Part shown: positions 1 through 64,000 of the stretch, piece by piece
Layout: each line of letters opens with the position of its first letter
Position numbering within the stretch: the stretch's first letter is position 1
IMG/VR virus record: IMGVR_UViG_3300023174_000046
Coordinates: 153,414-217,413 of that record
DNA: 64,000 bases
Direction: 5' to 3' (one strand)
Made by a program: the position numbers and the translations under genes
The notes under the pieces: model-generated
Told to the model about the DNA's origin: nothing
Seen by the model: only the letters and a program-made list of their open reading frames with translations
Databases searched by the model: none

Positions 1-471
1 CTTCCGAAAAATGTTGATTATTCAGGCAAATTTAACCTCAAAGGTGTTGATGCGTCCATGATACACTATTATAAATGTAGTGGAGAATTTAGAACACCAA
101 AAAAGAAAGCAAGCCACGACTACGCAGAAGGGGGCATGTACATACTCAGTAAGAAAGCTGTTAAATATATTGTAAGTTGTGATCAGGAAACTTTCATTAA
201 TTCACCTAAAACTTATAAAGGTGAAGATGTTGCAGTTGGTGAACTACTTAATAATGAAAAATTTACTAAATTAGATCTTACAGATAGCTTATCTGACAAA
301 CTTAATATGGATATCACAAGAAATGGTGTCTCGTATCACCCGGTGCATAAATCGTTGATGCACAAATTATATAAAGCTAAGACAACGAACGACAGAATAG
401 ATATATTAGTTGCAAATACAGCAAAGAATGACTATAATAAACGGGATATATTTATTAGAAAATATGAGTAA
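1..471 (+). CDS. Glycosyltransferase, GT31/galactosyltransferase-like (5'-truncated by window)
   Basis: Frame open from base 1; motifs YAEGGMYILSKKAV and EDVAVG resemble GT31/Fringe-like enzymes. Confidence 0.6.
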   Translation, partial: LPKNVDYSGKFNLKGVDASMIHYYKCSGEFRTPKKKASHDYAEGGMYILSKKAVKYIVSCDQETFINSPKTYKGEDVAVGELLNNEKFTKLDLTDSLSDKLNMDITRNGVSYHPVHKSLMHKLYKAKTTNDRIDILVANTAKNDYNKRDIFIRKYE

Positions 472-1114
472 TAATGTTTTAGTGCTAGCACCTCACGGTG
501 ATGACGAAGTTTTAGGCTGTGGTGGCAGCATTGCCAAGCATATTGAATTGGGTGATCAAGTTACAGTTGCTTTTATTAAAGCTGCGTACGATGAGAGATC
601 CACAGTACAGCTTCAAAACACGATAAGTGCGCAAAAAGTATTAGATTATGAGAGAATGATTATTATGAATTTAGATGAGAATACTATTCATAACAAACTT
701 GAGTTTATAAAAGAGCTTGAAGTAATCGTGAATACGGTAAAACCTGATACAATTTATTCAACTTTTTATGGCGATTTGCATCAAGATCATCGCGCATTAT
801 TTGAAGCGCTCAATACAGCAGCGCGTGTATGGGCAGACCATCTTGTTAAAAAAATTCTACTTTGTGAGACAATATCTTCAACTGATCAAGGTATTATTCG
901 TAATATTCATCCGTTTGTACCCAATTATTATGTAACATTAAGTGAACACCATATAGACAAAAAGATGAATGCATTATCATGCTATGAAAGGGAAATTAAA
1001 AAAGAATGTCACCCAAGATCAATAGAGCATGTTTTGAATGTAGCAAAATCTCGAGGTCGTGAGATAAGAAACTCTTATGCAGAAGCATTTATGCTTATGA
1101 GATTTATAGATTAA
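464..1114 (+). CDS. PIG-L/LmbE family N-acetylhexosamine deacetylase
   Basis: APHGDDEVLGCGG and DLHQDH motifs; likely start ATG 464. Confidence 0.9.
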   Translation: MSNNVLVLAPHGDDEVLGCGGSIAKHIELGDQVTVAFIKAAYDERSTVQLQNTISAQKVLDYERMIIMNLDENTIHNKLEFIKELEVIVNTVKPDTIYSTFYGDLHQDHRALFEALNTAARVWADHLVKKILLCETISSTDQGIIRNIHPFVPNYYVTLSEHHIDKKMNALSCYEREIKKECHPRSIEHVLNVAKSRGREIRNSYAEAFMLMRFID

Positions 1115-1115
1115 C

Positions 1116-1895
1116 ATGAATACTTGCAGACATAATAATAAAAATTATAATCTCAACGTAGCTAGTTATACAGAAGAAGAAAATTTTTTAAAAGAATTTA
1201 TAGCTAAAGGTTACGTTTTCTTAGAGAATGTTGTTAACCTCAATTACAACTATAAAGAGAGATCTGAATATTCTAGAATAAAGCAAATGGATGTTATTGA
1301 TAATTTCTTTCCTGATAACCCCGAATATTTTCAAATTTATAATAGTTTTAAAAAATCAAAAATATTTGATATACTTTCCAATAATTTAACAAGCTTAAGA
1401 CTGTATAATTTTATGTGTTTTCGTCTATACAAAGGGAACGAATGCTCATCATTGCACCGTGATGATGATTTTGCTATAACGTATACCCTCAAAACACCAT
1501 TTGTAATTTGCTGGATGCCTTTGACAGACGTCTCTCTTGCGGCTGGTCCTCTTGCAATTGCAGAAAGAACCAAGACTGTGTATACACAGCATGATATCAA
1601 AGAGGGTGAAAAATATATTCAAAAATATTTAAAAAGTAACAACGTTATGGAGAATATTGATGGTATACGCAATGCCATGCTAGAGGAAGAAGATTATAAA
1701 ATTTCTGTACATAGAGATTTCGATACATTAATCTCACGTGATCTCAAAAAAGGTGATGTTGTTGTAATGAATCACGATATTGTTCATGGATCATTAGATA
1801 ATAATAATTTGATTCGGTCTTCTATTGATTTGAGATTGTTTTATAACTGTGACACAAATAATAATCTGCTCAAAAGAGTATCTCTAGATACATGA
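1116..1895 (+). CDS. PhyH-like 2OG-Fe(II) dioxygenase
   Basis: HRD...WMPLTDV...GPL...GDVVVM..DIVHGS..N...RSSIDLR. Confidence 0.8.
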   Translation: MNTCRHNNKNYNLNVASYTEEENFLKEFIAKGYVFLENVVNLNYNYKERSEYSRIKQMDVIDNFFPDNPEYFQIYNSFKKSKIFDILSNNLTSLRLYNFMCFRLYKGNECSSLHRDDDFAITYTLKTPFVICWMPLTDVSLAAGPLAIAERTKTVYTQHDIKEGEKYIQKYLKSNNVMENIDGIRNAMLEEEDYKISVHRDFDTLISRDLKKGDVVVMNHDIVHGSLDNNNLIRSSIDLRLFYNCDTNNNLLKRVSLDT

Positions 1896-3310
1896 ATAAA
1901 AGCATAGTTATTTTGGGTGGCGGTACTGCTGGTTGGATGAGCGCGCTTTTCTTTAAGAAAGCATACCCCCAATCAAAAGTTACTGTAGTTGAGTCCGAAG
2001 AGATAGGTATTATAGGCGTGGGCGAAAGCACCACACCGTATTTTATAGAAATGTTAGATTTTCTTGATATAAATGTTTTAGATATTTTAAAAGCAAGTGA
2101 TATCGCTTTTAAAACAGGTGTAAAATTTGATGGATGGGGTAAAAGTATTTTCTACCACCCTTTTAATCTGAACGATGAACACTATAATCATGATACTGCT
2201 CTTATTCAATACTATTTGAAAAATAAAGATACAAATGTGTTTAAAACATTAAACCCGTTAGTAACAATTACTGAACAAGGTAAGATTCAAAAAATTAAAA
2301 AAAACCTTCCACATAACGATTTTGCGGTTCATATTGATGCTTGCAAAACAAGCATTGCTTTAAAAAGTATTGCTCTCTCACGAGGCATTCAGCTTGTACA
2401 GGGTGTAGTTGGTAGTGTAGAGGTAAAAGATAATAACGTTGCTTCTTTAATCTTAAATAGTGGGCATAGAGTTTGTGGTGATTTCTTTGTAGATTGTTCA
2501 GGATTTAATAGGGTTCTTGCAAATAAGTTCAATATTAAATTTTTAAAATTTAACGATTTATTGACAAATACAGCTATACCTTGCCCTATTAAGAAGACTT
2601 TTTTTGAACCATATACAACCGCAAAAACCTTGAATTATGGCTGGACATGGAAGATACCTACACACTCTAGAACAGGTACCGGTTATGTTTTTTCAAGAGA
2701 TTACACTGATATAGATAGTGCAAAAAAAGAATTTTATACATATTTGAAAACTGTTACAGATGAAGAAATTAACCTAAATAAAATTATCTTTTTTGAAACT
2801 GGGACTCTTGAAAAAATTCATTTTAATAATGTATTAGCTGTTGGGTTAGCGTCACATTTTCTTGAACCACTAGAAGGCACATCTCTCGCTATATCTGCGA
2901 TTATATTATTTGAGTTTATCAAACAAAAAGAAGGCTTTAATAGTAAAATACTACAAAAAATTTTACAGATAAAAGACTTTATTGTATTACATTATTTAAC
3001 TAAAAAAACACAGAGTAATTTTTGGTTGGACGCAAGCAAAAAAGCAAAAGAAAATAATTTAATTCAAAAACTCCTGTCTAGCAAAACATTAAATTTTGAT
3101 TTATTTAAAGACAATGATTATTATTTTAGCTTTTTAAATCATCTCAACTTTTTACAGAATCTCGATGCGGTTGATACCAACACAAGTGTATCAACAGAAC
3201 GCTATAAGACTGATTTTAGCTATATTAAGCTTTTAAAGTCTAAGGCATGGCATTACAGTCATGTTAAAAACGCTGTAGATTATAAAACATATTACGAGCA
3301 GTTTCTATGA
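1892..3310 (+). CDS. Tryptophan halogenase (PrnA)-like flavin-dependent enzyme
   Basis: GGGTAGW, IGVGESTTP, DCSGF, GWTWKIP, FLEPLEGT. Confidence 0.88.
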   Translation: MNKSIVILGGGTAGWMSALFFKKAYPQSKVTVVESEEIGIIGVGESTTPYFIEMLDFLDINVLDILKASDIAFKTGVKFDGWGKSIFYHPFNLNDEHYNHDTALIQYYLKNKDTNVFKTLNPLVTITEQGKIQKIKKNLPHNDFAVHIDACKTSIALKSIALSRGIQLVQGVVGSVEVKDNNVASLILNSGHRVCGDFFVDCSGFNRVLANKFNIKFLKFNDLLTNTAIPCPIKKTFFEPYTTAKTLNYGWTWKIPTHSRTGTGYVFSRDYTDIDSAKKEFYTYLKTVTDEEINLNKIIFFETGTLEKIHFNNVLAVGLASHFLEPLEGTSLAISAIILFEFIKQKEGFNSKILQKILQIKDFIVLHYLTKKTQSNFWLDASKKAKENNLIQKLLSSKTLNFDLFKDNDYYFSFLNHLNFLQNLDAVDTNTSVSTERYKTDFSYIKLLKSKAWHYSHVKNAVDYKTYYEQFL

Positions 3311-3984
3311 AGATATTAGAAGAAATAGACCGCAAATATAGTTTTGATAAACTTAAAAAAGTTATTGACGAGTTTGGTCTCTGCCCTAACTGGCGAGCAA
3401 TTTTGGATAACAATAAGTCTATTAATTTAGAGTATAAAGTATTACTTTTTTACAAAAAAATCTTTCTTAAATATAAAATTGATAAAACTAAAAATATTTT
3501 AGATGTAGGGTCAGGGCTCTGCCACAATTACATGATCAGCAATATAATTGGAGCAAAATGTACCTGTCTTGAAAAAATACCATGCTCCACAGGCACAGAT
3601 GAAAGCAATCTGTACGCATTATTTCATAAAATTTTAAATATAGAGTCAACACTTTATTATAACATTAATTCACCCAACGTTTCTCTCCCAGGAAAATTTG
3701 ATTATATACTATTACTCAACCAGACTTTCGATGAAAAACAAAACGCTAATGGTGATATAACTGTGTGGAGCATTGAGGATTGGGAAACGTTTATTAAAAA
3801 CCTGAACATCAACTTAAACCCTGGTGGCAAGATACTTATCAATTGGACGTTGCAACAGTTAAATGATGTGCATGAAAATGACCCGCTTTATACTAGCAAA
3901 AATGGAAAGATTGTTAAGTATCAGCACAATAAAAACTTTAAATTTTTTAAAAAACACCCAGAATTTAATGTGAGGTTTATATAA
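3307..3984 (+). CDS. Class I SAM-dependent methyltransferase
   Basis: ILDVGSG motif I and LNPGGKILI. Confidence 0.7.
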   Translation: MKILEEIDRKYSFDKLKKVIDEFGLCPNWRAILDNNKSINLEYKVLLFYKKIFLKYKIDKTKNILDVGSGLCHNYMISNIIGAKCTCLEKIPCSTGTDESNLYALFHKILNIESTLYYNINSPNVSLPGKFDYILLLNQTFDEKQNANGDITVWSIEDWETFIKNLNINLNPGGKILINWTLQQLNDVHENDPLYTSKNGKIVKYQHNKNFKFFKKHPEFNVRFI

Positions 3985-3987
3985 TAC

Positions 3988-4221
3988 ATGGATATTGAAT
4001 TGTTTGGATGGTTTTCTACATTCTTTCTTTGGGGTGCTGCTCTACCCAAGCAAAGGCATGTATTGCATCTCTGTACAGCCATAGCAGCTTTGTCTCGTGC
4101 GGTCTATATTATAACCTTGTACCTGGGGCCTACAGGTAATCTCGCTAGGCCATTGATAATAAATTGGATAGCGCTATTTGTTATTCACCTATATCAGTAC
4201 TTTGTATATAAAAATAAATAA
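3988..4221 (+). CDS. Small membrane protein
   Basis: Three hydrophobic segments, co-oriented in cluster. Confidence 0.55.
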   Translation: MDIELFGWFSTFFLWGAALPKQRHVLHLCTAIAALSRAVYIITLYLGPTGNLARPLIINWIALFVIHLYQYFVYKNK

Positions 4222-4224
4222 TAA

Positions 4225-4413
4225 ATGGTAAGTTTGAGTGCAATTAACGATTTTTTTGATCTGTCTAAACCATGCCCCTCAGAAATAAAAAGATGTCGAC
4301 AACTTAGAAACGATTACCGACTTGAACTTCGAAATATGAAGCAATGCACAAGCTGTGCAACACGAGTAGTAAAAAACGTTTATATTAATAAAATAAATCA
4401 ATGCTCGAATTAA
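4225..4413 (+). CDS. Small Cys-rich protein (paralog of next ORF)
   Basis: FFD-x3-PCPS-x4-C...CxxC; TAAATA late motif at 4215. Confidence 0.65.
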   Translation: MVSLSAINDFFDLSKPCPSEIKRCRQLRNDYRLELRNMKQCTSCATRVVKNVYINKINQCSN

Positions 4414-4604
4414 CTAAAATAGAAAGGTTTTTTGATATGAATCAGCCTTGCCCGTCAGATATACCTGATTGTGAACAACATAGAAAAGACTATTTAAATA
4501 AATTAGAAGAATTGAAAAAACAAAACGGTTGCAGTCCTTGCAAGATGCGAGGGATCAGAAACCATTATCTTCAAATTATTACAGGAGCGTATGGAGCTAA
4601 GTAA
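4401..4604 (+). CDS. Small Cys-rich protein (paralog of previous ORF)
   Basis: FFDMNQPCPSDIPDC...CSPC. Confidence 0.65.
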   Translation: MLELTKIERFFDMNQPCPSDIPDCEQHRKDYLNKLEELKKQNGCSPCKMRGIRNHYLQIITGAYGAK

Positions 4605-4920
4605 TTTTATAATAGGGTTTTTATCGACAAGTAGTTTACTGCTACTTTGGTTTTATTCTTCTTTAAAGATTACTTTAGCAGAAATCTTTTTTAATGAGAA
4701 AATTACAAATAATGATCAATTTGAAGACTTAATTATGATTCGTCTAAAAAATGAAAAACTATCACATTTATCAAGTTGTTATATTTGCATGAGTTTTTGG
4801 ACATCATTTCTTGTAGGATGTCTTTTAACGTTTTTGGGTAGCCCCAACTATACCCCTGTCATTACATTCTTGACTTACCCCTGCTTGTGTTATATAATGA
4901 AGAAATATGTCTTTGATTGA
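4591..4920 (+). CDS. Membrane protein with CxxC-xx-FW motif (DUF1360-like)
   Basis: Hydrophobic helices and SCYICMSFW. Confidence 0.5.
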   Translation: MELSNFIIGFLSTSSLLLLWFYSSLKITLAEIFFNEKITNNDQFEDLIMIRLKNEKLSHLSSCYICMSFWTSFLVGCLLTFLGSPNYTPVITFLTYPCLCYIMKKYVFD

Positions 4921-5683
4921 TAGCAAAGTGTGTATCCTGGGGGATGGGTTCGTTGGCCAATCTCTAAAGAAAGCACTACAAAAATGTCATGATGTGGTTC
5001 TTCTTGGACCTCAAGAAGTGCCTGTACAGAAGGCTTTTGATGTCTGTTTTATTTGTGTGCCTACAAATAACACAAACAGTGTTACTGATTTATCAAATAT
5101 AGAAGACGCTTTTCACAAGATAAAGAGCAATCTATATATTATTAAGTCTACTGTGCCAGTTGGTACTTGTAAAGAATTGACTGATCGCTTTAAAGTAGAT
5201 ATAGTTTATTGTCCAGAATTTTTAAGTGAATCAACATACCACAATCCAACTAATTGTGCAGGCAATTTACTTGAATGGCCTTTTTTCGTTCTCGGTGGAA
5301 ACAACGGGCCTGTTGATAATGCATATAATTTTTTATTAGAAATTTTTGGTCCCTGCAAGTCTTACTCTTTTGCTACTTTTGAAACTGCAGAGCTTTTTAA
5401 GTACACAATAAATTTATTCTGGACGTTTAAATTATCTTTTTTTAATAGCATATTTGATGTCTGTGCTGATTTTAATGTAGATTACAAAAAATTAAGAGAA
5501 TTGGTACTTTTAGATAAACGTATACACCCGCTTCATACCGCTATTTTTAAAAATAAGAGAGGTTTTAGGGGAAAATGCTTGCCCAAAGATCTTGAATCCT
5601 TTGTATCACAAATAAAAAACAAACAAAGCAAAGATTTATTTGCTATGATTCAGCAATATAATAACCTTTTTATTAAAAAATAA
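4907..5683 (+). CDS. UDP-glucose/GDP-mannose dehydrogenase family protein (lacks C-terminal domain)
   Basis: GDGFVG, ICVPT, KSTVPVG, CPEFL, GFRGKCLPKD. Confidence 0.85.
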   Translation: MSLIDSKVCILGDGFVGQSLKKALQKCHDVVLLGPQEVPVQKAFDVCFICVPTNNTNSVTDLSNIEDAFHKIKSNLYIIKSTVPVGTCKELTDRFKVDIVYCPEFLSESTYHNPTNCAGNLLEWPFFVLGGNNGPVDNAYNFLLEIFGPCKSYSFATFETAELFKYTINLFWTFKLSFFNSIFDVCADFNVDYKKLRELVLLDKRIHPLHTAIFKNKRGFRGKCLPKDLESFVSQIKNKQSKDLFAMIQQYNNLFIKK

Positions 5684-5719
5684 TATTGCATTTCTATCTT
5701 TCCAATTTAATATAACATT

Positions 5720-5920
5720 ATGTTTAAGTACAAAGCGGTGATCAAGGATAACTATTTAACTAAAACAAGAAATAAGTATGTACATGCAGCCAACAGCCTT
5801 GATGCACATAAATTTGCGCTTTATACAGTTAACCTTGCAAAAGAAGACATCATCAAAATTCTAGATGAAGATGGTGGCACGGTTTATTCTGTTGCAAAAG
5901 GTTTCATACATAAGCATTAA
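5720..5920 (+). CDS. Hypothetical protein
   Basis: ORF with plausible composition following a promoter-like AT tract. Confidence 0.55.
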   Translation: MFKYKAVIKDNYLTKTRNKYVHAANSLDAHKFALYTVNLAKEDIIKILDEDGGTVYSVAKGFIHKH

Positions 5921-5923
5921 TAT

Positions 5924-6124
5924 ATGAGCGATGTTGAAATAAATCTTGCTGATCTCAAAGCTGTGGTTGATATCATTAATTTGATGGCATCCCGAGGAGC
6001 CATTAGAGGTCAAGAGCTGGCAGTAATTGGTGGTGTCTATAATAAATATTCATACGTCATTGAAAAAATCAAAGAAAAGCAAGACAGTCCTAGGCCTGGA
6101 GTTGAATCAGATTCAGCGAATTGA
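5924..6124 (+). CDS. Small hypothetical protein of a type seen in T4-like phages
   Basis: DL..II....SRGAI.G.EL..IG.VYNK pattern. Confidence 0.6.
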   Translation: MSDVEINLADLKAVVDIINLMASRGAIRGQELAVIGGVYNKYSYVIEKIKEKQDSPRPGVESDSAN

Positions 6125-6270
6125 TGATAAAAGCGTTGAAGTCAATTTCTCTATTACCCATGATGTTGAAGAGCTTTTTAAAAACGTATACAAGCTCCAT
6201 AAACTTACTGATAAGCAGTTTTGCAAAAAGATCGGTTCTATAATTGTTGAATATGTTGAAGAAAAATTGA

Positions 6271-6483
6271 ATGAAAAGTATAGAGATAGAAGTTAAAGAT
6301 TCTTACAACGACAAACAAAATCTTATTGTCAAAATTGACGGTAAAGAGGTTGGTATCTTATACATTGACGAAGATCAGAAGTTTGATTTACTTAAGATTC
6401 TACGCAGAGGCAAAGATGAAGACACTGAATTAATTGAGCCTCAAGAGCTGGACGACCTTGATGAAGACGGTGAAGAGTATTAA
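6271..6483 (+). CDS. Hypothetical acidic protein
   Basis: ORF track; packs against neighbours. Confidence 0.55.
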   Translation: MKSIEIEVKDSYNDKQNLIVKIDGKEVGILYIDEDQKFDLLKILRRGKDEDTELIEPQELDDLDEDGEEY

Positions 6484-6490
6484 ATAATAA

Positions 6491-7303
6491 GTGTTTAAGT
6501 ATATAGTAGGTTTTTCATCGTTTCTCATAGCATCTATTGCCGCATATTTTTCAATAAAAGGCATATCTTTACTGTTCGCAGGTAGTTTTTGGCCTGTTGT
6601 TTTGATGGCCGGTTCTCTTGAAATTGGCAAGCTTGTTGCAACCAGTAGCTTATATCGGTATTACCATGAATTGAATGGTTTTATTAAAACATACCTATTT
6701 ACTGCTATAGCTGTTTTAATGATTATTACTAGCTTGGGCATATTTGGGTTTTTATCCGATGCATTTTATAGAAGTAAAATCAAGTCAGAAACCATGTCAG
6801 CTAAAGTTACTTTTGCTGAAGAAAAGAAAATTACATTGCAGCAGAAATTTGACTACAATAAAGAAAGAGTCAAAACATTATCAAATATTAGAACATCGCA
6901 AGAGGAGAGACTCTCTTCAACAACCAAACAAAATACAAGTACGCAAAAAAGCGGTCTTTTTGGCACAGACCAATCAATAGATGCAAATGCTCTTAAGAGT
7001 AAAACTAAAATTCTCGAAAACGTAAGTGAAGAAATAAAAACTGCAAACTTACAGATTGATGAGCTTAATAAAGAAAACGGTGGCATAATGAATGAGCTAG
7101 AATCACTCAATTCGCAACTATTAGCGCTTAAACAGAATGAAAGCAAGGAATCAGATATTGGCACTTTCAAGTTTATTGCAAAATCATTTAATCTTGAGTT
7201 GGATGTAGCTGTAAAATACTTCATCATATCACTAGTGTTTGTATTTGACCCATTAGCAGTAATCTTGTTGATAGTTTTTAACTCTCTAATAAAAAAAAAG
7301 TAA
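6491..7303 (+). CDS. Membrane protein (3 N-terminal TM, coiled coil, C-terminal TM); ends at a slippery A-AAA-AAG
   Basis: Hydrophobic N-terminus, SLEIGKLVA, FVFDPLAV; late TAAATA at 6481; GTG start. Confidence 0.8.
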   Translation: MFKYIVGFSSFLIASIAAYFSIKGISLLFAGSFWPVVLMAGSLEIGKLVATSSLYRYYHELNGFIKTYLFTAIAVLMIITSLGIFGFLSDAFYRSKIKSETMSAKVTFAEEKKITLQQKFDYNKERVKTLSNIRTSQEERLSSTTKQNTSTQKSGLFGTDQSIDANALKSKTKILENVSEEIKTANLQIDELNKENGGIMNELESLNSQLLALKQNESKESDIGTFKFIAKSFNLELDVAVKYFIISLVFVFDPLAVILLIVFNSLIKKK

Positions 7304-7716
7304 TATTTGACGAAGAAATAATTGTACTGGTGCCTTCACCAACACCGACTGTCACTCCGACGCCCACAGTAACGCCAACTTTAACTGTAACTGCTACGCC
7401 TGCTCCCACTATGACTTCAACCCCTACGGCCACATATACTCCACCACCCACACAAACGCCAACCGCTACCAGTTTTTCTACACCCCTTCAAGTAGATGAA
7501 ATGAAAACTACATCAAATAGCAGACTAGAAGGCACCATATATTGGAGTAAAATGAAATGGGATCTGCCTACATTGACGCCTACACCACAGGCACAAGAAA
7601 GTGAAAAAATAGAACAAAAAGAAATAAATAGTGAAAATTTTATTCGTATAACCGACAACACCCCATCAGTATTTGATAGTAAAAACAAGCTGTCATATTT
7701 TAAAAAGATTGATTAA
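7300..7716 (+). CDS. Pro/Thr-rich ORF, probable -1 frameshift extension of the upstream membrane protein
   Basis: -1 frame is open from the A9 run (7291-7299) to 7716; PTPTVTPTP repeats; no convincing own start. Confidence 0.6.
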   Translation, partial: VIFDEEIIVLVPSPTPTVTPTPTVTPTLTVTATPAPTMTSTPTATYTPPPTQTPTATSFSTPLQVDEMKTTSNSRLEGTIYWSKMKWDLPTLTPTPQAQESEKIEQKEINSENFIRITDNTPSVFDSKNKLSYFKKID

Positions 7717-7724
7717 ATATTATT

Positions 7725-7955
7725 ATGATTGGAAGCGATGCATTTACAAATGGCATTGCCATTTGCGAAGAGTTTTCTCGCCATACATATGGCGACAAAG
7801 AGAATCAATCTATGCTTGTCAATGTTTCACATGATTGGGTTGATAGCTTAATAAACAGAATGTCAAGAATTGGTTTCAAATTAATTACAAAGATAGAGAT
7901 GGACATGACAACCACGGTCGTCTTTAGTTTGGTCAAGCTTAAAAAATCTGCTTGA
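7725..7955 (+). CDS. Hypothetical protein (late)
   Basis: TAAATA at 7714, 5 nt before ATG. Confidence 0.6.
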   Translation: MIGSDAFTNGIAICEEFSRHTYGDKENQSMLVNVSHDWVDSLINRMSRIGFKLITKIEMDMTTTVVFSLVKLKKSA

Positions 7956-7984
7956 ATTATAGAATCTTATATTATCATTAGTAG

Positions 7985-8683
7985 GTGATAGAATTTAATA
8001 AAGCACTTCATGCCTATACAAATGTCCATACAGGCGCAAATTACTTCTCTGTAACAACTGTAATTAATTCTTTTAAAGAGCCTTTTGATGTTGATAAATT
8101 TTCCAAGCTTGTAGCTGCAAAAGAAGGTGTAACACAAGATGAGATCAAGAAGAGATGGAATACTGTAAAAACAACTGCGTGTGACTTTGGCACTGATTCA
8201 CATTCAAAGATTGAAGAGCATATAAAATCTGGTGGTGAAAAATTTAAGGATGATGAAATGGTTATTAAGTTTCTGGAGATATCGGATCTGAATATTGATA
8301 AAGTTAAGAGTGAAACACTTGTACATAATAACGAATACAGAATTGCTGGTACAGCAGATTTTATTGTTGATCAGGGCAAAACGTTTGATGTGTATGATCT
8401 CAAGACCAATAAGAATTTCAGACAATCCTCAAAATATAACAAAACTTTACTGGCGCCTCTGACTCATTTTAGTGATTGTGAATACAATGCATACTCACTT
8501 CAAATTTCTACCTATGCTTATCTCTACAGTACCATGACAGGCAAGAACGTTAATAGCTTACGTTTATTTTGGTATGATAAACAGAAAAACGTGTTTTCTC
8601 GTTACGATACACCTTATCTGTATACTGACGTGAAAAACATGTTAGAAGCATTTAAAGCCAAAGGTTTTACATTAAAGAAATAA
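7985..8683 (+). CDS. PD-(D/E)XK exonuclease
   Basis: SVTT, GT..H..IE, IAGTADF, YDLKT, YSLQISTYAY. Confidence 0.85.
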   Translation: MIEFNKALHAYTNVHTGANYFSVTTVINSFKEPFDVDKFSKLVAAKEGVTQDEIKKRWNTVKTTACDFGTDSHSKIEEHIKSGGEKFKDDEMVIKFLEISDLNIDKVKSETLVHNNEYRIAGTADFIVDQGKTFDVYDLKTNKNFRQSSKYNKTLLAPLTHFSDCEYNAYSLQISTYAYLYSTMTGKNVNSLRLFWYDKQKNVFSRYDTPYLYTDVKNMLEAFKAKGFTLKK

Positions 8684-8691
8684 ATATTAAT

Positions 8692-8874
8692 ATGCCAAGC
8701 AGTAAACCAACACCCAAACCTACACACAAGGTTATTGATTCAAGTAACAACAATAAAGAATTGGCTAAAAAAGCCATATATAACGGTGATATGAGTCATA
8801 TCATTCATTACTGCAAGCTCCGTGGTATTAAACTAGAAGATTACCTAGGAACATCTGAAGTAGATGATAAGTAA
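8692..8874 (+). CDS. Small hypothetical protein (late)
   Basis: TAAATA at 8681. Confidence 0.5.
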   Translation: MPSSKPTPKPTHKVIDSSNNNKELAKKAIYNGDMSHIIHYCKLRGIKLEDYLGTSEVDDK

Positions 8875-8887
8875 TTTAACTTAATTT

Positions 8888-10663
8888 ATGGCAACAGAAG
8901 GCTCAGGTGGATTCGGAAGACAACTATATAAGTTTATTAGCAATAAACTGCCTTATACTTCTTATAATATTCTCGATAAATTTGATGAGTTGAACCCAAA
9001 GTTTAAATTGTTCCACGATCAAGGAACATCCAGGCAGGAAGCTTTGCAAAGACAGAGCATTTCTTCTTCTACAAGTTACGGTGATGATCAAGTTGCGAAT
9101 GTGATGCGCGAATCGCAATTCTATCAATACATGTACGCAAACGTACAAACTGATAAACCTAAGCGCATGATGGATTACAGAATCATGGCAGCATTTTCAG
9201 AAGTTGCAGATGCATTGGATGAGATTTGTGATGAGTGTGTTAATAAGAATGATAAAGGTGAAATTGTTAAACTTACTTTTAATGTTTCAGAAGATTTTGA
9301 AGCAACAGTAAAGGAAAGTCTTTCACGTGAATTTGACCGCTACATCAATTACTTTAACCTTGAAGCTAATGGTTGGGAATATTTTAGAAGAATGCTTGTT
9401 GAAGCTGAGTTATATTTTGAGCATGTTATTCATAAAAGATTTCCACAAGAAGGTGTTCTGGGTGTTGTATCTGTTCCAAGTGAATTAATTGATCCTATCT
9501 TTTCTAATGTACAGAACATGCTTGTAAAGGGCTTCTTGCTTAGAAAGCCAATCATGGATCCACAAAATCCTCTTAAGATTAAAGACTACAAGATGATCCC
9601 GATGGACAAGAATCAGATAACATATATCAATTCTGGTATATGGAACGAAAATAAGACGCTCCGTCTTCCATTCATTGAGAATGCTCGTCGTGCTTATCGT
9701 CAGTTATCTTTGATTGAAGATTCAATCGTAATTTATAGATTAGTTAGAGCACCAGAACGTTTGATCTTTAATGTGGATGTGGGTAACATGTCGCCACCAA
9801 AAGCTGAGGCTTATCTGCGCAAGCTCATGAGCAATTATTGGTCCAAGAGAACATTTGATATTGACCAGAGTGCAACTGTGCAGAAGTTTAACCCACAATC
9901 AATGTTGGATAGCTTCTGGTTTGCCAAGCGTGCTGGCAGCGATGGTACCAATGTTACCTCGTTACCTGGTGGTCAGAATCTCGGTGAGTTGACTGACTTG
10001 ATGTACTTTGTTAAGAAACTCTATAAAGCTCTTAAAGTACCAACTACAAGATTGAATCCAGAAGATCAATACCAAGGTGGTGAAAATATTCTTCGTGAAG
10101 AGTTAAAGTTTGCAAAATTTGTTGTACGGTTGCAACAGAGATTTGCTTTAGGTTTGAAGAACGGTTTTATTACACATCTAAAGCTTAAAGAGTTGTGGGA
10201 CAAGCATAAACTCAAAGAACATCACCTCGATCTCACTTTTAACCCACCATCTAACTTTTATGAACTCAGAGAACAACAGAAACTCGAACTCAAAGCTAAG
10301 ACATTTAATGATTTCTCTCAAAACGATAGTGTCTCAAAGACTTACGCACAAAAGCGTTATCTTGGATGGACTGAGAAAGAAATTATGGCTAACCGTGAAT
10401 TCTTACGTAAAGATAAAGAATTCTCATGGGAACTTGCACAAATTGAAGCAGCAGGTCCAGCATGGCAAAAAGCTATTGCAGCAGGTGGCGAGCCAGCGGC
10501 TGCAGAAGGTGGTGCTGAAGCCGGTGGTGGTGCGCCTCCCGCGTTTGGACCAGGTACTGCAGCTGTCAGTGGCGGGGCAGAAGCAGGCGCGGCTCCTGAG
10601 GCTCCAGCAGCTGGTGCAGAAGCAGGTGCGGCCGCAGCAACTCCTGAAGCACCTGCAGCATAA
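8888..10663 (+). CDS. gp20: Portal vertex protein, T4 gp20-like
   Basis: EDSIVIYRLVRAPERLIFNVDVGNM, LPGGQNLGE, KLYKALKVP, REELKFAKFV. Confidence 0.96.
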   Translation: MATEGSGGFGRQLYKFISNKLPYTSYNILDKFDELNPKFKLFHDQGTSRQEALQRQSISSSTSYGDDQVANVMRESQFYQYMYANVQTDKPKRMMDYRIMAAFSEVADALDEICDECVNKNDKGEIVKLTFNVSEDFEATVKESLSREFDRYINYFNLEANGWEYFRRMLVEAELYFEHVIHKRFPQEGVLGVVSVPSELIDPIFSNVQNMLVKGFLLRKPIMDPQNPLKIKDYKMIPMDKNQITYINSGIWNENKTLRLPFIENARRAYRQLSLIEDSIVIYRLVRAPERLIFNVDVGNMSPPKAEAYLRKLMSNYWSKRTFDIDQSATVQKFNPQSMLDSFWFAKRAGSDGTNVTSLPGGQNLGELTDLMYFVKKLYKALKVPTTRLNPEDQYQGGENILREELKFAKFVVRLQQRFALGLKNGFITHLKLKELWDKHKLKEHHLDLTFNPPSNFYELREQQKLELKAKTFNDFSQNDSVSKTYAQKRYLGWTEKEIMANREFLRKDKEFSWELAQIEAAGPAWQKAIAAGGEPAAAEGGAEAGGGAPPAFGPGTAAVSGGAEAGAAPEAPAAGAEAGAAAATPEAPAA

Positions 10664-10671
10664 ATAATTAG

Positions 10672-11748
10672 ATGGAATGCACAGCAGTCACGCCAGTAAC
10701 AGCGTTCGTTAGTACCAATCTTAATAGTAAAATCACTAATTATAATAGATTAGGTGAACGAATTTCACGTGCGCTTGGCGCCCCATTAATCAATCTTGAA
10801 GTACATCAAGATCAACTGTATGAGAACATATCTATTTCTGCAGAAATGTTTACTAAATTTGCTGGTTATACAGAAGAGCTTCTTGTATTTGATTCTGATT
10901 TGTATGTTGATAATGTTGGGTTGAGATTAGATCAATTATATTCTATAACACCATTCTTTAACCGTGTAAATGTTAACGCTAGTGTGGTGTTTATTGCAAA
11001 CACTGCTGTACCGAGCAGTGTATTTTCTGCTTCTTCATCTTTGAGTGCCACTTATGCAAGCGGGTTGTTTACAAATCAAATTCTCAATCAAACATTATAT
11101 GGTGCTATTACTGCGTATAATCTTGCTTTAAGTTCTTACTTTACACCATCTCAACCAAGCACAACACAATACGTTAATAGTTTTGATTATGACATAATGG
11201 ACTACCGCAAGGTAATAGATATTACAGATTTCGAAGAAGGATCAACAACCGGTGTCAATACATTGTTCACTATTGAACAAACTTTAGCTCAACAAACTTA
11301 TTTTAGTTATGCAATGGGCAATTATGGTTTTGATCTTATCAGTTGGGTTGTTCTTAAGAACTGGTTAGATACCCGTGAAAAAGTTTTAGCACAAAGAAGA
11401 TATATTCAATTTGACGATCGTACACAAATGATGACCATGTTCCCACCTCCTCGCACACCTGGAAGTGGTCATCGTTTCTATGGTGTAATTTCTTGCTACG
11501 TGGAAAGACCTCTGCGTGATATTATTAAGGAACCTTGGGTCTATCAATACGCTCTCGCATTGACCAAGATTAACATTGGTCAAGTCCGTGGCAAATATAA
11601 TAACATGAATTTACTTGGTGGTGGTGTGTTGAATTACAACGACATGCTACAGCAAGGTTTAGCCGAAAAGAAAGAATTGGAAGAAAGGCTTTATACAGGT
11701 GCGCCTGGGCTTGGAGATGTTGCTCCACCACAATTCTTCTTGGGCTAA
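10672..11748 (+). CDS. gp13: Neck protein, T4 gp13-like
   Basis: RALGAPLINLEV N-terminus; WVYQYALALTK..IG..RGKY....L.GG.LN C-terminus. Confidence 0.85.
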   Translation: MECTAVTPVTAFVSTNLNSKITNYNRLGERISRALGAPLINLEVHQDQLYENISISAEMFTKFAGYTEELLVFDSDLYVDNVGLRLDQLYSITPFFNRVNVNASVVFIANTAVPSSVFSASSSLSATYASGLFTNQILNQTLYGAITAYNLALSSYFTPSQPSTTQYVNSFDYDIMDYRKVIDITDFEEGSTTGVNTLFTIEQTLAQQTYFSYAMGNYGFDLISWVVLKNWLDTREKVLAQRRYIQFDDRTQMMTMFPPPRTPGSGHRFYGVISCYVERPLRDIIKEPWVYQYALALTKINIGQVRGKYNNMNLLGGGVLNYNDMLQQGLAEKKELEERLYTGAPGLGDVAPPQFFLG

Positions 11749-11749
11749 C

Positions 11750-12202
11750 ATGTTCGTTAAAAACGACAGATACAATCAAGGCATTTACAAGCCGATCAAT
11801 CCACAAAAATACAGAGGCAAAGGATATGCCATATATCGCTCTGGATACGAATTAAAATTCTTCAAATGGTGTGATATGAATTCCAGAGTGCTTGAGTGGG
11901 GTAGCGAGAATTTTGTAATACCATATCTCAATCCTCTGGATAGTAAGTATCATCGATATTTTGTTGATAACTATGTAAAGATCAAATTAGATAACAATAT
12001 AATAGAAAAGTATCTAATAGAGATAAAGCCTTTTAAACAAACGCTTAAACCTGTTAAAGGTAATAAGAAAAATACAACGTTTATCTATGAAGCTAAAACA
12101 TATGTTCAGAACCGTGCTAAATGGGATGCTGCAAAAGCCTTCTGTGATCAAAAGGGTTTTAAGTTTTTAATCATTACAGAGAACGAGCTAAACATTAAAT
12201 AA
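11750..12202 (+). CDS. gp4: Head completion nuclease, T4 gp4-like
   Basis: YKPINPQKYRG, YRSGYE, W.SE..IPY, HRYFVD, EIKP, KWDAA, ITE. Confidence 0.92.
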   Translation: MFVKNDRYNQGIYKPINPQKYRGKGYAIYRSGYELKFFKWCDMNSRVLEWGSENFVIPYLNPLDSKYHRYFVDNYVKIKLDNNIIEKYLIEIKPFKQTLKPVKGNKKNTTFIYEAKTYVQNRAKWDAAKAFCDQKGFKFLIITENELNIK

Positions 12203-12206
12203 TTTA

Positions 12207-12914
12207 GTGAAAGATCGGGCATTTAGCTTTGAAATCAAAGACTTAATGATTCAATTTGTCGCTGCATTCGACAATGTAATTATTAAGAGGTATAATTCTA
12301 TACGTGAAGAGCAAGATCAGATTCAGGTAAGATATGTTTACAGTCCAAAGCAACGTGTTCTATTTGATATTGTAAATAGATCTCAAAATTTAACACTACC
12401 TGTTATTGCTGTATCTATTAATAGTGTGTCACGCGATAACGAAAGAGTCTTCAATAAGATAGCTGGCTTTTATACTAACAAGACACAAACTGAATCAAAC
12501 CGAGGTGCAACATCTGCATACATGCGCACACCGGTGCCTGTTAACATATCTGTTAATATGTCTATTCTTGCAAAATATCAAAGTGATATGGATCAAATTA
12601 TTTCTAATTTTGTACCTTATAATGACCCGTACATCATTATAAGTTGGAAGATACCTGAAGCAGCCGGTCTCTCTATTCCTCAAGAAATAAGAAGCGAAGT
12701 ATTATGGGATGGTAATTTGAACATGACATACCCAACAGACATTAACGCATCTGACAAGTATCGTATTTCTGCAGATACTTCATTCACAATTAAAGGTTGG
12801 TTGTTCAAGGATCTATCTAAAAATGCTGTATCAAATATATTCTTTATTGATAATAATTTTAATTTAGATACTAGCTTTAGTTCACTCACATCATTCGATG
12901 CAGATACCAGATAA
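12207..12914 (+). CDS. gp15: Tail sheath stabiliser/terminator, T4 gp15-like
   Basis: F...FDN..I.R, LPVIAV....SRD..R, PVPVNI, DQIISNF.P, FTIKGWLF. Confidence 0.8.
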   Translation: MKDRAFSFEIKDLMIQFVAAFDNVIIKRYNSIREEQDQIQVRYVYSPKQRVLFDIVNRSQNLTLPVIAVSINSVSRDNERVFNKIAGFYTNKTQTESNRGATSAYMRTPVPVNISVNMSILAKYQSDMDQIISNFVPYNDPYIIISWKIPEAAGLSIPQEIRSEVLWDGNLNMTYPTDINASDKYRISADTSFTIKGWLFKDLSKNAVSNIFFIDNNFNLDTSFSSLTSFDADTR

Positions 12915-12919
12915 AGAAA

Positions 12920-14533
12920 ATGATCCTCGAGGCTATAGATGGCAGTATATTAATTGCGCTTGATGATGCAATCTTACTAGATGTAGGAAGTACACCGCCC
13001 GCTCCAGACACAAATTATACAGAACTCCCACAAGGTGAACCTCTTACACTTTCACTTCAAAGTTACAACTTGTTAAGAACCAACGGTGTGTATTTGTGTG
13101 GAGCTGATTATTCATCAGTAACTGATTATTTGAGTACAGGGTTTTTCGATGGTTACGTAAATGTTGAAGATTTTAAAAACACAAAAAGTTTATCTGGGTA
13201 TTTTCCTTCGTTCTCTGCATATAAAATTTCAACAAATGCATACAGAGTAGCAAATAATAATATTATTGATGTAAAGTTACCGCCAGTAGCAATTTCATAC
13301 GATACAGATGCATCGTTTAATATTATTGTAAAAAATACAGGTGGGTATAGTAAGAGCAGGTTATATTACCCAGCTAGCATCGAACCTTCACCAACGCCCA
13401 CACTAACTGTCACACCAACTGTCACACCAACTGTCACACCTACAGTAACGCCATCTGCAACACTCCCACCCCCTTTACCAAAGAAATTGCTTAGCACAGG
13501 AAACAATTTATATGGTCAATTGGGATTGGGCAACAGTGGTGCTAGTACAAGCAGAAACACTCTCACTCCATTGACTGGCAATTGGTTACAGGTCACATGT
13601 GGGTATTGGCACACCATGGCGCTGTCTGCTGGTGCTACAAAATGGTTTAGCGCAGGAAGCAATTTCAGTGGTCAATTAGGATTAGGATTGGAATTTGGTA
13701 ACACCAGAAGCACATTCACTCCATTGACTGGCAATTGGAGTCAGATGGCATGTGGTCACAGCTACACCATGGCACTGTCTGCTGGTACTACTCGGTTGTT
13801 TGGCACAGGACTCAATTCCTTTGGTGGTTTTGGATTGGGTGATACAGTTCGGAGAAACACCTTCACTGCACTGACTGGCAACTGGTCCCAGATGGCATGT
13901 GGTGTGGGTCACACCATAGCATTAAGTGCAGATACAGACAGGTGGTTTATCACAGGAGACAATTTCAGCGGTCAATTAGGCTTAGGTGACAGTGGCAGCG
14001 CTACTGATAGACTCACTTTTATAGCATTGACTGGCAATTGGTCACAAGTCAGATGTGGTGGGTATCACACCATGGCACTGTCTGCTGGTACTACTCGGTT
14101 GTTTGGCACAGGAAACAATAGCAGCGGTCAATTGGGATTGAGCGACACAACTAATAGAAACACTTTCACTGCATTGACTGGCAATTGGTCACAAGTCATA
14201 TGTGGAAGCGAACTTACCATAGCATTAAGTGCAGATACAGACAGGTGGTTTATCACCGGGCGGAATGACAATGGTCAATTGGGATTGGGTGATACAGTTC
14301 AGAGAAACACCTTCACTGCATTGACTGGCAATTGGTCACAGTTTGCATGTGGTAGGTTTCACACCATGGCACTGTCTGCTGGTACCGATGCATGGTTTGG
14401 CACAGGAAACAATAGCAGCGGTCAATTGGGATTGGGTGATACAGTTCAGAGAAACACCTTCACTGCATTGACTGGCAATTGGTTACAATTCATATGTGGA
14501 AGCGAACACACCATGGCATTGAGCGCTACATAA
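12920..14533 (+). CDS. RCC1-repeat beta-propeller protein, probably virion-associated
   Basis: Seven GxNxxGQLGLG...W.Q..CG..HT.ALSA repeats after a PT-rich linker. Confidence 0.85.
   Translation: MILEAIDGSILIALDDAILLDVGSTPPAPDTNYTELPQGEPLTLSLQSYNLLRTNGVYLCGADYSSVTDYLSTGFFDGYVNVEDFKNTKSLSGYFPSFSAYKISTNAYRVANNNIIDVKLPPVAISYDTDASFNIIVKNTGGYSKSRLYYPASIEPSPTPTLTVTPTVTPTVTPTVTPSATLPPPLPKKLLSTGNNLYGQLGLGNSGASTSRNTLTPLTGNWLQVTCGYWHTMALSAGATKWFSAGSNFSGQLGLGLEFGNTRSTFTPLTGNWSQMACGHSYTMALSAGTTRLFGTGLNSFGGFGLGDTVRRNTFTALTGNWSQMACGVGHTIALSADTDRWFITGDNFSGQLGLGDSGSATDRLTFIALTGNWSQVRCGGYHTMALSAGTTRLFGTGNNSSGQLGLSDTTNRNTFTALTGNWSQVICGSELTIALSADTDRWFITGRNDNGQLGLGDTVQRNTFTALTGNWSQFACGRFHTMALSAGTDAWFGTGNNSSGQLGLGDTVQRNTFTALTGNWLQFICGSEHTMALSAT
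13490..14530 (+). repeat. Seven ~150-nt tandem RCC1-coding repeats
   Basis: Recurrent TGACTGGCAA(T/C)TGG and CACCATGGCACTGTCTGCTGGT blocks. Confidence 0.85.
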
Positions 14534-14606
14534 TAATTGTATAGTTTCTTAAATGGTCTTTAATTTTAGACAAGTTATTCGTAAGGAATTTTAATAAATA
14601 TATACA

Positions 14607-17600
14607 ATGCCAACGTATAAGAAATTTACAGATTTTAGTCTTGTAACTGCACCTGCAGACGCAGATTTCATAGTGGGCTACAAGGCAGATGCATCTGCGG
14701 AGCAACGCACCACAGTGAATGATTTGCTCAGTACAAGTCTTGCCTCCAAAGGTGTATTTTTACAGGGTGACCTAAGTGTTGCAATTGGTGGTGATGGTAA
14801 CACGGTCAATTCACAATGCATGGCCATTGGTGACGCAAATGTTGCTCAGGGGCTCAATTCTTTGGCTCAGGGTTATTCCAATGTTACAGCTTTACTGTAC
14901 AGCACTGCTATGGGCTATAACAACAAAGCAACAGGTGATGTGGCATTTGCACAAGGTGATTCCAATCAGGCCACAGGTGAAGCCAGCTTTGCACAAGGCA
15001 CTCTCAACATTGCAGAAGGTACAGACAGTCAAGCACAAGGCTTCCGCAACATTGCTTCAGGTCCTTATTCACATGCACAAGGCTACAACAATTGCACTGG
15101 AGGCTATGTGACCGGTAACATTTCATATGGTGCTGCACATGCACAAGGTGGTTACAATGTGGTGGCCATTCCACTTGCACATGCACAAGGTTTTGCAAAC
15201 AAAATTGGTTATTATGAATATGCAGATTGGTATGCAACCAACCCACCTCGCCTGGGATTTGGTTACAGTGACCGAACTTTATCCGGTTTGAATGTGTATG
15301 GTTTGAACAATCCTGCATTGAGTTCTTCTGTGCGATTGTTTTTCATTGGTGACAATGGTATCAATACATATTCTGCCTGTGTTTCCTGCACACAGGCCAA
15401 TTACTATGATCCATTTAGTCAAACAACTGGATTTACAATTTTCTTAAAAAATGATGCATCTGCTGTATTGCCTGCAGACGACTACTATAGTCCTTCAATC
15501 ATATGTGTGCCTATCACAGCATATGATGGATCCACCAGTTTCAGTAACTTTGGTGTTGCAGCTTATGCACAAGGCCTTCAAAATGTTGTAGCTGGTAATT
15601 ACGCATATGCGCAAGGAATTAGCAATACAGCTCAAGGATATGCCAGCCATGCAGCAGGTTATGCCAGTAGCACAGGACCAAATGCAGTATATGCTTTTGC
15701 ACATGGTTACAATTGCATAGCTTATGGTCGTTATAGCCATGCCATAGGCATAAAAGCATATGCACAGCATGATAACAGTTATGTGTGGAATTCTGATCCA
15801 AATCCTACAGGAAATTATTTTACTTCATCTCTGAGTGCACAATACAGTGTGAATGCACCCGGTGGCATTGTGCTCAGTGGAGGCAACACATCAGTGCAAG
15901 GGTTGGTAGTTAAGAATGGAAATAATATAGTTGCAGAACTTACTGATGGGACCAAAAACTGGATCTATGGTGGTTTAAGCGCCAGCACATTGTTTGGTTA
16001 TGGCAACAGTGCAGGCTTTTTCTATAGAGGCATAGGTCTTGCCACTGGCAATGTAGCTGTTAGTATCAATGGTGTTGCAAATTATGCTAATAGTGGGATC
16101 ACAGATATTAATGGGGCATATAATTTTGTTTATAGTGATCTAGGCAGAGTTTCTGGTATTTCAAATGTGTTGGGTATGGAGAGTGGATCTGTGGAAGGAG
16201 CCCTCAACACAGTTGGTTCACCTTTTACCATATCAAGAATAGTTTCAGCTTCAAATACCATATTTGTTCATTCTACTTTCATAAACAACAATACCAATAG
16301 TTTTTATTTTAGACCTAATCAAGTCATACAGATAGATGGCATAGTGGGCAATACTTATAATAACTCAGCTGCCAGCAGAGTAAACACCCGCTTCACAGTT
16401 GTATCATCTGACACAACAGCCAGATCAATTACTGTTGTTGAATCTGTAACAGCAATGCAAGATTACCGAGACAATCAGCCATTTACCGATCAAAGATATG
16501 TTGTGGCAGTACAAGGCCGTAATACAAGCAATACTTTAAATGTAGCGGGTGCTCATGCTGAGGGTATGGGTAATACGGTTTTTAGTCGAGCAGGGCATGT
16601 TGAGGGAGAAGCTAATGTAGTTACCGGTTCAGATGGACATGCAGAAAATTTTGGTAATTTTGCTGCCACTGGTGCACATGCAGAAGGTAATGAGAACCGG
16701 GCCGGTTTTGGTGTTCTGTATTTTGATTCCTATAATGCCAGTACAAAGACTTTTCAGTTGTTTACAAACTTTCTCAGCGCACATAACACCATTGATCTTC
16801 CTCTCACACCAAACTCTACTCTGTATTTTATTAATGTAGCTGCTGGCGCTTCAAACAAAAGAAAATTTACTAGATTTTTGGTGCTTTCATCAGATCCAGC
16901 GCTCAACACAGTAACAGCTTTATCAGCTGTGTATCCTGATGACATACCTAGTTCAGGAGTTTCTACATTGACCCGTGCAAAACAATTGCTTCAATCACTC
17001 AATAGTTATACACATGCAGAAGGATCATTCAATAATGCAAAAGGTCCATCAAGCCATGCAGAAGGTGCATTTACTATAGCTCAAGGATCTTATTCACATG
17101 CTGCAGGTGTCAATGCAACTGCCAAGCAAGATTATACATATGCATGGAGTAGCAATGATGGTGCTGGTCCTCAAAGCAATCGTAAGAACACAGAAACAAC
17201 TCGCACTGGCCAATACATGGTGTCAGCACATGGCGGCATATTCTTCCCTGGCAAAGTGGGCATTGGCACTGATAGCATAGAAAATGCATTAACTGTAGCT
17301 GGTACCATATCTGCTACTACCATAACAGCAGATAGCATTTCATACAATGGTGCAGGGTTCAATACATTACCCACATACAAAACTTACCAAGTCAATTTAG
17401 CTGCTAAAAATTCTGCATGGCCTGTCATTTCAGCTGCACAGCTAGCTGAAACTGGTTACTATGATAGTGGTGCTGCATATGCCATGCCTGGCGGTCTTGT
17501 CATCAAAGGTCATTCACCTGCTTACAACACCAGCATTCAAAACTTACCTGGTTATGGCACATACGGCATGTGGCTTCAAGGTGTAGATCAAATGGATCCA

Positions 17601-19304
17601 GGTACCACTTTTGTGAGTGATGGGCGTGCTGCAGTAACTCATGCCATGACATTCCGAGCAGGTATCAATAACTTTACCGGGGGATCAGATCATAATCACG
17701 TGCAATGGCAAGGCGCCCCTTCCAATCCTACCCAAGCATGGCAAATGACCAATGGTGGATCAACAAGTGTTTATGGTTATGGTGCCAATACATATTCACA
17801 AAGATTTCTTGTACATACACTGCCACAATATCAAATCAGTACCACCATTGCAGCTGTTAGCGGTTTCCTTGACACTCAATCAGCTACCCTTGGTGCAGAT
17901 TCAGATACACTGTCAGGAGTTAAACTTATTCTTGATACTACTGCTGGAGTAGGCAATTATGGGTTAATTAATGTGGGAGAGGTGGTTGGGTTTGTAGTTA
18001 ATCCGGGATTGGTAGGCTTGGTTGCTGCAGCTTACGAAACACAATGCACATTAATTTCATCCAATAACACTGGTACATTATCGACATTTCAATTTAATTT
18101 CTTTATTGGTAACGGTGACAACTGGAGCTCTGCAAACAGAGGTATTCAACCAGTTAATTTAAAATCTAGAGCTGAAGGAGGCAATCCAGGCGTAAATCAA
18201 GTTACAAGTCAAATTGGTACCCCCAGCACACAGTACATAGGTCTCACCGGCAGTTACAGAGGCATGAACAAGCATTGCTTAGCCCGCTTCACTACAGGTG
18301 ATATTTTAACTGGCTTCAAGCCAGGCTCTCCTCTCACATTGTGGGTACCTAAGAGCATGCCATCATCTTCTCCAATTGGCTCTGGTTTCATCACATCTGA
18401 TAAAATTTCAACCTTTGCACAAGGCACATTCCCCACTGGTGTGCGCACAGGTTATTTTGATGCTTATGTAGTGAATGTGAGTGGTGGAGACATGGAATTT
18501 GCTTTGTGTAACTTGATGGATTCATATGGATTTGAAAACAGGTCTTGGCCCATATCTGCTGCTGGAAATGCGGGGTGGTTGTTGTACGGTGGCACACAAG
18601 ACACAGTGCATAGACCCACATTTGGTACTGCTGGTTTTTATTTTGAAAGAGAACCTTGGTACTTTTCTGGCCCGGATTATAACTACCTAAGCGGTGGCAT
18701 GGTCAAGTGTGTTGGCTTAGGTAACTCAGAGGTGTATGGTGATTACTCTTATGGCTTGGGTTACCGTGGTGCTGTGTTAGGTAAGAAGTCCGGTACATTT
18801 GCAGGTGATTACAATGCAGTATTTGGTGATAATTCAGTAGCCATCGGTGGCAGTAATTTAATCTCTACAAGTGGCAATCAGGTAGTCATTGGCACGTATA
18901 ACAACCCCAACACCAATTCATTGTTTGTAGTTGGCAGCGGCGCATCAGATAAAAATAGAAAGAATGTATTTGAAGTAAAAGGAAATGGAGACACTACACA
19001 GTCTGGATTTAATATTAGAAGTTTCTCTCTTATTGCTGCTGCTGGTAGCAATCAAGCAACTGCTACAGAAATAACAACAGAAATTGTTACTGTTACCGGA
19101 GGTACCGGTGGTGTTAGATTGCCTGTTACAAATGGAGGTCATTACATAACATTAAATAATAGAAACATAGCTTTCTCACTTTACCCTCCCGTAGGTGGTA
19201 TAATCATAGATCAGAGTATTGGTGTTAATCAACCATATGTTAGCCAGTGGTTCGGTAGCTTGATTATGTATTCGATTAGCGCTAATACCTGGGCACTTTA
19301 CTAA
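14607..19304 (+). CDS. Long tail fibre/adhesin with YadA-head-like repeats
   Basis: SHAQG/SHAEG repeats, GKVGIGT motif, LFVVGSG...RKNVFEV; late TAAATA at 14595. Confidence 0.8.
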   Translation: MPTYKKFTDFSLVTAPADADFIVGYKADASAEQRTTVNDLLSTSLASKGVFLQGDLSVAIGGDGNTVNSQCMAIGDANVAQGLNSLAQGYSNVTALLYSTAMGYNNKATGDVAFAQGDSNQATGEASFAQGTLNIAEGTDSQAQGFRNIASGPYSHAQGYNNCTGGYVTGNISYGAAHAQGGYNVVAIPLAHAQGFANKIGYYEYADWYATNPPRLGFGYSDRTLSGLNVYGLNNPALSSSVRLFFIGDNGINTYSACVSCTQANYYDPFSQTTGFTIFLKNDASAVLPADDYYSPSIICVPITAYDGSTSFSNFGVAAYAQGLQNVVAGNYAYAQGISNTAQGYASHAAGYASSTGPNAVYAFAHGYNCIAYGRYSHAIGIKAYAQHDNSYVWNSDPNPTGNYFTSSLSAQYSVNAPGGIVLSGGNTSVQGLVVKNGNNIVAELTDGTKNWIYGGLSASTLFGYGNSAGFFYRGIGLATGNVAVSINGVANYANSGITDINGAYNFVYSDLGRVSGISNVLGMESGSVEGALNTVGSPFTISRIVSASNTIFVHSTFINNNTNSFYFRPNQVIQIDGIVGNTYNNSAASRVNTRFTVVSSDTTARSITVVESVTAMQDYRDNQPFTDQRYVVAVQGRNTSNTLNVAGAHAEGMGNTVFSRAGHVEGEANVVTGSDGHAENFGNFAATGAHAEGNENRAGFGVLYFDSYNASTKTFQLFTNFLSAHNTIDLPLTPNSTLYFINVAAGASNKRKFTRFLVLSSDPALNTVTALSAVYPDDIPSSGVSTLTRAKQLLQSLNSYTHAEGSFNNAKGPSSHAEGAFTIAQGSYSHAAGVNATAKQDYTYAWSSNDGAGPQSNRKNTETTRTGQYMVSAHGGIFFPGKVGIGTDSIENALTVAGTISATTITADSISYNGAGFNTLPTYKTYQVNLAAKNSAWPVISAAQLAETGYYDSGAAYAMPGGLVIKGHSPAYNTSIQNLPGYGTYGMWLQGVDQMDPGTTFVSDGRAAVTHAMTFRAGINNFTGGSDHNHVQWQGAPSNPTQAWQMTNGGSTSVYGYGANTYSQRFLVHTLPQYQISTTIAAVSGFLDTQSATLGADSDTLSGVKLILDTTAGVGNYGLINVGEVVGFVVNPGLVGLVAAAYETQCTLISSNNTGTLSTFQFNFFIGNGDNWSSANRGIQPVNLKSRAEGGNPGVNQVTSQIGTPSTQYIGLTGSYRGMNKHCLARFTTGDILTGFKPGSPLTLWVPKSMPSSSPIGSGFITSDKISTFAQGTFPTGVRTGYFDAYVVNVSGGDMEFALCNLMDSYGFENRSWPISAAGNAGWLLYGGTQDTVHRPTFGTAGFYFEREPWYFSGPDYNYLSGGMVKCVGLGNSEVYGDYSYGLGYRGAVLGKKSGTFAGDYNAVFGDNSVAIGGSNLISTSGNQVVIGTYNNPNTNSLFVVGSGASDKNRKNVFEVKGNGDTTQSGFNIRSFSLIAAAGSNQATATEITTEIVTVTGGTGGVRLPVTNGGHYITLNNRNIAFSLYPPVGGIIIDQSIGVNQPYVSQWFGSLIMYSISANTWALY

Positions 19305-19347
19305 ACAAAAGCTTGACTACATTGAACGTTCCTTTATAATGGGAACA

Positions 19348-19848
19348 ATGAAATCAAAAGTACTTACTTGTATTGTGTCTGGTATTGAGAAGCGGGTGTC
19401 TGGCAGTACCATGAACAAACAATCATTAAAGTTTGGCAATGAAGAACAGTTTGAAAGTCATTTTGTTTGTCGAGAAGCCAAGCAACTACTCAAGAAACGC
19501 ATTCAACCTGATCAAGTACAAGCACAATTGCTTCCCAAAGGCAAAAGACCATTCAGTATTGATCTAGTAGCATTGGCTCGTCTCAAGCTTCTCAAGAAAC
19601 CCAAGTCAGAAAAAAGCAAAGCCAGTACTAATATTGTTTTTGAGCCAACAGGGCCCAGAGAATTTGATAGCTTTCGCGCTTATGTGGAAGAAATGACTGG
19701 TGGCAAGAATCGCTGTCAAGTGGTGCAAGGCGGCACATGCATTCGACCAGACATTTATTATGATAATGAATTCAGTAAGCAGGGCAATTGTTACACCTGC
19801 ACATACAAAGAGTTTTGTTTGTGTGCCAATAAAAAAGTGTTGATGTAA
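19348..19848 (+). CDS. Hypothetical protein, LxCIVxG family with Cys-rich C-terminus
   Basis: TTGACT-16-TATAAT then ATG 19348; paralog of 48017..48319. Confidence 0.7.
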   Translation: MKSKVLTCIVSGIEKRVSGSTMNKQSLKFGNEEQFESHFVCREAKQLLKKRIQPDQVQAQLLPKGKRPFSIDLVALARLKLLKKPKSEKSKASTNIVFEPTGPREFDSFRAYVEEMTGGKNRCQVVQGGTCIRPDIYYDNEFSKQGNCYTCTYKEFCLCANKKVLM

Positions 19849-19874
19849 AGCACTTTTACCGGTATAATACTTGT

Positions 19875-20162
19875 ATGCTAAAAAAGAAAGACGCATACGC
19901 AACAACAAGTAAACTTTGCCGGGTTCTGTCTGCCAGAGAAAGGGGGGAGCGGTTTCCAGTTATTGAGTTAAATTTTCTAGCAGATAAAACTGTTAGCACT
20001 GGCCACAAGGTGTATGTCAATTTAGATTGTGCTAAACGTCTGTTAAGCAATTTACAGAATAACATTGATGTGATTGAATCTACTTATGATGCAGCTAATT
20101 ATTATGAGAGACGCAATTATGAAACTGCCAACGGAACTCGAAGAGATTCAGAACACAATTGA
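19875..20162 (+). CDS. Hypothetical protein
   Basis: TATAAT 6 nt before ATG. Confidence 0.6.
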   Translation: MLKKKDAYATTSKLCRVLSARERGERFPVIELNFLADKTVSTGHKVYVNLDCAKRLLSNLQNNIDVIESTYDAANYYERRNYETANGTRRDSEHN

Positions 20163-20424
20163 GACGCACAACAAAGACGTCTTCATTGATACACACAGTT
20201 TATCTAATTTAGGCATATACCCTATATTGGGTGAAAATAGTTTCGTAGGGTTTGTTTACATCTACGAAAATAAAATTAAAGAGTTTGGCATACTCAACAA
20301 CAATATAGTTGAATATGCACTAACAGAAGGTTTTAAAATAAACGATATTTACAAATCTTTTGATCGAAAATTGTTTTCATTTTACAGCAAAGAAGAGTTT
20401 TTACAAAAGCTTTTGCACAGTTAA
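20119..20424 (+). CDS. Hypothetical protein
   Basis: Likely start MKLPTEL. Confidence 0.55.
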   Translation: MKLPTELEEIQNTIETHNKDVFIDTHSLSNLGIYPILGENSFVGFVYIYENKIKEFGILNNNIVEYALTEGFKINDIYKSFDRKLFSFYSKEEFLQKLLHS

Positions 20425-20427
20425 TAT

Positions 20428-20733
20428 ATGTTTAAAAAAGAATTAAATATTGATATGGAGTTGCCAGAGAAACTTAAAGATCAAGAGGCTTTGGTCAAGT
20501 GGTATGTCAAAGGAATTAACCGTAAAATTTTTACAGCTAAATTCATTGATCCGGTTTCTGCATCAGAAGCTGCCACAAGAATTTTAGAGACTGAAATGAG
20601 AGCCAACGATAAGATTACACTGGCGAAAAAGATTGATGTATATGGCACTCACAAAAACTCAAAAGTGCATACTTTTGACCCAGATATTATTGCCGCAAAT
20701 GCAGGCTACTATTCTCTTAAAAAAAATAATTGA
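20428..20733 (+). CDS. Hypothetical protein
   Basis: ORF track. Confidence 0.6.
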   Translation: MFKKELNIDMELPEKLKDQEALVKWYVKGINRKIFTAKFIDPVSASEAATRILETEMRANDKITLAKKIDVYGTHKNSKVHTFDPDIIAANAGYYSLKKNN

Positions 20734-20763
20734 TTATTATTTTGAATATATTATAATAGGGGT

Positions 20764-21003
20764 ATGTTAAGCAATAAACGTAAACATACAAGGAAAGGAG
20801 GTAGCAAAGTGATCGACTATAATAACCGTAATCTTCGCGCGAAGACGTTCTACGCAAAGTTCACCCGGAACCGCAATGGTTCTTTTGAACTTGCTCGCGT
20901 TAACGTTCTTGACGTTAAGAATCAGTACGCACAGCGTATTCGTCGCGCCGACAAGCGTGACTTTACCCGTGCCCTACGCAACAACAACATCGTTGTAGCC
21001 TAA
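20764..21003 (+). CDS. Basic Arg/Asn-rich early protein; alternative SD-led GTG start at 20809
   Basis: Promoter 20730-20757; AAAGGAGG before in-frame GTG; distinct codon usage. Confidence 0.7.
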   Translation: MLSNKRKHTRKGGSKVIDYNNRNLRAKTFYAKFTRNRNGSFELARVNVLDVKNQYAQRIRRADKRDFTRALRNNNIVVA

Positions 21004-21053
21004 GTGCTGGTTCAAGTTGCCCGTGCTACCTTGGAACGTACACGATTTTCGCC

Positions 21054-21090
21054 GATCCCCGTATATGGCAACTATACGGGGATCTTTTTT
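21054..21090 (+). terminator. Intrinsic terminator
   Basis: GATCCCCGTATA-7-TATACGGGGATC + T6. Confidence 0.9.
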
Positions 21091-21104
21091 GTATAAATAA
21101 CAAC

Positions 21105-21386
21105 ATGGACAAGTTCGAAGATCTTCCAGACTCTGAAGAAACATATCCAGAAGATGAAGAATACATATACTCTGCAAACACCATAAAAGAGATATTAGAA
21201 AAGTTTCGAAACAAATATAATGAACGGTTGGATCCTAATTTTAATCCTGATCTATGGCTGGAAGATTTTACTATATACGATTATGTTATAGAAGTGCAAA
21301 AGCGTAACATGAACAAGTTTGATAAACTTACTGATCAAGGTTACAAGCTAGACTACATGACTGGTGAGTTTAAACTATCTGCTTGA
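21105..21386 (+). CDS. Hypothetical acidic protein (late)
   Basis: TATAAATA at 21092. Confidence 0.65.
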   Translation: MDKFEDLPDSEETYPEDEEYIYSANTIKEILEKFRNKYNERLDPNFNPDLWLEDFTIYDYVIEVQKRNMNKFDKLTDQGYKLDYMTGEFKLSA

Positions 21387-21416
21387 AAGTTTTGAGATTT
21401 CCTTCATAATTCTTGC

Positions 21417-21659
21417 ATGATTAGAAAAGACCCACCATTCCCCATTAAAGAACGTAAAGTTGTGCAAATTTATTCAGATCCTGAAAAAAATAAAAATCGA
21501 TTTGGCCGAATGGTATATCTGCATAAAACTGGTGCTGTGGTCGACGTTATGACCAAGGAACAGTTCAATAATTTTAAGTCTTATGAACCCGGTAGAATGG
21601 GCATAAGTTCAATCAAAACAAGAAGTAAATCTAGCTCCGGCCAAGCGGGAACTATTTAG
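21417..21659 (+). CDS. Hypothetical protein (early)
   Basis: TTGAAA-16-CATAAT-6-ATG. Confidence 0.6.
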   Translation: MIRKDPPFPIKERKVVQIYSDPEKNKNRFGRMVYLHKTGAVVDVMTKEQFNNFKSYEPGRMGISSIKTRSKSSSGQAGTI

Positions 21660-21843
21660 ACTTCTTACGACCTTTTTTCTTTTTCTTTGGAACTACTTCT
21701 TCTTCAAAGGATTCAACATCATAATATTCATTCTTTGCAAATGAATCTTTTACAATATAGCCAATTTGTTCGAAGTAGACAACAAATGCTGAGCCAAGCT
21801 CAGTCACAAGGTCTTTGGTTGCATACAATATAGATGATAGCAT
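21652..21843 (-). CDS. Small protein with Lys-rich tail (late)
   Basis: TAAATA 5 nt upstream on minus strand. Confidence 0.55.
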   Translation of the reverse strand: MLSSILYATKDLVTELGSAFVVYFEQIGYIVKDSFAKNEYYDVESFEEEVVPKKKKKGRKKSK

Positions 21844-21899
21844 AATTATATTTATGAAGAAAAGCTGTTATATCTCAAGAAAACACATATAATATTCAT

Positions 21900-22067
21900 A
21901 TGAGCAAGAGTACAAACAATGCCGGGAAAGGCGACAAAGCGCGTAATTGCTTTAGTAGGCAGTTCAAAGACAATTTTGATATTATTGCCGGTTGGGCATC
22001 CAAAGAGAACAAAGAGATACGAAACTACACATCAAAAAAAGGTAAAAAGATCTACAAATATCCATGA
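21900..22067 (+). CDS. Small protein MSKSTNNAGKGDKAR... (below ORF-track cutoff)
   Basis: 55-aa ORF read by hand; TATAAT-6-ATG; AGKGD motif common in phage small proteins. Confidence 0.55.
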   Translation: MSKSTNNAGKGDKARNCFSRQFKDNFDIIAGWASKENKEIRNYTSKKGKKIYKYP

Positions 22068-22429
22068 GTTGGGACCGCAAGCGAATGAACAAAGGTAAAC
22101 CGTATACCTTTCATGTGTTTGTTTTCTTCTCTCCTAAGCAATTTGCTAGTAAGAAGAAATACGAAGATAAAGATTTTCTATTTAAAATTAAAGTTTGTAC
22201 TAATTCAAACCGAGCTTATTCAGGTCCTTTCATTGATGAAGTTGTGGGTGAGTATGAACTAACCAATAAAGAGCTCAAGAAAATGCTTGAGATAGTGAAT
22301 GAAACACCAGACTTGATCATGTGTGGTGAAGAGTATACCATTTATGATGATTACAACGGGCTGTGGAAGCACTACGGCCGAGAAGAAGAGACGCCTTTAG
22401 CTCATATTGTTGCGGAAGAGCTTATTTAA
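22064..22429 (+). CDS. Hypothetical protein
   Basis: ATGA overlap with upstream ORF. Confidence 0.6.
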   Translation: MSWDRKRMNKGKPYTFHVFVFFSPKQFASKKKYEDKDFLFKIKVCTNSNRAYSGPFIDEVVGEYELTNKELKKMLEIVNETPDLIMCGEEYTIYDDYNGLWKHYGREEETPLAHIVAEELI

Positions 22430-22430
22430 C

Positions 22431-22522
22431 GCGCGGGTGGTGAAACGGCGAAACACATCTGGCTTAAGATCAGATACGGATTAATGATCACACTGTGGGT
22501 TCAAATCCCACCCCGCGTACCA
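22431..22522 (+). tRNA. tRNA-Leu(UAA)
   Basis: GCGCGGG/CCCGCGT acceptor, TCTGG-CTTAAGA-TCAGA anticodon arm, long variable arm, TTCAAAT T-loop, ACCA. Confidence 0.93.
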
Positions 22523-22959
22523 TTTAAAAGCTGCAAAGCTCTAGAATAATTAGCGCCCCTAGGACTTAATTTAACCGCTATTAACGCCTGTCTAATATTA
22601 GAAGTATTTTTAAGTGCTTTCAAAAGCCTATCATTTGATACTTTTTTCTTTCCACTGTTTTTATTTTTTCCTTTGTATGTTTTGGTTTGACTGTGACAGT
22701 TGGGGCATAAAAATCTTAGATTATCTAAAGTATTATTAAACGTATCACCATCAATGTGATCTAAATCTAGATTTATTGGTTTACCTCTCCATTCGGTCAT
22801 ATTGCAATGATTGCATTTATACTTTCTGCCTGATGTTAATAAAATTTTCTTTAAAGCATGATTAGATAAAAAAGGCTGATTTGCTTGCTTAGCCCTTTGT
22901 AGAGCTTTAGCCCTTTTGGCTTCTATAGATTTTTGCCTTTGCTCATTATTCCAACTCAT
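22501..22959 (-). CDS. HNH homing endonuclease
   Basis: CNHC...LDHIDGD..NN...NLRFLCPNCHSQT; 3' end overlaps tRNA-Leu antisense. Confidence 0.9.
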   Translation of the reverse strand: MSWNNEQRQKSIEAKRAKALQRAKQANQPFLSNHALKKILLTSGRKYKCNHCNMTEWRGKPINLDLDHIDGDTFNNTLDNLRFLCPNCHSQTKTYKGKNKNSGKKKVSNDRLLKALKNTSNIRQALIAVKLSPRGANYSRALQLLNGTRGGI

Positions 22960-23048
22960 ACCAATATTTATGAGACATATATTATAAATTTTGTGTGTTG
23001 CACTATTTTAATTTTCATGCATAATAAGCATGAACAATAAGGAGATAT

Positions 23049-23345
23049 ATGGATAACATAGATGCATTGTGTGATCAAATAGAATTGTACAACAAGAACT
23101 ATGAATGGATTATCAGAGAATCAGAACGTATTCTTGTGGAGATGAACAAACTTGATAAAATGGAAACATTTCAAGCAGACAAGTATGAAGCGCTTTCACG
23201 AAAACATCTGGAGCTACAACAACGTTATAGTAGAGATAAAGATAATTACAATCAAATGATTAAAGCGGTGCGATCCTATTTCAATGAAAATCATGGCATT
23301 GATATAATAGGGTTGCTGGAAGGTGATATTGATGAGGTTAAATAA
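23049..23345 (+). CDS. Hypothetical coiled-coil protein
   Basis: AAGGAG SD before ATG. Confidence 0.65.
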   Translation: MDNIDALCDQIELYNKNYEWIIRESERILVEMNKLDKMETFQADKYEALSRKHLELQQRYSRDKDNYNQMIKAVRSYFNENHGIDIIGLLEGDIDEVK

Positions 23346-23613
23346 TAGCATGATTGATCATATTACCAAGCATAGCTTGCTCTGGAGTTTAGATATCAGT
23401 ATCAGAGAACTCAAAGCATCATACGATAAATACACAACATTTGGAAGATGCACAATATTTCCATTGGAGTTTCTTTTTGCGGGGTGTTGTGTATTGGTGG
23501 GTACTGTAGCTATTCTTGCATCCATAGTTTTAGATAAGCTTCTTTTGATTCATATCTCCAGAGCTTTAAGATTTGTTACGAAAGGGTTGCATGGATTATT
23601 CTTTAAATACTAA
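23332..23613 (+). CDS. Hypothetical membrane protein
   Basis: Hydrophobic stretch; start uncertain. Confidence 0.45.
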   Translation: MRLNNSMIDHITKHSLLWSLDISIRELKASYDKYTTFGRCTIFPLEFLFAGCCVLVGTVAILASIVLDKLLLIHISRALRFVTKGLHGLFFKY

Positions 23614-23773
23614 ACAACAAGAAATAATGTCCAAGCTCCGAACTATAGCTGGCAGTGACAGAGAACTAGATCTTTGGTTGTCAACTCCAAACAAAGAGTT
23701 TCGCGGCAAAGCTCCAATTGATATGCTTCGTCAAGAAGAATACCAATACTTTGCCAAGGTGGTAGCAAAATGA
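23591..23773 (+). CDS. Xre/MbcA/ParS antitoxin C-terminal-like domain protein
   Basis: WLSTPNKEFRGKAPIDML matches the WL..PN..L.G..P..LL pattern. Confidence 0.65.
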   Translation: MDYSLNTKQQEIMSKLRTIAGSDRELDLWLSTPNKEFRGKAPIDMLRQEEYQYFAKVVAK

Positions 23774-24021
23774 AACATCAACACTTTATTCCTTGTAGCT
23801 GTGAAACAGAAGGTCTTTATATTACAAAATATGAAGATGAACCAGAGACATATGTAGCCATCTTCAAGCATGGGTACAATCCTAAATGCAAATCATTGTG
23901 GAACAAAGTTCGTTACATCTGGCAAATTATTAAAACAGGTCAGCCTTTTGGAGATGATATTGTGCTAAGCAAATCAGATGCTTTGAGACTTTCCAGTTTG
24001 CTCAATTCTTTGTACAAATGA
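23770..24021 (+). CDS. Hypothetical protein
   Basis: ATGA overlaps on both sides. Confidence 0.6.
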   Translation: MKHQHFIPCSCETEGLYITKYEDEPETYVAIFKHGYNPKCKSLWNKVRYIWQIIKTGQPFGDDIVLSKSDALRLSSLLNSLYK

Positions 24022-24308
24022 ACACATGGCATATTCGGTTGAGCGATCAGATGGCATACATGAAAGCTTCTGGTGACTGTGTAGTAAATGCTGCAACTGA
24101 AGTGTATGAGAAAATGTGCAATAGCAACGAAAACTTTAAAGTGTCTCTGGTGGGTGAAGCATATGAAGATGGTTATACACCTGAAGATCCAGATCATACT
24201 TTTTTCTTTTTAAATGCTTTGGTAGTGGCCAATGCAGGTGATCATGCCATGGCCAAAGCCTTGAAACAATTGGAAAAGAAGATAATTAAACAAAATGGTC
24301 ATTCTTAA
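24018..24308 (+). CDS. Hypothetical protein
   Basis: ORF track. Confidence 0.6.
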   Translation: MNTWHIRLSDQMAYMKASGDCVVNAATEVYEKMCNSNENFKVSLVGEAYEDGYTPEDPDHTFFFLNALVVANAGDHAMAKALKQLEKKIIKQNGHS

Positions 24309-24494
24309 CAAAGACAAGTTGTTAATTCGATTAACACATCCTAAACTTTTGCTTCACCGCAAAAGCGATTTAGGGGACGTTGAATGTGGACCGTATCTTA
24401 CAGATACAGAAACTGGAATTTACTTCAGTCATTATGATTATGGGTGTGTTTTTAAACTGCAGCTTCTTGGTTTTGGCATAGATATTTGGTGGTT

Positions 24495-24785
24495 ATGAAA
24501 ATTCCAACTACATTTAAATTAGCAGGTCAAACATGGAATGTGGTGTTTGATAAAGATCTCTTGGCCAATGAAGATGAGTATGGTAGTTGTCATGAAGTCA
24601 CAAATACCATTAGATTGCAGGCAGAAGGTGTTGTGCCTAGATCCAGAGTAGAAGCCACATTCTTGCATGAACTTCTGCATGCAATATTTCATGAATTAGG
24701 ACAAAGCTCTTTAACCAGTGATGAAAAGTTAGTTGACAGTGTTTCTGCGCTGCTACACCAAGCGCTAGCTGAATGTGAAGAGTAA
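24495..24785 (+). CDS. Small HExxH metallopeptidase-like protein
   Basis: ATFLHELLHA. Confidence 0.7.
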   Translation: MKIPTTFKLAGQTWNVVFDKDLLANEDEYGSCHEVTNTIRLQAEGVVPRSRVEATFLHELLHAIFHELGQSSLTSDEKLVDSVSALLHQALAECEE

Positions 24786-25047
24786 ATATTTTTTCTTAAT
24801 TGTAATTCTTTTAACTGCAAACATAAGAGCAGAAGAAGAAGAGCAAGACCTGGTTAAAGACACTGCACTTGGTGCTGTAGCAGGGGCTGCAATTGGGTAT
24901 GTGTGTGGTGGGTGGTTATGCTCCATTCCTAGTGCAGCAGGTCAAGCATTCCTTGTATATGACTCAGAGTCCAATACAACACCACGTGATGTGTACAAAC
25001 ACCCTACTATTGATTTGGATGAATTTAACAAGAGATATAGCAAATAA
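24775..25047 (+). CDS. Secreted glycine-zipper protein
   Basis: Signal peptide; LGAVAGAAIG. Confidence 0.55.
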   Translation: MKSKYFFLIVILLTANIRAEEEEQDLVKDTALGAVAGAAIGYVCGGWLCSIPSAAGQAFLVYDSESNTTPRDVYKHPTIDLDEFNKRYSK

Positions 25048-25059
25048 TAGATACAAGTT

Positions 25060-25803
25060 TTATACGTATTCTAACAACCTCAACCTAAGCCAATTTTGCA
25101 GACCGCCCCAAGGAGCATAGGGGTCAGGAGTATTATTAAAGGTTAACACAGGCATCCCTGTGGGTACTTGAGTCTGGGATACCCATGCTACATCTGTCGG
25201 ATAATAAGATAGATCGCCTTCCTCAGAGCGAAACAAAAAACCATTGCCAACATATTCATTATAGATATACCAAAAGTCATCATCCCATCTTATAATGTAT
25301 GACCAACGATCATAATCTTCCGAACTATATCCATTAGTTTTTACATAAAAAGGTCTCTGGAAATTAGTACCAAATTCTTCCCCGTTAGGATCTTGCCACC
25401 AATTTCCAAACCCCCTGTAACCTAGAATATAACTTCCATTTATATCAATACCCTCTACACCAGAATTTCCAAGTCCAGAAACAACAATATTAGATTTGTT
25501 AAAAGATACAAGAGCAAACACAGGAGTGCCATCAAGTTCACCATCTTGAAGTGCCCAGCTTGTTACATTCCATGGCCAGTCTATATTTTGCTGATTTGAA
25601 ACCAGATTAAAATCATTATTAAGAGCTTTAAAAATCCAATTGTTGTTCTCATAATAAATGGTAAAAGCATCATCTAGAGAATTCCAAAAAGGCTTCCCTT
25701 CATTAAAACCTGCATAGCCATAAAATGTATTGGCACTTGGATTGCTTAGACCAGAGATACTGAAGTTATAATCCGGGTAATTCTGAAAAACACCTTCAGC
25801 CAT
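25060..25803 (-). CDS. Late protein with two tandem aromatic-rich domains, possibly virion-associated
   Basis: Repeated xSGL.N...PF...W...YP/WP..V.W...G.PV units; TAAATA upstream. Confidence 0.6.
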   Translation of the reverse strand: MAEGVFQNYPDYNFSISGLSNPSANTFYGYAGFNEGKPFWNSLDDAFTIYYENNNWIFKALNNDFNLVSNQQNIDWPWNVTSWALQDGELDGTPVFALVSFNKSNIVVSGLGNSGVEGIDINGSYILGYRGFGNWWQDPNGEEFGTNFQRPFYVKTNGYSSEDYDRWSYIIRWDDDFWYIYNEYVGNGFLFRSEEGDLSYYPTDVAWVSQTQVPTGMPVLTFNNTPDPYAPWGGLQNWLRLRLLEYV

Positions 25804-26042
25804 ATAATATATTTATTAATAAACTGCATTGTATTCTAGGATTAGAAGGCCTAATAACATCCATTAGCAGCTTGCTTTAATAATAATATCTGTTATAAGT
25901 ATAGGTATAAGAACAAATTAAAAAATATGAAAAATATTTCTAATGTTTTCCAGTCTCACCTGTCTAATATGGTATATGAAAGGTAACACTTTAACTTTCC
26001 ATGATAAGAAAAGTCTCGCTGCAATAGGCGATACAATAGGAC

Positions 26043-26068
26043 AAGCCGCATTTAGTGCGGCTTTTTTT
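26043..26068 (+). terminator. Terminator-like hairpin inside the small ORF upstream of the PEP-CTERM cassette
   Basis: AAGCCGCA-TTTAG-TGCGGCTT + T run. Confidence 0.55.
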
Positions 26069-26151
26069 ATGGCCTATGGTGTTTTCTGGTTAATACTTTT
26101 ACCTTTTGAATTGTTTTTGAAACTAGATGATTTTTTTAAAAAAATAAATTT

Positions 26152-28584
26152 ATGAAAACAACAAACATAATAAAGAAGGCATTGAGCTTAATTGCCGCTG
26201 CTTTCATGACAACCGCAGCCAACAATGCCCAAGCAGTAGTGTTTCTATGGAACAACACTGGATCCAACTGGACATCCCCCACCAGCTGGACCAATGGCAT
26301 TCAACCTTCTGCAACCAGCTCCAGCACCACCACAGATGAAATACAGTTTGGTAATTATGGAGCCAACAATAACACTGTCATCTTGACATCCACCAGAGCT
26401 GCAAAAAATATCACATTCTTAGCCAATGCAAATCCATATTTGATCAACAGTTTCAATGGTGCTCAAACACTGTCATCTAGTGCAGGCATTACCAACAATT
26501 CTACTGCTACCCAAACATTCAACATATTGGTAGAGAATGCTAACAACAGTAACACCTGGTTTCAAACTGCAGGAGGAGCATTAGTATTCAATAATGTAGC
26601 TTCACTCACCACTGCATCTTCTAGCACATCCAGACTATTAACTCTGGCAGGAGATGGTGCATTCACATTCAACAATGAATTGAGGCAAGGTGGTTCAGCT
26701 ACAGCTGGCAGAGTCCTGTACACAGGCAATGGCACAGTCACATTCAATGGCACCAACACTCTGGGTGGAGGGTTTGAAATCAAAGGAGGAGGCACTGTGA
26801 ATGTGAATGGAGGCACTGGAGTCGGTCAAGGGTTGGTAACAATGGGAGCGGCAACTGGCACAACCAATACACCCAAATTGGTAATCAACACCACCAATGG
26901 CTTGTCTGTGGCCAACAGCTTCAAGGGTTCCAGCAGCTTAGCTACCATGGCCACATTGGATTTGCTAGCAGGCAATGATGCAAATGCAGTCACGACTTTT
27001 GTTGTGAATCAATATCAAGGCAACAACATGAGCTTCACCAACCATGGTGCAGGCAAAACACTGCTACAATTCACCAATGCTGCCAACATACTCACACTAT
27101 CCACAGACACCAGTGGTGGCAGGAGATTGATTAATAACAGCGCCAATTTAACTATACAGTTTGATGGCACCATGGACATTGGATCCACAACTGCAGATGT
27201 TAGTACTTTAGGTGGAGCAGGTGATCTTCTCTTCAAAGGATCTCTGTTCAACAACACAGCGTCAGTGCTCAGAGGATTGAACAAAACAGGCACTGGAACA
27301 GTCACTTTGCAAGCAGTCAATGCTTACAATGGAGACACTACCATTCAAGACGGTACACTGTTGGTGGACACTGCAGGTTCCATTGCTTCCAGTGCTGCTG
27401 TAGTATCAGGGGGTACTTTAAGAGTCAAAGGTACAGCTGGCAGTGCAGCACTTAATAGTGGAACCTTGCTAGTAGAAGGCACAGCTGGTGTAATAACACA
27501 AGGTGGGGGTACTTTTGATCTGAGAGGCACAGCTGGTGCCTTTACTATCTCCTCAGGAACTGCCACAGTGTATAGTGGTGGGTTTCTTGGCAACTCAACT
27601 CTCACTGGAGGCAGCTTGCTTAACAGTGGTACAGTAGGTGAAACAACCATTGCCACTGGCAGTACATTTGATGTGAAGACGGGCGGTACATCTTCCAAAG
27701 CTACTGTGAATGGTGGTACTTTGTTGGTATCAGGATCAGTGGCACAGACTGTTGTTAATTCTGGCACAGCCACAGTAAATTCTGGTGGTAATTCTGGCAT
27801 TACAACTGTGAATGGCAGTGCATTGAATGTGTATGGAAGAACTGGTGTATCCACAGTTAATACAGGTGGCACACTCAATGTAAAGACAGGTGGCAGTCTG
27901 TTGGGCACTAGCACTGTAGGTGGTGGCACATTGCTAGTGGATGGAACTGCTGGTACAGTAACAGTCAACTCTGGAACTGCTACAGTTAATACTGGAGGCA
28001 CAATTAACAGCACCACTGTGAATGGCGGTCTATTATCTGTGAATGGATCTGCAGGAGATGCATTGGTTAATACAGGAGGTACTTTGGGTGGTTCTGGTAG
28101 CGTGCAAGGCCTGACACTCAATGGTGGTATTGTGGCCCCAGGCAACAGCCCGGGTCTGCTCACTGCCTATGAGTTGAATGGAAGCAATGGAACATTCCAA
28201 TTCCAGTTGGGTGCACCTACTACCAGAGGGGTAACATATGATGCTATCAATGTGACAAGCTTGTTAACATTGGGTGCCAATACAGCATGGACATTTGAAA
28301 CCTTAGACAATTATGCATATGCTGATGGCAACACATATGACTTGTTTGATTGGGGTACAGCTGACATGAGCACATTTGATAGTGCAGTGCTGTTGGCTGC
28401 TCTGCCTGATCTTAACACTGCTAGTACAGATCTGAAATGGAATGTGAGCAACTTTACCATGGACGGTACAATTGGTGTTATTCCTGAACCTTCTACAGGT
28501 TCACTCATGGTGTTTGGTATTGCTAGCTTGATAACACTCAAAGCTATAAGGAGAAGAAAATGCCAACACCAAATACATTCCTAA
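26152..28584 (+). CDS. PEP-CTERM surface protein with autotransporter-associated beta-strand repeats
   Basis: Signal peptide; GLNKTGTGTVTL..N.Y.GDT.I..GTL; VAPGNSPG; C-terminal IPEPST-TM-RRRK. Confidence 0.92.
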   Translation: MKTTNIIKKALSLIAAAFMTTAANNAQAVVFLWNNTGSNWTSPTSWTNGIQPSATSSSTTTDEIQFGNYGANNNTVILTSTRAAKNITFLANANPYLINSFNGAQTLSSSAGITNNSTATQTFNILVENANNSNTWFQTAGGALVFNNVASLTTASSSTSRLLTLAGDGAFTFNNELRQGGSATAGRVLYTGNGTVTFNGTNTLGGGFEIKGGGTVNVNGGTGVGQGLVTMGAATGTTNTPKLVINTTNGLSVANSFKGSSSLATMATLDLLAGNDANAVTTFVVNQYQGNNMSFTNHGAGKTLLQFTNAANILTLSTDTSGGRRLINNSANLTIQFDGTMDIGSTTADVSTLGGAGDLLFKGSLFNNTASVLRGLNKTGTGTVTLQAVNAYNGDTTIQDGTLLVDTAGSIASSAAVVSGGTLRVKGTAGSAALNSGTLLVEGTAGVITQGGGTFDLRGTAGAFTISSGTATVYSGGFLGNSTLTGGSLLNSGTVGETTIATGSTFDVKTGGTSSKATVNGGTLLVSGSVAQTVVNSGTATVNSGGNSGITTVNGSALNVYGRTGVSTVNTGGTLNVKTGGSLLGTSTVGGGTLLVDGTAGTVTVNSGTATVNTGGTINSTTVNGGLLSVNGSAGDALVNTGGTLGGSGSVQGLTLNGGIVAPGNSPGLLTAYELNGSNGTFQFQLGAPTTRGVTYDAINVTSLLTLGANTAWTFETLDNYAYADGNTYDLFDWGTADMSTFDSAVLLAALPDLNTASTDLKWNVSNFTMDGTIGVIPEPSTGSLMVFGIASLITLKAIRRRKCQHQIHS

Positions 28585-29228
28585 GACATTTAAGACTATT
28601 AAGACGTACATATTTTGGCTTTACATTAGTTGAAATGGCAGTGGTCATAGTTATAATGGCATTTGTAATGAGTCTTTCATTCCCTTCATATGCAGCTGTT
28701 AAACGCAAGTCATCTCAAGCTGCTTGTGCATCCAACATGAAACAAGTGGGTACAAGCATTGTGTTGTTTGCCACAGAAAATGATGGATGGCTTCCACCAG
28801 GTCCTTCTGGTCAAACAATTAATTCGTTTATTAGCGATTCTAGGTTTGGTAGTGATACATCAAATGTTGTAGATACATCCAATCTTGAATATTATCTTAC
28901 TAATTATATATCAACCAAATCTTTGGGTAAAAAAAAGAGAAAAGGCAATCCTGTGTTTTCATGCCCAGCTCATGATGAAAAGCGACCTTTGATTTGGAAG
29001 AGAGGATCTTGTTTTGGTGGAGCAGGAGGGCAATATGGTACGCAAAATTCAGAAAAATTAATTGCAGTAGATACAAATGATTATTTTTTAGTTGACTTTA
29101 CAAAAGCTTTCACCAATCATTCTGGTGCATCTTTAGATCGAACAATGAAAAATCCGCATGGCGCAACCAGAAATCTGCTAAGAACAGATGGCAGTGTGAC
29201 TACAGAACTGGATAACAAGGCTAGGTAA
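28560..29228 (+). CDS. Prepilin-type N-terminal cleavage/methylation protein with H-X9-DG C-terminus (DUF1559-like)
   Basis: GFTLVEMAVVIVI...CASNMKQVG; H-GATRNLLRT-DG. Confidence 0.9.
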   Translation: MPTPNTFLRHLRLLRRTYFGFTLVEMAVVIVIMAFVMSLSFPSYAAVKRKSSQAACASNMKQVGTSIVLFATENDGWLPPGPSGQTINSFISDSRFGSDTSNVVDTSNLEYYLTNYISTKSLGKKKRKGNPVFSCPAHDEKRPLIWKRGSCFGGAGGQYGTQNSEKLIAVDTNDYFLVDFTKAFTNHSGASLDRTMKNPHGATRNLLRTDGSVTTELDNKAR

Positions 29229-29692
29229 TGGAGTATGTGTCTGTATCACAAGCTATTAAGGCTGCTGCAGATCTTAATACGCCTTCCACAGAGTATCTTA
29301 ATAATTTCTTGCCTGCTTATAGAAAGTACCATAAGAGGCAAAATTTCAGAAGAGCAGTTTGCAAAATTGGTTCGGGTATTGCAGTCTTTATAGTTGCATG
29401 TCTCTGCTATTCATCTATAAATAATGATAGCAAGCTGGACATTGATACAGCTTCAGGAGGTGAAATGGCACAACACAATACACATGGCAAGCACGTGGTG
29501 TTTGAAGGTGATGTAAAAGAAGTTACTAATTTTATCAAAGAGCATGTCAAAGAAAAAACACAAACGTTAAATTTAAGAGATCATTTTCAAGCTGATGTAT
29601 GGGGTGTGTATGTTGAGGGAGAACAGACATTTAGATATTATTACCAATGCTTAGGGCATGGCAGATATTCTGTCTTTATTATCAATGAATAA
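29228..29692 (+). CDS. Single-pass membrane protein, possibly anti-sigma-like
   Basis: PS.EY..NFL..Y...RQ cytoplasmic segment, TM helix, DIDTASGGE. Confidence 0.5.
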   Translation: MEYVSVSQAIKAAADLNTPSTEYLNNFLPAYRKYHKRQNFRRAVCKIGSGIAVFIVACLCYSSINNDSKLDIDTASGGEMAQHNTHGKHVVFEGDVKEVTNFIKEHVKEKTQTLNLRDHFQADVWGVYVEGEQTFRYYYQCLGHGRYSVFIINE

Positions 29693-30023
29693 TGCGCAAC
29701 GCATAGAAAATTTTGTTCCTTATATAGTTGGGTTGTGCCTGGCAGGTAGTATTTTTTACACTGTGTACAGCCCACATGCATCCATGGTGAAGCAACACAT
29801 GGACACATATGGCATGGATTTTGAATATGTAACTCCTGAAGGTTCTTGTTTTACGCAAAATATTGAACCCATTGGTCATGAGAGCCATAAATATGTTTTA
29901 AGCCTGAGCAAACCTGCTAAACCTACAAATGCAGAAGAGCCTTTGTATGTGATGGTTGGATACACCATGAAACAAGTGAGAGTTAGATACAGATCTAATG
30001 CATTAACATCTAATAATCTATAA
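29685..30023 (+). CDS. Membrane-anchored hypothetical protein
   Basis: N-terminal TM helix. Confidence 0.55.
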   Translation: MNNAQRIENFVPYIVGLCLAGSIFYTVYSPHASMVKQHMDTYGMDFEYVTPEGSCFTQNIEPIGHESHKYVLSLSKPAKPTNAEEPLYVMVGYTMKQVRVRYRSNALTSNNL

Positions 30024-30227
30024 TATGCCATTTAATTTTTTAGACAAAGACAAGTGCAAAAGAAGCTACTATTATCAGGTGACTGATATTTGGCATAGAT
30101 TGAGTAGTGATCACCCCATAAAGCAGATTTTGACATCTGTAATATTCATTGGCACCATAGGCTTAATAATTCATTTTATTTTTAAACTCTTTTCTAATGA
30201 TTATTAGTTTCAACTGTCTAATACTAT

Positions 30228-31169
30228 ATGAAAACATTAATTTGCTTAGCCTTAATAGCAGTAGCAAGCCATAGTGCATGTGCTACCTCTGTATCTTTCT
30301 TAAAGAATAGTGTATATAAAATTGACAATACCAACAAAGTCACAGCTACTTTAAATGATAAAGTAGAATCCAACACACAAGTGGGCACAGGTGCACAGAG
30401 CATGTGTGAATTGTCATTAGATGATAAGTCCATAACACGCATTGGAGCCAATGCTGTCTTCACATTTGTAGAACAAGAGCGTTTGGTTAAATGCGACAAA
30501 GGAACATTTCTGGTTTCCAAAGATCCTGCAACAGAAACTATGACAGTTACCACAGGCAGTGTTACTGCTGCAGTTAATGGCAGCACTGTGATGTTTGATG
30601 TGACAGGTGATGCAACACATGTTGCTGTTGCTGAAACAACTACTGGAGTTGTGGTGACAGATAAGAATGGCAAATCTATAACATTGCAATCTGGTGAAGG
30701 CATCTCTGCAACACCTAATGGCATGGCATCTGCAGCTCCTAAATCTGTGGACGTTAAAGATCTAGCATCATCATCGCCTCTGTTTACTGAAGCGGGGTTG
30801 GCTCCTCTGGCCAATGATGCATTGATCAAGGGTGTTGCAAGCGCTCAAGAATCTGCAAAAGCTGCAGGCATGTCTTTTACAAGTGAAATTAATGATGTGG
30901 TAGCTGGTAGAATTGATAGTGCTACTGCTTTGGCCAGAGCCAGTGGCATGGATGCGCCAGGTGCTGATGTGCCTGACATTGATACTGCTGCAGGGGGTGA
31001 AGCTGTAGGTAGTAATGCACCTGCAGGCAGTGGAGCAGGAGCCATCTCTGGTTCACAGCAGTTTAATCCTTTATTGAATCCCAATCTTGTGCCCCCTGTA
31101 ACTTCTTCTCCCTTGCCTTCATTAGCTACGCCAATAGGAAGTGATATTACCCCTTATCCTGGTAGATAA
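30228..31169 (+). CDS. Secreted FecR-domain protein
   Basis: Signal peptide; TGAQSMCELSLDDKSITRIGAN; TGSVTAAVNGS. Confidence 0.8.
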   Translation: MKTLICLALIAVASHSACATSVSFLKNSVYKIDNTNKVTATLNDKVESNTQVGTGAQSMCELSLDDKSITRIGANAVFTFVEQERLVKCDKGTFLVSKDPATETMTVTTGSVTAAVNGSTVMFDVTGDATHVAVAETTTGVVVTDKNGKSITLQSGEGISATPNGMASAAPKSVDVKDLASSSPLFTEAGLAPLANDALIKGVASAQESAKAAGMSFTSEINDVVAGRIDSATALARASGMDAPGADVPDIDTAAGGEAVGSNAPAGSGAGAISGSQQFNPLLNPNLVPPVTSSPLPSLATPIGSDITPYPGR

Positions 31170-31220
31170 GAGCAGACTAATTTAGTTGACTACTTCGTAT
31201 TTTCCTGCATAATATAAGAA

Positions 31221-32117
31221 ATGAAGTTATCTTTGTGCTGTCAGAGTAATGTGCTTAATGACAAAGGCATTAAATTTCGCACCATGACTGTGACACAATT
31301 CAAGAAGAAGCCTCTCAATGAATCTTTAAATGTGTTGTGTCATAGAATTGTAGAGAACTTTCAAACACTCAAAGCTACAGTAGAATTATGCAAAAGCATG
31401 AACCTGGCTGGCATGCGCATTGGCAGCGACTTGATACCTGTTATCAATCACCCAGATCTTAATTTAGACTTTTACAAATTACCCATGCAAGATGAAATGA
31501 TGCATGCTATTGGTGAAGCTAAACAAGCCATGAAATGTTCTGGCTTACGCTTTTCTGCTCATCCTTCTGAGTTTATTAGCTTAACATCCGATAACCCTAA
31601 AGTTGTTGCCAATAGCATTCGCGATCTGATTGCTCATGCATTAGTGTTTGAATTGCTTGCATTGCCTGAATCATATGAAGCACCATTGAACATTCATATT
31701 CGCAAAGATGGTGATCCTGAAACGATCTATGCCAATGTGGTGCGTAGTTTGAAGCAATGTCCTGTCAATGTGACCAAGCGATTGGTTTTTGAGAATAATG
31801 ACAACAAGAAAGGTGTGTGGAGCATCAGCAATTTGGTAAAATATTTTCATGCTCGTGATGGCATACCCATCACTTTTGATAATTTGCATCACAAAATGTT
31901 GCCTGGAGATCTATCAGAGTCTGAAGCATTTCACTTGGCACATGGCACATGGCCTGTGATGCCCATATTTCATTATTCAGAAGGCATAGGTGACACACGC
32001 AAGCATGCAGATTACGCACAATATGCTCCTCCAGATTATGGCAAACCTGTGGTATGGGAAGTGGAGCTCAAAGCTAAGGATAGAGCTATTAACAAGATCA
32101 TGGGCATGATTTCATGA
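31221..32117 (+). CDS. uvsE: UV-damage endonuclease
   Basis: R.GSD..P, RFSAHPSEF..L.S, NIH, ENND, FDNLHH, HYSE, HADY, ELKAKD. Confidence 0.92.
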   Translation: MKLSLCCQSNVLNDKGIKFRTMTVTQFKKKPLNESLNVLCHRIVENFQTLKATVELCKSMNLAGMRIGSDLIPVINHPDLNLDFYKLPMQDEMMHAIGEAKQAMKCSGLRFSAHPSEFISLTSDNPKVVANSIRDLIAHALVFELLALPESYEAPLNIHIRKDGDPETIYANVVRSLKQCPVNVTKRLVFENNDNKKGVWSISNLVKYFHARDGIPITFDNLHHKMLPGDLSESEAFHLAHGTWPVMPIFHYSEGIGDTRKHADYAQYAPPDYGKPVVWEVELKAKDRAINKIMGMIS

Positions 32118-32866
32118 ACATTCTCATCATTGATGCTACCAATTTGTTGTACCGCATTTATCATGTGTTGCGTGTCACTGGAGGGCAGGACATGGTGCCT
32201 GCATACATGCGCAGCATCAACAAGTATGTGCGTGATTTTGCACCTGATGCAACATATGCAGTGTCAGATAAGCGCTTGATCAAAGGGCAGAAGAATTACA
32301 GACGTCAACAAGCTGATTACAAGCAAAACAGAGACTGTAGCATGTGGGAAACTGTGCATGCTGCTGAAGATGAATTGGAGCAGGTCATGCAAACACAAGG
32401 CATTCACATGATGTATCCAGGCATACTGGAAGCAGATGATGTAATTGCATTCTTGTGCAAACATTTGACTGGGCGCAAGACCATAGTATCCACAGACAAT
32501 GACATGGTGCAATTGATTGATGAACATACACAATTGTATTCACCCATCAAGAAGGTGATCATTGATGTGCACAATTGCGAACAGCATTTGCCAGTGCATG
32601 TGAACAAGTATCTGCTATACAAGAGCATACTAGGTGATGCATCAGATTGCATCAAAGGGTTATCAGGTTATGGCAAAGTGAAAGCCAAGAGATTAACAGA
32701 AAATTATGATGCGGAGTTTGCAAAATTATCTGTTGAACTGCAACAGCAACAGCTCAATAACATGAGGCTCATGAACTTGAATCAAGGTCTTATAGAACAT
32801 CCAGAAGAACGCAATTGTTACATGCAGCAATTGCAACAATTAACAACCCAGAGTGCTTGCAATTGA
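32114..32866 (+). CDS. 5'-3' exonuclease / T4 RNase H-like
   Basis: IIDATNL, YKQNR, EADDVIA, STDNDMVQL, GDASDCIKG. Confidence 0.9.
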   Translation: MNILIIDATNLLYRIYHVLRVTGGQDMVPAYMRSINKYVRDFAPDATYAVSDKRLIKGQKNYRRQQADYKQNRDCSMWETVHAAEDELEQVMQTQGIHMMYPGILEADDVIAFLCKHLTGRKTIVSTDNDMVQLIDEHTQLYSPIKKVIIDVHNCEQHLPVHVNKYLLYKSILGDASDCIKGLSGYGKVKAKRLTENYDAEFAKLSVELQQQQLNNMRLMNLNQGLIEHPEERNCYMQQLQQLTTQSACN

Positions 32867-32870
32867 GTTT

Positions 32871-33713
32871 CTATAGAAACTCACCATTATGATTGTATTT
32901 AAAAGTATTCTCCATATTACCTCTAAACAAATCTACAAACGCGCCACAATTTCCTGTATGGTTTACAACATACTTGCATTCAGCTACTAATCTTAATACT
33001 GCATCAAATATTTGTGCTTTAGCAATAGGGTCGTCATTGGTTTCTTCATGTATTATAAGCCAAGTAACTTTACTGGTATCTGTAACAACTGCTTCATCAA
33101 AGTAAAAACATTTCTCACCAAACTCTTGTTTAAAAAAGTCTCGAACTTGCAGCTGATCTGTTTGAATTAAAACCCTACACTCCGGGTGAATATTGGTAAG
33201 TTTTTTGGTTTGCTCCAAGACATATTCTTTAGAAGGGAGACGACATTCAGTGTGTTTATCTGTGCCCCTATAAAATACAGATATGGTTCTTTCAAAATTA
33301 ATATTATACTTAGAAATTAATTGCTGTTTAATTGTATTAATTTGATCGGAAGGTGAGAAAAAACAATTTAAAATTTTTGTATAATCTTCAAAATTATATA
33401 ATTTTATTGTATCCAAGTTATATGTATTTGCACCATTAAATGAGTCGGGTAAGAATAAATTTTTATTAACAGGTAGCTCGTTAATATTATAATTTGTTTT
33501 ATAAAATAGAGGGTAAATGTCAAGATTCTTGTCTCTTTTAAAATACCAAAAACCTTGCGCATAATTTATTTTATCTGGTATTATACCACTGTTAAGACAC
33601 ATAATAAGAGATAAAAATGTTTGGTAGGAATTAGAATAAAATCCGCTGTTCCATCTATTATAAATAATTTTTTGGCCGTTTTCTTCTTCTAGAGTGCAAT
33701 TGCAAAGCTGCAT
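32871..33713 (-). CDS. NodZ/O-fucosyltransferase-like glycosyltransferase (late)
   Basis: SGFYSN, VFYRGTDK, LIQTD, C.YVV...GN; TAAATA 5 nt upstream. Confidence 0.65.
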   Translation of the reverse strand: MQLCNCTLEEENGQKIIYNRWNSGFYSNSYQTFLSLIMCLNSGIIPDKINYAQGFWYFKRDKNLDIYPLFYKTNYNINELPVNKNLFLPDSFNGANTYNLDTIKLYNFEDYTKILNCFFSPSDQINTIKQQLISKYNINFERTISVFYRGTDKHTECRLPSKEYVLEQTKKLTNIHPECRVLIQTDQLQVRDFFKQEFGEKCFYFDEAVVTDTSKVTWLIIHEETNDDPIAKAQIFDAVLRLVAECKYVVNHTGNCGAFVDLFRGNMENTFKYNHNGEFL

Positions 33714-33786
33714 TTAATTATTTATTCGGAAGTATATTTATTTGGAAGTATATTGCAATCATATCAAAATCCTATAATATATTCAT

Positions 33787-34467
33787 ATGGGCATGTTTGA
33801 CACAGTTATTACAGAAGGATTAAAGCTCAAGGCTCCCAAGGAGATTGCTAACTTTCTCAGGATTAATAATGCAGAGTTTCCTGCTGAATTTCAAACTAAA
33901 GATCTAGATAATGTTTTGGGTACTTATAAGATAAATGCAAAAGGTGATATCTTTAGAGAAGAAAGAAAGCCTACAGGTAAAAAAATATCTTATGAATTGC
34001 CTTTTTTAAGCTGGAAAGATAATAGATCATGGTTAGAGAGAGTATACTGGAAGATCAAGTATAAAGAAAATAAAAAAGAGAAAATTAAGTTAATTGACGA
34101 AACAAAGCCAGTATTTGTAAGAGTAAAATTAACAAATACTTTCACAATGTTAGCTGTAGAACAGATTAGTGGTAGGAATTTAGTTTTAGATTACGAGGTT
34201 AAAGCAATAGATGGCAAGGTTAAATCAACAAAACTCTTGGAATGGTCTTTAGAGTCTGAAAAAGATGCACAAAAGCGTCATCTGGATGATAAAGAGTTTA
34301 CATTACAAACAGATAGAGCCATGGCTAAGCATAGAGAATTAAGATCCAAATGGTATTATCCTGTATTAAAAGAAACTTATAATCCTTTTATATTCTTTTC
34401 TCGCATAACGGTTCAAGCTGCTTGCAACACTATAGTGCGCTGGAGCTACAGCTGGACGGGTATATAA
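33787..34467 (+). CDS. Hypothetical protein (MGMFD...FQTKDL type)
   Basis: Motif common in phages; early promoter. Confidence 0.65.
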   Translation: MGMFDTVITEGLKLKAPKEIANFLRINNAEFPAEFQTKDLDNVLGTYKINAKGDIFREERKPTGKKISYELPFLSWKDNRSWLERVYWKIKYKENKKEKIKLIDETKPVFVRVKLTNTFTMLAVEQISGRNLVLDYEVKAIDGKVKSTKLLEWSLESEKDAQKRHLDDKEFTLQTDRAMAKHRELRSKWYYPVLKETYNPFIFFSRITVQAACNTIVRWSYSWTGI

Positions 34468-34474
34468 TAAGAAT

Positions 34475-34630
34475 ATGACATATACGCTCAAAGTGGAGCA
34501 AAACGAAATTACAGGTGAATATTTTATTATATTGCCAGAAAAACTTTTAAAAAGAATGAAGTGGAAGACTGGTGATAATATTAAATGGACCTGCAATAAG
34601 AATGGATCTGTCACTCTTAAAAAAGTATGA
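34475..34630 (+). CDS. AbrB/MazE-like small DNA-binding protein (below ORF-track cutoff)
   Basis: Hand translation MTYTLKVEQNEITGEYFIILPEKLLKRMKWKTGDNIKW...GSVTLKKV. Confidence 0.65.
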   Translation: MTYTLKVEQNEITGEYFIILPEKLLKRMKWKTGDNIKWTCNKNGSVTLKKV

Positions 34631-35187
34631 AAAGTAAGCAAGAAGTAGAATTACAGGTGAAAAGAATAATGGGCAAGTGGTATGATGAGCCTGTGTTCTC
34701 AAAAAACAAATACATAGAAGCTGCATATCTCTTTTTTTGGAAATGGTATTATAAACTTACTTCCGGTCTTTACTATAATTGCAAGTATGCTGCACAGCGT
34801 TTGTTTAAAGGGTATGATGATTTGGATACATGGAATGCTGCTTGGTATATTGCCAGAAAAGCTATACCTGTTCTTAAAGCAATGAGAGATAGATTTCACG
34901 GTACCAGTATTAAATGGCACAGAGAAGATAGATTTGGTAATATAGAACAATTAACTGTAGATGAAGTGTATGCTGGATCAACAGAACCAGGTTATGAAGG
35001 CCCCAATGCATTCACTGAAGATGAATGGAGAGCCATTCTTGATGATATCATATTTGCATTTCAATGGCAGATAGATCTGGATATATATCATGATACCAGA
35101 GACCAACAAGCGTTTACAGTCGGTGAAAAAAGGCAGAAGAGAGGTTTGCAGTTGTTTAGTATCTATTATAGAAATCTTTGGGATTGA
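34627..35187 (+). CDS. Hypothetical phage protein
   Basis: W..ILDDIIFAF...GLQLFSIYYRNLWD. Confidence 0.65.
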   Translation: MKSKQEVELQVKRIMGKWYDEPVFSKNKYIEAAYLFFWKWYYKLTSGLYYNCKYAAQRLFKGYDDLDTWNAAWYIARKAIPVLKAMRDRFHGTSIKWHREDRFGNIEQLTVDEVYAGSTEPGYEGPNAFTEDEWRAILDDIIFAFQWQIDLDIYHDTRDQQAFTVGEKRQKRGLQLFSIYYRNLWD

Positions 35188-35217
35188 TTTTATTCTAAAT
35201 ACAGTTATAATGTATGT

Positions 35218-35469
35218 ATGATTATTCAATTTGGTAAAGGTGATGAAAGCCCGTACGGTAAATGGGCCGATGATCCAAGAGTTTTTATTGTTAAGCCTCA
35301 CTTTAAAATTGTTTTTGATAACGGGTTAGGATTCTATTTACTGAATTCGTTTAGATTCAATTTGTTTCCAAAATTTTACGGTACATTCCATAAGACGTTT
35401 TGGGAGTTTGGTTTTCGTTTTGCAGGGTTTAATTTTGAAGTGATGTGGAACAAAGCTTTCACAAAATGA
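35218..35469 (+). CDS. Hypothetical protein (early)
   Basis: TTGATT-16-TATAAT-6-ATG. Confidence 0.55.
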   Translation: MIIQFGKGDESPYGKWADDPRVFIVKPHFKIVFDNGLGFYLLNSFRFNLFPKFYGTFHKTFWEFGFRFAGFNFEVMWNKAFTK

Positions 35470-35787
35470 ATGTTATTGAATATCAGTTGCAACCAGTTAA
35501 ACCAAAATACTATTCAAGGCGTAAGCGTCAGCGTATGCTTGATGAGACAACATGGCGAGAGAACGTTCTTAAGAATCAATGGATTTTTAGAGATTATCAC
35601 AGCTATTATATCGTTATAACAGAATATAAGAAGAAAGAGTTCACAGTTACTTGTTCAGGTGCGCGGGTCGAAAATATTTTTAACACATTAGATGAAGCCA
35701 AACAAGGAGCTTTTGAGTTTTGTAATAAATTATTACAATGAGTATTGCATCTGTTCTAGTTTGTATAGGTGTATTATGTTATATTCT

Positions 35788-36072
35788 TTACTTGGTAGAA
35801 CGCTTCCGTCTCAAGTAATCGTGTCCTCGACGAATTAAATCTTCTTTTTGTTTGCGCTGTCTGCGTTCTAGAGCAGTTACAAGAGCAGCAAGAGAAATGG
35901 GAAATAGAAATCTTATAAGAAATTGCATGTGATCTTCGAATGTGAGAAGATCAAAATATTTTGTATAAAGTTCATGTACTCCTTGCAATGTTACAAATAT
36001 TGCAGGCCCAAATAACATCCAAAATGCTAGATTGTTTCTATTACTAAAATGGCTCTTAATTCTTCCTAGCAT
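35788..36072 (-). CDS. Two-TM membrane protein with basic tail (holin-like topology)
   Basis: Two hydrophobic helices, Arg/Lys C-terminus, TAAGTA upstream. Confidence 0.45.
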   Translation of the reverse strand: MLGRIKSHFSNRNNLAFWMLFGPAIFVTLQGVHELYTKYFDLLTFEDHMQFLIRFLFPISLAALVTALERRQRKQKEDLIRRGHDYLRRKRSTK

Positions 36073-36107
36073 ATAATTACTTAGGAGCCTGGAGCGGTTT
36101 GAATCAA

Positions 36108-37073
36108 CTATAGTATATTTTTATACCATTCTATGGTTTGCTTGAGACCATCTTCAAAGTTAATCTTTGGTTCCCATTTCAGCTCGTTTCGTATCTTGGA
36201 GCTATCAATTGCATATATAAAGTCGTGGCCCTTGCGATCTTCAACAAATTCTATTAAACTGTCTTTGCGTTCAACAATCTCTAAAACCTTTTTTACTAAG
36301 TCTATATTTTTCATAATATCATAGGTTCCTATGTTATAAACTTCACCGCTCTTGCCTTGCTGCAATACAGTTAAAATAGCTCTGCAATGATCTTCTGCAT
36401 GAATCCATTCACGCATGTTGTCACCTTTGCCATAAACAGGTATGGCATGATTGTTAATAGCATTCAATATTGTTTTGGGTAATAGCTTTTCTTTGTGTTG
36501 ATATGGCCCATAGTTATTACTACAACGCGTGACACATACTTCCAGTTTAAACGTCTTGTGATAACTCAATGCAACAAGATCAGCAGAAGCTTTTGATGCT
36601 GAATAAACAGAGCTAGGATTAAGATTTGTTAATTCTGAGAAAAGCGGTTCATCCAAGTTATGCAGTTGACCATATACTTCATCAGTACTAACTTGAATGA
36701 ATTTCTCTACATCATATTTTCTTGAACACTCCAAAAGGTTAAAAGTGCCCACAACATTAGATGATATGAAAGGAGCAGGACCTGTTATGCTGTTATCCAC
36801 ATGTGACTCTGCAGCAATGTTTACTACTAGTTGTGGTTTGATTGCAGCAAAAATAGCATCCATCTTTTGAAAGTTAGATATGTCTTTCTTTATAAACTTT
36901 ATTCTTCTTCGATATTGTTTGTGCTCTTCTAAAAACTTTTTTATGTGTTGTTTCTGAGAAGCATAAGTCTCTGAATCCAGGTTAATAATCTTATAGTCTG
37001 TATTCTCTAATAAATGAATAAGAAAATGCGTGCCTATGAAGCCGTAGCCTCCTGTGACTAATATTTTGGCCAT
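36108..37073 (-). CDS. rmlB: dTDP-glucose 4,6-dehydratase
   Basis: GGYGFIG, AAESHVDNSI, STDEVYG, YSASKAS, NNYGPYQ. Confidence 0.93.
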   Translation of the reverse strand: MAKILVTGGYGFIGTHFLIHLLENTDYKIINLDSETYASQKQHIKKFLEEHKQYRRRIKFIKKDISNFQKMDAIFAAIKPQLVVNIAAESHVDNSITGPAPFISSNVVGTFNLLECSRKYDVEKFIQVSTDEVYGQLHNLDEPLFSELTNLNPSSVYSASKASADLVALSYHKTFKLEVCVTRCSNNYGPYQHKEKLLPKTILNAINNHAIPVYGKGDNMREWIHAEDHCRAILTVLQQGKSGEVYNIGTYDIMKNIDLVKKVLEIVERKDSLIEFVEDRKGHDFIYAIDSSKIRNELKWEPKINFEDGLKQTIEWYKNIL

Positions 37074-37173
37074 AATTTAATAATAGATTATTTTATTTGA
37101 AATCAAGTTAACCAACACGTCTATTGTATTATTTACTTGAGTATTTTTGAAAAACATGTATTATGTTATGTAT

Positions 37174-37268
37174 GCCTCCGTCGTCTAGCGGTCAAGACAC
37201 ACGGCTTATACCCGTGCTCGGCACCAGATTAGTGCATAACGTTGGTTCGAATCCAACCGGAGGTACCA
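37174..37268 (+). tRNA. tRNA-Ile(UAU) with a 24-nt variable region
   Basis: GCCTCCG/CGGAGGT acceptor, CACGG-CTTATAC-CCGTG, GTTGG-TTCGAAT-CCAAC, ACCA. Confidence 0.85.
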
Positions 37269-37273
37269 TTTTT

Positions 37274-37349
37274 GGGCGTATAGCTCAGCGGTTAGAGCAG
37301 GGCACTCATAATGCCTTGGTCCTAGGTTCAAATCCTAGTACGCCCACCA
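37274..37349 (+). tRNA. tRNA-Ile2(CAU), lysidine type (Met less likely)
   Basis: GGGCA-CTCATAA-TGCCT-TGGTC resembles ileX-type tRNAs; CCA encoded. Confidence 0.82.
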
Positions 37350-37351
37350 TT

Positions 37352-37425
37352 GCATCTGTAGCTCAGTTGGACAGAGCAACGGATTTCTAATCCGTGGGTC
37401 ACAGGTTCGATCCCTGTCAGATGCA
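37352..37425 (+). tRNA. tRNA-Arg(UCU), CCA not encoded
   Basis: GCATCTG/CAGATGC acceptor, ACGGA-TTTCTAA-TCCGT. Confidence 0.92.
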
Positions 37426-37427
37426 AG

Positions 37428-37649
37428 TTATTTAAATTTTTCTAGTACTAACTGCTTGAGATTGTATGCTGTGGAGTCGGCAATAACATCATATTCATTG
37501 GAATGCTTTTCAATAAATTCCAACAATTTTATAGCATCTTCTTTTGAAAAGCAAACACCTTCCAAATTAGCACCAATCTGATCATTTATTGATTTAGTTA
37601 AACGCTTGCTTTTGCGGTAAGATTCAAAGATCAGATCGTTATCTTGCAT
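37428..37649 (-). CDS. Putative internal head protein (LIFE leader)
   Basis: MQDNDLIFESY; late TAAATA. Confidence 0.6.
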   Translation of the reverse strand: MQDNDLIFESYRKSKRLTKSINDQIGANLEGVCFSKEDAIKLLEFIEKHSNEYDVIADSTAYNLKQLVLEKFK

Positions 37650-37850
37650 TATATTAATATTTAATAAGATTAACTCTTGAATTCTTGATATAAGAGCTTA
37701 ACTTTATTATATGAACGAAAAATTGAGCTACAGACAGATACTAGTAGCTGTTTTAACATATCTGAAAGAAACCGACCCAGGCACTAATTTTCTTGATTTA
37801 GACAAAGAAGAGCAAGATCAAGTAATAGAAGATGCTTTGGAGTACATGGA

Positions 37851-38063
37851 ATGAAGCAAGAAGATATTCTAGACAAAAAAGTTCTATTTCAAAACGTTCC
37901 TGTGAATCGCTTTGCTGTGCATGAAGGCAAGGTAAAAGAGTTTTCACCCACTGGCAAATGCGTTAAAATTGATCATGAATGGTTCTTGCTCAACAACATT
38001 AGATTTTTGGAGGTATTCACTGAAGATGAAAGACCATCTCTTCGCTTTGTTTGCAAAACTTGA
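37851..38063 (+). CDS. Hypothetical protein
   Basis: ORF track. Confidence 0.55.
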   Translation: MKQEDILDKKVLFQNVPVNRFAVHEGKVKEFSPTGKCVKIDHEWFLLNNIRFLEVFTEDERPSLRFVCKT

Positions 38064-38218
38064 TAACCACACCTGGGAGATGTTCCTATTTTGGTCTGGA
38101 TTTATGATTACAGGCATTATAATCAAATAATGACACATAAAAAATATGAATGGTTCATTGTGTTTCTGGGGGTTATCGCAAACATTGTGCTCATTCTAAA
38201 CGCCATACACCATTGGTA

Positions 38219-38479
38219 ATGAACCAAGACAAACTCATAGAAAAGCTCTTGAGAAAGATTCAAGAGACAGACAACACAAGAGCATCTGTTTGGCTTATAA
38301 ACCATTACATGGAAGAGGCCATTAGCATATGCACTAGCGATTTAGCAGATTCTGCTATATACGCAGATGGCGTGGCGGCCATTGAAGAAGTATTAGAGCA
38401 GAAGGATTATAAAGATGCCCTGGTAATTGCAGAAGATACAGCACAAGAGATGTTGTATGACATGGGTTTTGATAGTTAA
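38219..38479 (+). CDS. Hypothetical acidic protein
   Basis: Likely start MNQDK. Confidence 0.55.
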   Translation: MNQDKLIEKLLRKIQETDNTRASVWLINHYMEEAISICTSDLADSAIYADGVAAIEEVLEQKDYKDALVIAEDTAQEMLYDMGFDS

Positions 38480-38527
38480 CTTGCACTTGACATAATCTAA
38501 ATTTTCAATTATTATTAAATAATTGAT

Positions 38528-39415
38528 ATGGCGTTTGATAAAGACTTTAAACTGCTTCAAGAAGAATACAGCAACATGTATTCAAATGCTGAAAACGCAG
38601 AAGGTTTAGCTTCTACTGTTGGCATTCTTCCATGGAAAGAAGTGCCTGAAGAAGAAAAGAACAAAGCATATGAGCTAATAAAGGCTCATAATGATGCTGT
38701 GGTTAACCCCAAAGATGGTCCAGAAAATTATTACTTCATTGATGTAACTGGCAAGCATCAAGTTTATTATACATTTTGGAGATTCAGAATATTGCCAGCT
38801 GCAATACGCAATTGGATCAAGAATCCCATTTACTTTGGCAATTTATCCACAGACATTGTTGCATCTGTTCAAAAGGCTTTGTCAAAGAATATTGTAAAGA
38901 ATGTGCGGGTAGAATTGTATGGTGATGAAACTAGAGAACACTTGATAGGCAGAAGCAAGTCTACCCCTAAATTTACTTTTGGCAAATACAGAGGCAAATC
39001 GTTCCCTGATGTGTATCTAGAAGATCCAGGTTACTTTGCTTTCTTAGCCAAGAACGCTGATCCCAAGTATGCATCTACAGATAATGCTCAAGCCATTCAA
39101 GCTTTTGCGCAAATGTATTTTGATGATGTCACTAAAAAGAACCAGGAAACTTCTACTGCACAATTTGTGGGCAAACCAGGTGATCGCTTTGAAGGTGAAT
39201 TAGAACTTTATAATTTAAAAGAGGTTCCTGGTACCAGAGAGCAAGATGGTTATAATGTGTACAAATTGAAAGATGCTCAAGGCAATAAATATATTACATA
39301 TGCGTTTCCTGCTTCAGAAGTAGGTACTAAGATGAAAGTTAGAGCCAAGATTCAAGCACATAAAGAAATTTTAGGTGTCAAATTTAACAAGATTGGATAT
39401 GTAAAACCTGTATGA
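38528..39415 (+). CDS. Late protein with FGKYRG (DUF3820-like) motif and C-terminal OB-like domain
   Basis: FTFGKYRGKSF.DV...DPGYF; TAAATA at 38516. Confidence 0.65.
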   Translation: MAFDKDFKLLQEEYSNMYSNAENAEGLASTVGILPWKEVPEEEKNKAYELIKAHNDAVVNPKDGPENYYFIDVTGKHQVYYTFWRFRILPAAIRNWIKNPIYFGNLSTDIVASVQKALSKNIVKNVRVELYGDETREHLIGRSKSTPKFTFGKYRGKSFPDVYLEDPGYFAFLAKNADPKYASTDNAQAIQAFAQMYFDDVTKKNQETSTAQFVGKPGDRFEGELELYNLKEVPGTREQDGYNVYKLKDAQGNKYITYAFPASEVGTKMKVRAKIQAHKEILGVKFNKIGYVKPV

Positions 39416-39999
39416 AAAAGTTCAAAGAATTTTTTACAGAAGATTTTGATGATAATTCTGATGATTTAGATAGCAAATTAATAACAATGCATAAGCAGAT
39501 GCAAAAAAGAAGACAAATGTCCGGCAAGTCTTTACAGTCTGTAGATGCTGCTCCCTTAATGGCACCAGGATACTTTAAAGATTTTAATTTAAGTACAATT
39601 GCTAAGGGGCTGAGAAGATATTATAGAAGTATTATAGTTGATTATTATTCTAAAATTTTTAAAACTTTTAAAGATAAAATTGAACCTATATCCCAACAAG
39701 GAAAATGGGAGATGGACCCAGTTAAACAAGCTGAAAGCTTTAGAAGCTTAAGGTCTGCAGGCGGTCCAAAGTTTACCTTGTGTGGTTTTAATTTTGATAA
39801 AAGATATGGCTTTACTGATGAAGATAGACAAATGAATAATATCCTGGTCAATAGAATGTATGAAAAGATACATGACACCTTGCCCAAACTACTGGGCAAC
39901 AAAGCAAAAGCTATTGATATAAAGATTGACAACGACCCTTGGTATACAGGGCTTACATGTATAACAATAAATATATATTTGAACTATGAAAACGTTTAA
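39412..39999 (+). CDS. Putative internal head protein with T4-type capsid-targeting sequence
   Basis: MKKFKEFFTE resembles T4 CTS MKTYQEFIAE. Confidence 0.65.
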   Translation: MKKFKEFFTEDFDDNSDDLDSKLITMHKQMQKRRQMSGKSLQSVDAAPLMAPGYFKDFNLSTIAKGLRRYYRSIIVDYYSKIFKTFKDKIEPISQQGKWEMDPVKQAESFRSLRSAGGPKFTLCGFNFDKRYGFTDEDRQMNNILVNRMYEKIHDTLPKLLGNKAKAIDIKIDNDPWYTGLTCITINIYLNYENV

Positions 40000-40252
40000 A
40001 GAATTTTATTTAGAAGAAAAAGCTGGTGCAAGATGCACCAAGGTAACAGGTCAGCAATCATCTACACGGAAAGATAAGAAGTATATGCGCTGTGCACGTG
40101 TAAATGGTAAATTAAAAAGAGTGCATTACGGTGATCCTAATTTACGTATTAAGAAATCTAACCCCAAGAAAAGAAAGTCTTTCAGAGCTCGTCACAAGTG
40201 TTCTTCTGCCAAACCAGGAACAGCTAAGTATTTCAGCTGCAAAAATTGGTGA
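39986..40252 (+). CDS. Basic putative internal head protein (CTS leader)
   Basis: MKTFKEFYLEE; VHYGDPN...RKSFRARHKC...YFSC. Confidence 0.7.
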   Translation: MKTFKEFYLEEKAGARCTKVTGQQSSTRKDKKYMRCARVNGKLKRVHYGDPNLRIKKSNPKKRKSFRARHKCSSAKPGTAKYFSCKNW

Positions 40253-40614
40253 AAACGTTTAAAGAGTTTTTTATCGAATCAAAGCAAAAGCATTCTAAAC
40301 AAGAGGCGGGTTACGTGGCGCATACTGTTAAAGGTCAAAGATGTGATCAATGTACTATGTGGAGAGCTCCTAATAAATGCTCTGCAGTAGCAGGAGATAT
40401 CAAACCTGAAGCATGGTGCAAGTGGTGGAAGCAAAGCCACAGAAAAGATTTAAAAGAGAAGAGCATACATGATCCTGTAAGGCCTGGTATATTAAAGCGT
40501 CAGACCAAAGGCAAAATGACCTGCTCCAAAGCAAGAAGATTAAGGGCTAAGCAAAAGAATAAAGGTAACAATACAGCTAAAGCAGCTCAACGCTACTTAA
40601 ATTATCACTGTTAA
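40249..40614 (+). CDS. CTS-leader protein with HiPIP-like 4-Cys domain plus a basic module
   Basis: GTG start (M)KTFKEFFIE; CDQC...KC..V.G.I.PEAWC. Confidence 0.7.
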   Translation: MKTFKEFFIESKQKHSKQEAGYVAHTVKGQRCDQCTMWRAPNKCSAVAGDIKPEAWCKWWKQSHRKDLKEKSIHDPVRPGILKRQTKGKMTCSKARRLRAKQKNKGNNTAKAAQRYLNYHC

Positions 40615-41543
40615 GCCCACTGTGCTGTAAACGGCGTTGTGTAGTTTGTAAATGTGTTTGTAGCTGTCTTGTAAAGCTCAAAGCTATTAACTTGTATATA
40701 AGCCTGGTAACCATCATCCACATTGATGAATGTGCCATTAACCACAAACACATCTGCTGTGAGTGCTGGTGAGAACAGTGTCATACCAGCAGTTAGATTA
40801 GCTCTTGCTTGTGTGCTTGTAGCAGCACGAATAGATTCTGTTGCAAGCTTCATTCTTGTACCAATACCAGAAGTTGTTTGAAGCGAAGTTACATAATTAG
40901 CTGTTAAAGCTTTTCTTGTTGTTGTATCATCCCATAGAATTTTATTCAAGACATATTGCTGATAGTTGTTACCTGTACCGTAACCGGCGCCACCGGTACC
41001 AAAAGGAAATACATCACCACTTAATGGTGCAGTACTAGAAAGAGCATTGCTTGCTGTACCATAAACAGCAGGATTTACTAATCTATTCACAGCAACACCA
41101 ACAGCACCGCAAGTGTTTGAAAGTTCATTGCCTTGACCTCTTCTGAGCATGTAACCCAAATAGCCGCTCAAAGAGCATACACCAATATGAGGAGCAGAAA
41201 ATAACATTAATGCACCATTGGTAGCATATTGTATGTGTGAAGCCCATGCAAAGAGTGCAATTCTCCCAGTATGCGGGTAACCACCAATGCCACCTGCAAA
41301 AAATGGTCCTTGAAAATCATTCAAAGTAGCAGGCATTTGACCAATATTGTTATTGTAATAAGCTGGTGCATTTGCATCATCTGAACAAATTGAATCGGCT
41401 AATAAAACATTGTTGGCGCTATACCCACATAATGTTTGAATAAACGTTTTGCAATATCTGCCAAAATCTTCCACAAGAATGGCTCCAGGGTAGGCAGAAG
41501 CTGCTGTTACTATTGAGGTGTATGTTGATTGTGATATTGGCAT
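40611..41543 (-). CDS. LCIB-family (theta-type) carbonic anhydrase-like protein, copy 2
   Basis: ICSDD, GPFFAGGIGGYPHTG, APHIG, RRGQ, TCGA. Confidence 0.8.
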   Translation of the reverse strand: MPISQSTYTSIVTAASAYPGAILVEDFGRYCKTFIQTLCGYSANNVLLADSICSDDANAPAYYNNNIGQMPATLNDFQGPFFAGGIGGYPHTGRIALFAWASHIQYATNGALMLFSAPHIGVCSLSGYLGYMLRRGQGNELSNTCGAVGVAVNRLVNPAVYGTASNALSSTAPLSGDVFPFGTGGAGYGTGNNYQQYVLNKILWDDTTTRKALTANYVTSLQTTSGIGTRMKLATESIRAATSTQARANLTAGMTLFSPALTADVFVVNGTFINVDDGYQAYIQVNSFELYKTATNTFTNYTTPFTAQWA

Positions 41544-41551
41544 AAAAAATA

Positions 41552-42652
41552 TTAGTTGAGTTGTAATCCTGATTTAAATTGTGTAGTAAAGTCTTCGAAG
41601 GTATCTGTGGTCTTGTTGTATCTTAAGAAGTTTGTTACATCTGCATAAGCTTTAAATCCATCATCCACGTTAATAAATGTACCAGTGCTCAAGAACACAT
41701 CAACATTTCTGCCAGGGAACGCTGTTCTATAAGCAAGCTTGAATGTGCTGTTATTGTCAGGTTTAGCAATAATATTGAAAGCAGAGTTGCGAATTGCTTC
41801 TGTGGCCAATATCATTTGCTGCCCGAAGTCTGATGTTGCACAAATGGCTGTGCGTGCTGTTACATCATCATAAATTGCCTTGACAAGAGTATAGAATTGA
41901 AAATCCGATGCATTTGTTAACAATACATCAAGTGGATCAGGGCTAGGCCATTGAGGAGCAGGGCCGCTTACACCATTGTTTCTGATCCAATCAACAGCAG
42001 CTGCTGCAGCACCACAAGTTGCAGAAAGATTACCATAATTTTGACCGCGGCGTCTCATGTAACCTACTTGACCATCGCGAGTGATGCCAATGTGAGGGGC
42101 TATGTACAAGAATAGAGCACCTCCACTTGTGACGTGTGATGCATAAGCAAGGAGCCCTGTGGTACCAGTGTGTGGGTAACCATCTAAGCCGCCACCCATG
42201 AATGGTCCAAGGAAAGTTTGCAATGATTGAGGCATTTGACCGAGATTATTAATATTATTAAACACTGGTCCGTTCACATCATCAGAGCAAATAGATGATG
42301 AAAAGAGAACATTGCTTGGAGTGTAAGCAGCACTTACCGATTGAATATAAGTTTGTACGCGAAGACCAAAGTTTTCAGCTGTTGCAGCAGTTGGGTATGT
42401 CTTTCTTACCACATCACCATAATCAAGTTGTTGCGAAACTGGACCAGAATCAGATGTTAAACTGGAACCATGCATTAAGTTGTTATTCTCTAGTTCTGCA
42501 CGAGCTGCTTGTACTCTTTCTTCTATGATTTGTTGTTCAAATAAGAATTTCTTTTGAAAATCGGCTGATTGTGGCCTGCTAGGCACAACTACGGGGTTGC
42601 GAGGGCGACCATCATATTGCTTTAACCCATCTACATATTGCCTAGGAATCAT
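41552..42652 (-). CDS. LCIB-family (theta-type) carbonic anhydrase-like protein, copy 1, with N-terminal extension
   Basis: ICSDD, GPFMGGGLDGYPHTG, APHIG, RRGQ, TCGA; start MIPRQ 5 nt after TATAAATA. Confidence 0.82.
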   Translation of the reverse strand: MIPRQYVDGLKQYDGRPRNPVVVPSRPQSADFQKKFLFEQQIIEERVQAARAELENNNLMHGSSLTSDSGPVSQQLDYGDVVRKTYPTAATAENFGLRVQTYIQSVSAAYTPSNVLFSSSICSDDVNGPVFNNINNLGQMPQSLQTFLGPFMGGGLDGYPHTGTTGLLAYASHVTSGGALFLYIAPHIGITRDGQVGYMRRRGQNYGNLSATCGAAAAAVDWIRNNGVSGPAPQWPSPDPLDVLLTNASDFQFYTLVKAIYDDVTARTAICATSDFGQQMILATEAIRNSAFNIIAKPDNNSTFKLAYRTAFPGRNVDVFLSTGTFINVDDGFKAYADVTNFLRYNKTTDTFEDFTTQFKSGLQLN

Positions 42653-42657
42653 GTAAT

Positions 42658-42679
42658 TATTTATATTTAACAATAAATA
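42658..42679. promoter_or_regulatory. Back-to-back T4-type late promoters
   Basis: TATAAATA on minus (42658-42665) and TAAATA on plus (42674-42679), each 5-6 nt from an ATG. Confidence 0.75.
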
Positions 42680-42685
42680 ATATCA

Positions 42686-43435
42686 ATGAATAATAAAGAA
42701 AATCGTCTTATATTTGAAGCTTTTGCAACAAAGCTAATTAAAGAGGATATGCCTTATCCTACATTTGCCAAGCTTGCCAAGCATGCTTCGCCTAAATCGT
42801 CCAAGGAAAAAGATGAAAATGAATACAAAGATCAAATGCCTGATAGCAAAGAAGAATATTCAGCTCATGATTATGCCAAAGAAATGGAAGCCAAGCCCGG
42901 TGAACAAGAAGAACAACCACAAACACATGCGGACATGTCTCATGATCAAAAAGAAGCTGCAATGCTTCTCAAGAAGTTTGGTTACACTTTCTTTGACATG
43001 GACATGCACGGTCGTGATTACGTTGCTTATTTTGTGAACGAAAAGCTCCCTCACAATCATGCAAAGCATGGCATCAAAGTGAAGCATGATGGCATCATAG
43101 TTGGTCCTGCAGATTCCCCTTTCATTGGCAAGAAAGTAAAAGAATTAATTCCTTCAGAAGATGCAGAAGAGCAAGCAGAAGCAGTAGCAGTTTCTGGCCA
43201 ATACAAATACATCTATTTTCTAGATGCTGAAGAATGTTATTCCATTAACCCTTATCAAATTGTGCCGTTCAAGAAAGCAGTAAGAGAGACAAGCAATTGG
43301 ACCAAAGCGCGTGTAATGGTTGGTGAAGATATTGTTCAAATTCTTGGCAAGAGTGTTAAAGATCAAAGAGCTTGGTACATTGTAGGTGCAGAAGCTCCCA
43401 ACGATCATGTATTTGAAGTTTTGTTAGGTAGCTAA
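42686..43435 (+). CDS. Putative internal head protein (LIFE leader)
   Basis: MNNKENRLIFEAF; acidic EDAEEQAE linker. Confidence 0.65.
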   Translation: MNNKENRLIFEAFATKLIKEDMPYPTFAKLAKHASPKSSKEKDENEYKDQMPDSKEEYSAHDYAKEMEAKPGEQEEQPQTHADMSHDQKEAAMLLKKFGYTFFDMDMHGRDYVAYFVNEKLPHNHAKHGIKVKHDGIIVGPADSPFIGKKVKELIPSEDAEEQAEAVAVSGQYKYIYFLDAEECYSINPYQIVPFKKAVRETSNWTKARVMVGEDIVQILGKSVKDQRAWYIVGAEAPNDHVFEVLLGS

Positions 43436-43436
43436 T

Positions 43437-43985
43437 ATGGATAGAGAATCAAAGCTTATTTTCGAAGCATATGCATTGAAAGGTTTAGCTGCAGGTAAAA
43501 CACTTGCTGATATAGCCAAGAAGCATGGTGTTAGTATAGAAGTGATGCAAACAGCTCTGCAGAGAGGCATGAAAGTTGAACACGAGCACACAGGTAATGA
43601 AGCTGCTGCAAAAAAGATTGCAATGGATCATTTGTTTGAAGATCCAGAATATTATGCAAAACTTGCCAAGATAGAGGGTGAAGAGAGTGAGCAAAATGAA
43701 GAGCGCAGATTGGATCCTAAATGCTGGAAAGGCTATCATAAATCTGGTACCAAGCTCAAAGATGGTGTGCGTGTCAACAATTGTGTTAAATCACAAAATA
43801 ATGAAGAAAAGCTTGTAGGTGGTCAGAAGAAACTGGATGCCAATCATGATGGTAAGATCTCTGGCGCAGATTTTAAAATTCTCAAGAAGCATAAAGGTGA
43901 AGAACAAGAAGAAATGCAATGCCCATATGCAGCAAAAGGCTGTAAATGTAGTGAATGTGAAGAATGTGCTGCCAATCAGGCTTAA
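43437..43985 (+). CDS. Modular putative internal protein (LIFE leader; DUF5661-like, CWKGY, EF-hand-like and Cys modules)
   Basis: EHEHT...IAMDHL.EDP.YY.KL; CWKGY...NCV; LDANHDGKISGADF. Confidence 0.7.
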   Translation: MDRESKLIFEAYALKGLAAGKTLADIAKKHGVSIEVMQTALQRGMKVEHEHTGNEAAAKKIAMDHLFEDPEYYAKLAKIEGEESEQNEERRLDPKCWKGYHKSGTKLKDGVRVNNCVKSQNNEEKLVGGQKKLDANHDGKISGADFKILKKHKGEEQEEMQCPYAAKGCKCSECEECAANQA

Positions 43986-44027
43986 TTAGCTTGATTATTT
44001 TTTAAAATCATTTAATATCATTCGTTA

Positions 44028-44234
44028 ATGAAATATATATTATGTTTGTTGACACTAGCCATGGCTGGGTGCTCCACAGCACATGTATATAATCCAAAAC
44101 AACTATCAGAAGATTCTGTTAACTGGGAATATGATAGAGCAAGATCTTTTAATACCAACAACAATCAACTGGATTCACCAGACGGTTCTGTGCAAAAAGG
44201 TAACGGTATAAAGTTCTTCAAAGCAACATATTGA
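44028..44234 (+). CDS. Small lipoprotein
   Basis: Lipobox LAMAGC. Confidence 0.65.
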   Translation: MKYILCLLTLAMAGCSTAHVYNPKQLSEDSVNWEYDRARSFNTNNNQLDSPDGSVQKGNGIKFFKATY

Positions 44235-44337
44235 TGCCTCTGTTTGACTGATTCACTTGTAATTAAAAAATAATTTTAGTCGACTATATATCAAGAAAAA
44301 CATTGATATTTTCAGTAATATCATGTATACTATAATA

Positions 44338-44958
44338 ATGAGTGAAGATTTAGTCATGCCAGCACCAACTGTTACCATCATAAATGGTTCATTAGGAGGA
44401 AGAACTGGCAACACTAACAATCTCCTGCAAAAAGTTAAGAAGATTATTCTTAAGAAAAACAGTGATACAAATATTAAAGTTGTTCATTTATCACCATCTT
44501 TTGATTGGCTAAAGGTTAAGAGGTGCATTAAAGCTAGTAATATTCTCATTTTCTGTACTGGAACATATTGGGACTCTTGGGGTTCACCCATGCAGCAATT
44601 GTTCGAGAAAATGACACAAATTGAAGGTAAAAAGCATTTGTTAGGCAAACCTGCAGGCGCTATTGTTACAATGCATTCAGTTGGCGGTAAAGAAGTATGC
44701 TCCAGAATTCTTGGCAATCTTGTAGGGCTGGGTTGCATAATACCTCCCTTCACAGGCTTTGCATATGCATACTCAGATCATATTGCGCATCGCTCCAGAG
44801 TATCAGGCAAGAAGCTGTTGGATGATGTGTGGCATATTGACGATCTGGAAGCTTTTGTGCACAACCTATTTGAAGCGCATAAAGGTACAAAGGATTACAT
44901 GGTCTGGGATTACCTGGATACGCAAGCAATGGACCCCAGTTATGTTTGGCTTAAGTAA
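44338..44958 (+). CDS. NADPH-dependent FMN reductase / flavodoxin family
   Basis: INGS....GNT, TGTYW.S, LLGKPAGAIVT. Confidence 0.75.
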   Translation: MSEDLVMPAPTVTIINGSLGGRTGNTNNLLQKVKKIILKKNSDTNIKVVHLSPSFDWLKVKRCIKASNILIFCTGTYWDSWGSPMQQLFEKMTQIEGKKHLLGKPAGAIVTMHSVGGKEVCSRILGNLVGLGCIIPPFTGFAYAYSDHIAHRSRVSGKKLLDDVWHIDDLEAFVHNLFEAHKGTKDYMVWDYLDTQAMDPSYVWLK

Positions 44959-45768
44959 TTTATGTGGGCAGAAAAATTTTCGAGTATATTGTAGTTGTAA
45001 TAATTTATTTTTTAATTGCACTTGTTAAGTGTTACCATTATTATTGGTGGATAAGATACGAAAGCAAAGGAATATTAACAAGAAAGATTAAAAAATATGT
45101 GGGATCCAATTAGTTTGTTTTATATGATGTGGGCACTTAACACAGGTCTTCCTGATGCAAGACTTAATGTTACAGAGGTGATTCAAGCGCGTGAAAATAA
45201 AATTGTAATTGAACACATCGTAGAATCAGTTTCTTTGAGAGAAGGAATCTAATATAGCTTGAATAGAAAATAAAAGAGTATATAATAAAAACATGACAAT
45301 AACAAACAATAATGTAGCTCTTGATATGGTTTTGACGTCTATTGTTAATAACAGATCTATTTTAAATAGCATAACTTCTGATATTAATGAGAGATTCAAA
45401 GTAAAGTTGAACGAACAAGATTTGGAAAATTATTTGAGTGTAATTGAAATGAGGAAAAAATAAATGAACTTTTTATATGAAATGTACACAACAAAGAATG
45501 GCAGTAATGTTTTTCTTGGTTATAAAAAAGTAGCAGCAGATTGCAAAGAAGATGCTTTACTGTGTGCCCAAGAAGCTGTTGATCCAGATGTGAGGTTGTA
45601 CCCTGTTTATATCAATGAGGCTGATCCGTACGCTCGGTAAATGGTTTAATGCTGTAGTTAAAATTGTAGTTAATGATTGTTCAGTTGGGTTGGCACTAAT
45701 AATTATTGGCTTCATTTTAGGCTGGTGTTCCCAAAGCATTTGGATTATACTCTGTAAGATAATACATT

Positions 45769-46080
45769 ATGTTCGAGTTTCTTAAAAACTTCTTTGCAGG
45801 ATCAAAATATAAGATATATGTTACAGGGCCAAATACTTTAGCAGAACTATTAACACAGTTTGATCAGCCACCCAAAGAGAAAACTAAAGAAGATATCATT
45901 CGTGACTATACCATAAAAGAAACCATGGCTTCATTGGAATTATCATATCTAAAAGAAGATCCTTCAATTTTCTTTACAGGCAATCAAAAATGGTTTGATG
46001 GTGAAGGTAATAAGTATTTTGACTTTGTGCCTTGTGCATTAAGACCGGAAGTTTTGTATTGCTCATATGGCAAAAATTAA
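45769..46080 (+). CDS. Hypothetical protein
   Basis: ORF track. Confidence 0.55.
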   Translation: MFEFLKNFFAGSKYKIYVTGPNTLAELLTQFDQPPKEKTKEDIIRDYTIKETMASLELSYLKEDPSIFFTGNQKWFDGEGNKYFDFVPCALRPEVLYCSYGKN

Positions 46081-46360
46081 GAAAATAAGTTGCAGACCCA
46101 CCATGTGGCTGGTAAGAGTTTCAGTAAAAGATCCAAGCTGTTCATTCTCCATAAATCCTGAGATTAGTTACATGAGACTGGTTAAAGCATTCAATGCTAA
46201 TGCTGCTGTTAAAGCTGCAGCAACATATTGTAACAAGAAAATGAAAGACTATCCAGGGACACGTTTTACATATTCAACATCAGAGATTGAAGCTTACTAT
46301 TATCCCATACATCAATTCAAGGAGGAAGCACGTGAAGTTTGCTACAAGACAAAGATATAG
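46067..46360 (+). CDS. Hypothetical protein
   Basis: ORF track. Confidence 0.55.
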   Translation: MAKIKKISCRPTMWLVRVSVKDPSCSFSINPEISYMRLVKAFNANAAVKAAATYCNKKMKDYPGTRFTYSTSEIEAYYYPIHQFKEEAREVCYKTKI

Positions 46361-46574
46361 TTATAATGTGAAAGGTATTGAGACGGATGTGGACTATGTG
46401 ACAATGTCAGACATAGAATCAAAACATGGTTCAAGATTTGCTGAGCAATTTAAAAAGTTTGCGTTGAACCTCAAGAAATTGCATATAAAGGAAAAAGAAA
46501 TAGAAGCATATTACTATGCTGATTACCAGCACATCGCGAGACGCACCGAACTATTTCTTAATCCAGTTAGCTAA

Positions 46575-46856
46575 TTATCGGAAGTTTCCGAGCTCTCTAT
46601 CGAGAGTGTATTCAGCAGGCTTTTGAACTAATGTATCCCAAGAGTTCTCTGCCTCTCCTGCCATAGCTGTGAAGGGAGAGGTTACTGCATAGGCTGTGAA
46701 GCCTAGCGTTGTGCCTACAAATGTAAATGGTCGCACCAAAGCAACATCAACTGCTTGCAAGCAAACAGGTGCATCTTCATTTGTAGAATCAACGTCTGCA
46801 AATGCTGCGGTAGCAAGAGCTACACTAACAGCAATACCGACTAGTGTTTTGTTCAT
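46575..46856 (-). CDS. Exported host-type small membrane protein (late)
   Basis: Signal peptide; D..LVRP.....T..G.....SPF...G...LV..PA.YT..R.LG; TAAATA upstream. Confidence 0.6.
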   Translation of the reverse strand: MNKTLVGIAVSVALATAAFADVDSTNEDAPVCLQAVDVALVRPFTFVGTTLGFTAYAVTSPFTAMAGEAENSWDTLVQKPAEYTLDRELGNFR

Positions 46857-46884
46857 GGGATTATTTATTGTGTGACAACTTAAA

Positions 46885-47166
46885 TCAACTTTCAAGTTTC
46901 ATTGAGAGTGTTGTATCTTGTTTATAGACAAAGGTTTGGTCGATTGCAATAACCTCTTTCATCATCTCAGAATAATAGCCAAGTTCGCCTGTATCCAAGC
47001 AAATAGTATCATAAGTGCATTGTGAATTTTTGGGCACTTTAACCTTCATGTATACAGCGGATTTAACATTGTTAGGATCAGAGATTGTAAAAACATCTGA
47101 TGATTTTAAATCTCTGAAGGGTACACGGTTATCTCTCTTTTCTGGCTTGATGAATTCAAATTTCAT
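46885..47166 (-). CDS. Hypothetical protein
   Basis: ORF track. Confidence 0.55.
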   Translation of the reverse strand: MKFEFIKPEKRDNRVPFRDLKSSDVFTISDPNNVKSAVYMKVKVPKNSQCTYDTICLDTGELGYYSEMMKEVIAIDQTFVYKQDTTLSMKLES

Positions 47167-47242
47167 ATTACTATTTTAATATAATCTTTAAGAATGCTAC
47201 TTTTTTATTGAACTATTATAAACGGTGAGTTATAATCGTTGC

Positions 47243-47926
47243 ATGGCCGAGAGAATAACAAACAAATGGACCAAGGATCTCAAAGGAGCCTTTGGAGATA
47301 CACAACAAATTAAAAAAGCTATCAAAGGCGAGCAAATGTGGGAGCGTTATGCTCGAGGCAAATATGCCAGTGTAATTAACCATAGCGCTGATAGGAGCAA
47401 ACAAACTGCAGGTGTTGATTTTACTATCACTGGCAGGTCTTTGCCTAACCCTGTTACTGTAGATGTAAAGGCCAATATGAAATGGGGGTTCTTCTATGTG
47501 GAGAATAATCCTACAGGCTGGTTGAGAAACTCCAACAAAATAACAGATTGGATTGCACACATAGATATACACAGGGGTTATGTGTGTGAGTATAGCAGAG
47601 TAGATATGATTGCTTATCTTGATGAGAAAGGTTATAAGCAGGATCTTGTTAGATTATCTAACTACAAAACAGGTATTCAGAGTTTTATTAGAAAATATTG
47701 GCTCAAAAAAAGTTACACAAGCAAATCAAAATCTCGACCCAAATTTTCTGAACAATATGCGCATACAAATGCTGCAAAGTATTATACATATAGTACGCGT
47801 CAATATTATAGAAGAGACGAAAAACCTTGGGATACAGACAAATATCCTATGGAAGAGTATAATGATGTTACAGATACATTTTATTATCCTTATGGGGAAG
47901 TCAGAGGATTTAGCGATTCGGACTAA
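47243..47926 (+). CDS. PD-(D/E)XK nuclease-like protein
   Basis: KGE...GVDF...VDVK; TTGAAC-17-TATAAT-6-ATG. Confidence 0.6.
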   Translation: MAERITNKWTKDLKGAFGDTQQIKKAIKGEQMWERYARGKYASVINHSADRSKQTAGVDFTITGRSLPNPVTVDVKANMKWGFFYVENNPTGWLRNSNKITDWIAHIDIHRGYVCEYSRVDMIAYLDEKGYKQDLVRLSNYKTGIQSFIRKYWLKKSYTSKSKSRPKFSEQYAHTNAAKYYTYSTRQYYRRDEKPWDTDKYPMEEYNDVTDTFYYPYGEVRGFSDSD

Positions 47927-48016
47927 TCGTATCTTCATAACTTGTTCTGAATCATTAAAGAAAAAAATCTAAAAAATATAGTTGAACAGATCCGGAAAGC
48001 ACATATAATTGGACTT

Positions 48017-48319
48017 ATGAAAAATAGCAACACTAACACGAACCAACAGAAGCAGAAAACCCCAACCCTTGCCTGTATTGTTACAGGTAAGAGCCGCTTG
48101 ACCAACCAGGAATACCTGGAAAACAAGGCCACGGCTGCAGGCGCAACGGTCGAAGAGATCGTTAGCCATTACGTTACCCGTGAGGTTCTTAAGAACCTTC
48201 GCAAGGGTGACTTGCAGGGCTTGTCGCAGGAGGTTGCCACCCGCATTCTCCGCCTCAATGGCAAGCAGAAGGGTGCTTCGAAGGCTCGTAAATCTTCTGA
48301 GACGGCGGTTGCCGTTTAA
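48017..48319 (+). CDS. Early protein, LxCIVxG family
   Basis: Own promoter and terminator; GC-richer codons. Confidence 0.7.
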   Translation: MKNSNTNTNQQKQKTPTLACIVTGKSRLTNQEYLENKATAAGATVEEIVSHYVTREVLKNLRKGDLQGLSQEVATRILRLNGKQKGASKARKSSETAVAV

Positions 48320-48350
48320 ATCAGAGTAACGCCCGAGGTGTTACACAGGG

Positions 48351-48385
48351 GGAGGGAGGTTCTTTGAGCCTCCCTCCTTTCTTTT
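48351..48385 (+). terminator. Intrinsic terminator
   Basis: GGAGGGAGGTTC-TTT-GAGCCTCCCTCC + TTTCTTTT. Confidence 0.85.
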
Positions 48386-48420
48386 GTATTGATATATTGA
48401 AGTTTATTATATAATAAAAA

Positions 48421-48497
48421 TATTGTAAGAACAAACTTACAAAGCGGAACCGTGACGCGAAAGGAAGCATTGAGTGAAATCAATGCTTCCTTTTTTT
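48421..48497 (+). ncRNA. Candidate ~75-nt small RNA
   Basis: TATAAT at 48410, 7-bp hairpin TTGTAAG/CTTACAA, 13-bp terminator, no ORF. Confidence 0.5.
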
Positions 48498-48694
48498 ATT
48501 TTTTCATCTTGAATCATACCGCGGAGAATATATACTAATGGTATGATGAATAAAAAAGAGAAAAAAATTAAAATATCCGATGAAGAAATTGAATTGCTTG
48601 AAACTGGCTCAACAAATATCGATTGGTTAAATTTTTATAAAGAAATATTTAAATAAAGCTTGCTTAATGAATTGGTTTATTATATATTAGGAGC

Positions 48695-48797
48695 ATGAGA
48701 TTTCGGAGGCCGACAGTTAGGTTAAGCCGGTTCACCTCAAAGTAACCGGTTCATCATCGTAGTTCTCGGGTCTACGTTAAAAAACCGAGATTTTTTT
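48695..48797 (+). promoter_or_regulatory. Leader peptide + hairpin + H-type pseudoknot + U7 (attenuator/riboswitch-like)
   Basis: MRFRRPTVRLSRFTSK; CGTAG/CTACG and TCTCGG/CCGAGA stems. Confidence 0.5.
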
Positions 48798-49010
48798 ATG
48801 AAAACAGTATTAATTTACGATATTGAATATGCAGAACATGATAAGCGCAAAAAGCTTCCTACTGAACTCATTGCCGATCTTGACAGTTACAAATGTCAAG
48901 TTGGTTATGGTAATTTGAATTACCGTACCCATCAAGCAGTTCATGAAGCCACAGGTGTATACGCAAAGCACTGTAAAATTGAGTTGTTAGATGGATGTAA
49001 ACAAGCTTAA
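48798..49010 (+). CDS. Hypothetical protein
   Basis: ORF track. Confidence 0.6.
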   Translation: MKTVLIYDIEYAEHDKRKKLPTELIADLDSYKCQVGYGNLNYRTHQAVHEATGVYAKHCKIELLDGCKQA

Positions 49011-49209
49011 ACATCTTCAAGAATTACTTGAACAACTCAAAGAAGAGTTGGAATCAATCCACCGAAACGATAAGTTAAGAGGCGGAACAACAGGTCATCG
49101 ATCTGGTTCTCGCTTAACAACTACTAGACAAATGTTATTGATTGTTAATCATTTAGCTCAAGAAGCTTTTTGGTCTTGATTTAGTCATAAATTCATTTAC
49201 AATTGTAGT

Positions 49210-49524
49210 ATGATGAATGAAAAACCAACGTGGTTCTACACGAACGCCCCCACAAAAAAAGCGGCGCTCAAATTAATGAAGTCAGAACATAAAGTCAAAC
49301 TGGCTCGTCGACTGTGTAATGTTGATGAGTTTGTAAAGAGAATGAAAGGCTCCAAGGGTACTTGGCTGCATTCTCAACTCGATAAACAATGTCTTAATGT
49401 TTTGATTGGAGAGTTCTTAACTCAAGACCCGAGAGAATACTGGAACAAGTATGGACGGGTTGATGAAGACAAGCTTAATTTCGTTATGAAAAAAGCTACA
49501 AAAAAGAACTTGACAGCATTATAA
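49210..49524 (+). CDS. Hypothetical protein (early)
   Basis: TTGATT-16-TACAAT-6-ATG. Confidence 0.6.
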   Translation: MMNEKPTWFYTNAPTKKAALKLMKSEHKVKLARRLCNVDEFVKRMKGSKGTWLHSQLDKQCLNVLIGEFLTQDPREYWNKYGRVDEDKLNFVMKKATKKNLTAL

Positions 49525-49545
49525 ATTCACATATAATATAAGGAG

Positions 49546-50454
49546 ATGAAAATGGATCTTAAAATTAACTCAACGTCGTTCGTCGACATCAATCAAGTAA
49601 ACATTCCGGATGCGTTCTACAGGAGAATGACCTCTGGTATTGAACAGCTCGATAACCTGTTTGGCAGTGGCCTGCTTCCTGGCAGTACTATTACTATTGC
49701 GGCTCGAGCAGGTCTAGGCAAAACTACTCTAATGCTACAATTGCTTCAAGGTCTTGTTAATACAGGTCATGAAGTAGGTTATTGTTCTAATGAAGAATCA
49801 ATTGAGCAATTGGCCATGACTTGTAAGCGTCTCAACGTTAATAACATTCGTGCTTGTAATGAATCTAATGTTGATGTTATTAGCTCTTACATGGATAAGT
49901 TTGATGTGCTTGTTGTGGATTCCTTTCAAGGACTCAGCAAGGGCAATCTATCCGGTCGAGCTCTAGAGAAGTATTGTATTGAGAAGCTCATCAAGAAAGC
50001 TAAAAGCTCTGAATGTGTTCTCATTCTAATCTGTCACAATACTAAGGCAGGTCAGATCAAGGGCAGTTCATTGATCATTCATGCAGTTGATGTGAATATC
50101 GCTATTGAACCTGTTAAAGATGCAGAGATCAATGCACGTCGCATTGTGTTCAATAAAAATCGCTTTGGTCCTTCGAACGATCTGGAATGTTATATTGAGC
50201 AGAATGGTTATGACTTTCAGTCGGAGGTTGCTCTATTGGGCGAAGAAGGTGTCAAGCCGTCCAAGAAGAAAGCCAAGAACCAGCAACGTGAGCAGATCTT
50301 AACCATGGAAGATATCTCCATCAAGGGTGTTTGTAAGTTGTTAGGTATTGATGCAACGAGAGCTGGCTTTCTCCTTCGAGAGCTTCAACTTGAAGGTGTC
50401 ATTGTGAAGGAAGGTCGCGGTGCAGATGCGCGATGGGTTAAAGAGGTGGCTTGA
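49546..50454 (+). CDS. RadA/Sms-like RecA-family ATPase with C-terminal HTH-like region
   Basis: SGIEQLDNLFG.G, ARAGLGKTT, VVDSFQ, H.TKAGQIKG, KNRFG. Confidence 0.85.
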   Translation: MKMDLKINSTSFVDINQVNIPDAFYRRMTSGIEQLDNLFGSGLLPGSTITIAARAGLGKTTLMLQLLQGLVNTGHEVGYCSNEESIEQLAMTCKRLNVNNIRACNESNVDVISSYMDKFDVLVVDSFQGLSKGNLSGRALEKYCIEKLIKKAKSSECVLILICHNTKAGQIKGSSLIIHAVDVNIAIEPVKDAEINARRIVFNKNRFGPSNDLECYIEQNGYDFQSEVALLGEEGVKPSKKKAKNQQREQILTMEDISIKGVCKLLGIDATRAGFLLRELQLEGVIVKEGRGADARWVKEVA

Positions 50455-50945
50455 AGGTAGGATTCAATTGCAGCTCGTTTGACCTCTTGCATGCAGGGCA
50501 TGTCACAATGCTTCGTATGGAAAAAGAACTCTGTGATTATCTCAAAGTAGCTTTGCAGGTTGACCCAACAATTGATAGGCCGGGTATTAAAAACAAACCT
50601 GTGCAGAGTGTTTACGAGAGATACATACAGCTTCAAGCATGCAAGTATGTTGATGAAATTCTCGTTTATAGTACAGAATTTGATTTGTTACAATTGTTGA
50701 TGACACAAACAGTGCATGTACGTTTCTTGAGTGAAGAATACGAGAACAGAGACTTTACAGGTAAACAATACTGCATTGATAATGGAATAGAATTGCATTA
50801 CCATAAGCGTCGTCATGTGTATTCTTCCAGTGAATTGCGCGAAAGAACGGCAAATTTAGAAAGCGCCAAGAAAGAATCTACTGTAGAGGTTCCACCTCAA
50901 TATTCTCCCAAGCTAATAAAAATGCCTAGCAACGTAATCAGCTAA
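50451..50945 (+). CDS. Glycerol-3-phosphate cytidylyltransferase-like (TagD-like)
   Basis: SFDLLHAGH, YVDEI, YSSSELR. Confidence 0.88.
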   Translation: MKVGFNCSSFDLLHAGHVTMLRMEKELCDYLKVALQVDPTIDRPGIKNKPVQSVYERYIQLQACKYVDEILVYSTEFDLLQLLMTQTVHVRFLSEEYENRDFTGKQYCIDNGIELHYHKRRHVYSSSELRERTANLESAKKESTVEVPPQYSPKLIKMPSNVIS

Positions 50946-51328
50946 TGAGCCGCTCTGATCACATCATAGAAAACCGAGCATCTGCTAGCTACATTGCTGA
51001 ATATGGTGCACCCAAGCTTGAGCTAGAGAATGTGCATCAATTCAAGAATGATACTCAAAACAATCTCAACAATAAAATTAAAGCTCGGTTGGGTGATTTG
51101 CAGAAAGAATATAAAGAGCTGGAAGATTTATATCATTACAATGTATTTGTTGATCAATTTGAGCATAACTTTATTCCAGTAACAGGTCATGTATATTTTC
51201 TGTATGACTATAACAACCATAAGTTCCTGAGTCTCATAGAGCCAGAGAATTTCTTATTGTGCAAAGAAGGATTTGTAGGTAGATGTCGCTACAATGGTTT
51301 AGGCTTCTTTGAAAAAATAGTTGACTAG
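50945..51328 (+). CDS. DUF2452-like protein
   Basis: F.PV.G..Y.LY.....FLSLI.P. Confidence 0.6.
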   Translation: MSRSDHIIENRASASYIAEYGAPKLELENVHQFKNDTQNNLNNKIKARLGDLQKEYKELEDLYHYNVFVDQFEHNFIPVTGHVYFLYDYNNHKFLSLIEPENFLLCKEGFVGRCRYNGLGFFEKIVD

Positions 51329-51354
51329 ATTCTAGATTCAGATATAATATTGGT

Positions 51355-51621
51355 ATGATGAAAAAACAAACGAACAAAGAATACAGCCTGTTGGTGTTTA
51401 TGAAAGCTCAGCACAAATATACCGATTCCGAGGTTCATCTTGAAACATTGTGCAAAGAGAAGTATAATGGGCGAGGTGTTGGAGGGGGTACTAACTTGAG
51501 CAATGGCAAGCGAGATCAGCAATTTGTTTTCGAGAGTAAAACAGATGCAAAAGCTTTTCTTAGACATCCTTTTACTAAAGCAGTTATTCTTAAAGATTAT
51601 GATCTTGTGGAGATTGATTAA
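51355..51621 (+). CDS. Hypothetical protein (early)
   Basis: TTGACT-16-TATAAT-6-ATG. Confidence 0.6.
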   Translation: MMKKQTNKEYSLLVFMKAQHKYTDSEVHLETLCKEKYNGRGVGGGTNLSNGKRDQQFVFESKTDAKAFLRHPFTKAVILKDYDLVEID

Positions 51622-51622
51622 T

Positions 51623-52000
51623 ATGAACCTCAAAACAGTACAACTTCCAGAGCAAATGCCATTTGTTGGCCAGCATGTAACGGAATTTCATTACACTGAT
51701 CGTGATGCCTGGGAAGTGATTGAAGTGATTAGTCCTCGCAAGATCAAGATTCGTGAACTAGATTCAGAATGCACCCGCAAGCCCAAAGAATTCTACCCAG
51801 GTGGCTTCTGTGGGCATTTTGCAGACAATCATTCTCAAGAGTACAAGCTAACTAGCAACTCTGCTAACAGAGTGAAGACTCTTAGTTGGCGCTCCAAAGC
51901 TAAACGCTGGGCTGAAGTGGGTCAGAGAACCCAATATAGTTTGTTTGGATTGCACAAAAAAGGCGAACAAGCCACAAAGTTCTACGATTACAATTTTTAA
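51623..52000 (+). CDS. Hypothetical phage protein
   Basis: P.VG..VT...YTDR...YDYNF pattern. Confidence 0.6.
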   Translation: MNLKTVQLPEQMPFVGQHVTEFHYTDRDAWEVIEVISPRKIKIRELDSECTRKPKEFYPGGFCGHFADNHSQEYKLTSNSANRVKTLSWRSKAKRWAEVGQRTQYSLFGLHKKGEQATKFYDYNF

Positions 52001-52035
52001 GTTGACTCATTTCAAATTTCAGCCATAATATGTGT

Positions 52036-52317
52036 ATGATGAAAACAATGACAGCAACACAATATCAGAAACAGTTTGAAATGGATTGGAAGGAGTGGCA
52101 GGGAGTGATGAAGAACCTTTCTCCTCTAACTCAGATGCAGGTTCGCTCTGGTGCATCCTATAAGTTGAGCAGAGAGATGGAAGGCACAGGGTGTGGCATT
52201 GGCTCTTCAGATATTAATCATGAGATGTTTGGCATCTGGAAGGGCAATGCAAAAGATACAGATGCATATGTTCAGGAGTGTGTGGAGCTTTATGAGGAGC
52301 GCATCAATGCATCTTAA
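52036..52317 (+). CDS. Hypothetical protein (early)
   Basis: TTGACT-16-CATAAT-6-ATG. Confidence 0.6.
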   Translation: MMKTMTATQYQKQFEMDWKEWQGVMKNLSPLTQMQVRSGASYKLSREMEGTGCGIGSSDINHEMFGIWKGNAKDTDAYVQECVELYEERINAS

Positions 52318-52663
52318 GTTCAAAGATTTTACAGGCTCTGATTCTACTGACAAAGTGAATCTCCTCAAACAATCAATCTCCTTTGAGCGGTGTGCATATA
52401 TTGTTTCCAATGCATTTCTCAATGGATTGATCAAGTCAGGATTAACCCCCACACAGGCCATGAATGTTTATACTTCCAAAGCCTTTCGTCACAAGCTTGA
52501 TTGGGACCTGGAAGATGCTTTGGAGCGGGTAGCATTTAAGGCTGGTAAGAATGTTGGAGAAGGCTTCTATGCGCAACAAGAGCCTGAACATTGGATAAAT
52601 GGTAAGTTGCGTAAAGAAATTAAGAAAGAATTAGATAAAAGAATGGAGCCAGAGTTTGCATGA
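52307..52663 (+). CDS. Hypothetical protein
   Basis: Likely start MHLKF. Confidence 0.55.
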   Translation: MHLKFKDFTGSDSTDKVNLLKQSISFERCAYIVSNAFLNGLIKSGLTPTQAMNVYTSKAFRHKLDWDLEDALERVAFKAGKNVGEGFYAQQEPEHWINGKLRKEIKKELDKRMEPEFA

Positions 52664-52917
52664 GAACAGCACTGCATGATCAATTGCTGGATGCTATGGT
52701 CAAACATCCTTCAGATTATACCCCATGGGGCAAGGTGGAAAGATGGGCAGATGATAATAAACATTATCCGGATTGTTCTGCGGGATGCAAATATTTTAAC
52801 GCATTAGAAGGTAAGCTTGGATATGATTGGGGTGTCTGTATCAATGAAAAAAGTCACAGGTTTGGCATGTTAACCTTTGAACATCAAGCAGGAGTAGATT
52901 GTTTTGATAAAGCTTGA
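52660..52917 (+). CDS. Cys-rich protein, DUF3027-like
   Basis: C..GC.YF..L.G.LG.DWGVC.N. Confidence 0.55.
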   Translation: MRTALHDQLLDAMVKHPSDYTPWGKVERWADDNKHYPDCSAGCKYFNALEGKLGYDWGVCINEKSHRFGMLTFEHQAGVDCFDKA

Positions 52918-53107
52918 ACTGAATCTGTGTTCCTGCATAATAATAAAACTATGAACAAGCACGACTTTGCATATAACCTGAGACGCATCATTGAATTGGC
53001 TGAGCGTAGCACACAGACCATTGGTCATGAAGGTGATGACTGTCATATCATTAAAGTAATTGCAGAAGATATGTTGAACCATATCAATAAAGAGCTATAA
53101 TAACAAT

Positions 53108-53356
53108 ATGAAAAGAACTAAGAAAAAACTAGAAACAAAAATGGGAACAATAGCCCTGGGTCCATTTAAAAAGGTAACCTACTATCAGGCTGATATGACA
53201 GGGCCAGAAAATTATCTAGAGATGATTGCTCAAGTTGGAAGAAACGTTATCACTCAAGCTGAATATGTGAATATTGGCATGAATCACATACTTACACATA
53301 TGATTGGCAATAAGTTCGAGCTGGATGTGCCCAGAAGCTTCAAAGCGAAAAAATGA
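53108..53356 (+). CDS. Hypothetical protein (early)
   Basis: TTGAAC-16-TATAAT-6-ATG. Confidence 0.6.
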   Translation: MKRTKKKLETKMGTIALGPFKKVTYYQADMTGPENYLEMIAQVGRNVITQAEYVNIGMNHILTHMIGNKFELDVPRSFKAKK

Positions 53357-54021
53357 ATAAGTTTAAATTCGAATGGCAATTCATGGATGGTAAATCTTCT
53401 GATAGGGTTGGCAGTGTGGAAATATGCAGACCAACATTGACAATGCAATTTGAAGCTACTACTATTGATGAGGTTTTGAGGCAAGTAGGCTATTTTCTCA
53501 AGGGATGTTCTTATGAATTTGAAGGACAGGTGGGCATTGTAGATGAATAAAGCACAAGCTCAACAAGCTCTCATGCGCATAGTACTGGAGCCTGGTATTG
53601 CTGATCAATATACAGAAGAAGAAATAGAAAGGTTAGAAGAGTTAGCAGCAAGAAAATAATTTATGAGTAAACCTAAAGGCATTCTCATAGATCCTCCTTC
53701 AGGTTGGCAGTTTGGATTTCCTGATTATTATATTGCAGAAGAGCATGGCACCATGGAAGACTTCCTACGTCTCAAAAAATATCCAGAGAAAGATATTGAA
53801 TTTGCAATGCAATACATGCGGATTATAGGTGAAGAAGAATGAGTGTAAGTCTTATTGTATTGGTGGGGTTGATATACCTATATGTGGCTGTGGATCAATT
53901 CCTTAAAGGCAATCCAGGCATGAGCATTTGTTATTTGAGTTACGCTGTAGCTCAAGTTGGATGGTACTGGATTGCAGTAAAATAGTGTTGACCTATTTTT
54001 AATTTCAGCCATAATAGTAGT

Positions 54022-54555
54022 ATGATGAATGAAACGATAGAACAAATTGATTGGAATGCATTGTATTCTGTAGGTAAAGATAGCAAAGAGTTTACCTTTG
54101 ATATGTTTGATCCTTTGCTTCTAGCAGAAAATCCTGTTAGTCAGAATTGGACAGCTACTGTTACTTTCCGAGGACGTTATGGTGATAGAGCTAATGCAAA
54201 GAAGAATATCATCTTTCGTGGTGGTGTTCCTGCTCCTCATGAACTGGAAGCTAGTCATTCCTGGTACATGGTACAACCTGAACATAGCGTTAAAGGTCAA
54301 GATAAAGAGAATGATAAACTGTGGCGCAAGTATAATAAGTTAGAGCTCAAGCTTGATGAAGTGTTCCTCGCAGGATTTTTCAACGTGGCTTCTTTTGAGA
54401 TTCAGAGCTTCCTCATTGAAGCAGGATGGTACTCTCGCAAGTTTAGCATGCGTGCAGGATGCAGCATGTGCCCATGCTCTCCAGGATATAATCTTAAAAG
54501 TGCAAATGGATTCATTAAGAATACCGCTATTAATGTGGTCTTTAAAAAGAAATGA
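54022..54555 (+). CDS. Hypothetical protein with AGCSMCPCSPG motif
   Basis: Early promoter 53988-54015. Confidence 0.65.
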   Translation: MMNETIEQIDWNALYSVGKDSKEFTFDMFDPLLLAENPVSQNWTATVTFRGRYGDRANAKKNIIFRGGVPAPHELEASHSWYMVQPEHSVKGQDKENDKLWRKYNKLELKLDEVFLAGFFNVASFEIQSFLIEAGWYSRKFSMRAGCSMCPCSPGYNLKSANGFIKNTAINVVFKKK

Positions 54556-54735
54556 TCCTCAAAGTGATGGAACAATATGATGGGCGTTTGCCTGTCTTCA
54601 GTGTAGTGAAAGAAGTTACTGCATGTGATAATTGCGGGTTCCAGAAAGATGAGATAATCAAATCTTTTGATACATATGAAGAAGCAGATGCTTATTGCAG
54701 TAGCTTAATTGCAGAAGGCAAAGCCAAAGGATAAC

Positions 54736-55200
54736 ATGTCAGCATACATTTATAAGTTAATCAAACCAACAAAGAGCATCTGGATGAAGATTCAGGTTGA
54801 TGGTGATACTACAGTTGTTAGCAACGTTTACCATATGAAATTCTGGTACAAGCCTTATGCCGGCATGGAAGATGATAAGAAGCTTCAGAAGAAGCTCAGC
54901 AGAGAAGAAGCTAAAACAAAAGAGCTCTTCAAAGATGTTGATGTGGAATATGCAATTACTACTTATGAGGGTGATATTAGCAAGCCCTTCATCCATGGCG
55001 ATTTCTTTGGGTGCTGGCAAGTAGTGGCATGGAAGAAGCTCAAGAATATTGAAGGTGATATTACTAATTATCCTGCAGGTACCAATCGCATTCTGTTCAA
55101 TGATGAAAGCTTCAGCAATGTGTGGTGCAAGGCTGTGCTGGCTGACAAAGAAGATATTTATGATCATTTAACTAGCCCTGGAATGAAGGTACTAGCATGA
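54736..55200 (+). CDS. Hypothetical protein
   Basis: Likely start MSAYIY. Confidence 0.55.
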   Translation: MSAYIYKLIKPTKSIWMKIQVDGDTTVVSNVYHMKFWYKPYAGMEDDKKLQKKLSREEAKTKELFKDVDVEYAITTYEGDISKPFIHGDFFGCWQVVAWKKLKNIEGDITNYPAGTNRILFNDESFSNVWCKAVLADKEDIYDHLTSPGMKVLA

Positions 55201-55505
55201 AAAATATGAACACAATGAAACACCTAGCACAACGAATCGTTAACTTCTATGTTAATAGAGCGCTCTTTGCAAAAGAAGATGCATTGAAAGAGTTCGTTCA
55301 AGTATGCAATCAATCAGAGGGAGTGAAAGGCTACAAGCTACTGGATGAACATGCCAAGTTTATTGCACGCTTCTATGATTGGTATGTGGGTGTAGCAGAT
55401 AGGCCTCTCTCTGACATGATGAAGCTCATGGATGATTTCTTTGAGCAAGAATGCGGTGAAGCAGGATACACTTGGGAAGATCATATTGAATACGCCAAGC
55501 GCTAA
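55197..55505 (+). CDS. Hypothetical protein
   Basis: ATGA overlap. Confidence 0.55.
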   Translation: MKNMNTMKHLAQRIVNFYVNRALFAKEDALKEFVQVCNQSEGVKGYKLLDEHAKFIARFYDWYVGVADRPLSDMMKLMDDFFEQECGEAGYTWEDHIEYAKR

Positions 55506-55831
55506 AGACGCCAAGCATGAAGCGTTCATTACAAACTATCACGTGAAGTGTCAAGATGTTCTCAACAGAATGGGACCTGAAGCTCGCAAGATGATTCAAT
55601 GCAACAAAGACTTGAATGACATGTATGATATCTTTCTTGATTTTATTCTGGATACTCGTATAATGGTAGAATGAAAAAGCACATCCCCGATCCATATTGG
55701 CATAAAGTTATTAGCTTTGCAAAGAGTGGTCTGCGCATATTGGCCGGCACTGCACTCATTTTCTTCTGGATGCCCATTGCTGGCATCTTGTTCATTGCAG
55801 CAGAGTTGCTGGGTATCTTGGAGGAGATGGT

Positions 55832-56146
55832 ATGAGCATGCTAGCAATGCAAATGAGTGAACACATCAAATCAAACATTCTATCTTCTACAGCTTCACTC
55901 TGGCATGCCATGGGCATTGAAGTAACACAAGATAAAATCTGGAATGATCTGGCCCGCAGTGGCAATGGTGGCATTGAAGCCACATTCTATGTTACTGGAT
56001 TGGATAATGTGGTGCGAAAAGAATTTAATGCGCATGTGGAAACGCTCAAATCAAGCAATCCATGCATTCAAGAATTCAAAGTCAAGTTCAAGAGACCAGA
56101 GAAAGAAGTTCGTTTCTTTATTAAGATTGCAAATGAAACACATTAA
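55832..56146 (+). CDS. Hypothetical protein
   Basis: ATGA overlap. Confidence 0.55.
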   Translation: MSMLAMQMSEHIKSNILSSTASLWHAMGIEVTQDKIWNDLARSGNGGIEATFYVTGLDNVVRKEFNAHVETLKSSNPCIQEFKVKFKRPEKEVRFFIKIANETH

Positions 56147-56444
56147 GAACTTTGTATTTGACTTTGTTGGTTTCTTTATCATAGTGCTTGGCTCCTTTTT
56201 TATGCTTGTAGCAGAGATTGTGACTGTAGCAAAGCAAACATTAGAGAACATATTCTATGATGTCATTTGGCCTGCAATGGTAGAAGCATTCACTGATGTG
56301 TGTCTCATATGCATGATTGTATCACAAGGTGTTTGTGAGGCATTATCCAATTGCTTCCTTGGTGTGTCCAAATTCTCGCTTTGGATTGCACAATATTTTC
56401 ACAACAAATCTGAGTCTCTTATCACTGTTACTTGGCGCGATTAA
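56133..56444 (+). CDS. Hydrophobic hypothetical protein
   Basis: Likely start MKHIK. Confidence 0.5.
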   Translation: MKHIKNFVFDFVGFFIIVLGSFFMLVAEIVTVAKQTLENIFYDVIWPAMVEAFTDVCLICMIVSQGVCEALSNCFLGVSKFSLWIAQYFHNKSESLITVTWRD

Positions 56445-56634
56445 CTAAATAATTGCATGACATATGCGCGCTTAAGAGACATCATTGGTATGATGAATGG
56501 TGCACAATTGAATGCACCTGTTAAAGTGGTTGTGGCTGGCAAAGAGATTTTCATTGACAGAGTGGATGCAGAAGATAACAATGCAAATGCTCCTTATCTC
56601 AATTCAAACAAAGACGTTTAATTTTTGAACAAGG

Positions 56635-57705
56635 TCACAAGGACCATTTTTCAGTCAAATAAGAATTAACTGCAATCAATTCTGCATCAGTCAGAATTCT
56701 TTCATAAGCAAAAAATTCTCCAATGACACCATTGAAGTAGGCAATTTCAGAAACAAATCTGCGTCCAATGGCAACTTTGGCAGCATTGGTAGTAGATGAA
56801 TTGCCTTTGGTTTGAAAATCAGGATCTGATCCTGCAGCAGCACCATTGAACAATATGTCCACTTCGCCTGCTGCATAGTTAATTTTGGCTGTTATGATGC
56901 CAGGAGCAGTGTTATTCTTGAATGTGGCAGTGCTGATATCAGCAGGTGCTCCTTTGTCGTTCAAATCAGAATCAAGTCTCCTGCCTCCAGCTGCAAAATA
57001 CCATCCTTCATCATCAGCAGGGGCACCTGGTATCACAGATGGATTGCTCATGAATTTGATTCTGGAACCATTGCCTCCTCCTGGGCTAGGTCTGGTGGTG
57101 GTGAAAATAGCTTCAGGAAGTACAATGCCTGTGTTAGGATTGCCAAACTGTGCCACACAAACCAATGTGATGCCCGCCACATTGTTGGCAAAAGTGAGGG
57201 AGTTCGCATTACCGTTCAAATGATTGCCACTGTTGGAATCAAATTTTAGGTAATTCATGCCTTGGTAGGATGACAGAGCTGGACGAATGAGGCTGTTGGA
57301 TTGTTCAAAGTGTCTGTTGTTTGTGCTCAAGTCCAGCCATGTGGCCACTGGTGTGTTGAGAGCACAAGGGTTGCCAGATGCATCCAACACACTGACTCTG
57401 CGACTTGAATCAAGCCATATGCCTGGATTTGCAGCAGGGGGCACAAGTGGGTTGCTTCCAGCGCTGCCTGGATCTGCTCCAATGCCCATGGCCGCATCTC
57501 TGGATGCACCATGGTGTTCCAATTGTTTGCGAGCTTCTTGTATGATGCGCATTTGTTGCTGTTGATCAAAAGCCATGCTATCATTAATCATTCGCTTCTG
57601 TTGTTGATTGGGAAGCGCCGGACGCCAAGTGTTGGTATCTGGAGGATAAACTACATTTCTCCCCGGATCAGTGAGCGCATTTAAATAGTCATCAAACCAG
57701 TCCAT
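56635..57705 (-). CDS. Late protein: MDWFDDYL leader module + LamG/ConA-like domain
   Basis: WLDSS...VATWLDLS...F.G.IGE...Y.R.LT..E...V..YL..KW. Confidence 0.75.
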   Translation of the reverse strand: MDWFDDYLNALTDPGRNVVYPPDTNTWRPALPNQQQKRMINDSMAFDQQQQMRIIQEARKQLEHHGASRDAAMGIGADPGSAGSNPLVPPAANPGIWLDSSRRVSVLDASGNPCALNTPVATWLDLSTNNRHFEQSNSLIRPALSSYQGMNYLKFDSNSGNHLNGNANSLTFANNVAGITLVCVAQFGNPNTGIVLPEAIFTTTRPSPGGGNGSRIKFMSNPSVIPGAPADDEGWYFAAGGRRLDSDLNDKGAPADISTATFKNNTAPGIITAKINYAAGEVDILFNGAAAGSDPDFQTKGNSSTTNAAKVAIGRRFVSEIAYFNGVIGEFFAYERILTDAELIAVNSYLTEKWSL

Positions 57706-57713
57706 AACAGTAT

Positions 57714-60086
57714 TTATCCTGGTAAATTCTTAACAACAGTTATATTAGTACCACCTGCTATGCTTTGACCTGCACCAGCAGTCCAGGTGGCATCGCTGGC
57801 TCGAGCATATATTGTACGGCCATTGAGAGTACTTAATGAACCTGCTTCATACACAGTCAATGGAGCAAAGGAACTGATGGTGAGCAAGCTTGTGCAGTTG
57901 TATAAAAACAATCCTCCAATAGATGCAATGCCATTGGGTATGAGTATATTGGTTAAAGACGGGTTTTGTGCAAATGCATAACTGCAAAGGATTGCAGTGC
58001 TAGTGTTTGCTATGTTCACAGCAGTTAATGAGTTTAAATTGAATGCAAATCGACCAACTATGGACACGCTGCCGGGTATGCTCACAGACTTTAACGCATT
58101 GCTTGCAAATGCACCATCACCAATGTATGTTACATTGCTGGGTATATTCACTGCAGACAAATTGTTGCCTTGAAATGCATTGGTACCTATGCTTGTCATA
58201 TTGTTAGGTATAGTTACAGCAGACAATTGATTGTATAAGAATGCACCTATACCTATGCTTGTCATATTGTTAGGTATGTCTACAGCAGACAATTTGTTTT
58301 GTGCAAATGCATAGTCAGGTACAAAATTTATACCAGTCCCCAGTGTAAGGATGGATATATTGTTGCTTTGAAATGCACCTCCACCCATGCTGGTGACAGT
58401 GTCAGGTATGCTCACAGCAGACAATTTGTTGCCGTAGAATGCAAATAAATTAATATTTGTCACGCTGTTGGGTATGGTCACAGCAGACAAATTGTTTAGG
58501 CTAAATGCATAATTTCCTATGGTTGCAACGCTACTGCCCAATGTCAAGAAGGATATGGTGTTGCTTTGAAATGCATAATTGCCAATGGCTGTCACACTGT
58601 TGGGTATGTTCACAGCAGATAATTTCTGGTTATTGAATGTACTTGAGCCAATATATTGCACACTGTTGCCCAGTGTCAAGGAGGATATGTTGTTGCTTTG
58701 AAATGCAGTAGAATCAATATATGTAACTGAGTCTGGTATGTTAACTACAGTTAATTTGTTGTTACCAAATGCATACTCTCCTATGTATGTGACACCATTG
58801 GGTATGGTTGCAGCAGACAAATTGTTGTTGGCAAATGATTGATATGCAATGTTGGTCACACCATTGGGTATGACAATGTCATTCAATCGATTGTCCTTGA
58901 ATGCCTGGTATGATGTGAAGGACAGACCAGTTGGCAGTGTTACAGCAGACAATGCATTGGCAGCAAAAGACAAAGATGCACCAGCTGCACCTTGCTTGGG
59001 CAAACTAACTGCACTCAACTTGTTGTTGGTGCAATACAAGTTTGATATATTCCTACTGCTAGCCACATCCAGGTATGTTAATGCATTGTAATTGCAATTC
59101 ATTTCTTTTAATGCAGAAAGGCTTGACACATCCAGAGATGACAGACTGTTGTAATTCACATAAAGATATTGTATGTTGTTGCATCCTGAAAAATATATGG
59201 AAGAAAGAAGCAATCCTCCTGTTCCAGAGCTGTAATAGCCTTCATAATTATTAACAAAAACACTGATTAGCTTAGGAAGATTGGTGAAAGTAAAAGATGT
59301 GAATTGATTATTTTGCATATAAATAACTTCTAAATCCGTGCATCCAAAAAGATTCACAGATGATAGCCGATTGGATGCAATATTAACAGAGTTTATTTTG
59401 TTGTTGTTGGAAAGATTCAGTGTGGTAAGTTTACCGCCGGGCGCCTGTAAAGATGTTAAGTTCGGAACATTAGTCAGATTGATGGCGGTTAAATTATTGT
59501 TGATACAGTAGAGAGAATGAAGACTGCTGAGACCAGATGCTTGAACAGAAGATAGAACATATTGAAAACCGGCATCATGTTGATAGCTACAATCCAGTAA
59601 CTCTAGTGCAGGCATCTGAGCAGACAGATTGTTCAAAGATGTAAACCAATTAGAATTGCAGTTCAACTGCTTCAGCTTGTGCAAGCCAATGACAGGCAAA
59701 CTTGTAAGTTTATTGCTATTGCAATCTAGTATTTCAACATTTTGCAAATCAAACCCCGTGGTAGGGTCAATTGAATCCCACCCACCCAGCATAGTGGCTA
59801 TTTGCAAATGCTTTACCACTGGTGACAGTATCAGGTCTTCCTGTTCTATGTTATTGTATGACACGTTTAGTTTTGTTGCCAAGGGAAACTGTGTGGCATC
59901 AAAATAATCAAACAAATTGCTGCTCACATCCAGAGTCACAATATTATTTTTACCTGTGATTGCTTGCATCCAGCTGTTCAGCTGACATTCAGCCATGGTC
60001 AAATCCAACTGAGAACAACGGGATGCATCCACACCCTGCATGGGTATTCCTGCAACGTATAACCGGTTAATTTTACCTGTTTTCAT
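57714..60086 (-). CDS. Leucine-rich repeat protein (internalin-type LRR + BspA/LRR_5)
   Basis: L.C..N.L..L repeats then IP.SVT.IG..AF..N.L repeats; in frame with the upstream ORF across one TGA. Confidence 0.88.
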   Translation of the reverse strand: MKTGKINRLYVAGIPMQGVDASRCSQLDLTMAECQLNSWMQAITGKNNIVTLDVSSNLFDYFDATQFPLATKLNVSYNNIEQEDLILSPVVKHLQIATMLGGWDSIDPTTGFDLQNVEILDCNSNKLTSLPVIGLHKLKQLNCNSNWFTSLNNLSAQMPALELLDCSYQHDAGFQYVLSSVQASGLSSLHSLYCINNNLTAINLTNVPNLTSLQAPGGKLTTLNLSNNNKINSVNIASNRLSSVNLFGCTDLEVIYMQNNQFTSFTFTNLPKLISVFVNNYEGYYSSGTGGLLLSSIYFSGCNNIQYLYVNYNSLSSLDVSSLSALKEMNCNYNALTYLDVASSRNISNLYCTNNKLSAVSLPKQGAAGASLSFAANALSAVTLPTGLSFTSYQAFKDNRLNDIVIPNGVTNIAYQSFANNNLSAATIPNGVTYIGEYAFGNNKLTVVNIPDSVTYIDSTAFQSNNISSLTLGNSVQYIGSSTFNNQKLSAVNIPNSVTAIGNYAFQSNTISFLTLGSSVATIGNYAFSLNNLSAVTIPNSVTNINLFAFYGNKLSAVSIPDTVTSMGGGAFQSNNISILTLGTGINFVPDYAFAQNKLSAVDIPNNMTSIGIGAFLYNQLSAVTIPNNMTSIGTNAFQGNNLSAVNIPSNVTYIGDGAFASNALKSVSIPGSVSIVGRFAFNLNSLTAVNIANTSTAILCSYAFAQNPSLTNILIPNGIASIGGLFLYNCTSLLTISSFAPLTVYEAGSLSTLNGRTIYARASDATWTAGAGQSIAGGTNITVVKNLPG

Positions 60087-60089
60087 GTG

Positions 60090-60596
60090 TCAAATGCCTC
60101 CATTCACATCACAGGATGTCACTTGCACCAAGCGCGGTGCAGCATATGGATCATCTGGTGCAATGTAGTGTTCAAAATATAACTCATCACCAGGGACACC
60201 TGAGCCAATGACTTCAGATGTGCCATCCCAATATTGCACAAATGCATACCCCGTGGATGTGTATACATATGCATATACATATTGACCTGGATCAACATTG
60301 TAATACAAAGACACAGTCTCTGCCACAATAGGTGCGGCAGGACTGCCTGGATCTGCTCCAATGCCTTCTGCCACATCTGCATGCGACATGTGACCATGTG
60401 TGTGTTCCTCCAGCTCATGTCTGGCCTCTTGAATCATCTTCATTTGTTGCTGTTGATCAAAAGCCATGCTATCATTGATCATTCTTTTCTGTTGTTGATT
60501 GGGACGAGCAGGGCGCCAAGTATATGTGTCTGGGGGGTAGTTAACTGTTCTGCCGGGATCGGTGAGCGCATTTAAATAATCATCAAACCAGTCCAT
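60090..60596 (-). CDS. MDWFDDYL leader module + N-terminal part of the LRR protein
   Basis: N-terminus duplicates 56635..57705; late TAAATA. Confidence 0.7.
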   Translation of the reverse strand: MDWFDDYLNALTDPGRTVNYPPDTYTWRPARPNQQQKRMINDSMAFDQQQQMKMIQEARHELEEHTHGHMSHADVAEGIGADPGSPAAPIVAETVSLYYNVDPGQYVYAYVYTSTGYAFVQYWDGTSEVIGSGVPGDELYFEHYIAPDDPYAAPRLVQVTSCDVNGGI

Positions 60597-60834
60597 ATCT
60601 AATTATTTATGAATAAATAAAATAAAAATAGGCTGGAGCTTGAGTGAATAATCACATATAATAACAACATGCCCAAGAAGAAAGTAACATTAAGAACGGT
60701 GAGAGAGCTGGGTAAAAGGATTGCAAAGAACAAGCCTTTTGTAGGTGAATGCATTGACCGAACTTCTGGTAAAATCATTAATTTGGACGGTCGGCTTGTG
60801 AGAAAATTAGGAAAGAAATCTAAATAATATTGAT

Positions 60835-61347
60835 ATGGTTAATGATAGTCACTTGATATTTGAAAATTATGTGGATGGCATCTCCAAAAGAAAAGGTGAG
60901 CTGGCCGGAAACATCATGGACATTGTGAGATACGGTATTCCTTCCAAAGAAGAGTTTATTAAGATCAGACAAGAACTGCATGACAAAACAAAAGAAATTT
61001 TAGACAGAGGTACTCCTGCAACAGAAGAAGAGAAACACCGAGGCAGGCAGTTGATAGGCATGATAAGATCCTACAGAGCTCAACATCCCAATGATCCTCC
61101 TGTGGCTAAAAACCTGCATCATGCAGAAGAGAGTGCAGAAAATACACAGCCTGCAGATGTATCCAATGAAATCAGAATCAAATTGGGACAAGCCTATAAT
61201 ATAGTCAAAGGTTTAATTGAGCTGCTGGACAAGACACCCTCAGAACAAACACCATACAATGAGATGGCCATAACCCATCTGGCCAATCTGGAGGAAGATT
61301 TAAAAGAATTATCCATGATGCTTCAAGACAGAATGCTGGGTAAATAA
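60835..61347 (+). CDS. Putative internal head protein (LIFE leader)
   Basis: MVNDSHLIFENY; EESAEN linker; TAAATA 60821. Confidence 0.65.
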   Translation: MVNDSHLIFENYVDGISKRKGELAGNIMDIVRYGIPSKEEFIKIRQELHDKTKEILDRGTPATEEEKHRGRQLIGMIRSYRAQHPNDPPVAKNLHHAEESAENTQPADVSNEIRIKLGQAYNIVKGLIELLDKTPSEQTPYNEMAITHLANLEEDLKELSMMLQDRMLGK

Positions 61348-61352
61348 TTGAT

Positions 61353-62225
61353 ATGAGAAAAGATGATCATTTGATATTTGAATCTTTTATTAATAAGAAA
61401 GGTGATGCTGGCGTTGGTCGGCCGGCTTCAGAAGAAGAAATTAACGTTAGTAAAGCTGATCTGAACAAGGATAAACAATTGAGTGATTATGAATTGGCCC
61501 GGGCTAAAGCCATGGACAAAGCCATGCACAAAGATGAACAAGCAGAGAGCAAGTCTACAGGCCGAGGTGCAGTGAATGACATAGTGGTTTCAGAGTTGCA
61601 TAAGATACATACAGCATTGAATCAGATGTCTAGCATGATTGATTTAAATCCTAGTGCAGAGGTGGATCAATTGTTATCTAAGATAAGGGATGTGGCTGAT
61701 ATGCTAATTGCAGAAAGGCCTGCAGAGAATGAAGAGAGTGCGGATGAAAGAAAAGAGCGGGTACAAAGAGGATGGGATATAAACAAGAAGAGATGGGCTA
61801 AATGGAAGATGGAGAATCCAGAGGCTGCTGCTAAACATGCTGCAAAGAAAGCTACTGGTAAAGAAGAGAGTGCAGAGAATGAACCACATGGTTATCCTCA
61901 GGGAATGACAGCTATTCAGAACTTGTTGTTAAATGAATTGAAGAAGTATGGCTTTGAATTAACAAGAATTAGTCATACAGATAAAGAGAGAGACAAGTAC
62001 CCAACGGTATTCATGCATAATAAGAGTGGACCGATGCATAGGGTAGTAGAGATTAGCGGTATGGGTGAGATCAATGGTGAGCCTTATAAGAAGTATCTGG
62101 CTGATTTAAAAGAGAAAATCAAACGTTTATCTGGTATAAGACCTGAAAATCCAGAAGATCCTTATTATGATACATGGCAGAGCATTGCTCAAGATCATGC
62201 TGGTGAAGAAGAAGAAGATTGCTAG
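61353..62225 (+). CDS. Modular putative internal head protein (LIFE leader)
   Basis: MRKDDHLIFESF; EQAE, ENEESADE, EESAENE linkers; ADLNKDKQLSDYE. Confidence 0.65.
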   Translation: MRKDDHLIFESFINKKGDAGVGRPASEEEINVSKADLNKDKQLSDYELARAKAMDKAMHKDEQAESKSTGRGAVNDIVVSELHKIHTALNQMSSMIDLNPSAEVDQLLSKIRDVADMLIAERPAENEESADERKERVQRGWDINKKRWAKWKMENPEAAAKHAAKKATGKEESAENEPHGYPQGMTAIQNLLLNELKKYGFELTRISHTDKERDKYPTVFMHNKSGPMHRVVEISGMGEINGEPYKKYLADLKEKIKRLSGIRPENPEDPYYDTWQSIAQDHAGEEEEDC

Positions 62226-62412
62226 ACAGTATAAAAAGCAGTTGTTTTGCCAAAAAGCACACGTAAAATTACAAAAAGCATAGTGTATTCTGCAAAACTA
62301 TGATGCTTTATCTGAAGAGATATAGTAGATCATAACAAGAAACATGCCGGAAATACAGAAATACCGATAAAAAGAAGTTGACTATTACGGAGACTCAGCC
62401 ATAATAATAGGC

Positions 62413-62745
62413 ATGATCACTTATACAGGCTACAAACAATACCCACAACCTACTGATAACGATAACGCACACCCTTTACTACCCAATGCACCTATAGGCC
62501 TACCCCTAGAAACCATCATGTCGCTATCAGAAGATACCAGACAGCTGTATGATCTGATATACGATTACTGTACCTATGCTAGTGACCCCCAATACCAGAC
62601 ACTCCACAAGTTCCGTAACCGGATAGCTCGCATAGAGAATACCGTTGAACGGGATATACTCATTGCTTACTTTAATAACGATCCTGCTATTAAATGGAAT
62701 GGCATGACAGAGGCACCTTACGAATACTATGCTAAGCCTTACTAA
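62413..62745 (+). CDS. Hypothetical early protein (C-rich coding strand)
   Basis: TTGACT-16-CATAAT-7-ATG. Confidence 0.6.
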   Translation: MITYTGYKQYPQPTDNDNAHPLLPNAPIGLPLETIMSLSEDTRQLYDLIYDYCTYASDPQYQTLHKFRNRIARIENTVERDILIAYFNNDPAIKWNGMTEAPYEYYAKPY

Positions 62746-62817
62746 ACGTGAGACGACTATTATCCCCGTTTGGTTATTATCCTTGACTCGTATTATACGT
62801 ACACATATAATATACAC

Positions 62818-63102
62818 ATGAGCCCGGCAGCAGACATTGAGTGGATTCAGCAAGAAGTACTCAATCAAGTGGATGTTGTTGTGGAGCAGTTTACTGTATA
62901 CGATCCACACAAACTACTAGACCTTAGCAAGGTGATTGTTAGTTCCATTATAGATAAGATTGATGTGGCCCATGTACTTGGCATGTACTATCATATAGCA
63001 GCAACTAAGGATACTGTGTCTGCACCTGAAGACCGTCTACAGTGTGTGTATGATCATTTTAATGAATGGGTGGAATTAGAACTGGCCAAACGGTATGCTT
63101 AA
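62818..63102 (+). CDS. Hypothetical early protein
   Basis: TTGACT...TATAAT-6-ATG 62818. Confidence 0.55.
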   Translation: MSPAADIEWIQQEVLNQVDVVVEQFTVYDPHKLLDLSKVIVSSIIDKIDVAHVLGMYYHIAATKDTVSAPEDRLQCVYDHFNEWVELELAKRYA

Positions 63103-63343
63103 TGTGGCTATTGATGTGTTGTGTGCTGGCATCATACCCTTCTTCTTTGTTTGCTTTGGCATCATTTGGTTTGTATTTAAGATTATAGATATTTTTAAGA
63201 AGAAGTAAAGCTTCTGTAACTCCTTCATTTTGGAGGTTTGCTAAATGGTTGATCTCCCCTACCATACTGTAACTACTTGATACTACAATTGTATTTGTAG
63301 TTTGTTGATTCACAACAATCCAACCACCCTTCATACTCAACAC

Positions 63344-63357
63344 CTTTACGCGTAAAG
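63344..63357. other. Perfect 14-bp palindrome CTTTACGCGTAAAG near the C/G skew switch
   Basis: Read directly. Confidence 0.7.
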
Positions 63358-63503
63358 TAGCGGTCCAGAGCCCCCCTCTCCTCTCTTAATTTTCAAGATG
63401 GTTCCGCTTTCCCTAACTTATCCATATAGTATAAAGGAATTGCAGATTTGGTCAATATGTATTTTGTTGTTGTGTTGAAGCAAACTTCCCATATAATATA
63501 AGA

Positions 63504-63674
63504 ATGAAAATTAATAAAAATGAATTGAAGGTGGGTTACATATTTGAAGGTGGTGAGGGTAGTGATGAAATTGTAGTGCATATTGATAAAGATGATGGGA
63601 TGGTTTATTGTAGGCATTTAGAGGAAGATGGTAACAGATATAAAATTGAAAGGGATGGTAGTATTAAAGTTTGA
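63504..63674 (+). CDS. 56-aa protein with C-depleted coding strand (below ORF-track cutoff)
   Basis: MKINKNELKVGYIFEGGEGSDEIVVHIDKDDGMVYCRHLEEDGNRYKIERDGSIKV; 4 C in 171 nt. Confidence 0.6.
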   Translation: MKINKNELKVGYIFEGGEGSDEIVVHIDKDDGMVYCRHLEEDGNRYKIERDGSIKV

Positions 63675-63676
63675 GG

Positions 63677-63705
63677 TTGACAAAATATTAAATTACAGAT
63701 ATAAT
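63677..63705 (+). promoter_or_regulatory. Perfect sigma70 consensus promoter
   Basis: TTGACA-N17-TATAAT, ATG 6 nt later. Confidence 0.9.
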
Positions 63706-63711
63706 ATAAAA

Positions 63712-64000
63712 ATGAAAATTAATAATAGAGAATTGAATAAGAAAGTTAGGGAATTGTTTGTTAAGAAATTGAATATGGAAGGTTATGATGGTAGTGTTAA
63801 AGTTAAATGTAATTGTGAGAGGTATAATAATGAATTGTGTAATGGTTATAAGATTGTGTGGAAGAGTTATGGATGGTTTGGATATGAAAAGGTTTGGAGA
63901 TATATTGTAGAAGAAATTAATAAAATTGATAGTGGTTGGGTATTGTTAGAAAGTGCAAGTTGGAGGGGAGATGGTAATGTGTGGGGAATGAGTAAAGAAT
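63712..64000 (+). CDS. Early protein with nearly C-free coding strand (3'-truncated)
   Basis: MKINNRELNKKVRELFVKK...; one C in 289 nt. Confidence 0.7.
   Translation, partial: MKINNRELNKKVRELFVKKLNMEGYDGSVKVKCNCERYNNELCNGYKIVWKSYGWFGYEKVWRYIVEEINKIDSGWVLLESASWRGDGNVWGMSKE

What the first reader, a model, noticed from the sequence alone, without database searches (positions are those of the whole stretch)
7289..7345. Candidate programmed -1 frameshift (A AAA AAG then stop) adding a Pro/Thr tail to a membrane protein
Seen: ATA AAA AAA AAG TAA ends 6491..7303. The -1 frame continues V-I-F-D-E-E-I-I-V-L-V-P-S-P-T-P to 7716 without a stop, and the downstream ORF lacks its own promoter or SD. Established: A-AAA-AAG is the most efficient bacterial -1 slippery heptamer (dnaX, IS elements), and A9 also permits transcriptional slippage. 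Inference: short and long isoforms. No strong stimulator is seen; a TGGTG/CACCA hairpin lies ~27 nt downstream.
Basis: partly seen in the sequence, partly recalled or inferred. Interest (0 to 1): 0.6.

Follow-up and report, generated by a model that had tools for sequence, protein, structure and literature searches.

The report
Conserved poly-A frameshift in phage gene
A run of nine A's at the end of a phage membrane-protein gene is kept in every close relative, so that a fraction of the protein probably gains a 138-residue tail written in the next reading frame; this is a new natural example of a known recoding trick, most likely slippage of RNA polymerase.

Summary
ORF 6491..7303 ends ATA AAA AAA AAG TAA, with A9 at 7291-7299. 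The -1 frame is open from 7282 to 7716.

This is not chance or a sequencing error.
- Sixteen diverged lineages of the same uncultured T4-like phage clade (57-100% aa identity) keep a run of 9-10 A's at this spot.
- In 14 lineages a 111-160-codon tail ORF is open through the run in the -1 frame. A 15th, L115, is cut after about 60 nt but fits -1. L103 carries its tail in +1.
- These tail ORFs mostly contain no start codon at all.
- The tail is a Pro/Thr linker plus a conserved C-terminal motif under purifying selection (dN/dS about 0.1).
- All more distant relatives carry a 42-110-aa tail in frame and have no run of 9 or more A's.

So the gene makes a short form (270 aa) and, by recoding inside the run, a long form (408 aa).

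I favour RNA polymerase slippage over a classical -1 ribosomal frameshift.
- What is conserved is the run length of at least 9, including a synonymous A in a codon outside the heptamer.
- No stimulator exists.
- One lineage has its tail in +1.

The frequent G after the run keeps ribosomal frameshifting possible. Reads could not be checked.

This is a new member of a known kind. The protein's function is unknown.

The parts
6491..7303 (+). Zero-frame ORF giving the short isoform (270 aa). It has three N-terminal TM helices, a long helical hairpin (about residues 63-220) and a fourth TM helix, and ends ...NSLIKKK*.
   Evidence: The family has 4930 relatives. No Pfam or PHROG family matches.
7291..7299 (+). 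A9 run, the proposed slippage site. It spans the last base of ATA plus AAA AAA AA of KKK.
   Evidence: It is the only A9/T9 in the window. A run of 9-10 A's is kept in 16 lineages, while neighbouring synonymous sites are saturated.
7294..7300 (+). A_AAA_AAG heptamer in the correct phase for a -1 ribosomal shift (the alternative or contributing mechanism).
   Evidence: K3 is AAG in 12 of 16 lineages and AAA in 4.
7301..7303 (+). Zero-frame stop TAA. In relatives it lies 0-8 codons after the run.
7300..7716 (+). Tail coding region in the -1 frame (138 codons plus TAA at 7714-7716). The frame is open from 7282. Joined to ORF1 it gives a 408-aa long isoform.
   Evidence: Homologous tails lie in the same frame in 14 other lineages.
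7333..7490 (+). Pro/Thr-rich linker of the tail (approximate limits). Its length varies between lineages.
   Evidence: AF2 predicts it extended with no secondary structure.
7530..7713 (+). Conserved C-terminal module of the tail (GTIYWSKMKWDLP ... NFIRITDNTPS ... KLSYFKKID).
   Evidence: Alignment A3. dN/dS is 0.07-0.11 over the last 29 codons. Low-confidence short beta strands are predicted.

Best explanation
The gene at 6491..7716 is one gene written in two frames. Standard decoding stops at TAA 7301 and gives a 270-aa four-TM membrane protein. In a fraction of expression events the frame changes inside the A9 run (7291-7299). The protein then continues in the -1 frame with a Pro/Thr linker and a conserved C-terminal motif, giving 408 aa.

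The most likely mechanism is slippage of the host RNA polymerase on the nine A's. This makes some mRNAs with ten A's (also 7 or 13), which ordinary translation reads into the tail. mRNAs with 8, 9, 11 or 12 A's give short forms. A -1 ribosomal shift on A_AAA_AAG gives the same product and may contribute.

Shown: the sequence, the conserved split, and selection on both the run and the tail.
Inferred: that the long form is made, its share, the mechanism, and that the out-of-frame state is kept to set a ratio of tailed to tail-less subunits.
Also inferred, from the positive-inside rule only: a topology with N-terminus in, hairpin in the periplasm, and tail in the cytoplasm.
For: 1. Sixteen lineages at 57-100% aa identity all have A9(+G) or A10(+T) at the KKK that follows TM4, with a zero-frame stop 0-8 codons later. 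In 14 of them a homologous 111-160-codon tail is open through the run in the -1 frame. L115 is cut after about 60 nt but fits -1; L103 has its tail in +1.
2. Five tail ORFs (L017, L019, L102, L111/112, L113) contain no ATG, GTG or TTG at all. Gene callers leave this gap uncalled.
3. The tail is coding. It has a conserved C-terminal motif, dN/dS of 0.07-0.11, and an excess of third-position changes.
4. All more distant relatives (37-46% identity, and cultured phages) carry a 42-110-aa tail in frame after TM4 and have no run of 9 or more A's.
5. The recoded clade is monophyletic (SH-aLRT 99) and about one substitution per site deep. A second clade (L013-16) has its own A10 run 15 residues further on, with a -1 (TP)n tail.
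6. For RNA polymerase slippage specifically:
- The codon before KKK changes its amino acid (I/L/V) but ends in A in 15 of 16 lineages. The exception, L099, shifts the phase and still has A9. The genome-wide share of A-ending Leu/Ile/Val codons is 0.32-0.44.
- Five variants (four clade-1 lineages and clade 2) carry the poorer heptamer A_AAA_AAA.
- There is no downstream structure in 10 lineages (z from -1.4 to +1.9) and no SD-like motif upstream in 16.
- L103 has its tail in +1.
7. Published precedent: nine A's or T's slip efficiently in bacteria, and Thermus dnaX uses such a run (PMC5009743, PMC1088944). A poly-A tract in tssM gives two length variants of an inner-membrane protein at about 20%, and both are needed (PMC4256274).
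Against: - There is no direct evidence that the long form or slipped mRNAs exist.
- The base after the run is G in 12 of 16 lineages, against an AAG share of 0.33 in the genome. That is what selection for the efficient ribosomal site A_AAA_AAG would give. It could equally cap the run at nine.
- The lineages share descent, so the counts are not fully independent.
- L103 may be a one-base homopolymer miscall.
- The host, and hence its polymerase and its set of Lys tRNAs, is unknown.
- The tails of the recoded clade show no profile similarity to the in-frame tails of the sister clade, so continuity of the tail rests on architecture only.
Confidence: 0.8

Rival explanations
1. Classical -1 programmed ribosomal frameshifting on A_AAA_AAG (E. 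coli dnaX type) is the main route to the long isoform, and the mRNA is uniform.
For: - The heptamer is in the right phase in the window and in 11 other lineages.
- G follows the run in 12 of 16 lineages against 0.33 expected.
- The tail is in -1 in 14 of 15 complete lineages.
- A_AAA_AAG is the most shift-prone bacterial heptamer (PMC5009743).
Against: - There is no 3' structure and no 5' SD-like stimulator in any lineage.
- Selection extends to bases outside the heptamer.
- Five variants (four clade-1 lineages and clade 2) use A_AAA_AAA, which is much less shift-prone in E. coli.
- The tail of L103 is in +1.
- Efficiency depends on the host having a single tRNA-Lys, which is unknown. The phage brings none.
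Confidence: 0.3
2. These are two separate genes. The tail ORF is translated on its own by coupling, re-initiation or a non-canonical start, and the A-run is incidental.
For: - In the window a GTG lies at 7330.
- Overlapping or abutting genes are common in phages.
- A distant relative, L030, has an ATGA overlap with a downstream gene.
Against: - Five lineages have no ATG, GTG or TTG anywhere in the tail ORF, and others have one only deep inside it.
- There is no SD-like motif and no promoter-like signal above chance.
- The distance from the zero-frame stop to any landmark in the tail varies.
- The run is conserved at synonymous sites.
- Relatives carry the tail in frame.
Confidence: 0.04
3. This is an artefact or decay: a homopolymer miscall in the assembly, or a recent frameshift mutation leaving a dead tail.
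For: A9 runs are error-prone and mutable. One locus (L103) differs in frame.
Against: - The same split occurs in 16 lineages from JGI, ENA and Logan assemblies.
- A9G and A10T have the same total length.
- 43 of 44 cluster members keep the same C-terminus.
- The tail is under purifying selection across about one substitution per site of divergence.
Confidence: 0.03
4. DNA-level phase variation: replication slippage in the run produces subpopulations of phage genomes with the tail in frame, rather than RNA or ribosome slippage.
For: Runs of nine A's are hypermutable at replication (PMC1088944). L103 could be such a variant.
Against: - No in-frame variant appears among 21 close clusters or 44 cluster members.
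- Consensus assemblies always show the out-of-frame state.
- An in-frame genotype would be easy to fix if it were favoured.
Confidence: 0.05

Closest known systems
Citrobacter rodentium / Yersinia tssM transcriptional frameshifting (Gueguen et al. 2014, PMC4256274)
   Same: - A poly-A tract lies just before a premature stop in an inner-membrane protein gene.
- Slippage yields a truncated form and a full-length form that differ by a C-terminal part.
- No stimulatory RNA elements are involved.
- Both forms and their ratio matter, and the shift is about 20%.
   Different: - That tract is 11 A's in a bacterial T6SS gene and the frame change is +1. Here it is 9-10 A's, a -1 frame, a phage gene of unknown function, and no homology.
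- Here the state is conserved over a deep clade rather than a few strains.
Thermus thermophilus dnaX (run of nine A's, RNA polymerase slippage) versus E. coli dnaX (A_AAA_AAG -1 frameshift) (PMC5009743, PMC1088944)
   Same: - The sequence here satisfies both sites at once: nine A's, and A_AAA_AAG in phase.
- Two products share an N-terminal part and arise at a set ratio.
   Different: - In dnaX the shifted product is the shorter one. Here it is the longer one, as in Shigella mxiE.
- E. coli dnaX has an SD-like element and a stem-loop as stimulators, which are absent here.
Conserved -1 frameshift in tail assembly chaperone genes of dsDNA phages (lambda G/GT type; from my own knowledge, not checked here)
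   Same: A phage gene pair is expressed as a short form and a C-terminally extended form by a frame change, and this is conserved across diverged phages.
   Different: - It uses a different gene, heptamers such as G_GGA_AAG, and a low, fixed ratio in a tail-assembly role.
- The gene here is a membrane protein upstream of the portal gene, not in the tail module, and the conserved element is a homopolymer run.
Ribosome sliding on poly(A) (Koutmou et al. 2015, PMC4363877)
   Same: Iterated AAA lysine codons let ribosomes lose frame without any stimulator.
   Different: In that study sliding was robust at A11, and little was seen with A9 or A10. Here the runs are 9-10.

Membership tests
Programmed transcriptional slippage site (Thermus dnaX / mxiE / tssM type) | Homopolymer run of about 9 or more A or T in the coding strand | tested here: met
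   A9 at 7291-7299. The run is 9-10 A's in 16 clade-1 lineages and in clade 2.
Programmed transcriptional slippage site (Thermus dnaX / mxiE / tssM type) | Run length conserved at synonymous or otherwise free positions among diverged homologs, in a genome that otherwise avoids such runs | tested here: met
   The codon before KKK ends in A in 15 of 16 lineages although its amino acid varies, and L099 compensates. The genome has only 3 A9 runs and no AAA AAA AAA triplet among 22 KKK.
Programmed transcriptional slippage site (Thermus dnaX / mxiE / tssM type) | A second frame, open across the run, that encodes a conserved protein part without its own start | tested here: met
Programmed transcriptional slippage site (Thermus dnaX / mxiE / tssM type) | mRNA population heterogeneous in run length while the DNA is uniform | not testable with these tools
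-1 programmed ribosomal frameshift (E. coli dnaX / IS3 type) | X_XXY_YYZ heptamer in zero-frame phase, with a -1 ORF overlapping it | tested here: met
   The heptamer is A_AAA_AAG in 12 lineages and A_AAA_AAA in 4. The tail is in -1 in 14 lineages (L115, cut, fits -1) and in +1 in L103.
-1 programmed ribosomal frameshift (E. coli dnaX / IS3 type) | 3' stimulatory stem-loop or pseudoknot 5-9 nt after the site | tested here: not met
   The 80 nt after the run were folded in 10 lineages: MFE -1.3 to -7.9 kcal/mol, z from -1.4 to +1.9. The window's 5-bp hairpin starts 28 nt downstream and is absent in L002.
-1 programmed ribosomal frameshift (E. coli dnaX / IS3 type) | 5' SD-like stimulator about 10 nt upstream | tested here: not met
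   No GGAG, GAGG, AGGA or similar motif occurs within 30 nt upstream in 16 lineages.
-1 programmed ribosomal frameshift (E. coli dnaX / IS3 type) | Host decodes AAA and AAG with a single tRNA-Lys (needed for high shiftiness of AAG) | not testable with these tools
   The host is unknown. The phage encodes 16 tRNAs, none for Lys.
Independent downstream gene | Start codon with a ribosome-binding site at the head of the ORF | tested here: not met
   Five lineages have no start-like codon in the whole tail ORF, and the gap is uncalled by gene callers.
Named protein family for the membrane protein (Pfam, PHROGs, solved structures) | Significant profile or fold match | tested here: not met
   The best Pfam E-value is 0.064, and PHROG matches are weak and all to families of unknown function. 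The Atlas returns only viral hypothetical clusters. The best Foldseek PDB hit has E 0.08 on a model with pLDDT 68.5.

The most novel reading that the evidence does not exclude
The A-run is a tuned RNA polymerase slippage 'rheostat' that arose twice in one phage membrane-protein family (clade 1 right after TM4, clade 2 fifteen residues later). It sets the ratio of tailed to tail-less subunits in a hetero-oligomeric envelope complex. Lineage L103 shows that the tail can move to the other alternative frame and be served by the deletion-type or +2 slippage product. That would make this the first conserved, clade-wide use of transcriptional slippage in a tailed phage's own gene.
Probability: 0.25. 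Interest if true: 0.7.

Novelty: new member of a known kind. Interest (0 to 1): 0.55.

Why it matters
- **Annotation.** This gene is annotated as a 270-aa protein followed by a roughly 400-nt "empty" gap in every assembly seen. The gap is coding, and pipelines miss the long isoform.
- **A test case for mechanism.** A deep, natural series of variants (A9G, A10T, a phase-shifted A9, and one +1 arrangement) lets RNA polymerase slippage be separated from ribosomal frameshifting, in a group of abundant freshwater T4-like phages.
- **A handle on function.** The family is large (about 4,900 relatives, including phages of Pelagibacter, Microcystis, Xanthomonas, Ralstonia and Flavobacterium) and has no known role. 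The two-isoform design suggests that the C-terminal tail is needed only on some subunits.

Tried and rejected
- **Nucleotide similarity to deposited phages.** None found.
- **Pfam, PHROGs, Atlas and Foldseek for the membrane protein.** No usable match. The AF2 models are of low confidence (pLDDT 68.5 and 57.3).
- **Profile comparison of the recoded tails with the in-frame tails of the sister clade.** No similarity (hhalign probability 0.1%). My first impression that KKKVIFDEEIIV matches NKKFDEKEIEII is not supported statistically.
- **Search with the tail alone.** It found only partial ORF calls in close relatives.
Rejected.
- **The other two A9 runs of the genome as further slippage sites.** Neither has a second ORF.
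- **Own promoter for the tail.** Promoter-like hits are at chance level and there is no TATAAATA nearby.
- **Careful tree search.** It did not finish, so the quick IQ-TREE tree was used. All 125 distinct rows were kept. Long-branch rows (cultured phages, L164, L052) are placed uncertainly, so one versus two origins of the recoded state is not settled.
- **Large representative-protein search and complex prediction.** Not used, because no claim here rests on them.

Full report
**Setting.** The window is the last 64 kb of a 217,413-bp virus record (G000:C1:153414-217413, CheckV 100%). This is metagenome contig Ga0214921_10000052. GC content is 35.7%. A T4-type portal gene lies at 8888..10663 (Pfam Portal_T4, 4e-100). 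Its best match to cultured phages is about 35% identity, to cyanomyovirus portals. The genome is therefore an uncultured, distant T4-like myovirus. No deposited phage matches at the nucleotide level.

**The observation.** It is exact.
- ORF 6491..7303 (GTG start, 270 aa) ends ...CTA ATA AAA AAA AAG TAA. The A9 run is at 7291-7299.
- The -1 frame is open from 7282 to 7716 and reads KKK VIFDEEIIVLVPSPTPTV...
- The first start-like codon in that frame is GTG at 7330, with no SD-like motif before it. The first ATG is at 7411.
- The run is the only A9 or T9 in the window, against 5.8 +/- 3.3 in shuffles.
- It is one of three A9 runs in the whole genome, which has no T9 and nothing longer.
- In long ORFs of this genome, none of 22 Lys-Lys-Lys triplets is AAA AAA AAA, although AAA makes up two thirds of Lys codons. 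Long A-runs are therefore avoided here, which makes this one stand out.
- The bare heptamer AAAAAAG is frequent (50 copies) and is not evidence by itself.

**The protein.**
- ORF1 belongs to a large family: 4930 hits with E at or below 1e-3. No Pfam or PHROG annotation applies.
- Homologs annotated as "hypothetical protein" occur in phages of Pelagibacter (Mosig), Microcystis, Xanthomonas, Stenotrophomonas, Ralstonia, Flavobacterium and Salicola, and in huge uncultured phages.
- An AlphaFold model built on 52 sequences has low confidence (pLDDT 68.5). It gives two N-terminal TM helices, then a third that runs on into a long helix (63-146). A conserved tip follows (around G155-L-F157), then a return helix (165-220), a short helix, and a fourth TM helix (237-269).
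- Foldseek against the PDB gives nothing usable; the best E-value is 0.08.
- Charge counts over the family alignment are as follows. The TM2-TM3 loop has 3.4 K+R against 0.65 D+E. The stretch after TM4 has 3.1 against 1.6. The two bases of the hairpin are balanced. By the positive-inside rule this suggests an N-in topology, with the hairpin in the periplasm and the C-terminal tail in the cytoplasm. This is inference only.

**Comparative test of the split.** I gathered DNA for relatives from IMG/VR, from JGI metagenomes and by exact look-up of eight proteins.
- Sixteen distinct lineages share 57-100% aa identity with ORF1. They form one well-supported clade (SH-aLRT 99, about one substitution per site between the deepest tips; quick IQ-TREE).
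- Every one has a run of nine A's followed by G (12 lineages plus the phase-shifted L099) or ten A's followed by T (L017, L113, L104). The run sits at the KKK that follows TM4. A zero-frame stop lies 0 to 8 codons later.
- In 14 of the 15 lineages whose contig continues, a 111-160-codon ORF is open through the run in the -1 frame. L115 is cut after about 60 nt but is consistent with this.
- These tail ORFs encode a Pro/Thr-rich linker of variable length and a conserved end: (E/D)G..(E/Y)WS...W.LP ... nF(I/L)KI(I/V)DNTP ... L(S/Y)(Y/F)(F/Y).KK...
- Over the last 29 codons, dN/dS is 0.07-0.11 for pairs whose synonymous sites are not yet saturated. Third-position differences dominate (419 against 253 and 226).
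- Five lineages have no ATG, GTG or TTG anywhere in the tail ORF. The gene callers behind the public assemblies leave a gap of about 400 nt here.
- All relatives outside this clade (37-46% identity, more than 100 loci) and the cultured phages continue in frame after TM4 for 42-110 residues and have no run of 9 or more A's. No in-frame form occurs among the 21 closest protein clusters.
- Of 44 distinct member proteins from four of those clusters, drawn from dozens of contigs, 43 keep the same C-terminus.

Sequencing error, recent decay and "two independent genes" are therefore all very unlikely. The tail can only be made as an extension of ORF1 by a frame change inside the run.

**A second clade.** Loci L013-L016 (361-aa ORF1, two lineages) lie elsewhere in the tree. 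They have an A10 run fifteen residues after TM4 (...ELPKKKTG*), followed in the -1 frame by a start-less tail with a (TP)n linker. The tree needs at least two changes of state. However, the well-supported branches alone do not exclude a single origin.

**Which mechanism.** RNA polymerase slippage and a -1 ribosomal shift give the same protein (...IKKK-VIFDEE..., 408 aa). Transcripts with 10, 7 or 13 A's read into the tail. Those with 8 or 11 A's end ...KKSNI or ...KKKSNI.

Four observations favour RNA polymerase slippage.
1. What is conserved is a run of at least nine A's, not just the heptamer.
   - The codon before KKK encodes Ile, Leu or Val in different lineages, yet ends in A in 15 of 16. 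The one exception (L099, ATT) has AAA AAA AAA G, so it is again A9 but in another phase.
   - Neighbouring conserved Leu codons use five or six synonyms. A-ending codons make up only 0.32-0.44 of Leu, Ile and Val codons genome-wide.
   - Nine is the length at which bacterial RNA polymerase slips efficiently, and the length at which many genomes show avoidance (PMC5009743; PMC1088944).
2. Five variants (L017, L099, L104, L113 and clade 2) carry A_AAA_AAA, which is far less shift-prone for ribosomes than A_AAA_AAG in E. coli.
3. No stimulator exists.
   - The 80 nt downstream fold no better than shuffles in ten lineages.
   - No SD-like motif lies within 30 nt upstream in sixteen lineages.
4. 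In L103 the run and stop are as in the window, but the homologous tail lies in the +1 frame. That frame opens only inside the run. A -1 ribosomal shift cannot serve it, whereas a transcript with one A fewer or two more can. This locus is a single contig and may be a homopolymer miscall of an A10G state, so I give it little weight.

One observation favours a ribosomal contribution. G follows the run in 12 of 16 lineages although AAG is only a third of Lys codons. Selection to cap the run at nine would explain this equally well.

Ribosome sliding on poly(A) is a further possibility, but it was weak at A9-A10 in the one study I read (PMC4363877).

My split is about 0.5 for RNA polymerase slippage as the main route, about 0.3 for ribosomal frameshifting as the main route, and the rest mixed or other.

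**Why keep the split.** An in-frame allele is one base away, and the run is mutable. Yet the out-of-frame state has persisted through the whole clade. I infer selection for a mixture of tail-less and tailed subunits. This was shown experimentally for TssM, where about 20% frameshifting on a poly-A tract gives two forms that are both required (PMC4256274). The tail model is an extended linker with short, low-confidence beta strands at the conserved motifs (pLDDT 57). That would fit a tether ending in a docking motif.

The protein's function remains unknown. The only lead is that the Mosig homolog directly follows a putative glucosaminidase gene.

**Limits.**
- No reads, no RNA data, no host, and no experiment.
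- The lineages are related, so the counts overstate independence.
- The tree is the quick version.
- Topology and function are inferences.
I used no alternative genetic code.

Noticed in passing
L103:3813-4243: In one clade member the run and stop are identical to the window's (A9 G TAA), but the homologous tail is in the +1 frame, which opens only inside the run. It is either a real lineage using the other slippage product or a one-base homopolymer miscall.
   Followed up: partly
L013-L016 (e.g. L015:1650-2303): A second, distant clade of the same family (361-aa ORF1) has its own A10 run 15 residues after TM4, with a start-less -1 tail carrying a long (TP)n/(ETPTP)n linker. L013 loses frame inside the repeat relative to its twin L014, probably through repeat mis-assembly.
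   Followed up: partly
genome coordinates 18866-18874 and 91531-91539 (outside the window): These are the only other A9 runs of the 217-kb genome. One lies at the very end of a 146-codon ORF and one near the head of a 114-codon ORF. Neither has a long second frame open across it.
   Followed up: yes
window about 22431-22522 and 37174-37426; the rest of the genome at 25-32 kb: The phage encodes 16 tRNAs, including Thr(UGU) and Pro(UGG), which suit the Pro/Thr linker codons. It encodes none for Lys.
   Followed up: no
window 10400-10660: The T4-type portal protein ends in an Ala/Gly/Pro/Glu-rich low-complexity stretch of about 80 residues that lies beyond the Pfam portal domain.
   Followed up: no
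L186:825-2457 (Pelagibacter phage Mosig): The cultured-phage homolog Mosig_00157 (single ORF, 326 aa) directly follows a 'putative glucosaminidase' gene. This is a weak hint of an envelope or lysis role for the family.
   Followed up: no
window 7725-8683: A conserved 76-aa ORF and a PD-(D/E)XK exonuclease homolog (PHROG 298, 1e-25) follow the tail and precede the portal gene. The order is syntenic in all clade members.
   Followed up: no

What the first reader, a model, noticed from the sequence alone, without database searches (positions are those of the whole stretch)
10672..60086. L-S-A / L-[ST]-[AG] tripeptide stamped onto unrelated virion-type folds: candidate sequon for phage-directed virion glycosylation
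Seen: LSA occurs 7 times (plus LTG 7 times) in the RCC1 protein and 11 times in the LRR/BspA protein. The tail fibre has 4 LSA and 4 LSG (plus ISA/VSA/VSG), gp13 has one LSA, and the two LCIB proteins carry LSG/LTA/LSA. The equally Ser/Thr/Ala/Gly-rich 810-aa PEP-CTERM protein, which targets the host envelope, has no LSA. Established: BspA repeats usually read L-[TK]-S-[VI]-x-IP and RCC1 repeats AL-K/T-x-DG, whereas here they read LSAVxIP and ALSAG/ALSAD. Phage-encoded glycosyltransferases are known to glycosylate some actinophage virions, and short Ser/Thr O-glycosylation sequons exist in bacteria. The window encodes GT31-like and NodZ-like transferases, RmlB, a UDP-Glc dehydrogenase-like protein, a PIG-L deacetylase and a cytidylyltransferase. 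Inference: a sequon-based modification system coating the particle. Caveat: repeat amplification inflates the counts.
Basis: partly seen in the sequence, partly recalled or inferred. Interest (0 to 1): 0.8.

Follow-up and report, generated by a model that had tools for sequence, protein, structure and literature searches.

The report
Leu-Ser-small motif on phage tail proteins
A group of uncultured T4-like phages carries the short motif Leu-Ser-(Ala/Gly/Ser) three to five times more often than expected on its large tail and host-recognition proteins. The excess is real and conserved, but it looks more like a structural habit at the ends of beta-strands than a proven sugar-attachment site.

Summary
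In the RCC1 and LRR proteins, every LSA sits at one fixed repeat position, so each protein counts as one event. Inside the window only the 1565-aa fibre adds independent signal; gp13, the LCIB pair and everything else are at background.

With RCC1 and LRR removed, L-S-[AGS] is the top-ranked of 400 'xy[AGS]' patterns in proteins of at least 400 aa (82 observed, 29.7 expected, z about 10). Nine orphan baseplate or fibre giants drive it (57 vs 12.4). All ten sequenced relatives (portal 61-84% identical) show the same excess (O/E 2.05-3.0). Syn9, T4 and S-SRM01 do not (1.14-1.26).

The enriched families share no detectable homology. The tripeptide is a local peak of conservation. Cellular or distant homologs of two of three folds lack it (distant RCC1 O/E 1.9).

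Glycosylation remains untested. Head, neck and sheath-block proteins are at background. No NodZ, O-FucT or GT1 gene was found. The GT31/Fringe-like gene is absent from several enriched relatives. In the models the Leu-Ser pair ends beta-strands, and LRR and RCC1 consensus sequences already place a hydroxyl residue there.

Best reading: a lineage-specific structural motif (about 0.5). A Ser-directed modification sequon stays open (about 0.2).

The parts
12920..14533 (+). 537-aa protein. It has an N-terminal module, a Thr-Pro linker and a 7-blade RCC1 propeller. LSA occurs once per blade (Leu codons at 13622, 13775, 13922, 14078, 14225, 14372, 14519), and LTG once per blade.
   Evidence: Pfam WD40_RLD 1e-52 and RCC1 x7. 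Repeat register. AF2 pLDDT is above 95 for the propeller; Leu and Ser are the last two strand residues and Ala is the first loop residue. Coordinates.
13385..13480 (+). Thr-Pro-rich linker (aa 156-187) between the N-terminal module and the propeller.
   Evidence: The same type of linker precedes the RCC1 domain in relatives.
14607..19304 (+). 1565-aa putative tail fibre. It has 10 LS[AGS] sites in varied, non-repeat contexts (4 LSA, 4 LSG, 2 LSS).
   Evidence: LS[AGS] 10 vs 2.74 expected, P 5.6e-4. Contexts. phrog_25468 match and an N-terminus paralogous to the G000 13771-15648 fibre-like protein.
57714..60086 (-). 790-aa leucine-rich-repeat protein. The N-terminal half has typical LRRs (N-x-L-S-S-[LV]). 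The C-terminal half has BspA/LRR_5 repeats reading N-x-L-S-A-V-x-I-P. It carries 11 LSA and 16 LS[AGS] in all.
   Evidence: Pfam LRR_5 3.9e-96 plus LRR_4/LRR_8. Site list. Homolog comparison.
56635..57705 (-). 356-aa LamG/ConA-like protein next to the LRR gene. It is a paralog (69% identity) of a module of the 1365-aa giant at G000 4343-8440. It has no LSA.
10672..11748 (+). gp13-like neck/adaptor protein with 1 LSA, which is background.
   Evidence: phrog_211, 8.3e-19. LSA 1 vs 0.17 expected, P 0.15.
26152..28584 (+). 810-aa PATR / PEP-CTERM protein with 0 LSA and 1 LS[AGS].
   Evidence: Pfam. LSA 0 vs 0.69 expected, so the absence is uninformative.
40611..42673 (-). Two LCIB-type beta-carbonic-anhydrase-like genes (310 aa and 373 aa). 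These are metabolic proteins, not virion folds.
   Evidence: PF18599, 4.1e-20 and 7.2e-31. Motif counts.
1..471 (+). C-terminal part of a 254-aa GT31/Fringe-like glycosyltransferase. The ORF is G000 153120-153884 and starts 293 nt upstream of the window.
   Evidence: PF01762 4.5e-13 in six frames. Galactosyl_T 2.9e-12 and Fringe 2.2e-6 on the protein. Weak match to human B3GALT5.
410..1114 (+). PIG-L family de-N-acetylase.
   Evidence: PF02585, 1.7e-16.
4907..5683 (+). Short (258 aa) UDP-glucose/GDP-mannose dehydrogenase-like protein.
   Evidence: PF00984 2.2e-15 and PF03721 2.5e-13.
36108..37073 (-). RmlB-like NDP-sugar 4,6-dehydratase/epimerase.
   Evidence: PF16363 1.5e-79 and PF01370 8.7e-65.
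50451..50945 (+). Cytidylyltransferase-like nucleotidyltransferase.
   Evidence: PF01467, 1.3e-11.

Best explanation
L-S-[Ala/Gly/Ser] is most likely a lineage-specific structural motif. A core Leu closes a beta-strand. The next residue is a Ser whose hydroxyl can cap the backbone of the following turn, in the manner of an ST-turn. A small residue then lets the chain reverse.

This phage clade builds its distal-tail and host-recognition proteins from Leu-rich beta-repeat architectures: LRR solenoids, RCC1 and other propellers, and cryptic repeats in orphan baseplate giants. Such proteins contain many strand-turn junctions. The clade has settled on Leu-Ser-small at these junctions where other lineages use Leu-Thr-Ser, Leu-Lys-Asn or longer Asp-Gly loops. 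Overt and cryptic repeats then multiply the motif.

Shown here: the enrichment, its restriction to tail-module giants, its conservation, and the strand-end position in two models. Inferred: the capping role of the Ser, and the reason for the clade's preference. One possible reason is avoidance of labile Asn-Gly turns in long-lived extracellular proteins.
For: Position in structure:
- In the high-confidence RCC1 model, Leu and Ser are the last two residues of a strand in all 7 blades and Ala opens the loop.
- In the 480-aa propeller-like baseplate protein, [L/Y/M]-S-G sits at two-residue hairpins of successive blades.

Fold consensus:
- LRR_5 homologs carry Leu-Thr-Ser at the same repeat position (LT[AGS] O/E 6.4).
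- The phage LRR's N-terminal half reads N-x-L-S-S-[LV], and relatives carry other LRR types reading L-S-G-x-I-P or L-S-S-L. That matches the canonical LRR consensus. A hydroxyl after the core Leu is therefore native to the fold.

Evolutionary pattern:
- At conserved sites, orthologs interchange LS[AGS] with LT[AG], IS[AG], VSA and LCG.
- Leu is as conserved as Ser at the motif (0.54 each).
- In RCC1 relatives the first residue varies among L, M, I and Q.

Distribution:
- Enrichment is confined to beta-rich tail-module giants (57 vs 12.4) plus RCC1 and LRR (24 vs 4.5).
- It is absent from the conserved T4-like core (9 vs 7.4).
- Asn-Gly is depleted in the enriched set (42 vs 69.1), against 0.96-1.08 in controls.
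- GT31 is absent from relatives that are equally enriched.
Against: - The preference is sharper than a generic strand-turn rule predicts. Neither V/I/F/Y-S-G nor L-[T/N/D]-G is comparably enriched.
- Shuffles that preserve the hydrophobic/polar pattern, or local 30-aa composition, still give 13 +/- 3.6 against 57 observed.
- Cellular or distant homologs of the propeller and of LRR_5 manage without the motif (O/E 0.8 and 0.99); distant RCC1 homologs are in between at 1.9. No fold requires it.
- The enriched families share no detectable homology, so the motif arose repeatedly.
- Ser at motif sites is conserved in 54% of ortholog pairs, against 34% for other Ser. It is replaced preferentially by Thr and Cys rather than Ala. 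An acceptor residue would show the same pattern.
- Not all sites are at strand ends: in the 480-aa model one lies in a helix and two in loops.
Confidence: 0.5

Rival explanations
1. One reading: O-glycosylation sequon. A phage-encoded cytoplasmic glycosyltransferase would transfer a sugar to the Ser of L-S-[AGS] at exposed strand-turn junctions of tail, baseplate and receptor-binding proteins. The candidate enzymes are the clade-wide GT2 or the GT31/Fringe-like protein, fed by the RmlB-like, UGDH-like and PIG-L enzymes.
For: - The enrichment is specific and clade-wide. It is convergent on families with no detectable homology.
- The tripeptide is a conservation peak set in variable flanks.
- The Ser is more conserved than other Ser and is replaced mainly by Thr or Cys.
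- Cellular or distant homologs of two of the three folds lack the motif; distant RCC1 homologs have O/E 1.9.
- GT2 genes occur in this phage and in 9 of 10 relatives.
- The GT31 protein matches Fringe, a family that acts on protein-linked glycans.
- From my own knowledge, not checked here: autotransporter heptosyltransferases recognise a strand / short loop / strand acceptor motif. That would be a precedent for a structural sequon.
- Mycobacteriophage virions are glycosylated by phage glycosyltransferases (Freeman 2023, PMC10527164, as cited in PMC12619734).
Against: - There is no direct evidence of any modification.
- The Leu is a core residue that an enzyme could not read on a folded protein.
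- Asn, Asp, Ala and Gly together replace the Ser about as often as Thr does.
- Thr versions are not enriched (LTG 1.25, LTA 0.5).
- GT31 is present in only 2 of 5 relatives checked.
- NodZ, O-FucT and GT1 are absent.
- Capsid-side, neck and sheath-block proteins are at background, so the particle as a whole is not targeted.
- Phage GT2 and sugar-nucleotide genes have many other known roles, such as DNA or host-envelope modification.
- The Thr-Pro linkers in the same proteins are a more conventional glycan target.
Confidence: 0.2
2. Another Ser- or motif-directed process, such as a different modification (phosphorylation, acylation and so on), or recognition by an assembly chaperone or protease that handles tail-module giants.
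For: The same statistical and conservation evidence as for the sequon reading. The restriction to late, large, tail-module proteins would fit an assembly-linked factor.
Against: No candidate enzyme or chaperone was identified. No extended context surrounds the tripeptide. I know of no such system that uses this tripeptide.
Confidence: 0.1
3. Chance plus repeat amplification. Two repeat families happen to share one tripeptide, and the rest is noise.
For: - Within the window, RCC1 and LRR each collapse to one repeat position, and gp13, LCIB-373 and all remaining proteins are at background.
- The chance that the two repeat consensus sequences share a tripeptide present in at least 5 copies is about 0.08.
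- A comparable FSG excess in S-SRM01 is explained by 12-aa tandem repeats.
Against: - With both repeat proteins removed, LS ranks first of 400 patterns (z 9.6; the next is 3.8). It also ranks first in 7 of 10 relatives, against rank 66-77 in three control phages.
- Nine of 61 proteins of at least 300 aa are outliers at P<0.005, against 0 of 166 in controls.
- The contexts are diverse, and codons cover all six Leu and all six Ser codons.
Confidence: 0.05

Closest known systems
Canonical LRR consensus (LxxLxLxxNxL-[S/T]-x-[L/I/V]; the plant-specific type reads NxL-S/T-GxIP) and BspA-type LRR_5
   Same: The phage repeat N-x-L-S-A-V-x-I-P and its N-terminal N-x-L-S-S-[LV] repeats place a hydroxyl residue straight after the core Leu, as those consensus sequences do. 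Pfam LRR_5 matches at 3.9e-96. Cellular LRR_5 homologs have Leu-Thr-Ser at that position.
   Different: Ser-Ala replaces Thr-Ser; LSA occurs in only 0.5% of 1749 homolog repeats. An Asn occupies the place of the Cys that precedes the Leu in BspA-type repeats.
RCC1 repeat / RCC1-like beta-propeller
   Same: Seven blades, a Pfam match and a confident AF2 propeller. The motif lies at the 'A-L-x-x-[DG]' strand end of each blade.
   Different: A subfamily of about 33 metagenomic proteins reads A-L-S-A-[GD]-T at 70% of blades. The one context I looked up (P0006) lies in a phage structural module. Distant homologs read L-K-N, L-K-T or L-D-S, and cyanophage S-SRM01 reads A-I-K-T-D-G.
ST-turn / Asx-turn side-chain capping motifs at beta-hairpins (general protein-structure knowledge)
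   Same: Ser (exchanging with Thr, Asn or Asp) is followed by a small residue at a strand-to-turn junction.
   Different: The requirement for Leu before it, and the strength of the clade-specific preference, are not features of the generic motif. The hydrogen bond itself was not verified.
Structural acceptor motif of autotransporter heptosyltransferases (AIDA-I/Aah, TibA/TibC)
   Same: This is a Ser-directed cytoplasmic glycosylation of beta-repeat proteins at a short loop between two strands, recalled from my own knowledge. The geometry resembles the LS[AGS] sites.
   Different: No heptosyltransferase homolog was sought or found. The window's own PATR/autotransporter-like protein is not enriched. 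No modification has been shown.
Mycobacteriophage virion glycosylation by phage-encoded glycosyltransferases (Freeman et al. 2023, PMC10527164, cited in PMC12619734)
   Same: Phage-encoded glycosyltransferases modify virion proteins.
   Different: There the glycans sit on the C-termini of the capsid and tail-tube subunits. Here the conserved head, neck and sheath-block proteins are at background, and the motif lies inside tail-module giants.
Bacteroidetes general O-glycosylation sequon D-[S/T]-[A/I/L/V/M/T]
   Same: A three-residue sequon with a hydroxyl residue in the middle and often Ala after it (own knowledge).
   Different: The first residue is Asp rather than Leu. The process is periplasmic, so it could not reach phage proteins that assemble in the cytoplasm.

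Membership tests
RCC1 repeat family (PF00415 / PF25390) | Significant profile match with about 7 tandem repeats of 50 aa | tested here: met
   WD40_RLD 1e-52 and RCC1 7.2e-43 with 7 stretches.
RCC1 repeat family (PF00415 / PF25390) | Seven-bladed beta-propeller fold | tested here: met
   AF2 model with pLDDT above 95 over aa 190-537 and four strands per repeat.
BspA-type LRR (PF13306 LRR_5) | Profile match over multiple repeats | tested here: met
   3.9e-96 with 5 stretches.
BspA-type LRR (PF13306 LRR_5) | Repeat core reading L-T/K-S-[VI]-x-I-P | tested here: not met
   The phage reads L-S-A-V-x-I-P. LTS occurs in 49.7% and LSA in 0.5% of 1749 homolog repeats. It is a sequence variant within the family.
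Protein O-glycosylation sequon system | Acceptor motif over-represented on target proteins beyond composition and repeats | tested here: met
   82 vs 29.7 with repeat proteins removed. Pattern-preserving shuffles give 13 vs 57 observed. All ten relatives are enriched.
Protein O-glycosylation sequon system | Acceptor hydroxyl residue exposed on the folded target | tested here: inconclusive
   The site is at a strand end in the models. K/D/T/N substitutes in RCC1 homologs suggest exposure. Cys substitutes in the propeller family suggest partial burial. No coordinates were available to compute accessibility.
Protein O-glycosylation sequon system | Only Ser or Thr tolerated at the acceptor position over evolution | tested here: inconclusive
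   At motif sites: Ser 54%, Thr 12%, Asn 7%, Asp 3.5%, Ala 3.4%, Gly 3.4%, Cys 2.2%.
Protein O-glycosylation sequon system | A dedicated protein glycosyltransferase that co-occurs with the motif across genomes | tested here: inconclusive
   GT31 is in 2 of 5 relatives although all are enriched. GT2 is in 9 of 10 relatives and so does not discriminate. The relatives' contigs are 25-77% complete.
Protein O-glycosylation sequon system | Glycan detected on the motif Ser | not testable with these tools
   Requires mass spectrometry of virions or of co-expressed proteins.
Phage virion glycosylation of the mycobacteriophage type | Capsid and tail-tube subunits carry the acceptor region | tested here: not met
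   The conserved morphogenesis block, portal, gp13 and gp15 are at background (9 vs 7.4).
ST-turn-type strand-end structural motif | Location at a strand-to-turn junction | tested here: met
   7 of 7 RCC1 sites. Blade hairpins of the 480-aa protein at aa 328 and 375, plus Y/M-S-G equivalents at aa 40 and 117. Other sites in that model lie in loops or a helix.
ST-turn-type strand-end structural motif | Ser side chain hydrogen-bonded to the backbone NH of residue i+2 | not testable with these tools
   Model coordinates are not returned.

The most novel reading that the evidence does not exclude
A whole clade of uncultured T4-like phages marks its baseplate, fibre, RCC1 and LRR host-recognition proteins with a conserved Leu-Ser-small tripeptide. 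This tripeptide would be the acceptor site for a phage-encoded, cytoplasmic, Ser-directed modification, most plausibly O-glycosylation by the clade-wide GT2 or the Fringe-like GT31. It would be the first short sequon described for phage tail proteins.
Probability: 0.2. Interest if true: 0.85.

Novelty: new variant of a known kind. Interest (0 to 1): 0.55.

Why it matters
If the motif is structural, it shows a phage lineage converging on one strand-end solution across unrelated beta-repeat folds. That would give a sequence signature for recognising this clade's fast-evolving receptor-binding proteins, most of which match no known family.

If it is a modification site, it would be the first tail-protein sequon in phages. 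It would assign a function to the glycosyltransferase and sugar-nucleotide genes that are common but unexplained in large aquatic phages. Host recognition, particle stability and resistance to proteases could all be affected.

Either way the question can be tested with recombinant proteins, even though the phage is uncultured.

Tried and rejected
- **DNA-level motif.** Rejected. Sites use all six Leu and all six Ser codons, and the commonest 9-mers come from the RCC1 and LRR repeats.
- **Extended sequon context.** None found from -8 to +10, apart from mild hydrophobicity three to four residues after the motif.
- **Common ancestral domain behind the enriched giants.** HHalign finds no similarity between the five ortholog families. 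It finds only an internal propeller repeat in the 1168-aa protein. BLASTP paralogy is limited to a few shuffled modules.
- **Generic property of large phage structural proteins.** Rejected by Syn9, T4 and S-SRM01.
- **Local composition or hydrophobic-pattern artefact.** Rejected by class-preserving and block shuffles.
- **S-SRM01 FSG excess as an analogue.** It is caused by tandem 12-aa repeats, unlike the case here.
- **Portal-flank loci from 80 relatives.** Too redundant and too short to add anything.
- **Glycosyltransferase searches.** Six-frame Pfam searches for NodZ, O-FucT and GT1 found nothing. Pfam and PHROG scans of ten unassigned ORFs of 186-290 aa found no glycosyltransferase.
- **Database matches.** Megablast of the window against published phages found nothing. 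PDB sequence search gave nothing for GT2 and only a weak B3GALT5 match for GT31.
- **Literature.** Searches found no report of this motif or of glycosylated tail proteins in such phages.
- **psbA.** Absent, so the phage is not a typical cyanomyovirus. The host remains unknown.

Full report
**Setting.** The window is the last 64 kb of a 217,413-bp IMG/VR virus record. It encodes a T4-type portal, a gp13-like adaptor and a gp15-like sheath stabiliser. The portal is at most 35% identical to that of any published cyanomyovirus. The genome has no psbA, so the host is unknown. IMG/VR holds a large uncultured clade with portals 61-98% identical to this one.

**Checking the observation.**
- Measured against each protein's own composition, RCC1 has 7 LSA where 0.40 are expected, and the LRR protein has 11 where 0.90 are expected.
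- In both proteins the tripeptide occupies one fixed position of a highly similar repeat. RCC1 blades read H-T-M-A-L-S-A-G-T, and LRR repeats read N-x-L-S-A-V-x-I-P. After repeat collapse each protein contributes one event.
- The chance that two such repeat consensus sequences share a tripeptide present in at least five copies is about 0.08.
- The fibre keeps an independent excess: LS[AGS] 10 vs 2.74, P 5.6e-4.
- gp13 and LCIB-373 are at background. LCIB-310 is nominally high (L[ST][AG] 5 vs 0.98).
- The zero in the PEP-CTERM protein is uninformative (0 vs 0.69 expected).
- All window proteins other than RCC1, LRR and fibre together show 21 LS[AGS] vs 18.9 expected.

**Checking the enzymes.**
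- PIG-L, a truncated UGDH-like protein, an RmlB-like dehydratase and a cytidylyltransferase-like protein are confirmed.
- The GT31 gene is real and also matches Fringe, but its ORF starts upstream of the window.
- No NodZ, O-FucT or GT1 family gene is detectable in six frames of the whole genome.
- A GT2 gene lies at G000 57866-58630.
- The LCIB proteins are carbonic-anhydrase-like, not virion folds.

**The signal is larger outside the window.**
- Genome-wide, LSA occurs 59 times where 24 are expected.
- With RCC1 and LRR removed, proteins of at least 400 aa hold 82 L-S-[AGS] where 29.7 are expected. Smaller proteins hold 59 vs 45.5.
- Sequence shuffles give 29.5 +/- 5.3, so z is about 10.
- Among all 400 'xy[AGS]' patterns, LS ranks first (z 9.6; the next is 3.8).
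- Nine of 61 proteins of at least 300 aa are outliers at P<0.005. In Syn9, T4 and S-SRM01 combined the figure is 0 of 166. Their large proteins have O/E 1.14-1.26, and LS ranks 66th to 77th.
- The carriers are large proteins matching few or no Pfam/PHROG families. Most lie just downstream of a gp6-like baseplate gene (G000 118919-129642 and 137306-142448). The rest are two fibre-like proteins and a 1365-aa giant.
- Those nine hold 57 sites vs 12.4 expected, with LSG in 9 of 9 and LSA in 8 of 9.
- The conserved T4-like morphogenesis proteins hold 9 vs 7.4.

**Controls for artefacts.**
- Codons at the sites are diverse, so the constraint acts on the protein and not the DNA.
- No extended sequence context exists around the tripeptide.
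- Shuffles that keep the hydrophobic/polar pattern, or 30-residue local composition, still give about 13 +/- 3.6 against 57.
- The preference is specific. V/I/F/Y-S-G and L-T/N/D-G are not comparably enriched.

**Clade-wide replication.** I fetched ten relatives (contigs of 52-162 kb, portals 61-84% identical). All have O/E 2.05-3.0 in large proteins. LS ranks first in seven of them and second in one, behind Thr-Pro repeats.

**Independence of the enriched families.**
- Profile-profile comparison finds no homology among the five ortholog families tested.
- BLAST paralogy is limited to a few shuffled modules.
- In the alignment of the 1168-aa family, some sites are shared across 37-39% identity. 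Many others are lineage-specific gains.
- Across five ortholog alignments the three motif positions are 0.54, 0.54 and 0.48 identical. Flanking positions are 0.29-0.45 and the overall mean is 0.42.
- Ser at motif sites is retained in 54% of ortholog pairs, against 34% for other Ser. Its substitutes are Thr, then Asn, then Asp, Ala and Gly at similar levels, then Cys. Thr and Cys are over-represented and Ala under-represented relative to baseline.

**Homologs elsewhere.**
- LRR_5 homologs read LTS at 49.7% of 1749 repeats and LSA at 0.5%. Their LS[AGS] O/E is 0.99, but LT[AGS] is 6.4.
- Distant RCC1 homologs read LKN, LKT or LDS (O/E 1.9). About 33 close metagenomic homologs read LSA at 70% of blades (O/E 6.0).
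- One of those close homologs lies inside the structural module of a 160-kb phage contig, next to gp13, the prohead protease and gp23.
- Cyanophage S-SRM01's RCC1 reads A-I-K-T-D-G.
- Close homologs of the 480-aa propeller-like baseplate protein are enriched (3-7 sites vs about 1 expected). Its distant multi-repeat homologs are not (87 vs 108.5).

**Structural context.**
- The RCC1 model is confident (pLDDT above 95). In all seven blades Leu and Ser are the last two residues of a strand and Ala opens the loop. LTG lies in the loop between two other strands.
- The 480-aa model is moderate (pLDDT 63). It places L-S-G, and the equivalent Y-S-G and M-S-G, at two-residue hairpins of successive blades. 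Homologs replace these with L-C-G or I-S-G. Other sites in that protein fall in loops or a helix.
- In the LRR protein both repeat types read N-x-L-S-[SA]-[LVI]. Relatives carry other LRR types reading L-S-G-x-I-P or L-S-S-L. This is the canonical LRR position for a hydroxyl residue.

**Interpretation.** Three points are shown.
1. L-S-[AGS] is a real, specific motif.
2. It is conserved across the clade.
3. It arose repeatedly on tail-module and host-recognition proteins.

What the motif does is not shown. I favour a structural reading (about 0.5): Leu closes a strand, Ser caps the turn, and a small residue permits the reversal. Overt and cryptic beta-repeats then multiply it. Four observations support this:
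- the strand-end position of the motif in the models;
- the native hydroxyl residue at that position in LRR and RCC1 consensus sequences;
- Leu being as conserved as Ser at the motif;
- the exchange of LS[AGS] with LT, IS and LC variants in homologs.

Depletion of Asn-Gly in the enriched set (42 vs 69.1; controls about 1.0) hints at selection on turn chemistry in long-lived extracellular proteins, but that is speculative.

The sharp specificity, the convergence, the conservation peak in variable flanks, and the near-universal GT2 genes all fit it. Against it:
- no link to any enzyme has been shown;
- GT31 is missing from enriched relatives;
- the Thr version of the motif is not enriched;
- the conserved head, neck and sheath-block proteins are untouched;
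- the Thr-Pro linkers in the same proteins would be a more conventional glycan target.

It does not explain the genome-level signal.

**Limits.**
- ORFs were called mechanically.
- The relatives' contigs are 25-77% complete, so the absence of a gene from them is weak evidence.
- Only three control phages were used.
- The nine 'orphan' proteins were grouped partly because they were enriched. The unselected tests (all proteins of at least 400 aa, and the pattern ranking) do not depend on that grouping.

Noticed in passing
window 13385-13480 (RCC1 aa 156-187); window 7330-7716; G000 4343-8440, 66226-69168, 126271-128187: Thr-Pro linkers (TPTVTP-type; 157 TPT in the genome) join modules of several large structural proteins, and they precede the RCC1 domain in relatives too. 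Linkers of this kind are classic O-glycosylation targets in other systems, so they are a more conventional candidate substrate for the phage glycosyltransferases than LSA.
   Followed up: partly
window 11699-12202 (+): A TnsA-N-like endonuclease-domain ORF (PF08722, 3.3e-19) sits between the gp13-like and gp15-like genes, where gp14 would be expected. The same order (gp13, then a TnsA-like ORF) occurs in a related 160-kb contig (L157).
   Followed up: partly
window 1-5683: A gene cluster lies directly upstream of the morphogenesis genes. It comprises a GT31/Fringe-like protein, a PIG-L deacetylase, a PhyH-type dioxygenase, a 472-aa tryptophan-halogenase-like flavoenzyme (8.6e-84), an unassigned 225-aa ORF and a truncated UGDH-like protein. 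The combination suggests synthesis of a modified sugar or small molecule.
   Followed up: no
window 26152-31169: A run of host-envelope-type genes: an 810-aa PATR/PEP-CTERM protein, a prepilin-type N-methylation-motif protein (222 aa) and a FecR-like protein (313 aa). None carries the LS[AGS] excess.
   Followed up: no
window 56635-57705 (-) and 12920-13430 (+) versus G000 4343-8440: Evidence of module shuffling. The 356-aa LamG-like protein is 69% identical to aa 618-878 and 52% identical to aa 1083-1365 of a 1365-aa giant at the other end of the genome. The RCC1 protein's N-terminal module (aa 36-170) is 36% identical to aa 84-210 of the same giant.
   Followed up: partly
window 14607-19304, fibre aa 650-820: Five H-A-E-[GN] repeats (G-x-H-A-E-G type) lie in the fibre. 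HAE and SHA are among the most over-represented tripeptides in the genome and are confined to two fibre-like proteins.
   Followed up: no
window 8888-10663 and loci L041-L120: The portal family carries no LS[AGS] at all in 73 orthologs (61-98% identity) against a summed composition expectation of 39. Shared ancestry makes this hard to evaluate.
   Followed up: no
window 40611-42673 (-): Two adjacent, divergent LCIB-type carbonic-anhydrase-like genes, also present in relatives G002 (74-79% identity) and G005. This is unusual cargo for a phage that lacks psbA.
   Followed up: no
enriched protein set of G000 (incl. window 12920-19304 and 57714-60086): The Asn-Gly dipeptide is depleted (42 vs 69.1 expected, O/E 0.61), whereas it is 0.96-1.08 in large proteins of Syn9, T4 and S-SRM01. 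Asp-Gly is not depleted.
   Followed up: partly
proteins P0023, P0024, P0029 (metagenomic homologs): Natural fusions of an LRR_5 domain with an LSA-type RCC1 propeller.
   Followed up: no

Follow-up and report, generated by a model that had tools for sequence, protein, structure and literature searches.

In the leaderless transcriptomes of Mycobacterium, Deinococcus and haloarchaea, a TAnnnT -10 element lies a fixed few bases before ATG or GTG, no Shine-Dalgarno (SD) motif is present and both AUG and GUG are used at the 5' end, although in these cellular genomes a quarter to 60% of genes are leaderless and the leadered genes use SD (PMC3898074, PMC4633059, PMC4007540). In phages the classic example is the lambda cI mRNA, which is made from the sigma-70 promoter PRM and begins with the AUG of its coding sequence. 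T4 late promoters (TATAAATA) depend on gp55, gp33 and gp45, lack a -35 element and have a TATA box about one helical turn upstream of the transcription start site (PMC2988020). In T4 this box lies tens of bases before the start codon. T4-type early promoters are strong -35/-10 promoters read by the host sigma-70 in front of many small genes, all on one strand. Downstream genes that overlap their neighbours may be translated by termination-reinitiation coupling (PMC6728339).

An uncultured, deep-branching T4-like phage of 217 kb from lake metagenomes, together with its many relatives, places both its putative early and its putative late promoters so close to the start codon that most mRNAs should begin at AUG or GUG with no ribosome-binding leader. 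No report of such a design for T4-type phages was found in the papers searched. The sequence analysed here (the window) is the last 64 kb of this phage.

Promoter motifs next to start codons in the window

An earlier note listed 18 sites in which a sigma-70-like promoter directly precedes ATG, and this observation was confirmed at every one of them. All 18 have a -35 TTG, a spacer of 16 nt (15 sites) or 17 nt (47208, 48660 and 63677), a TATAAT-like -10 hexamer and then 6 nt (most sites) or 7 nt before the ATG. However, the ATG at 48660 opens only a 16-codon ORF and that at 48509 a 37-codon ORF, whereas the other 16 open ORFs of 54-298 codons. Seven sites of the same kind had been missed (4870, 19840, 44303, 49510, 52914, 62783 and 63470). 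At most sites no in-frame start lies further upstream (16 of the 24 window sites tested). The strict pattern TTGA-N18-YAYAMT-N6-ATG occurs 11 times in the window versus 0.10 +/- 0.36 in 100 dinucleotide-preserving shuffles. Sites of this type (E-type) are as follows, with coordinates running from the promoter to the start codon.

4870..4909 (+), TTGACT-N17-TATAAT-N8-ATG, 258 aa
19313..19350 (+), TTGACT-N16-TATAAT-N7-ATG, 166 aa; the longest-ORF start at 19339 lies inside the -10
19840..19877 (+), TTGATG-N17-TATAAT-N6-ATG, 95 aa
20730..20766 (+), TTGATT-N16-TATAAT-N6-ATG, 79 aa
21383..21419 (+), TTGAAA-N16-CATAAT-N6-ATG, 80 aa
31186..31223 (+), TTGACT-N16-CATAAT-N7-ATG, UvdE-like endonuclease, 298 aa; geometry kept in 8 relatives
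35184..35220 (+), TTGATT-N16-TATAAT-N6-ATG, 83 aa
44303..44340 (+), TTGATA-N17-TATACT-N6-ATG, FMN-reductase-like, 206 aa
45259..45295 (+), TTGAAT-N16-TATAAT-N6-ATG, 56 aa
47208..47245 (+), TTGAAC-N17-TATAAT-N6-ATG, 227 aa
47982..48019 (+), TTGAAC-N16-TATAAT-N7-ATG, 100 aa; followed by two strong terminator-like hairpins at 48348-48380 and 48459-48494
48509..48545 (+), TTGAAT-N16-TATACT-N6-ATGATG, only a 37-codon ORF
48660..48697 (+), weaker site, TTGCTT-N17-TATATT-N6-ATG, only a 16-codon ORF of doubtful coding status
49176..49212 (+), TTGATT-N16-TACAAT-N6-ATGATG, 104 aa
49510..49548 (+), TTGACA-N16-TATAAT-N8-ATG, KaiC/DnaB-like ATPase, 302 aa; the 8 nt read ATAAGGAG
51321..51357 (+), TTGACT-N16-TATAAT-N6-ATGATG, 88 aa
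52002..52038 (+), TTGACT-N16-CATAAT-N6-ATGATG, 93 aa
52914..52953 (+), looser site, TTGAAC-N16-CATAAT-N9-ATG, 49 aa
53074..53110 (+), TTGAAC-N16-TATAAT-N6-ATG, 82 aa
53988..54024 (+), TTGACC-N16-CATAAT-N6-ATGATG, 177 aa
55637..55673 (+), TTGATT-N16-TATAAT-N6-ATG, 54 aa
62378..62415 (+), TTGACT-N16-CATAAT-N7-ATG, 110 aa
62783..62820 (+), TTGACT-N17-TATAAT-N6-ATG, 94 aa; the longest-ORF TTG start at 62770 lies upstream of the -35
63470..63506 (+), TTGTGT-N16-TATAAT-N6-ATG, 56 aa
63677..63714 (+), TTGACA-N17-TATAAT-N6-ATG; the ORF runs off the end of the record

A second motif, TAAATA, which is the core of the T4 late promoter, lies a similarly short distance before other start codons. In the window, TAAATA-N5-ATG occurs 13 times versus 2.0 expected. 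These sites (L-type) are found on both strands.

6481..6493 (+), TAAATA-N4-GTG, 270 aa
7714..7727 (+), TAAATA-N5-ATG, 76 aa
8681..8694 (+), TAAATA-N5-ATG, small ORF heading the portal (gp20) gene
10661..10674 (+), TAAATA-N5-ATG, gp13-like head-tail adaptor, 358 aa; the TAA is the stop codon of the portal gene
12196..12209 (+), TAAATA-N5-GTG, gp15-like, 235 aa
14595..14609 (+), TAAATA-N6-ATG, 1565-aa protein
20444..20457 (+), TAAATA-N5-ATG, 92 aa from this ATG
21094..21107 (+), TAAATA-N5-ATG, 93 aa
21841..21854 (-), TAAATA-N5-ATG, 63 aa
22957..22970 (-), TAAATA-N5-ATG, 152 aa
25801..25815 (-), TAAATA-N6-ATG, 247 aa
33711..33724 (-), TAAATA-N5-ATG, 280 aa
38516..38530 (+), TAAATA-N6-ATG, 295 aa
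42650..42663 (-), TAAATA-N5-ATG, 366 aa from this ATG; back to back with the next site
42674..42688 (+), TAAATA-N6-ATG, 249 aa, divergent partner of the previous site
46854..46867 (-), TAAATA-N5-ATG, 93 aa from this ATG
56446..56459 (+), TAAATA-N5-ATG, 54 aa
57703..57716 (-), TAAATA-N5-ATG, virion-structural-like protein, 356 aa
60594..60609 (-), TAAATA-N7-ATG, 168 aa
61341..61355 (+), TAAATA-N6-ATG, 290 aa

Genome-wide distribution and conservation

Across the whole genome (about 281 genes, called crudely by codon-usage scoring without a trained gene finder), about 112 genes abut a promoter. A relaxed E-type definition fits 52 of 280 gene starts versus 0.95% of 4019 internal ATGs, with a sharp peak in the distance from -10 to ATG at 6 nt (39/52) and a spacer of 16 nt in 35/52. 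The replication genes gp43 and gp41 carry the form TTG-N16-TAnnnT-N6-start. The L-type motif precedes 60 of 280 gene starts, mostly of structural genes, versus 0.12% of internal ATGs, at a distance of 5 nt (32 times) or 6 nt (14 times). Only 12/60 of these motifs use the TAA as an upstream stop codon. Moreover, TAAATA is depleted inside genes on both strands, with 68 sense and 67 antisense occurrences versus 153+/-11 and 176+/-13 after codon shuffling, while control hexamers are not depleted, so this is a DNA-level signal. A gp55 homologue is encoded (41% identity to syn9 gp55, with a weak Sigma70_r2 match), although gp33 and gp45 homologues were not detected. No sigma with region 4 is encoded, so -35-dependent promoters must use the host sigma.

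SD motifs are essentially absent. SD-like tetramers at -17..-5 occur at 0/35 E-type starts and 2/60 L-type starts, versus a background of 4.3%. The capsid gene is an exception, with a conserved leader carrying AAGGAG. About 112 genes overlap or start within 5 nt of the upstream gene, including 38 ATGA overlaps, 11 one-base overlaps and many gaps of 0-5 nt, which suggests coupled translation.

The geometry is kept in relatives sharing about 62-98% protein identity while the spacer letters change. For the UvdE gene, 8 relatives (76-90% identity) keep TTG-N16-TAtAaT-N6-ATG with different spacer and discriminator letters, whereas two distant phages (50% identity) have TATAAT, a 30-nt leader, AAGGAG and a TTG start instead. 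For the gp21 protease, about 20 of 22 relatives (62-98% identity) keep TAAATA a few nt (mostly 4-6) before ATG. The same distance peaks appear in 80 related loci, and the complete 229.7-kb relative has 19 strict hits versus 2 for the control pattern. Cyanophage syn9 shows no such peak. Pfam alignments begin at residues 7 and 11 of the UvdE-like and FMN-reductase-like proteins, respectively.

Leaderless expression as a proposed explanation

Leaderless expression across the whole programme, in every temporal class, is the best explanation of these data, with a probability of about 0.75. In this view, early and replication genes carry promoters of the host primary-sigma type (TTGAnn, a 16-nt spacer, TAtAaT) whose hexamer ends 6 nt (sometimes 7) before ATG, so that RNA polymerase, which normally starts at the 7th-8th base after the -10, should start on the A of ATG. 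Late, mostly structural, genes would carry (A/T)TAAATA, read by the gp55-like sigma of the phage and ending 5 nt (sometimes 6) before ATG or GTG, which again puts +1 on the first base of the start codon. Downstream genes of each unit, overlapping or touching the preceding stop codon, are probably translated by termination-reinitiation, and SD pairing would therefore hardly be used. The motifs, their fixed distances and statistical excess, the absence of SD, the avoidance of TAAATA inside genes, the presence of gp55 and the conservation of the geometry were demonstrated directly by the sequence analysis. However, that transcription really starts on the start codon, that the resulting mRNAs are translated by the leaderless route in the host, and the early or late timing of the genes are inferences from sequence alone. 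Two metatranscriptome runs yielded only assembled contigs of related strains, and one contig (47926-48283) runs through the promoter at 47982, so read-through RNA or DNA carry-over exists. Moreover, spacings of 7-9 nt at some sites imply leaders of 1-3 nt, and nine L-type and three E-type starts are GTG, which is poorly used on leaderless mRNA in E. coli, though it works in mycobacteria and Deinococcus.

The interpretation offered in the earlier note is only partly supported. The promoters are of sigma-70 type, the expected start (the 7th base after the -10) is the A of ATG, and no SD is present. As the note had proposed, several ORF starts need correction, since longest-ORF starts fall inside the promoter (or, at 62770, upstream of its -35) and should move from 19339 to 19348, 44323 to 44338, 47225 to 47243, 52030 to 52036 and 62770 to 62818. 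The note's comparison with T4 early promoters (GTTTAC-17) is loose, because the spacer here is mostly 16 nt. Its proposal that leaderless initiation is a device of the early programme, allowing early genes to resist a shut-off of SD-led translation, is not supported as stated. Between 19 and 64 kb of the window the E-type sites are all on the plus strand in a block of small genes of unknown function, like a T4 early region. However, late-type and replication genes share the geometry and SD is absent from nearly all phage genes, so the idea has no contrast within the phage to rest on, and no RegB- or MazF-like gene was found. An early-only version is therefore considered very unlikely.

The most plausible alternative, although still unlikely, is that the promoters are real but that transcription starts a few bases before the start codon or at scattered positions, giving leaders of 1-10 nt that are translated because they are A/U-rich and unstructured (S1-type or standby binding) and not by the true 5'-AUG route. 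This is suggested by the spacings of 7-9 nt at 4870, 19313, 31186, 47982, 49510, 52914 and 62378, by the tail sheath gene, which has TATAAATA-N8-ATG, by seven E-type starts that are ATGATG doublets and would tolerate a slipped start, and by the weak folding of the first 40 nt of E-type genes (-2.2 versus -3.8 kcal/mol for internal windows, p = 3e-4). However, the distances are very narrow (6 nt in 39/52 E-type sites and 5 nt in 32 of 46 close TAAATA sites), exactly where +1 is expected, and this spacing is kept in relatives.

It is less likely again that TAAATA, and perhaps TATAAT, acts on RNA as a non-SD ribosome-binding or enhancer motif on long polycistronic mRNAs, as in SD-poor hosts such as Bacteroidota. 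The near absence of SD, the generally A/T-rich upstream regions and the presence of a bS21-like gene would be consistent with this, since phage bS21 genes have been linked to Bacteroidetes hosts, which lack SD use (PMC9723584). However, TAAATA is avoided equally on the antisense strand of genes, which an RNA signal would not require, E-type sites carry a -35 TTG at a fixed 16-nt spacing, gp55 is encoded and the motif is the core of the gp55-type late promoter, and the motif also stands at divergent gene pairs with no upstream gene on the same strand, for example 42650/42674. A chance product of a tightly packed genome of 37% G+C, in which weak matches are common (a generic promoter scan found 101 promoter-like sites in 20 kb versus 66 in shuffles), is refuted by the 110-fold excess of the strict pattern over shuffles, by rates 20- to 170-fold higher at real starts than at internal ATGs, and by conservation in relatives but not in syn9.

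Comparison with described systems

The bS21-like gene is a 71-codon ORF (genome 89387-89602, outside the window) with a weak match (23 bits, below the Pfam cut-off of 27), and it lies among replication genes rather than in the structural block described for phage bS21 (PMC9723584). Any link to leaderless translation is speculation. The present phage resembles Far-T4 phages and Rhodothermus phage RM378 (PMC4360716, PMC7198788) in representing an uncultured, deep T4-related lineage common in lakes and sea water, and RM378 also has an A/T box at a fixed distance from starts (TATTTAA-N6-ATG in 8 of 20 occurrences in its first 50 kb). However, other RM378 genes have clear GGAGG SD sites, and the portal of the present phage is only 26% identical to that of RM378, against 35% to cyanophage portals.

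Compared with known termination-reinitiation, coupling here appears to be the main route for every gene without a promoter of its own, and SD-like motifs occur in only 13% of coupled starts. Compared with T4-type early promoters, the E-type sites share strong -35/-10 elements in front of many small genes on one strand, but have a spacer of 16 rather than 17 nt, no expected leader and, in a subset, an extra TTCC/TTCAG-like element just upstream of the -10. The L-type sites resemble T4 late promoters in their (T/A)ATAAATA-like box without a -35 element, the A/T-rich bases just downstream and the position in front of structural genes, but the box lies 5-6 nt before the start codon, whereas in syn9 the distances cluster at about 20-29 nt. 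The lambda cI mRNA concerns one regulatory gene in a phage that otherwise uses SD, whereas here about 40% of genes, including structural ones, have this arrangement. Finally, in contrast to the leaderless cellular transcriptomes, the present case is a virus in which two different sigma specificities (host sigma and gp55) are both placed for a start on the start codon, and in which SD is nearly absent from the other genes too.

The phage and the search for its host

The window is the last 64 kb (153414-217413) of a 217,413-bp IMG/VR virus record rated 100% complete, with 37% G+C and no nucleotide match among GenBank phages by megablast. A tblastn search with the core proteins of cyanophage syn9 identified homologues of T4 gp4, 6, 13, 15, 17, 18, 20, 21, 23, 25, 32, 41, 43, 44, 46, 47, 55, 61, UvsW, UvsX, NrdAB and PhoH, so that both core replication and virion genes of the T4-like phages are present. 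However, the portal, capsid and DNA polymerase are only 31-35% identical to those of any isolate, and the phage is therefore a deep-branching T4-like phage. Its DNA occurs in lake and freshwater metagenomes from several studies, and at least 598 IMG/VR contigs encode a capsid protein about 70-95% identical to its own, including a complete 229.7-kb relative. The group may correspond to, or lie near, the uncultured 'Far-T4' phages (PMC4360716, PMC7198788), although the portal is only 26% identical to that of Rhodothermus phage RM378, the one cultured Far-T4 phage. The record is linear, but the block of sigma-70-type promoters at the end of the window (63677-64000) continues at genome 670, 2089 and 2897 (genome 1-3000) and the ORF starting at window 63712 runs off the end, so the ends of the record probably join (circular permutation).

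None of the searches identified the host. Core proteins are 31-35% identical to cyanophage and pelagiphage proteins, no WhiB and no Por_Secre_tail domain was found, and Atlas look-ups gave no taxon signal. Capsid relatives in genome bins carry inconsistent labels (Bacteriovoracaceae, Terrimicrobiaceae, Proteobacteria, an archaeon), which looks like mis-binning. The canonical -35/-10 promoters argue against a Bacteroidota host, since Bacteroidota promoters have the form TTTG / TAnnTTTG. However, a weak bS21-like ORF and the lack of Shine-Dalgarno (SD) sites would fit one (PMC9723584). The genome has 16 tRNAs which mostly read A-ending codons, suggesting a host richer in G+C than the phage. The loci outside the promoter set to which this section and the following ones refer are:

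Window 1892-3310: tryptophan-halogenase-like gene.
Window 12920-14533: RCC1-repeat protein.
Window 22431-22522: tRNA-Leu(TAA), called at 92 nt.
Window 36108-37073, minus strand: dTDP-glucose dehydratase/epimerase-like gene, with a TTGATT-N15-TATTAT-N6-ATG promoter.
Window 37174-37268: tRNA-Ile(TAT), called at 95 nt, about 20 nt longer than a normal class I tRNA (an insertion or a mis-call).
Window 48348-48380 and 48459-48494: two strong terminator-like hairpins (15-bp stems followed by T runs), back to back after gene 48017-48319.
Genome 45852-45928, minus strand, outside the window (5853-5929 of segment L007): intergenic leader of the major capsid gene.
Genome 89387-89602, outside the window (15388-15600 of segment L006): 71-codon ORF resembling ribosomal protein bS21.

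The bS21-like ORF scores 23 bits in Pfam, below the cut-off of 27, its nearest Atlas clusters are viral S21, and hits to bS21 in the PDB are weak. It is one of the few genes with an SD-like AAGGA before its GTG.

Two promoter classes abutting start codons

The earlier note described 18 sites in which a TTG -35 element, a 16- or 17-nt spacer and a TATAAT-like -10 element stand 6-7 nt before an ATG, and this observation is confirmed, as every one of the 18 has that build. The strict pattern TTGA-N18-YAYAMT-N6-ATG occurs 11 times in the window, all on the plus strand, against 0.10 expected from shuffles. Seven further sites of this kind (hereafter E-type) had been missed, at 4870, 19840, 44303, 49510, 52914, 62783 and 63470. 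Of 24 window sites tested, 22 open ORFs of 49 codons or more and 16 have no possible in-frame start further upstream. Homologues in relatives align from residue 1, and Pfam models begin at residues 7 and 11 of two of the proteins, supporting, from sequence alone, the promoter-proximal start codon as the true N-terminus. However, the ATGs at 48509 and 48660 open only 37 and 16 codons and are doubtful as genes. Both lie just after the paired terminator-like hairpins, and this could be a small RNA or peptide locus.

Crude gene calls were made for the whole genome (281 genes, 93% coding; codon-usage scoring without a trained gene finder), and the E-type class was widened to any TAnnnT as the -10 element. 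This adds, among others, the genes for DNA polymerase gp43, helicase gp41, a glycosyltransferase and the sugar epimerase, which read TTGATT-N16-TATTAT-N6-ATG. With this definition 52 of 280 starts are E-type, against 0.95% of internal ATGs, with a 16-nt spacer in 35 and a distance to the start of 6 nt in 39. The hexamers are those of host primary-sigma (sigma-70-type) promoters, TTGACA-like and TATAAT-like and 16-18 nt apart. No phage sigma with a region 4 was found, so these -35-dependent promoters should be read by the host's primary sigma. A subset, in window 19313-63714 and at 218781-228407 of a relative (G001), shares an extra element just upstream of the -10 (..TTCCnn / ..TTCAGC before TATAAT/CATAAT) and several continue with gtATGATGAA, which may be a factor-binding site or a duplicated promoter-start cassette. 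Seven E-type genes (window 48509, 49176, 51321, 52002 and 53988; genome 670 and 2089) begin with a double ATGATG, far above the expected frequency of Met as second codon, and this may buffer a transcription start that slips by a few bases.

A second motif, not recognised in the note, is TAAATA, usually (A/T)TAAATA (L-type), which ends exactly 5 nt (32 times) or 6 nt (14 times) before start codons. In all, 60 of 280 starts have it at 4-7 nt, against 0.12% of 4019 internal ATGs, and the window holds 13 copies of TAAATA-N5-ATG against 2.0 expected. These sites, before the ATG or GTG of mostly structural genes, include window 7714, 8681, 10661, 12196, 14595, 21841 (minus), 22957 (minus), 33711 (minus) and 57703 (minus). 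The motif precedes the genes for the gp21 protease, gp25, the gp13- and gp15-like proteins, the small ORF that heads the portal gene, and several very large structural proteins. In the 'early' part of the window it heads nearly all minus-strand genes, while the sigma-70-type sites are all on the plus strand, recalling the strand split between early and late genes in T4.

Several lines of evidence indicate that TAAATA is a promoter element. It is the core of the T4 late promoter TATAAATA, a box which has no -35 partner, sits about one helical turn before the start site and is followed by A/T-rich bases (PMC2988020). The phage also encodes a homologue of the gp55 late sigma (41% identity to syn9 gp55 over 95 aa, E = 2.5e-17; weak Sigma70_r2 match). 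Moreover, the motif is under-represented inside genes on both strands, with 68 and 67 copies against 153+/-11 and 176+/-13 after codon shuffling, whereas TAATAA and AATAAA are not depleted. Avoidance on the antisense strand is what a DNA signal predicts, not an RNA signal. The possibility that TAAATA is a by-product of stop codons was rejected because only 12 of 60 copies use their TAA as the stop of the upstream gene. For the gp33 co-activator and gp45 sliding clamp, both small, fast-evolving proteins, there was no tblastn hit with the syn9 sequences, no Pfam DNA_PPF hit and no PHROGs match among the neighbours of gp44, although the gp44 clamp loader itself is present.

SD motifs are largely missing from these starts, with GGAG, GAGG or AGGA at -17..-5 in 0 of 35 E-type and 2 of 60 L-type starts against a background of 4.3%. 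Among the remaining genes, 112 start within 5 nt of, or overlap, the stop codon of the gene before, with 38 ATGA overlaps and 11 one-base overlaps. SD-like tetramers stand before 13% of these coupled starts, against the same 4.3% background, and before almost none of the others. The major capsid gene is a conserved exception, as its 77-nt intergenic leader holds a short hairpin (GAGGC...GCCT), an invariant GGTCGA of unexplained role, and AAGGAG or AAGGAA 8-13 nt before ATG in 19 relatives (within the set L011-L074). No Rfam family matches this leader. Upstream of the same gene, AAATACTAA was considered as a late promoter, but the alignment shows that it is the C-terminus and stop codon of the upstream gene. 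The capsid leader hints that the host's ribosomes can use SD when it is offered.

Conservation and the inferred leaderless mechanism

The geometry is kept in relatives while the surrounding letters change. For the UvdE-like gene (31221), eight relatives 76-90% identical in protein keep TTG, a 16-nt spacer, TAtAaT, 6 nt and then ATG, with differing spacer and discriminator letters. In contrast, two distant phages (IMG/VR contigs L105 and L106) with a 50%-identical copy have TATAAT, a 30-nt leader, AAGGAG and a TTG start, providing a natural contrast between leadered and leaderless versions of one gene. About 20 of the 22 relatives examined for the gp21 protease (62-98% identical) keep TAAATA a few nt (mostly 4-6) before ATG, while the flanks vary. 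Across eighty related loci (784 kb), TAAATA is followed by ATG at 5 nt 147 times and at 6 nt 72 times, over a background of about 10-50 at other spacings, and the E-type pattern is followed by ATG at 6 nt in 28 of 70 cases. The complete 229.7-kb relative has 19 strict E-type hits against 2 for the reversed control pattern, and three other large relatives have 4-6 against 0. Cyanophage syn9, a classical T4-like phage used as a control, shows no peak and its TAAATA boxes lie about 20-29 nt before ATG. Additionally, contigs of related strains break homology at or next to promoter/start modules (window 52001-52054, 52306/52659-52951 and 53077; for example the joints 52306>52951 and 52659>52951, where 52951 is an ATG), and gene cassettes appear to be swapped at these boundaries.

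With a sigma-70 holoenzyme the -10 hexamer spans -12 to -7, so that six bases separate it from +1 and N6 would put +1 on the A of ATG. For the late box, TAAATA-N5 would put the 8-bp box at -13 to -6, which is where the T4 box lies. The base before the start codon is a pyrimidine in about 65% of both classes and the start codon begins with a purine, as RNA polymerase prefers. Nine L-type and three E-type starts are GTG at the same distance. On leaderless mRNA, 5'-GUG works in mycobacteria and Deinococcus (PMC4633059, PMC4007540). It works poorly in E. coli, making these starts a clue about the host. The first 40 nt of E-type genes fold weakly, but this is only weakly discriminating. The only RNA sequences found, in a comparison covering 6,000 bases, were assembled Logan contigs in two metatranscriptomes from strains 90-99% alike, which cannot show 5' ends, and one of them crosses a promoter. 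All of this fits leaderless expression. However, while the motifs, their spacings and their conservation are observed directly, the start of transcription on the start codon and the binding of ribosomes directly to a 5' AUG are inferred.

The interpretation offered in the earlier note is thus partly supported. Leaderless expression is most likely, but its restriction to an early programme, and a role in letting early genes escape a shut-off of SD-led translation, are not supported, and no RegB or MazF/PemK match was found among candidate shut-off nucleases. A much broader reading, possible but unlikely on present evidence, is that a whole, globally distributed clade of large T4-like phages has given up SD-led initiation. 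Every transcription unit, whether read by the host sigma or by gp55, would begin at AUG/GUG and the remaining genes would be reinitiation-coupled. With its bS21-like protein the phage might then re-tune or disable SD-dependent initiation in the host without harming its own expression, giving a translational take-over built into genome architecture. This would be of considerable interest if true.

Significance and relation to known systems

Leaderless mRNAs are usually treated as rare exceptions in phages and as a trait of certain cellular lineages. Here two unrelated promoter classes in one virus are both placed for a start on the start codon, and the arrangement is conserved across a large uncultured clade, which points to selection for SD-free expression of a whole 217-kb genome. 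The finding gives simple rules that correct gene starts and define transcription units in these metagenomic phages. It also suggests that the host translates 5'-AUG and 5'-GUG mRNAs well and has a TTGACA/TATAAT-reading primary sigma, and it raises the question of whether a phage gains control of translation by not depending on the anti-SD.

Leaderless mRNAs, T4 late promoters and reinitiation coupling are each well known. However, literature searches found no description of leaderless design in T4-like phages, and no report of a T4-type phage in which early, replication and late promoters all abut the start codon. In the giant phage phiKZ, dRNA-seq found no leaderless transcript at all (PMC8244752). 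RM378 shows a related feature, with TATTTAA exactly 6 nt before ATG in 8 of the 20 occurrences of the motif in its first 50 kb (1-50000), beside other genes with GGAGG SD sites. This is a similar promoter-abutting design in a cultured phage, and offers a phage-host pair in which a first test is possible.
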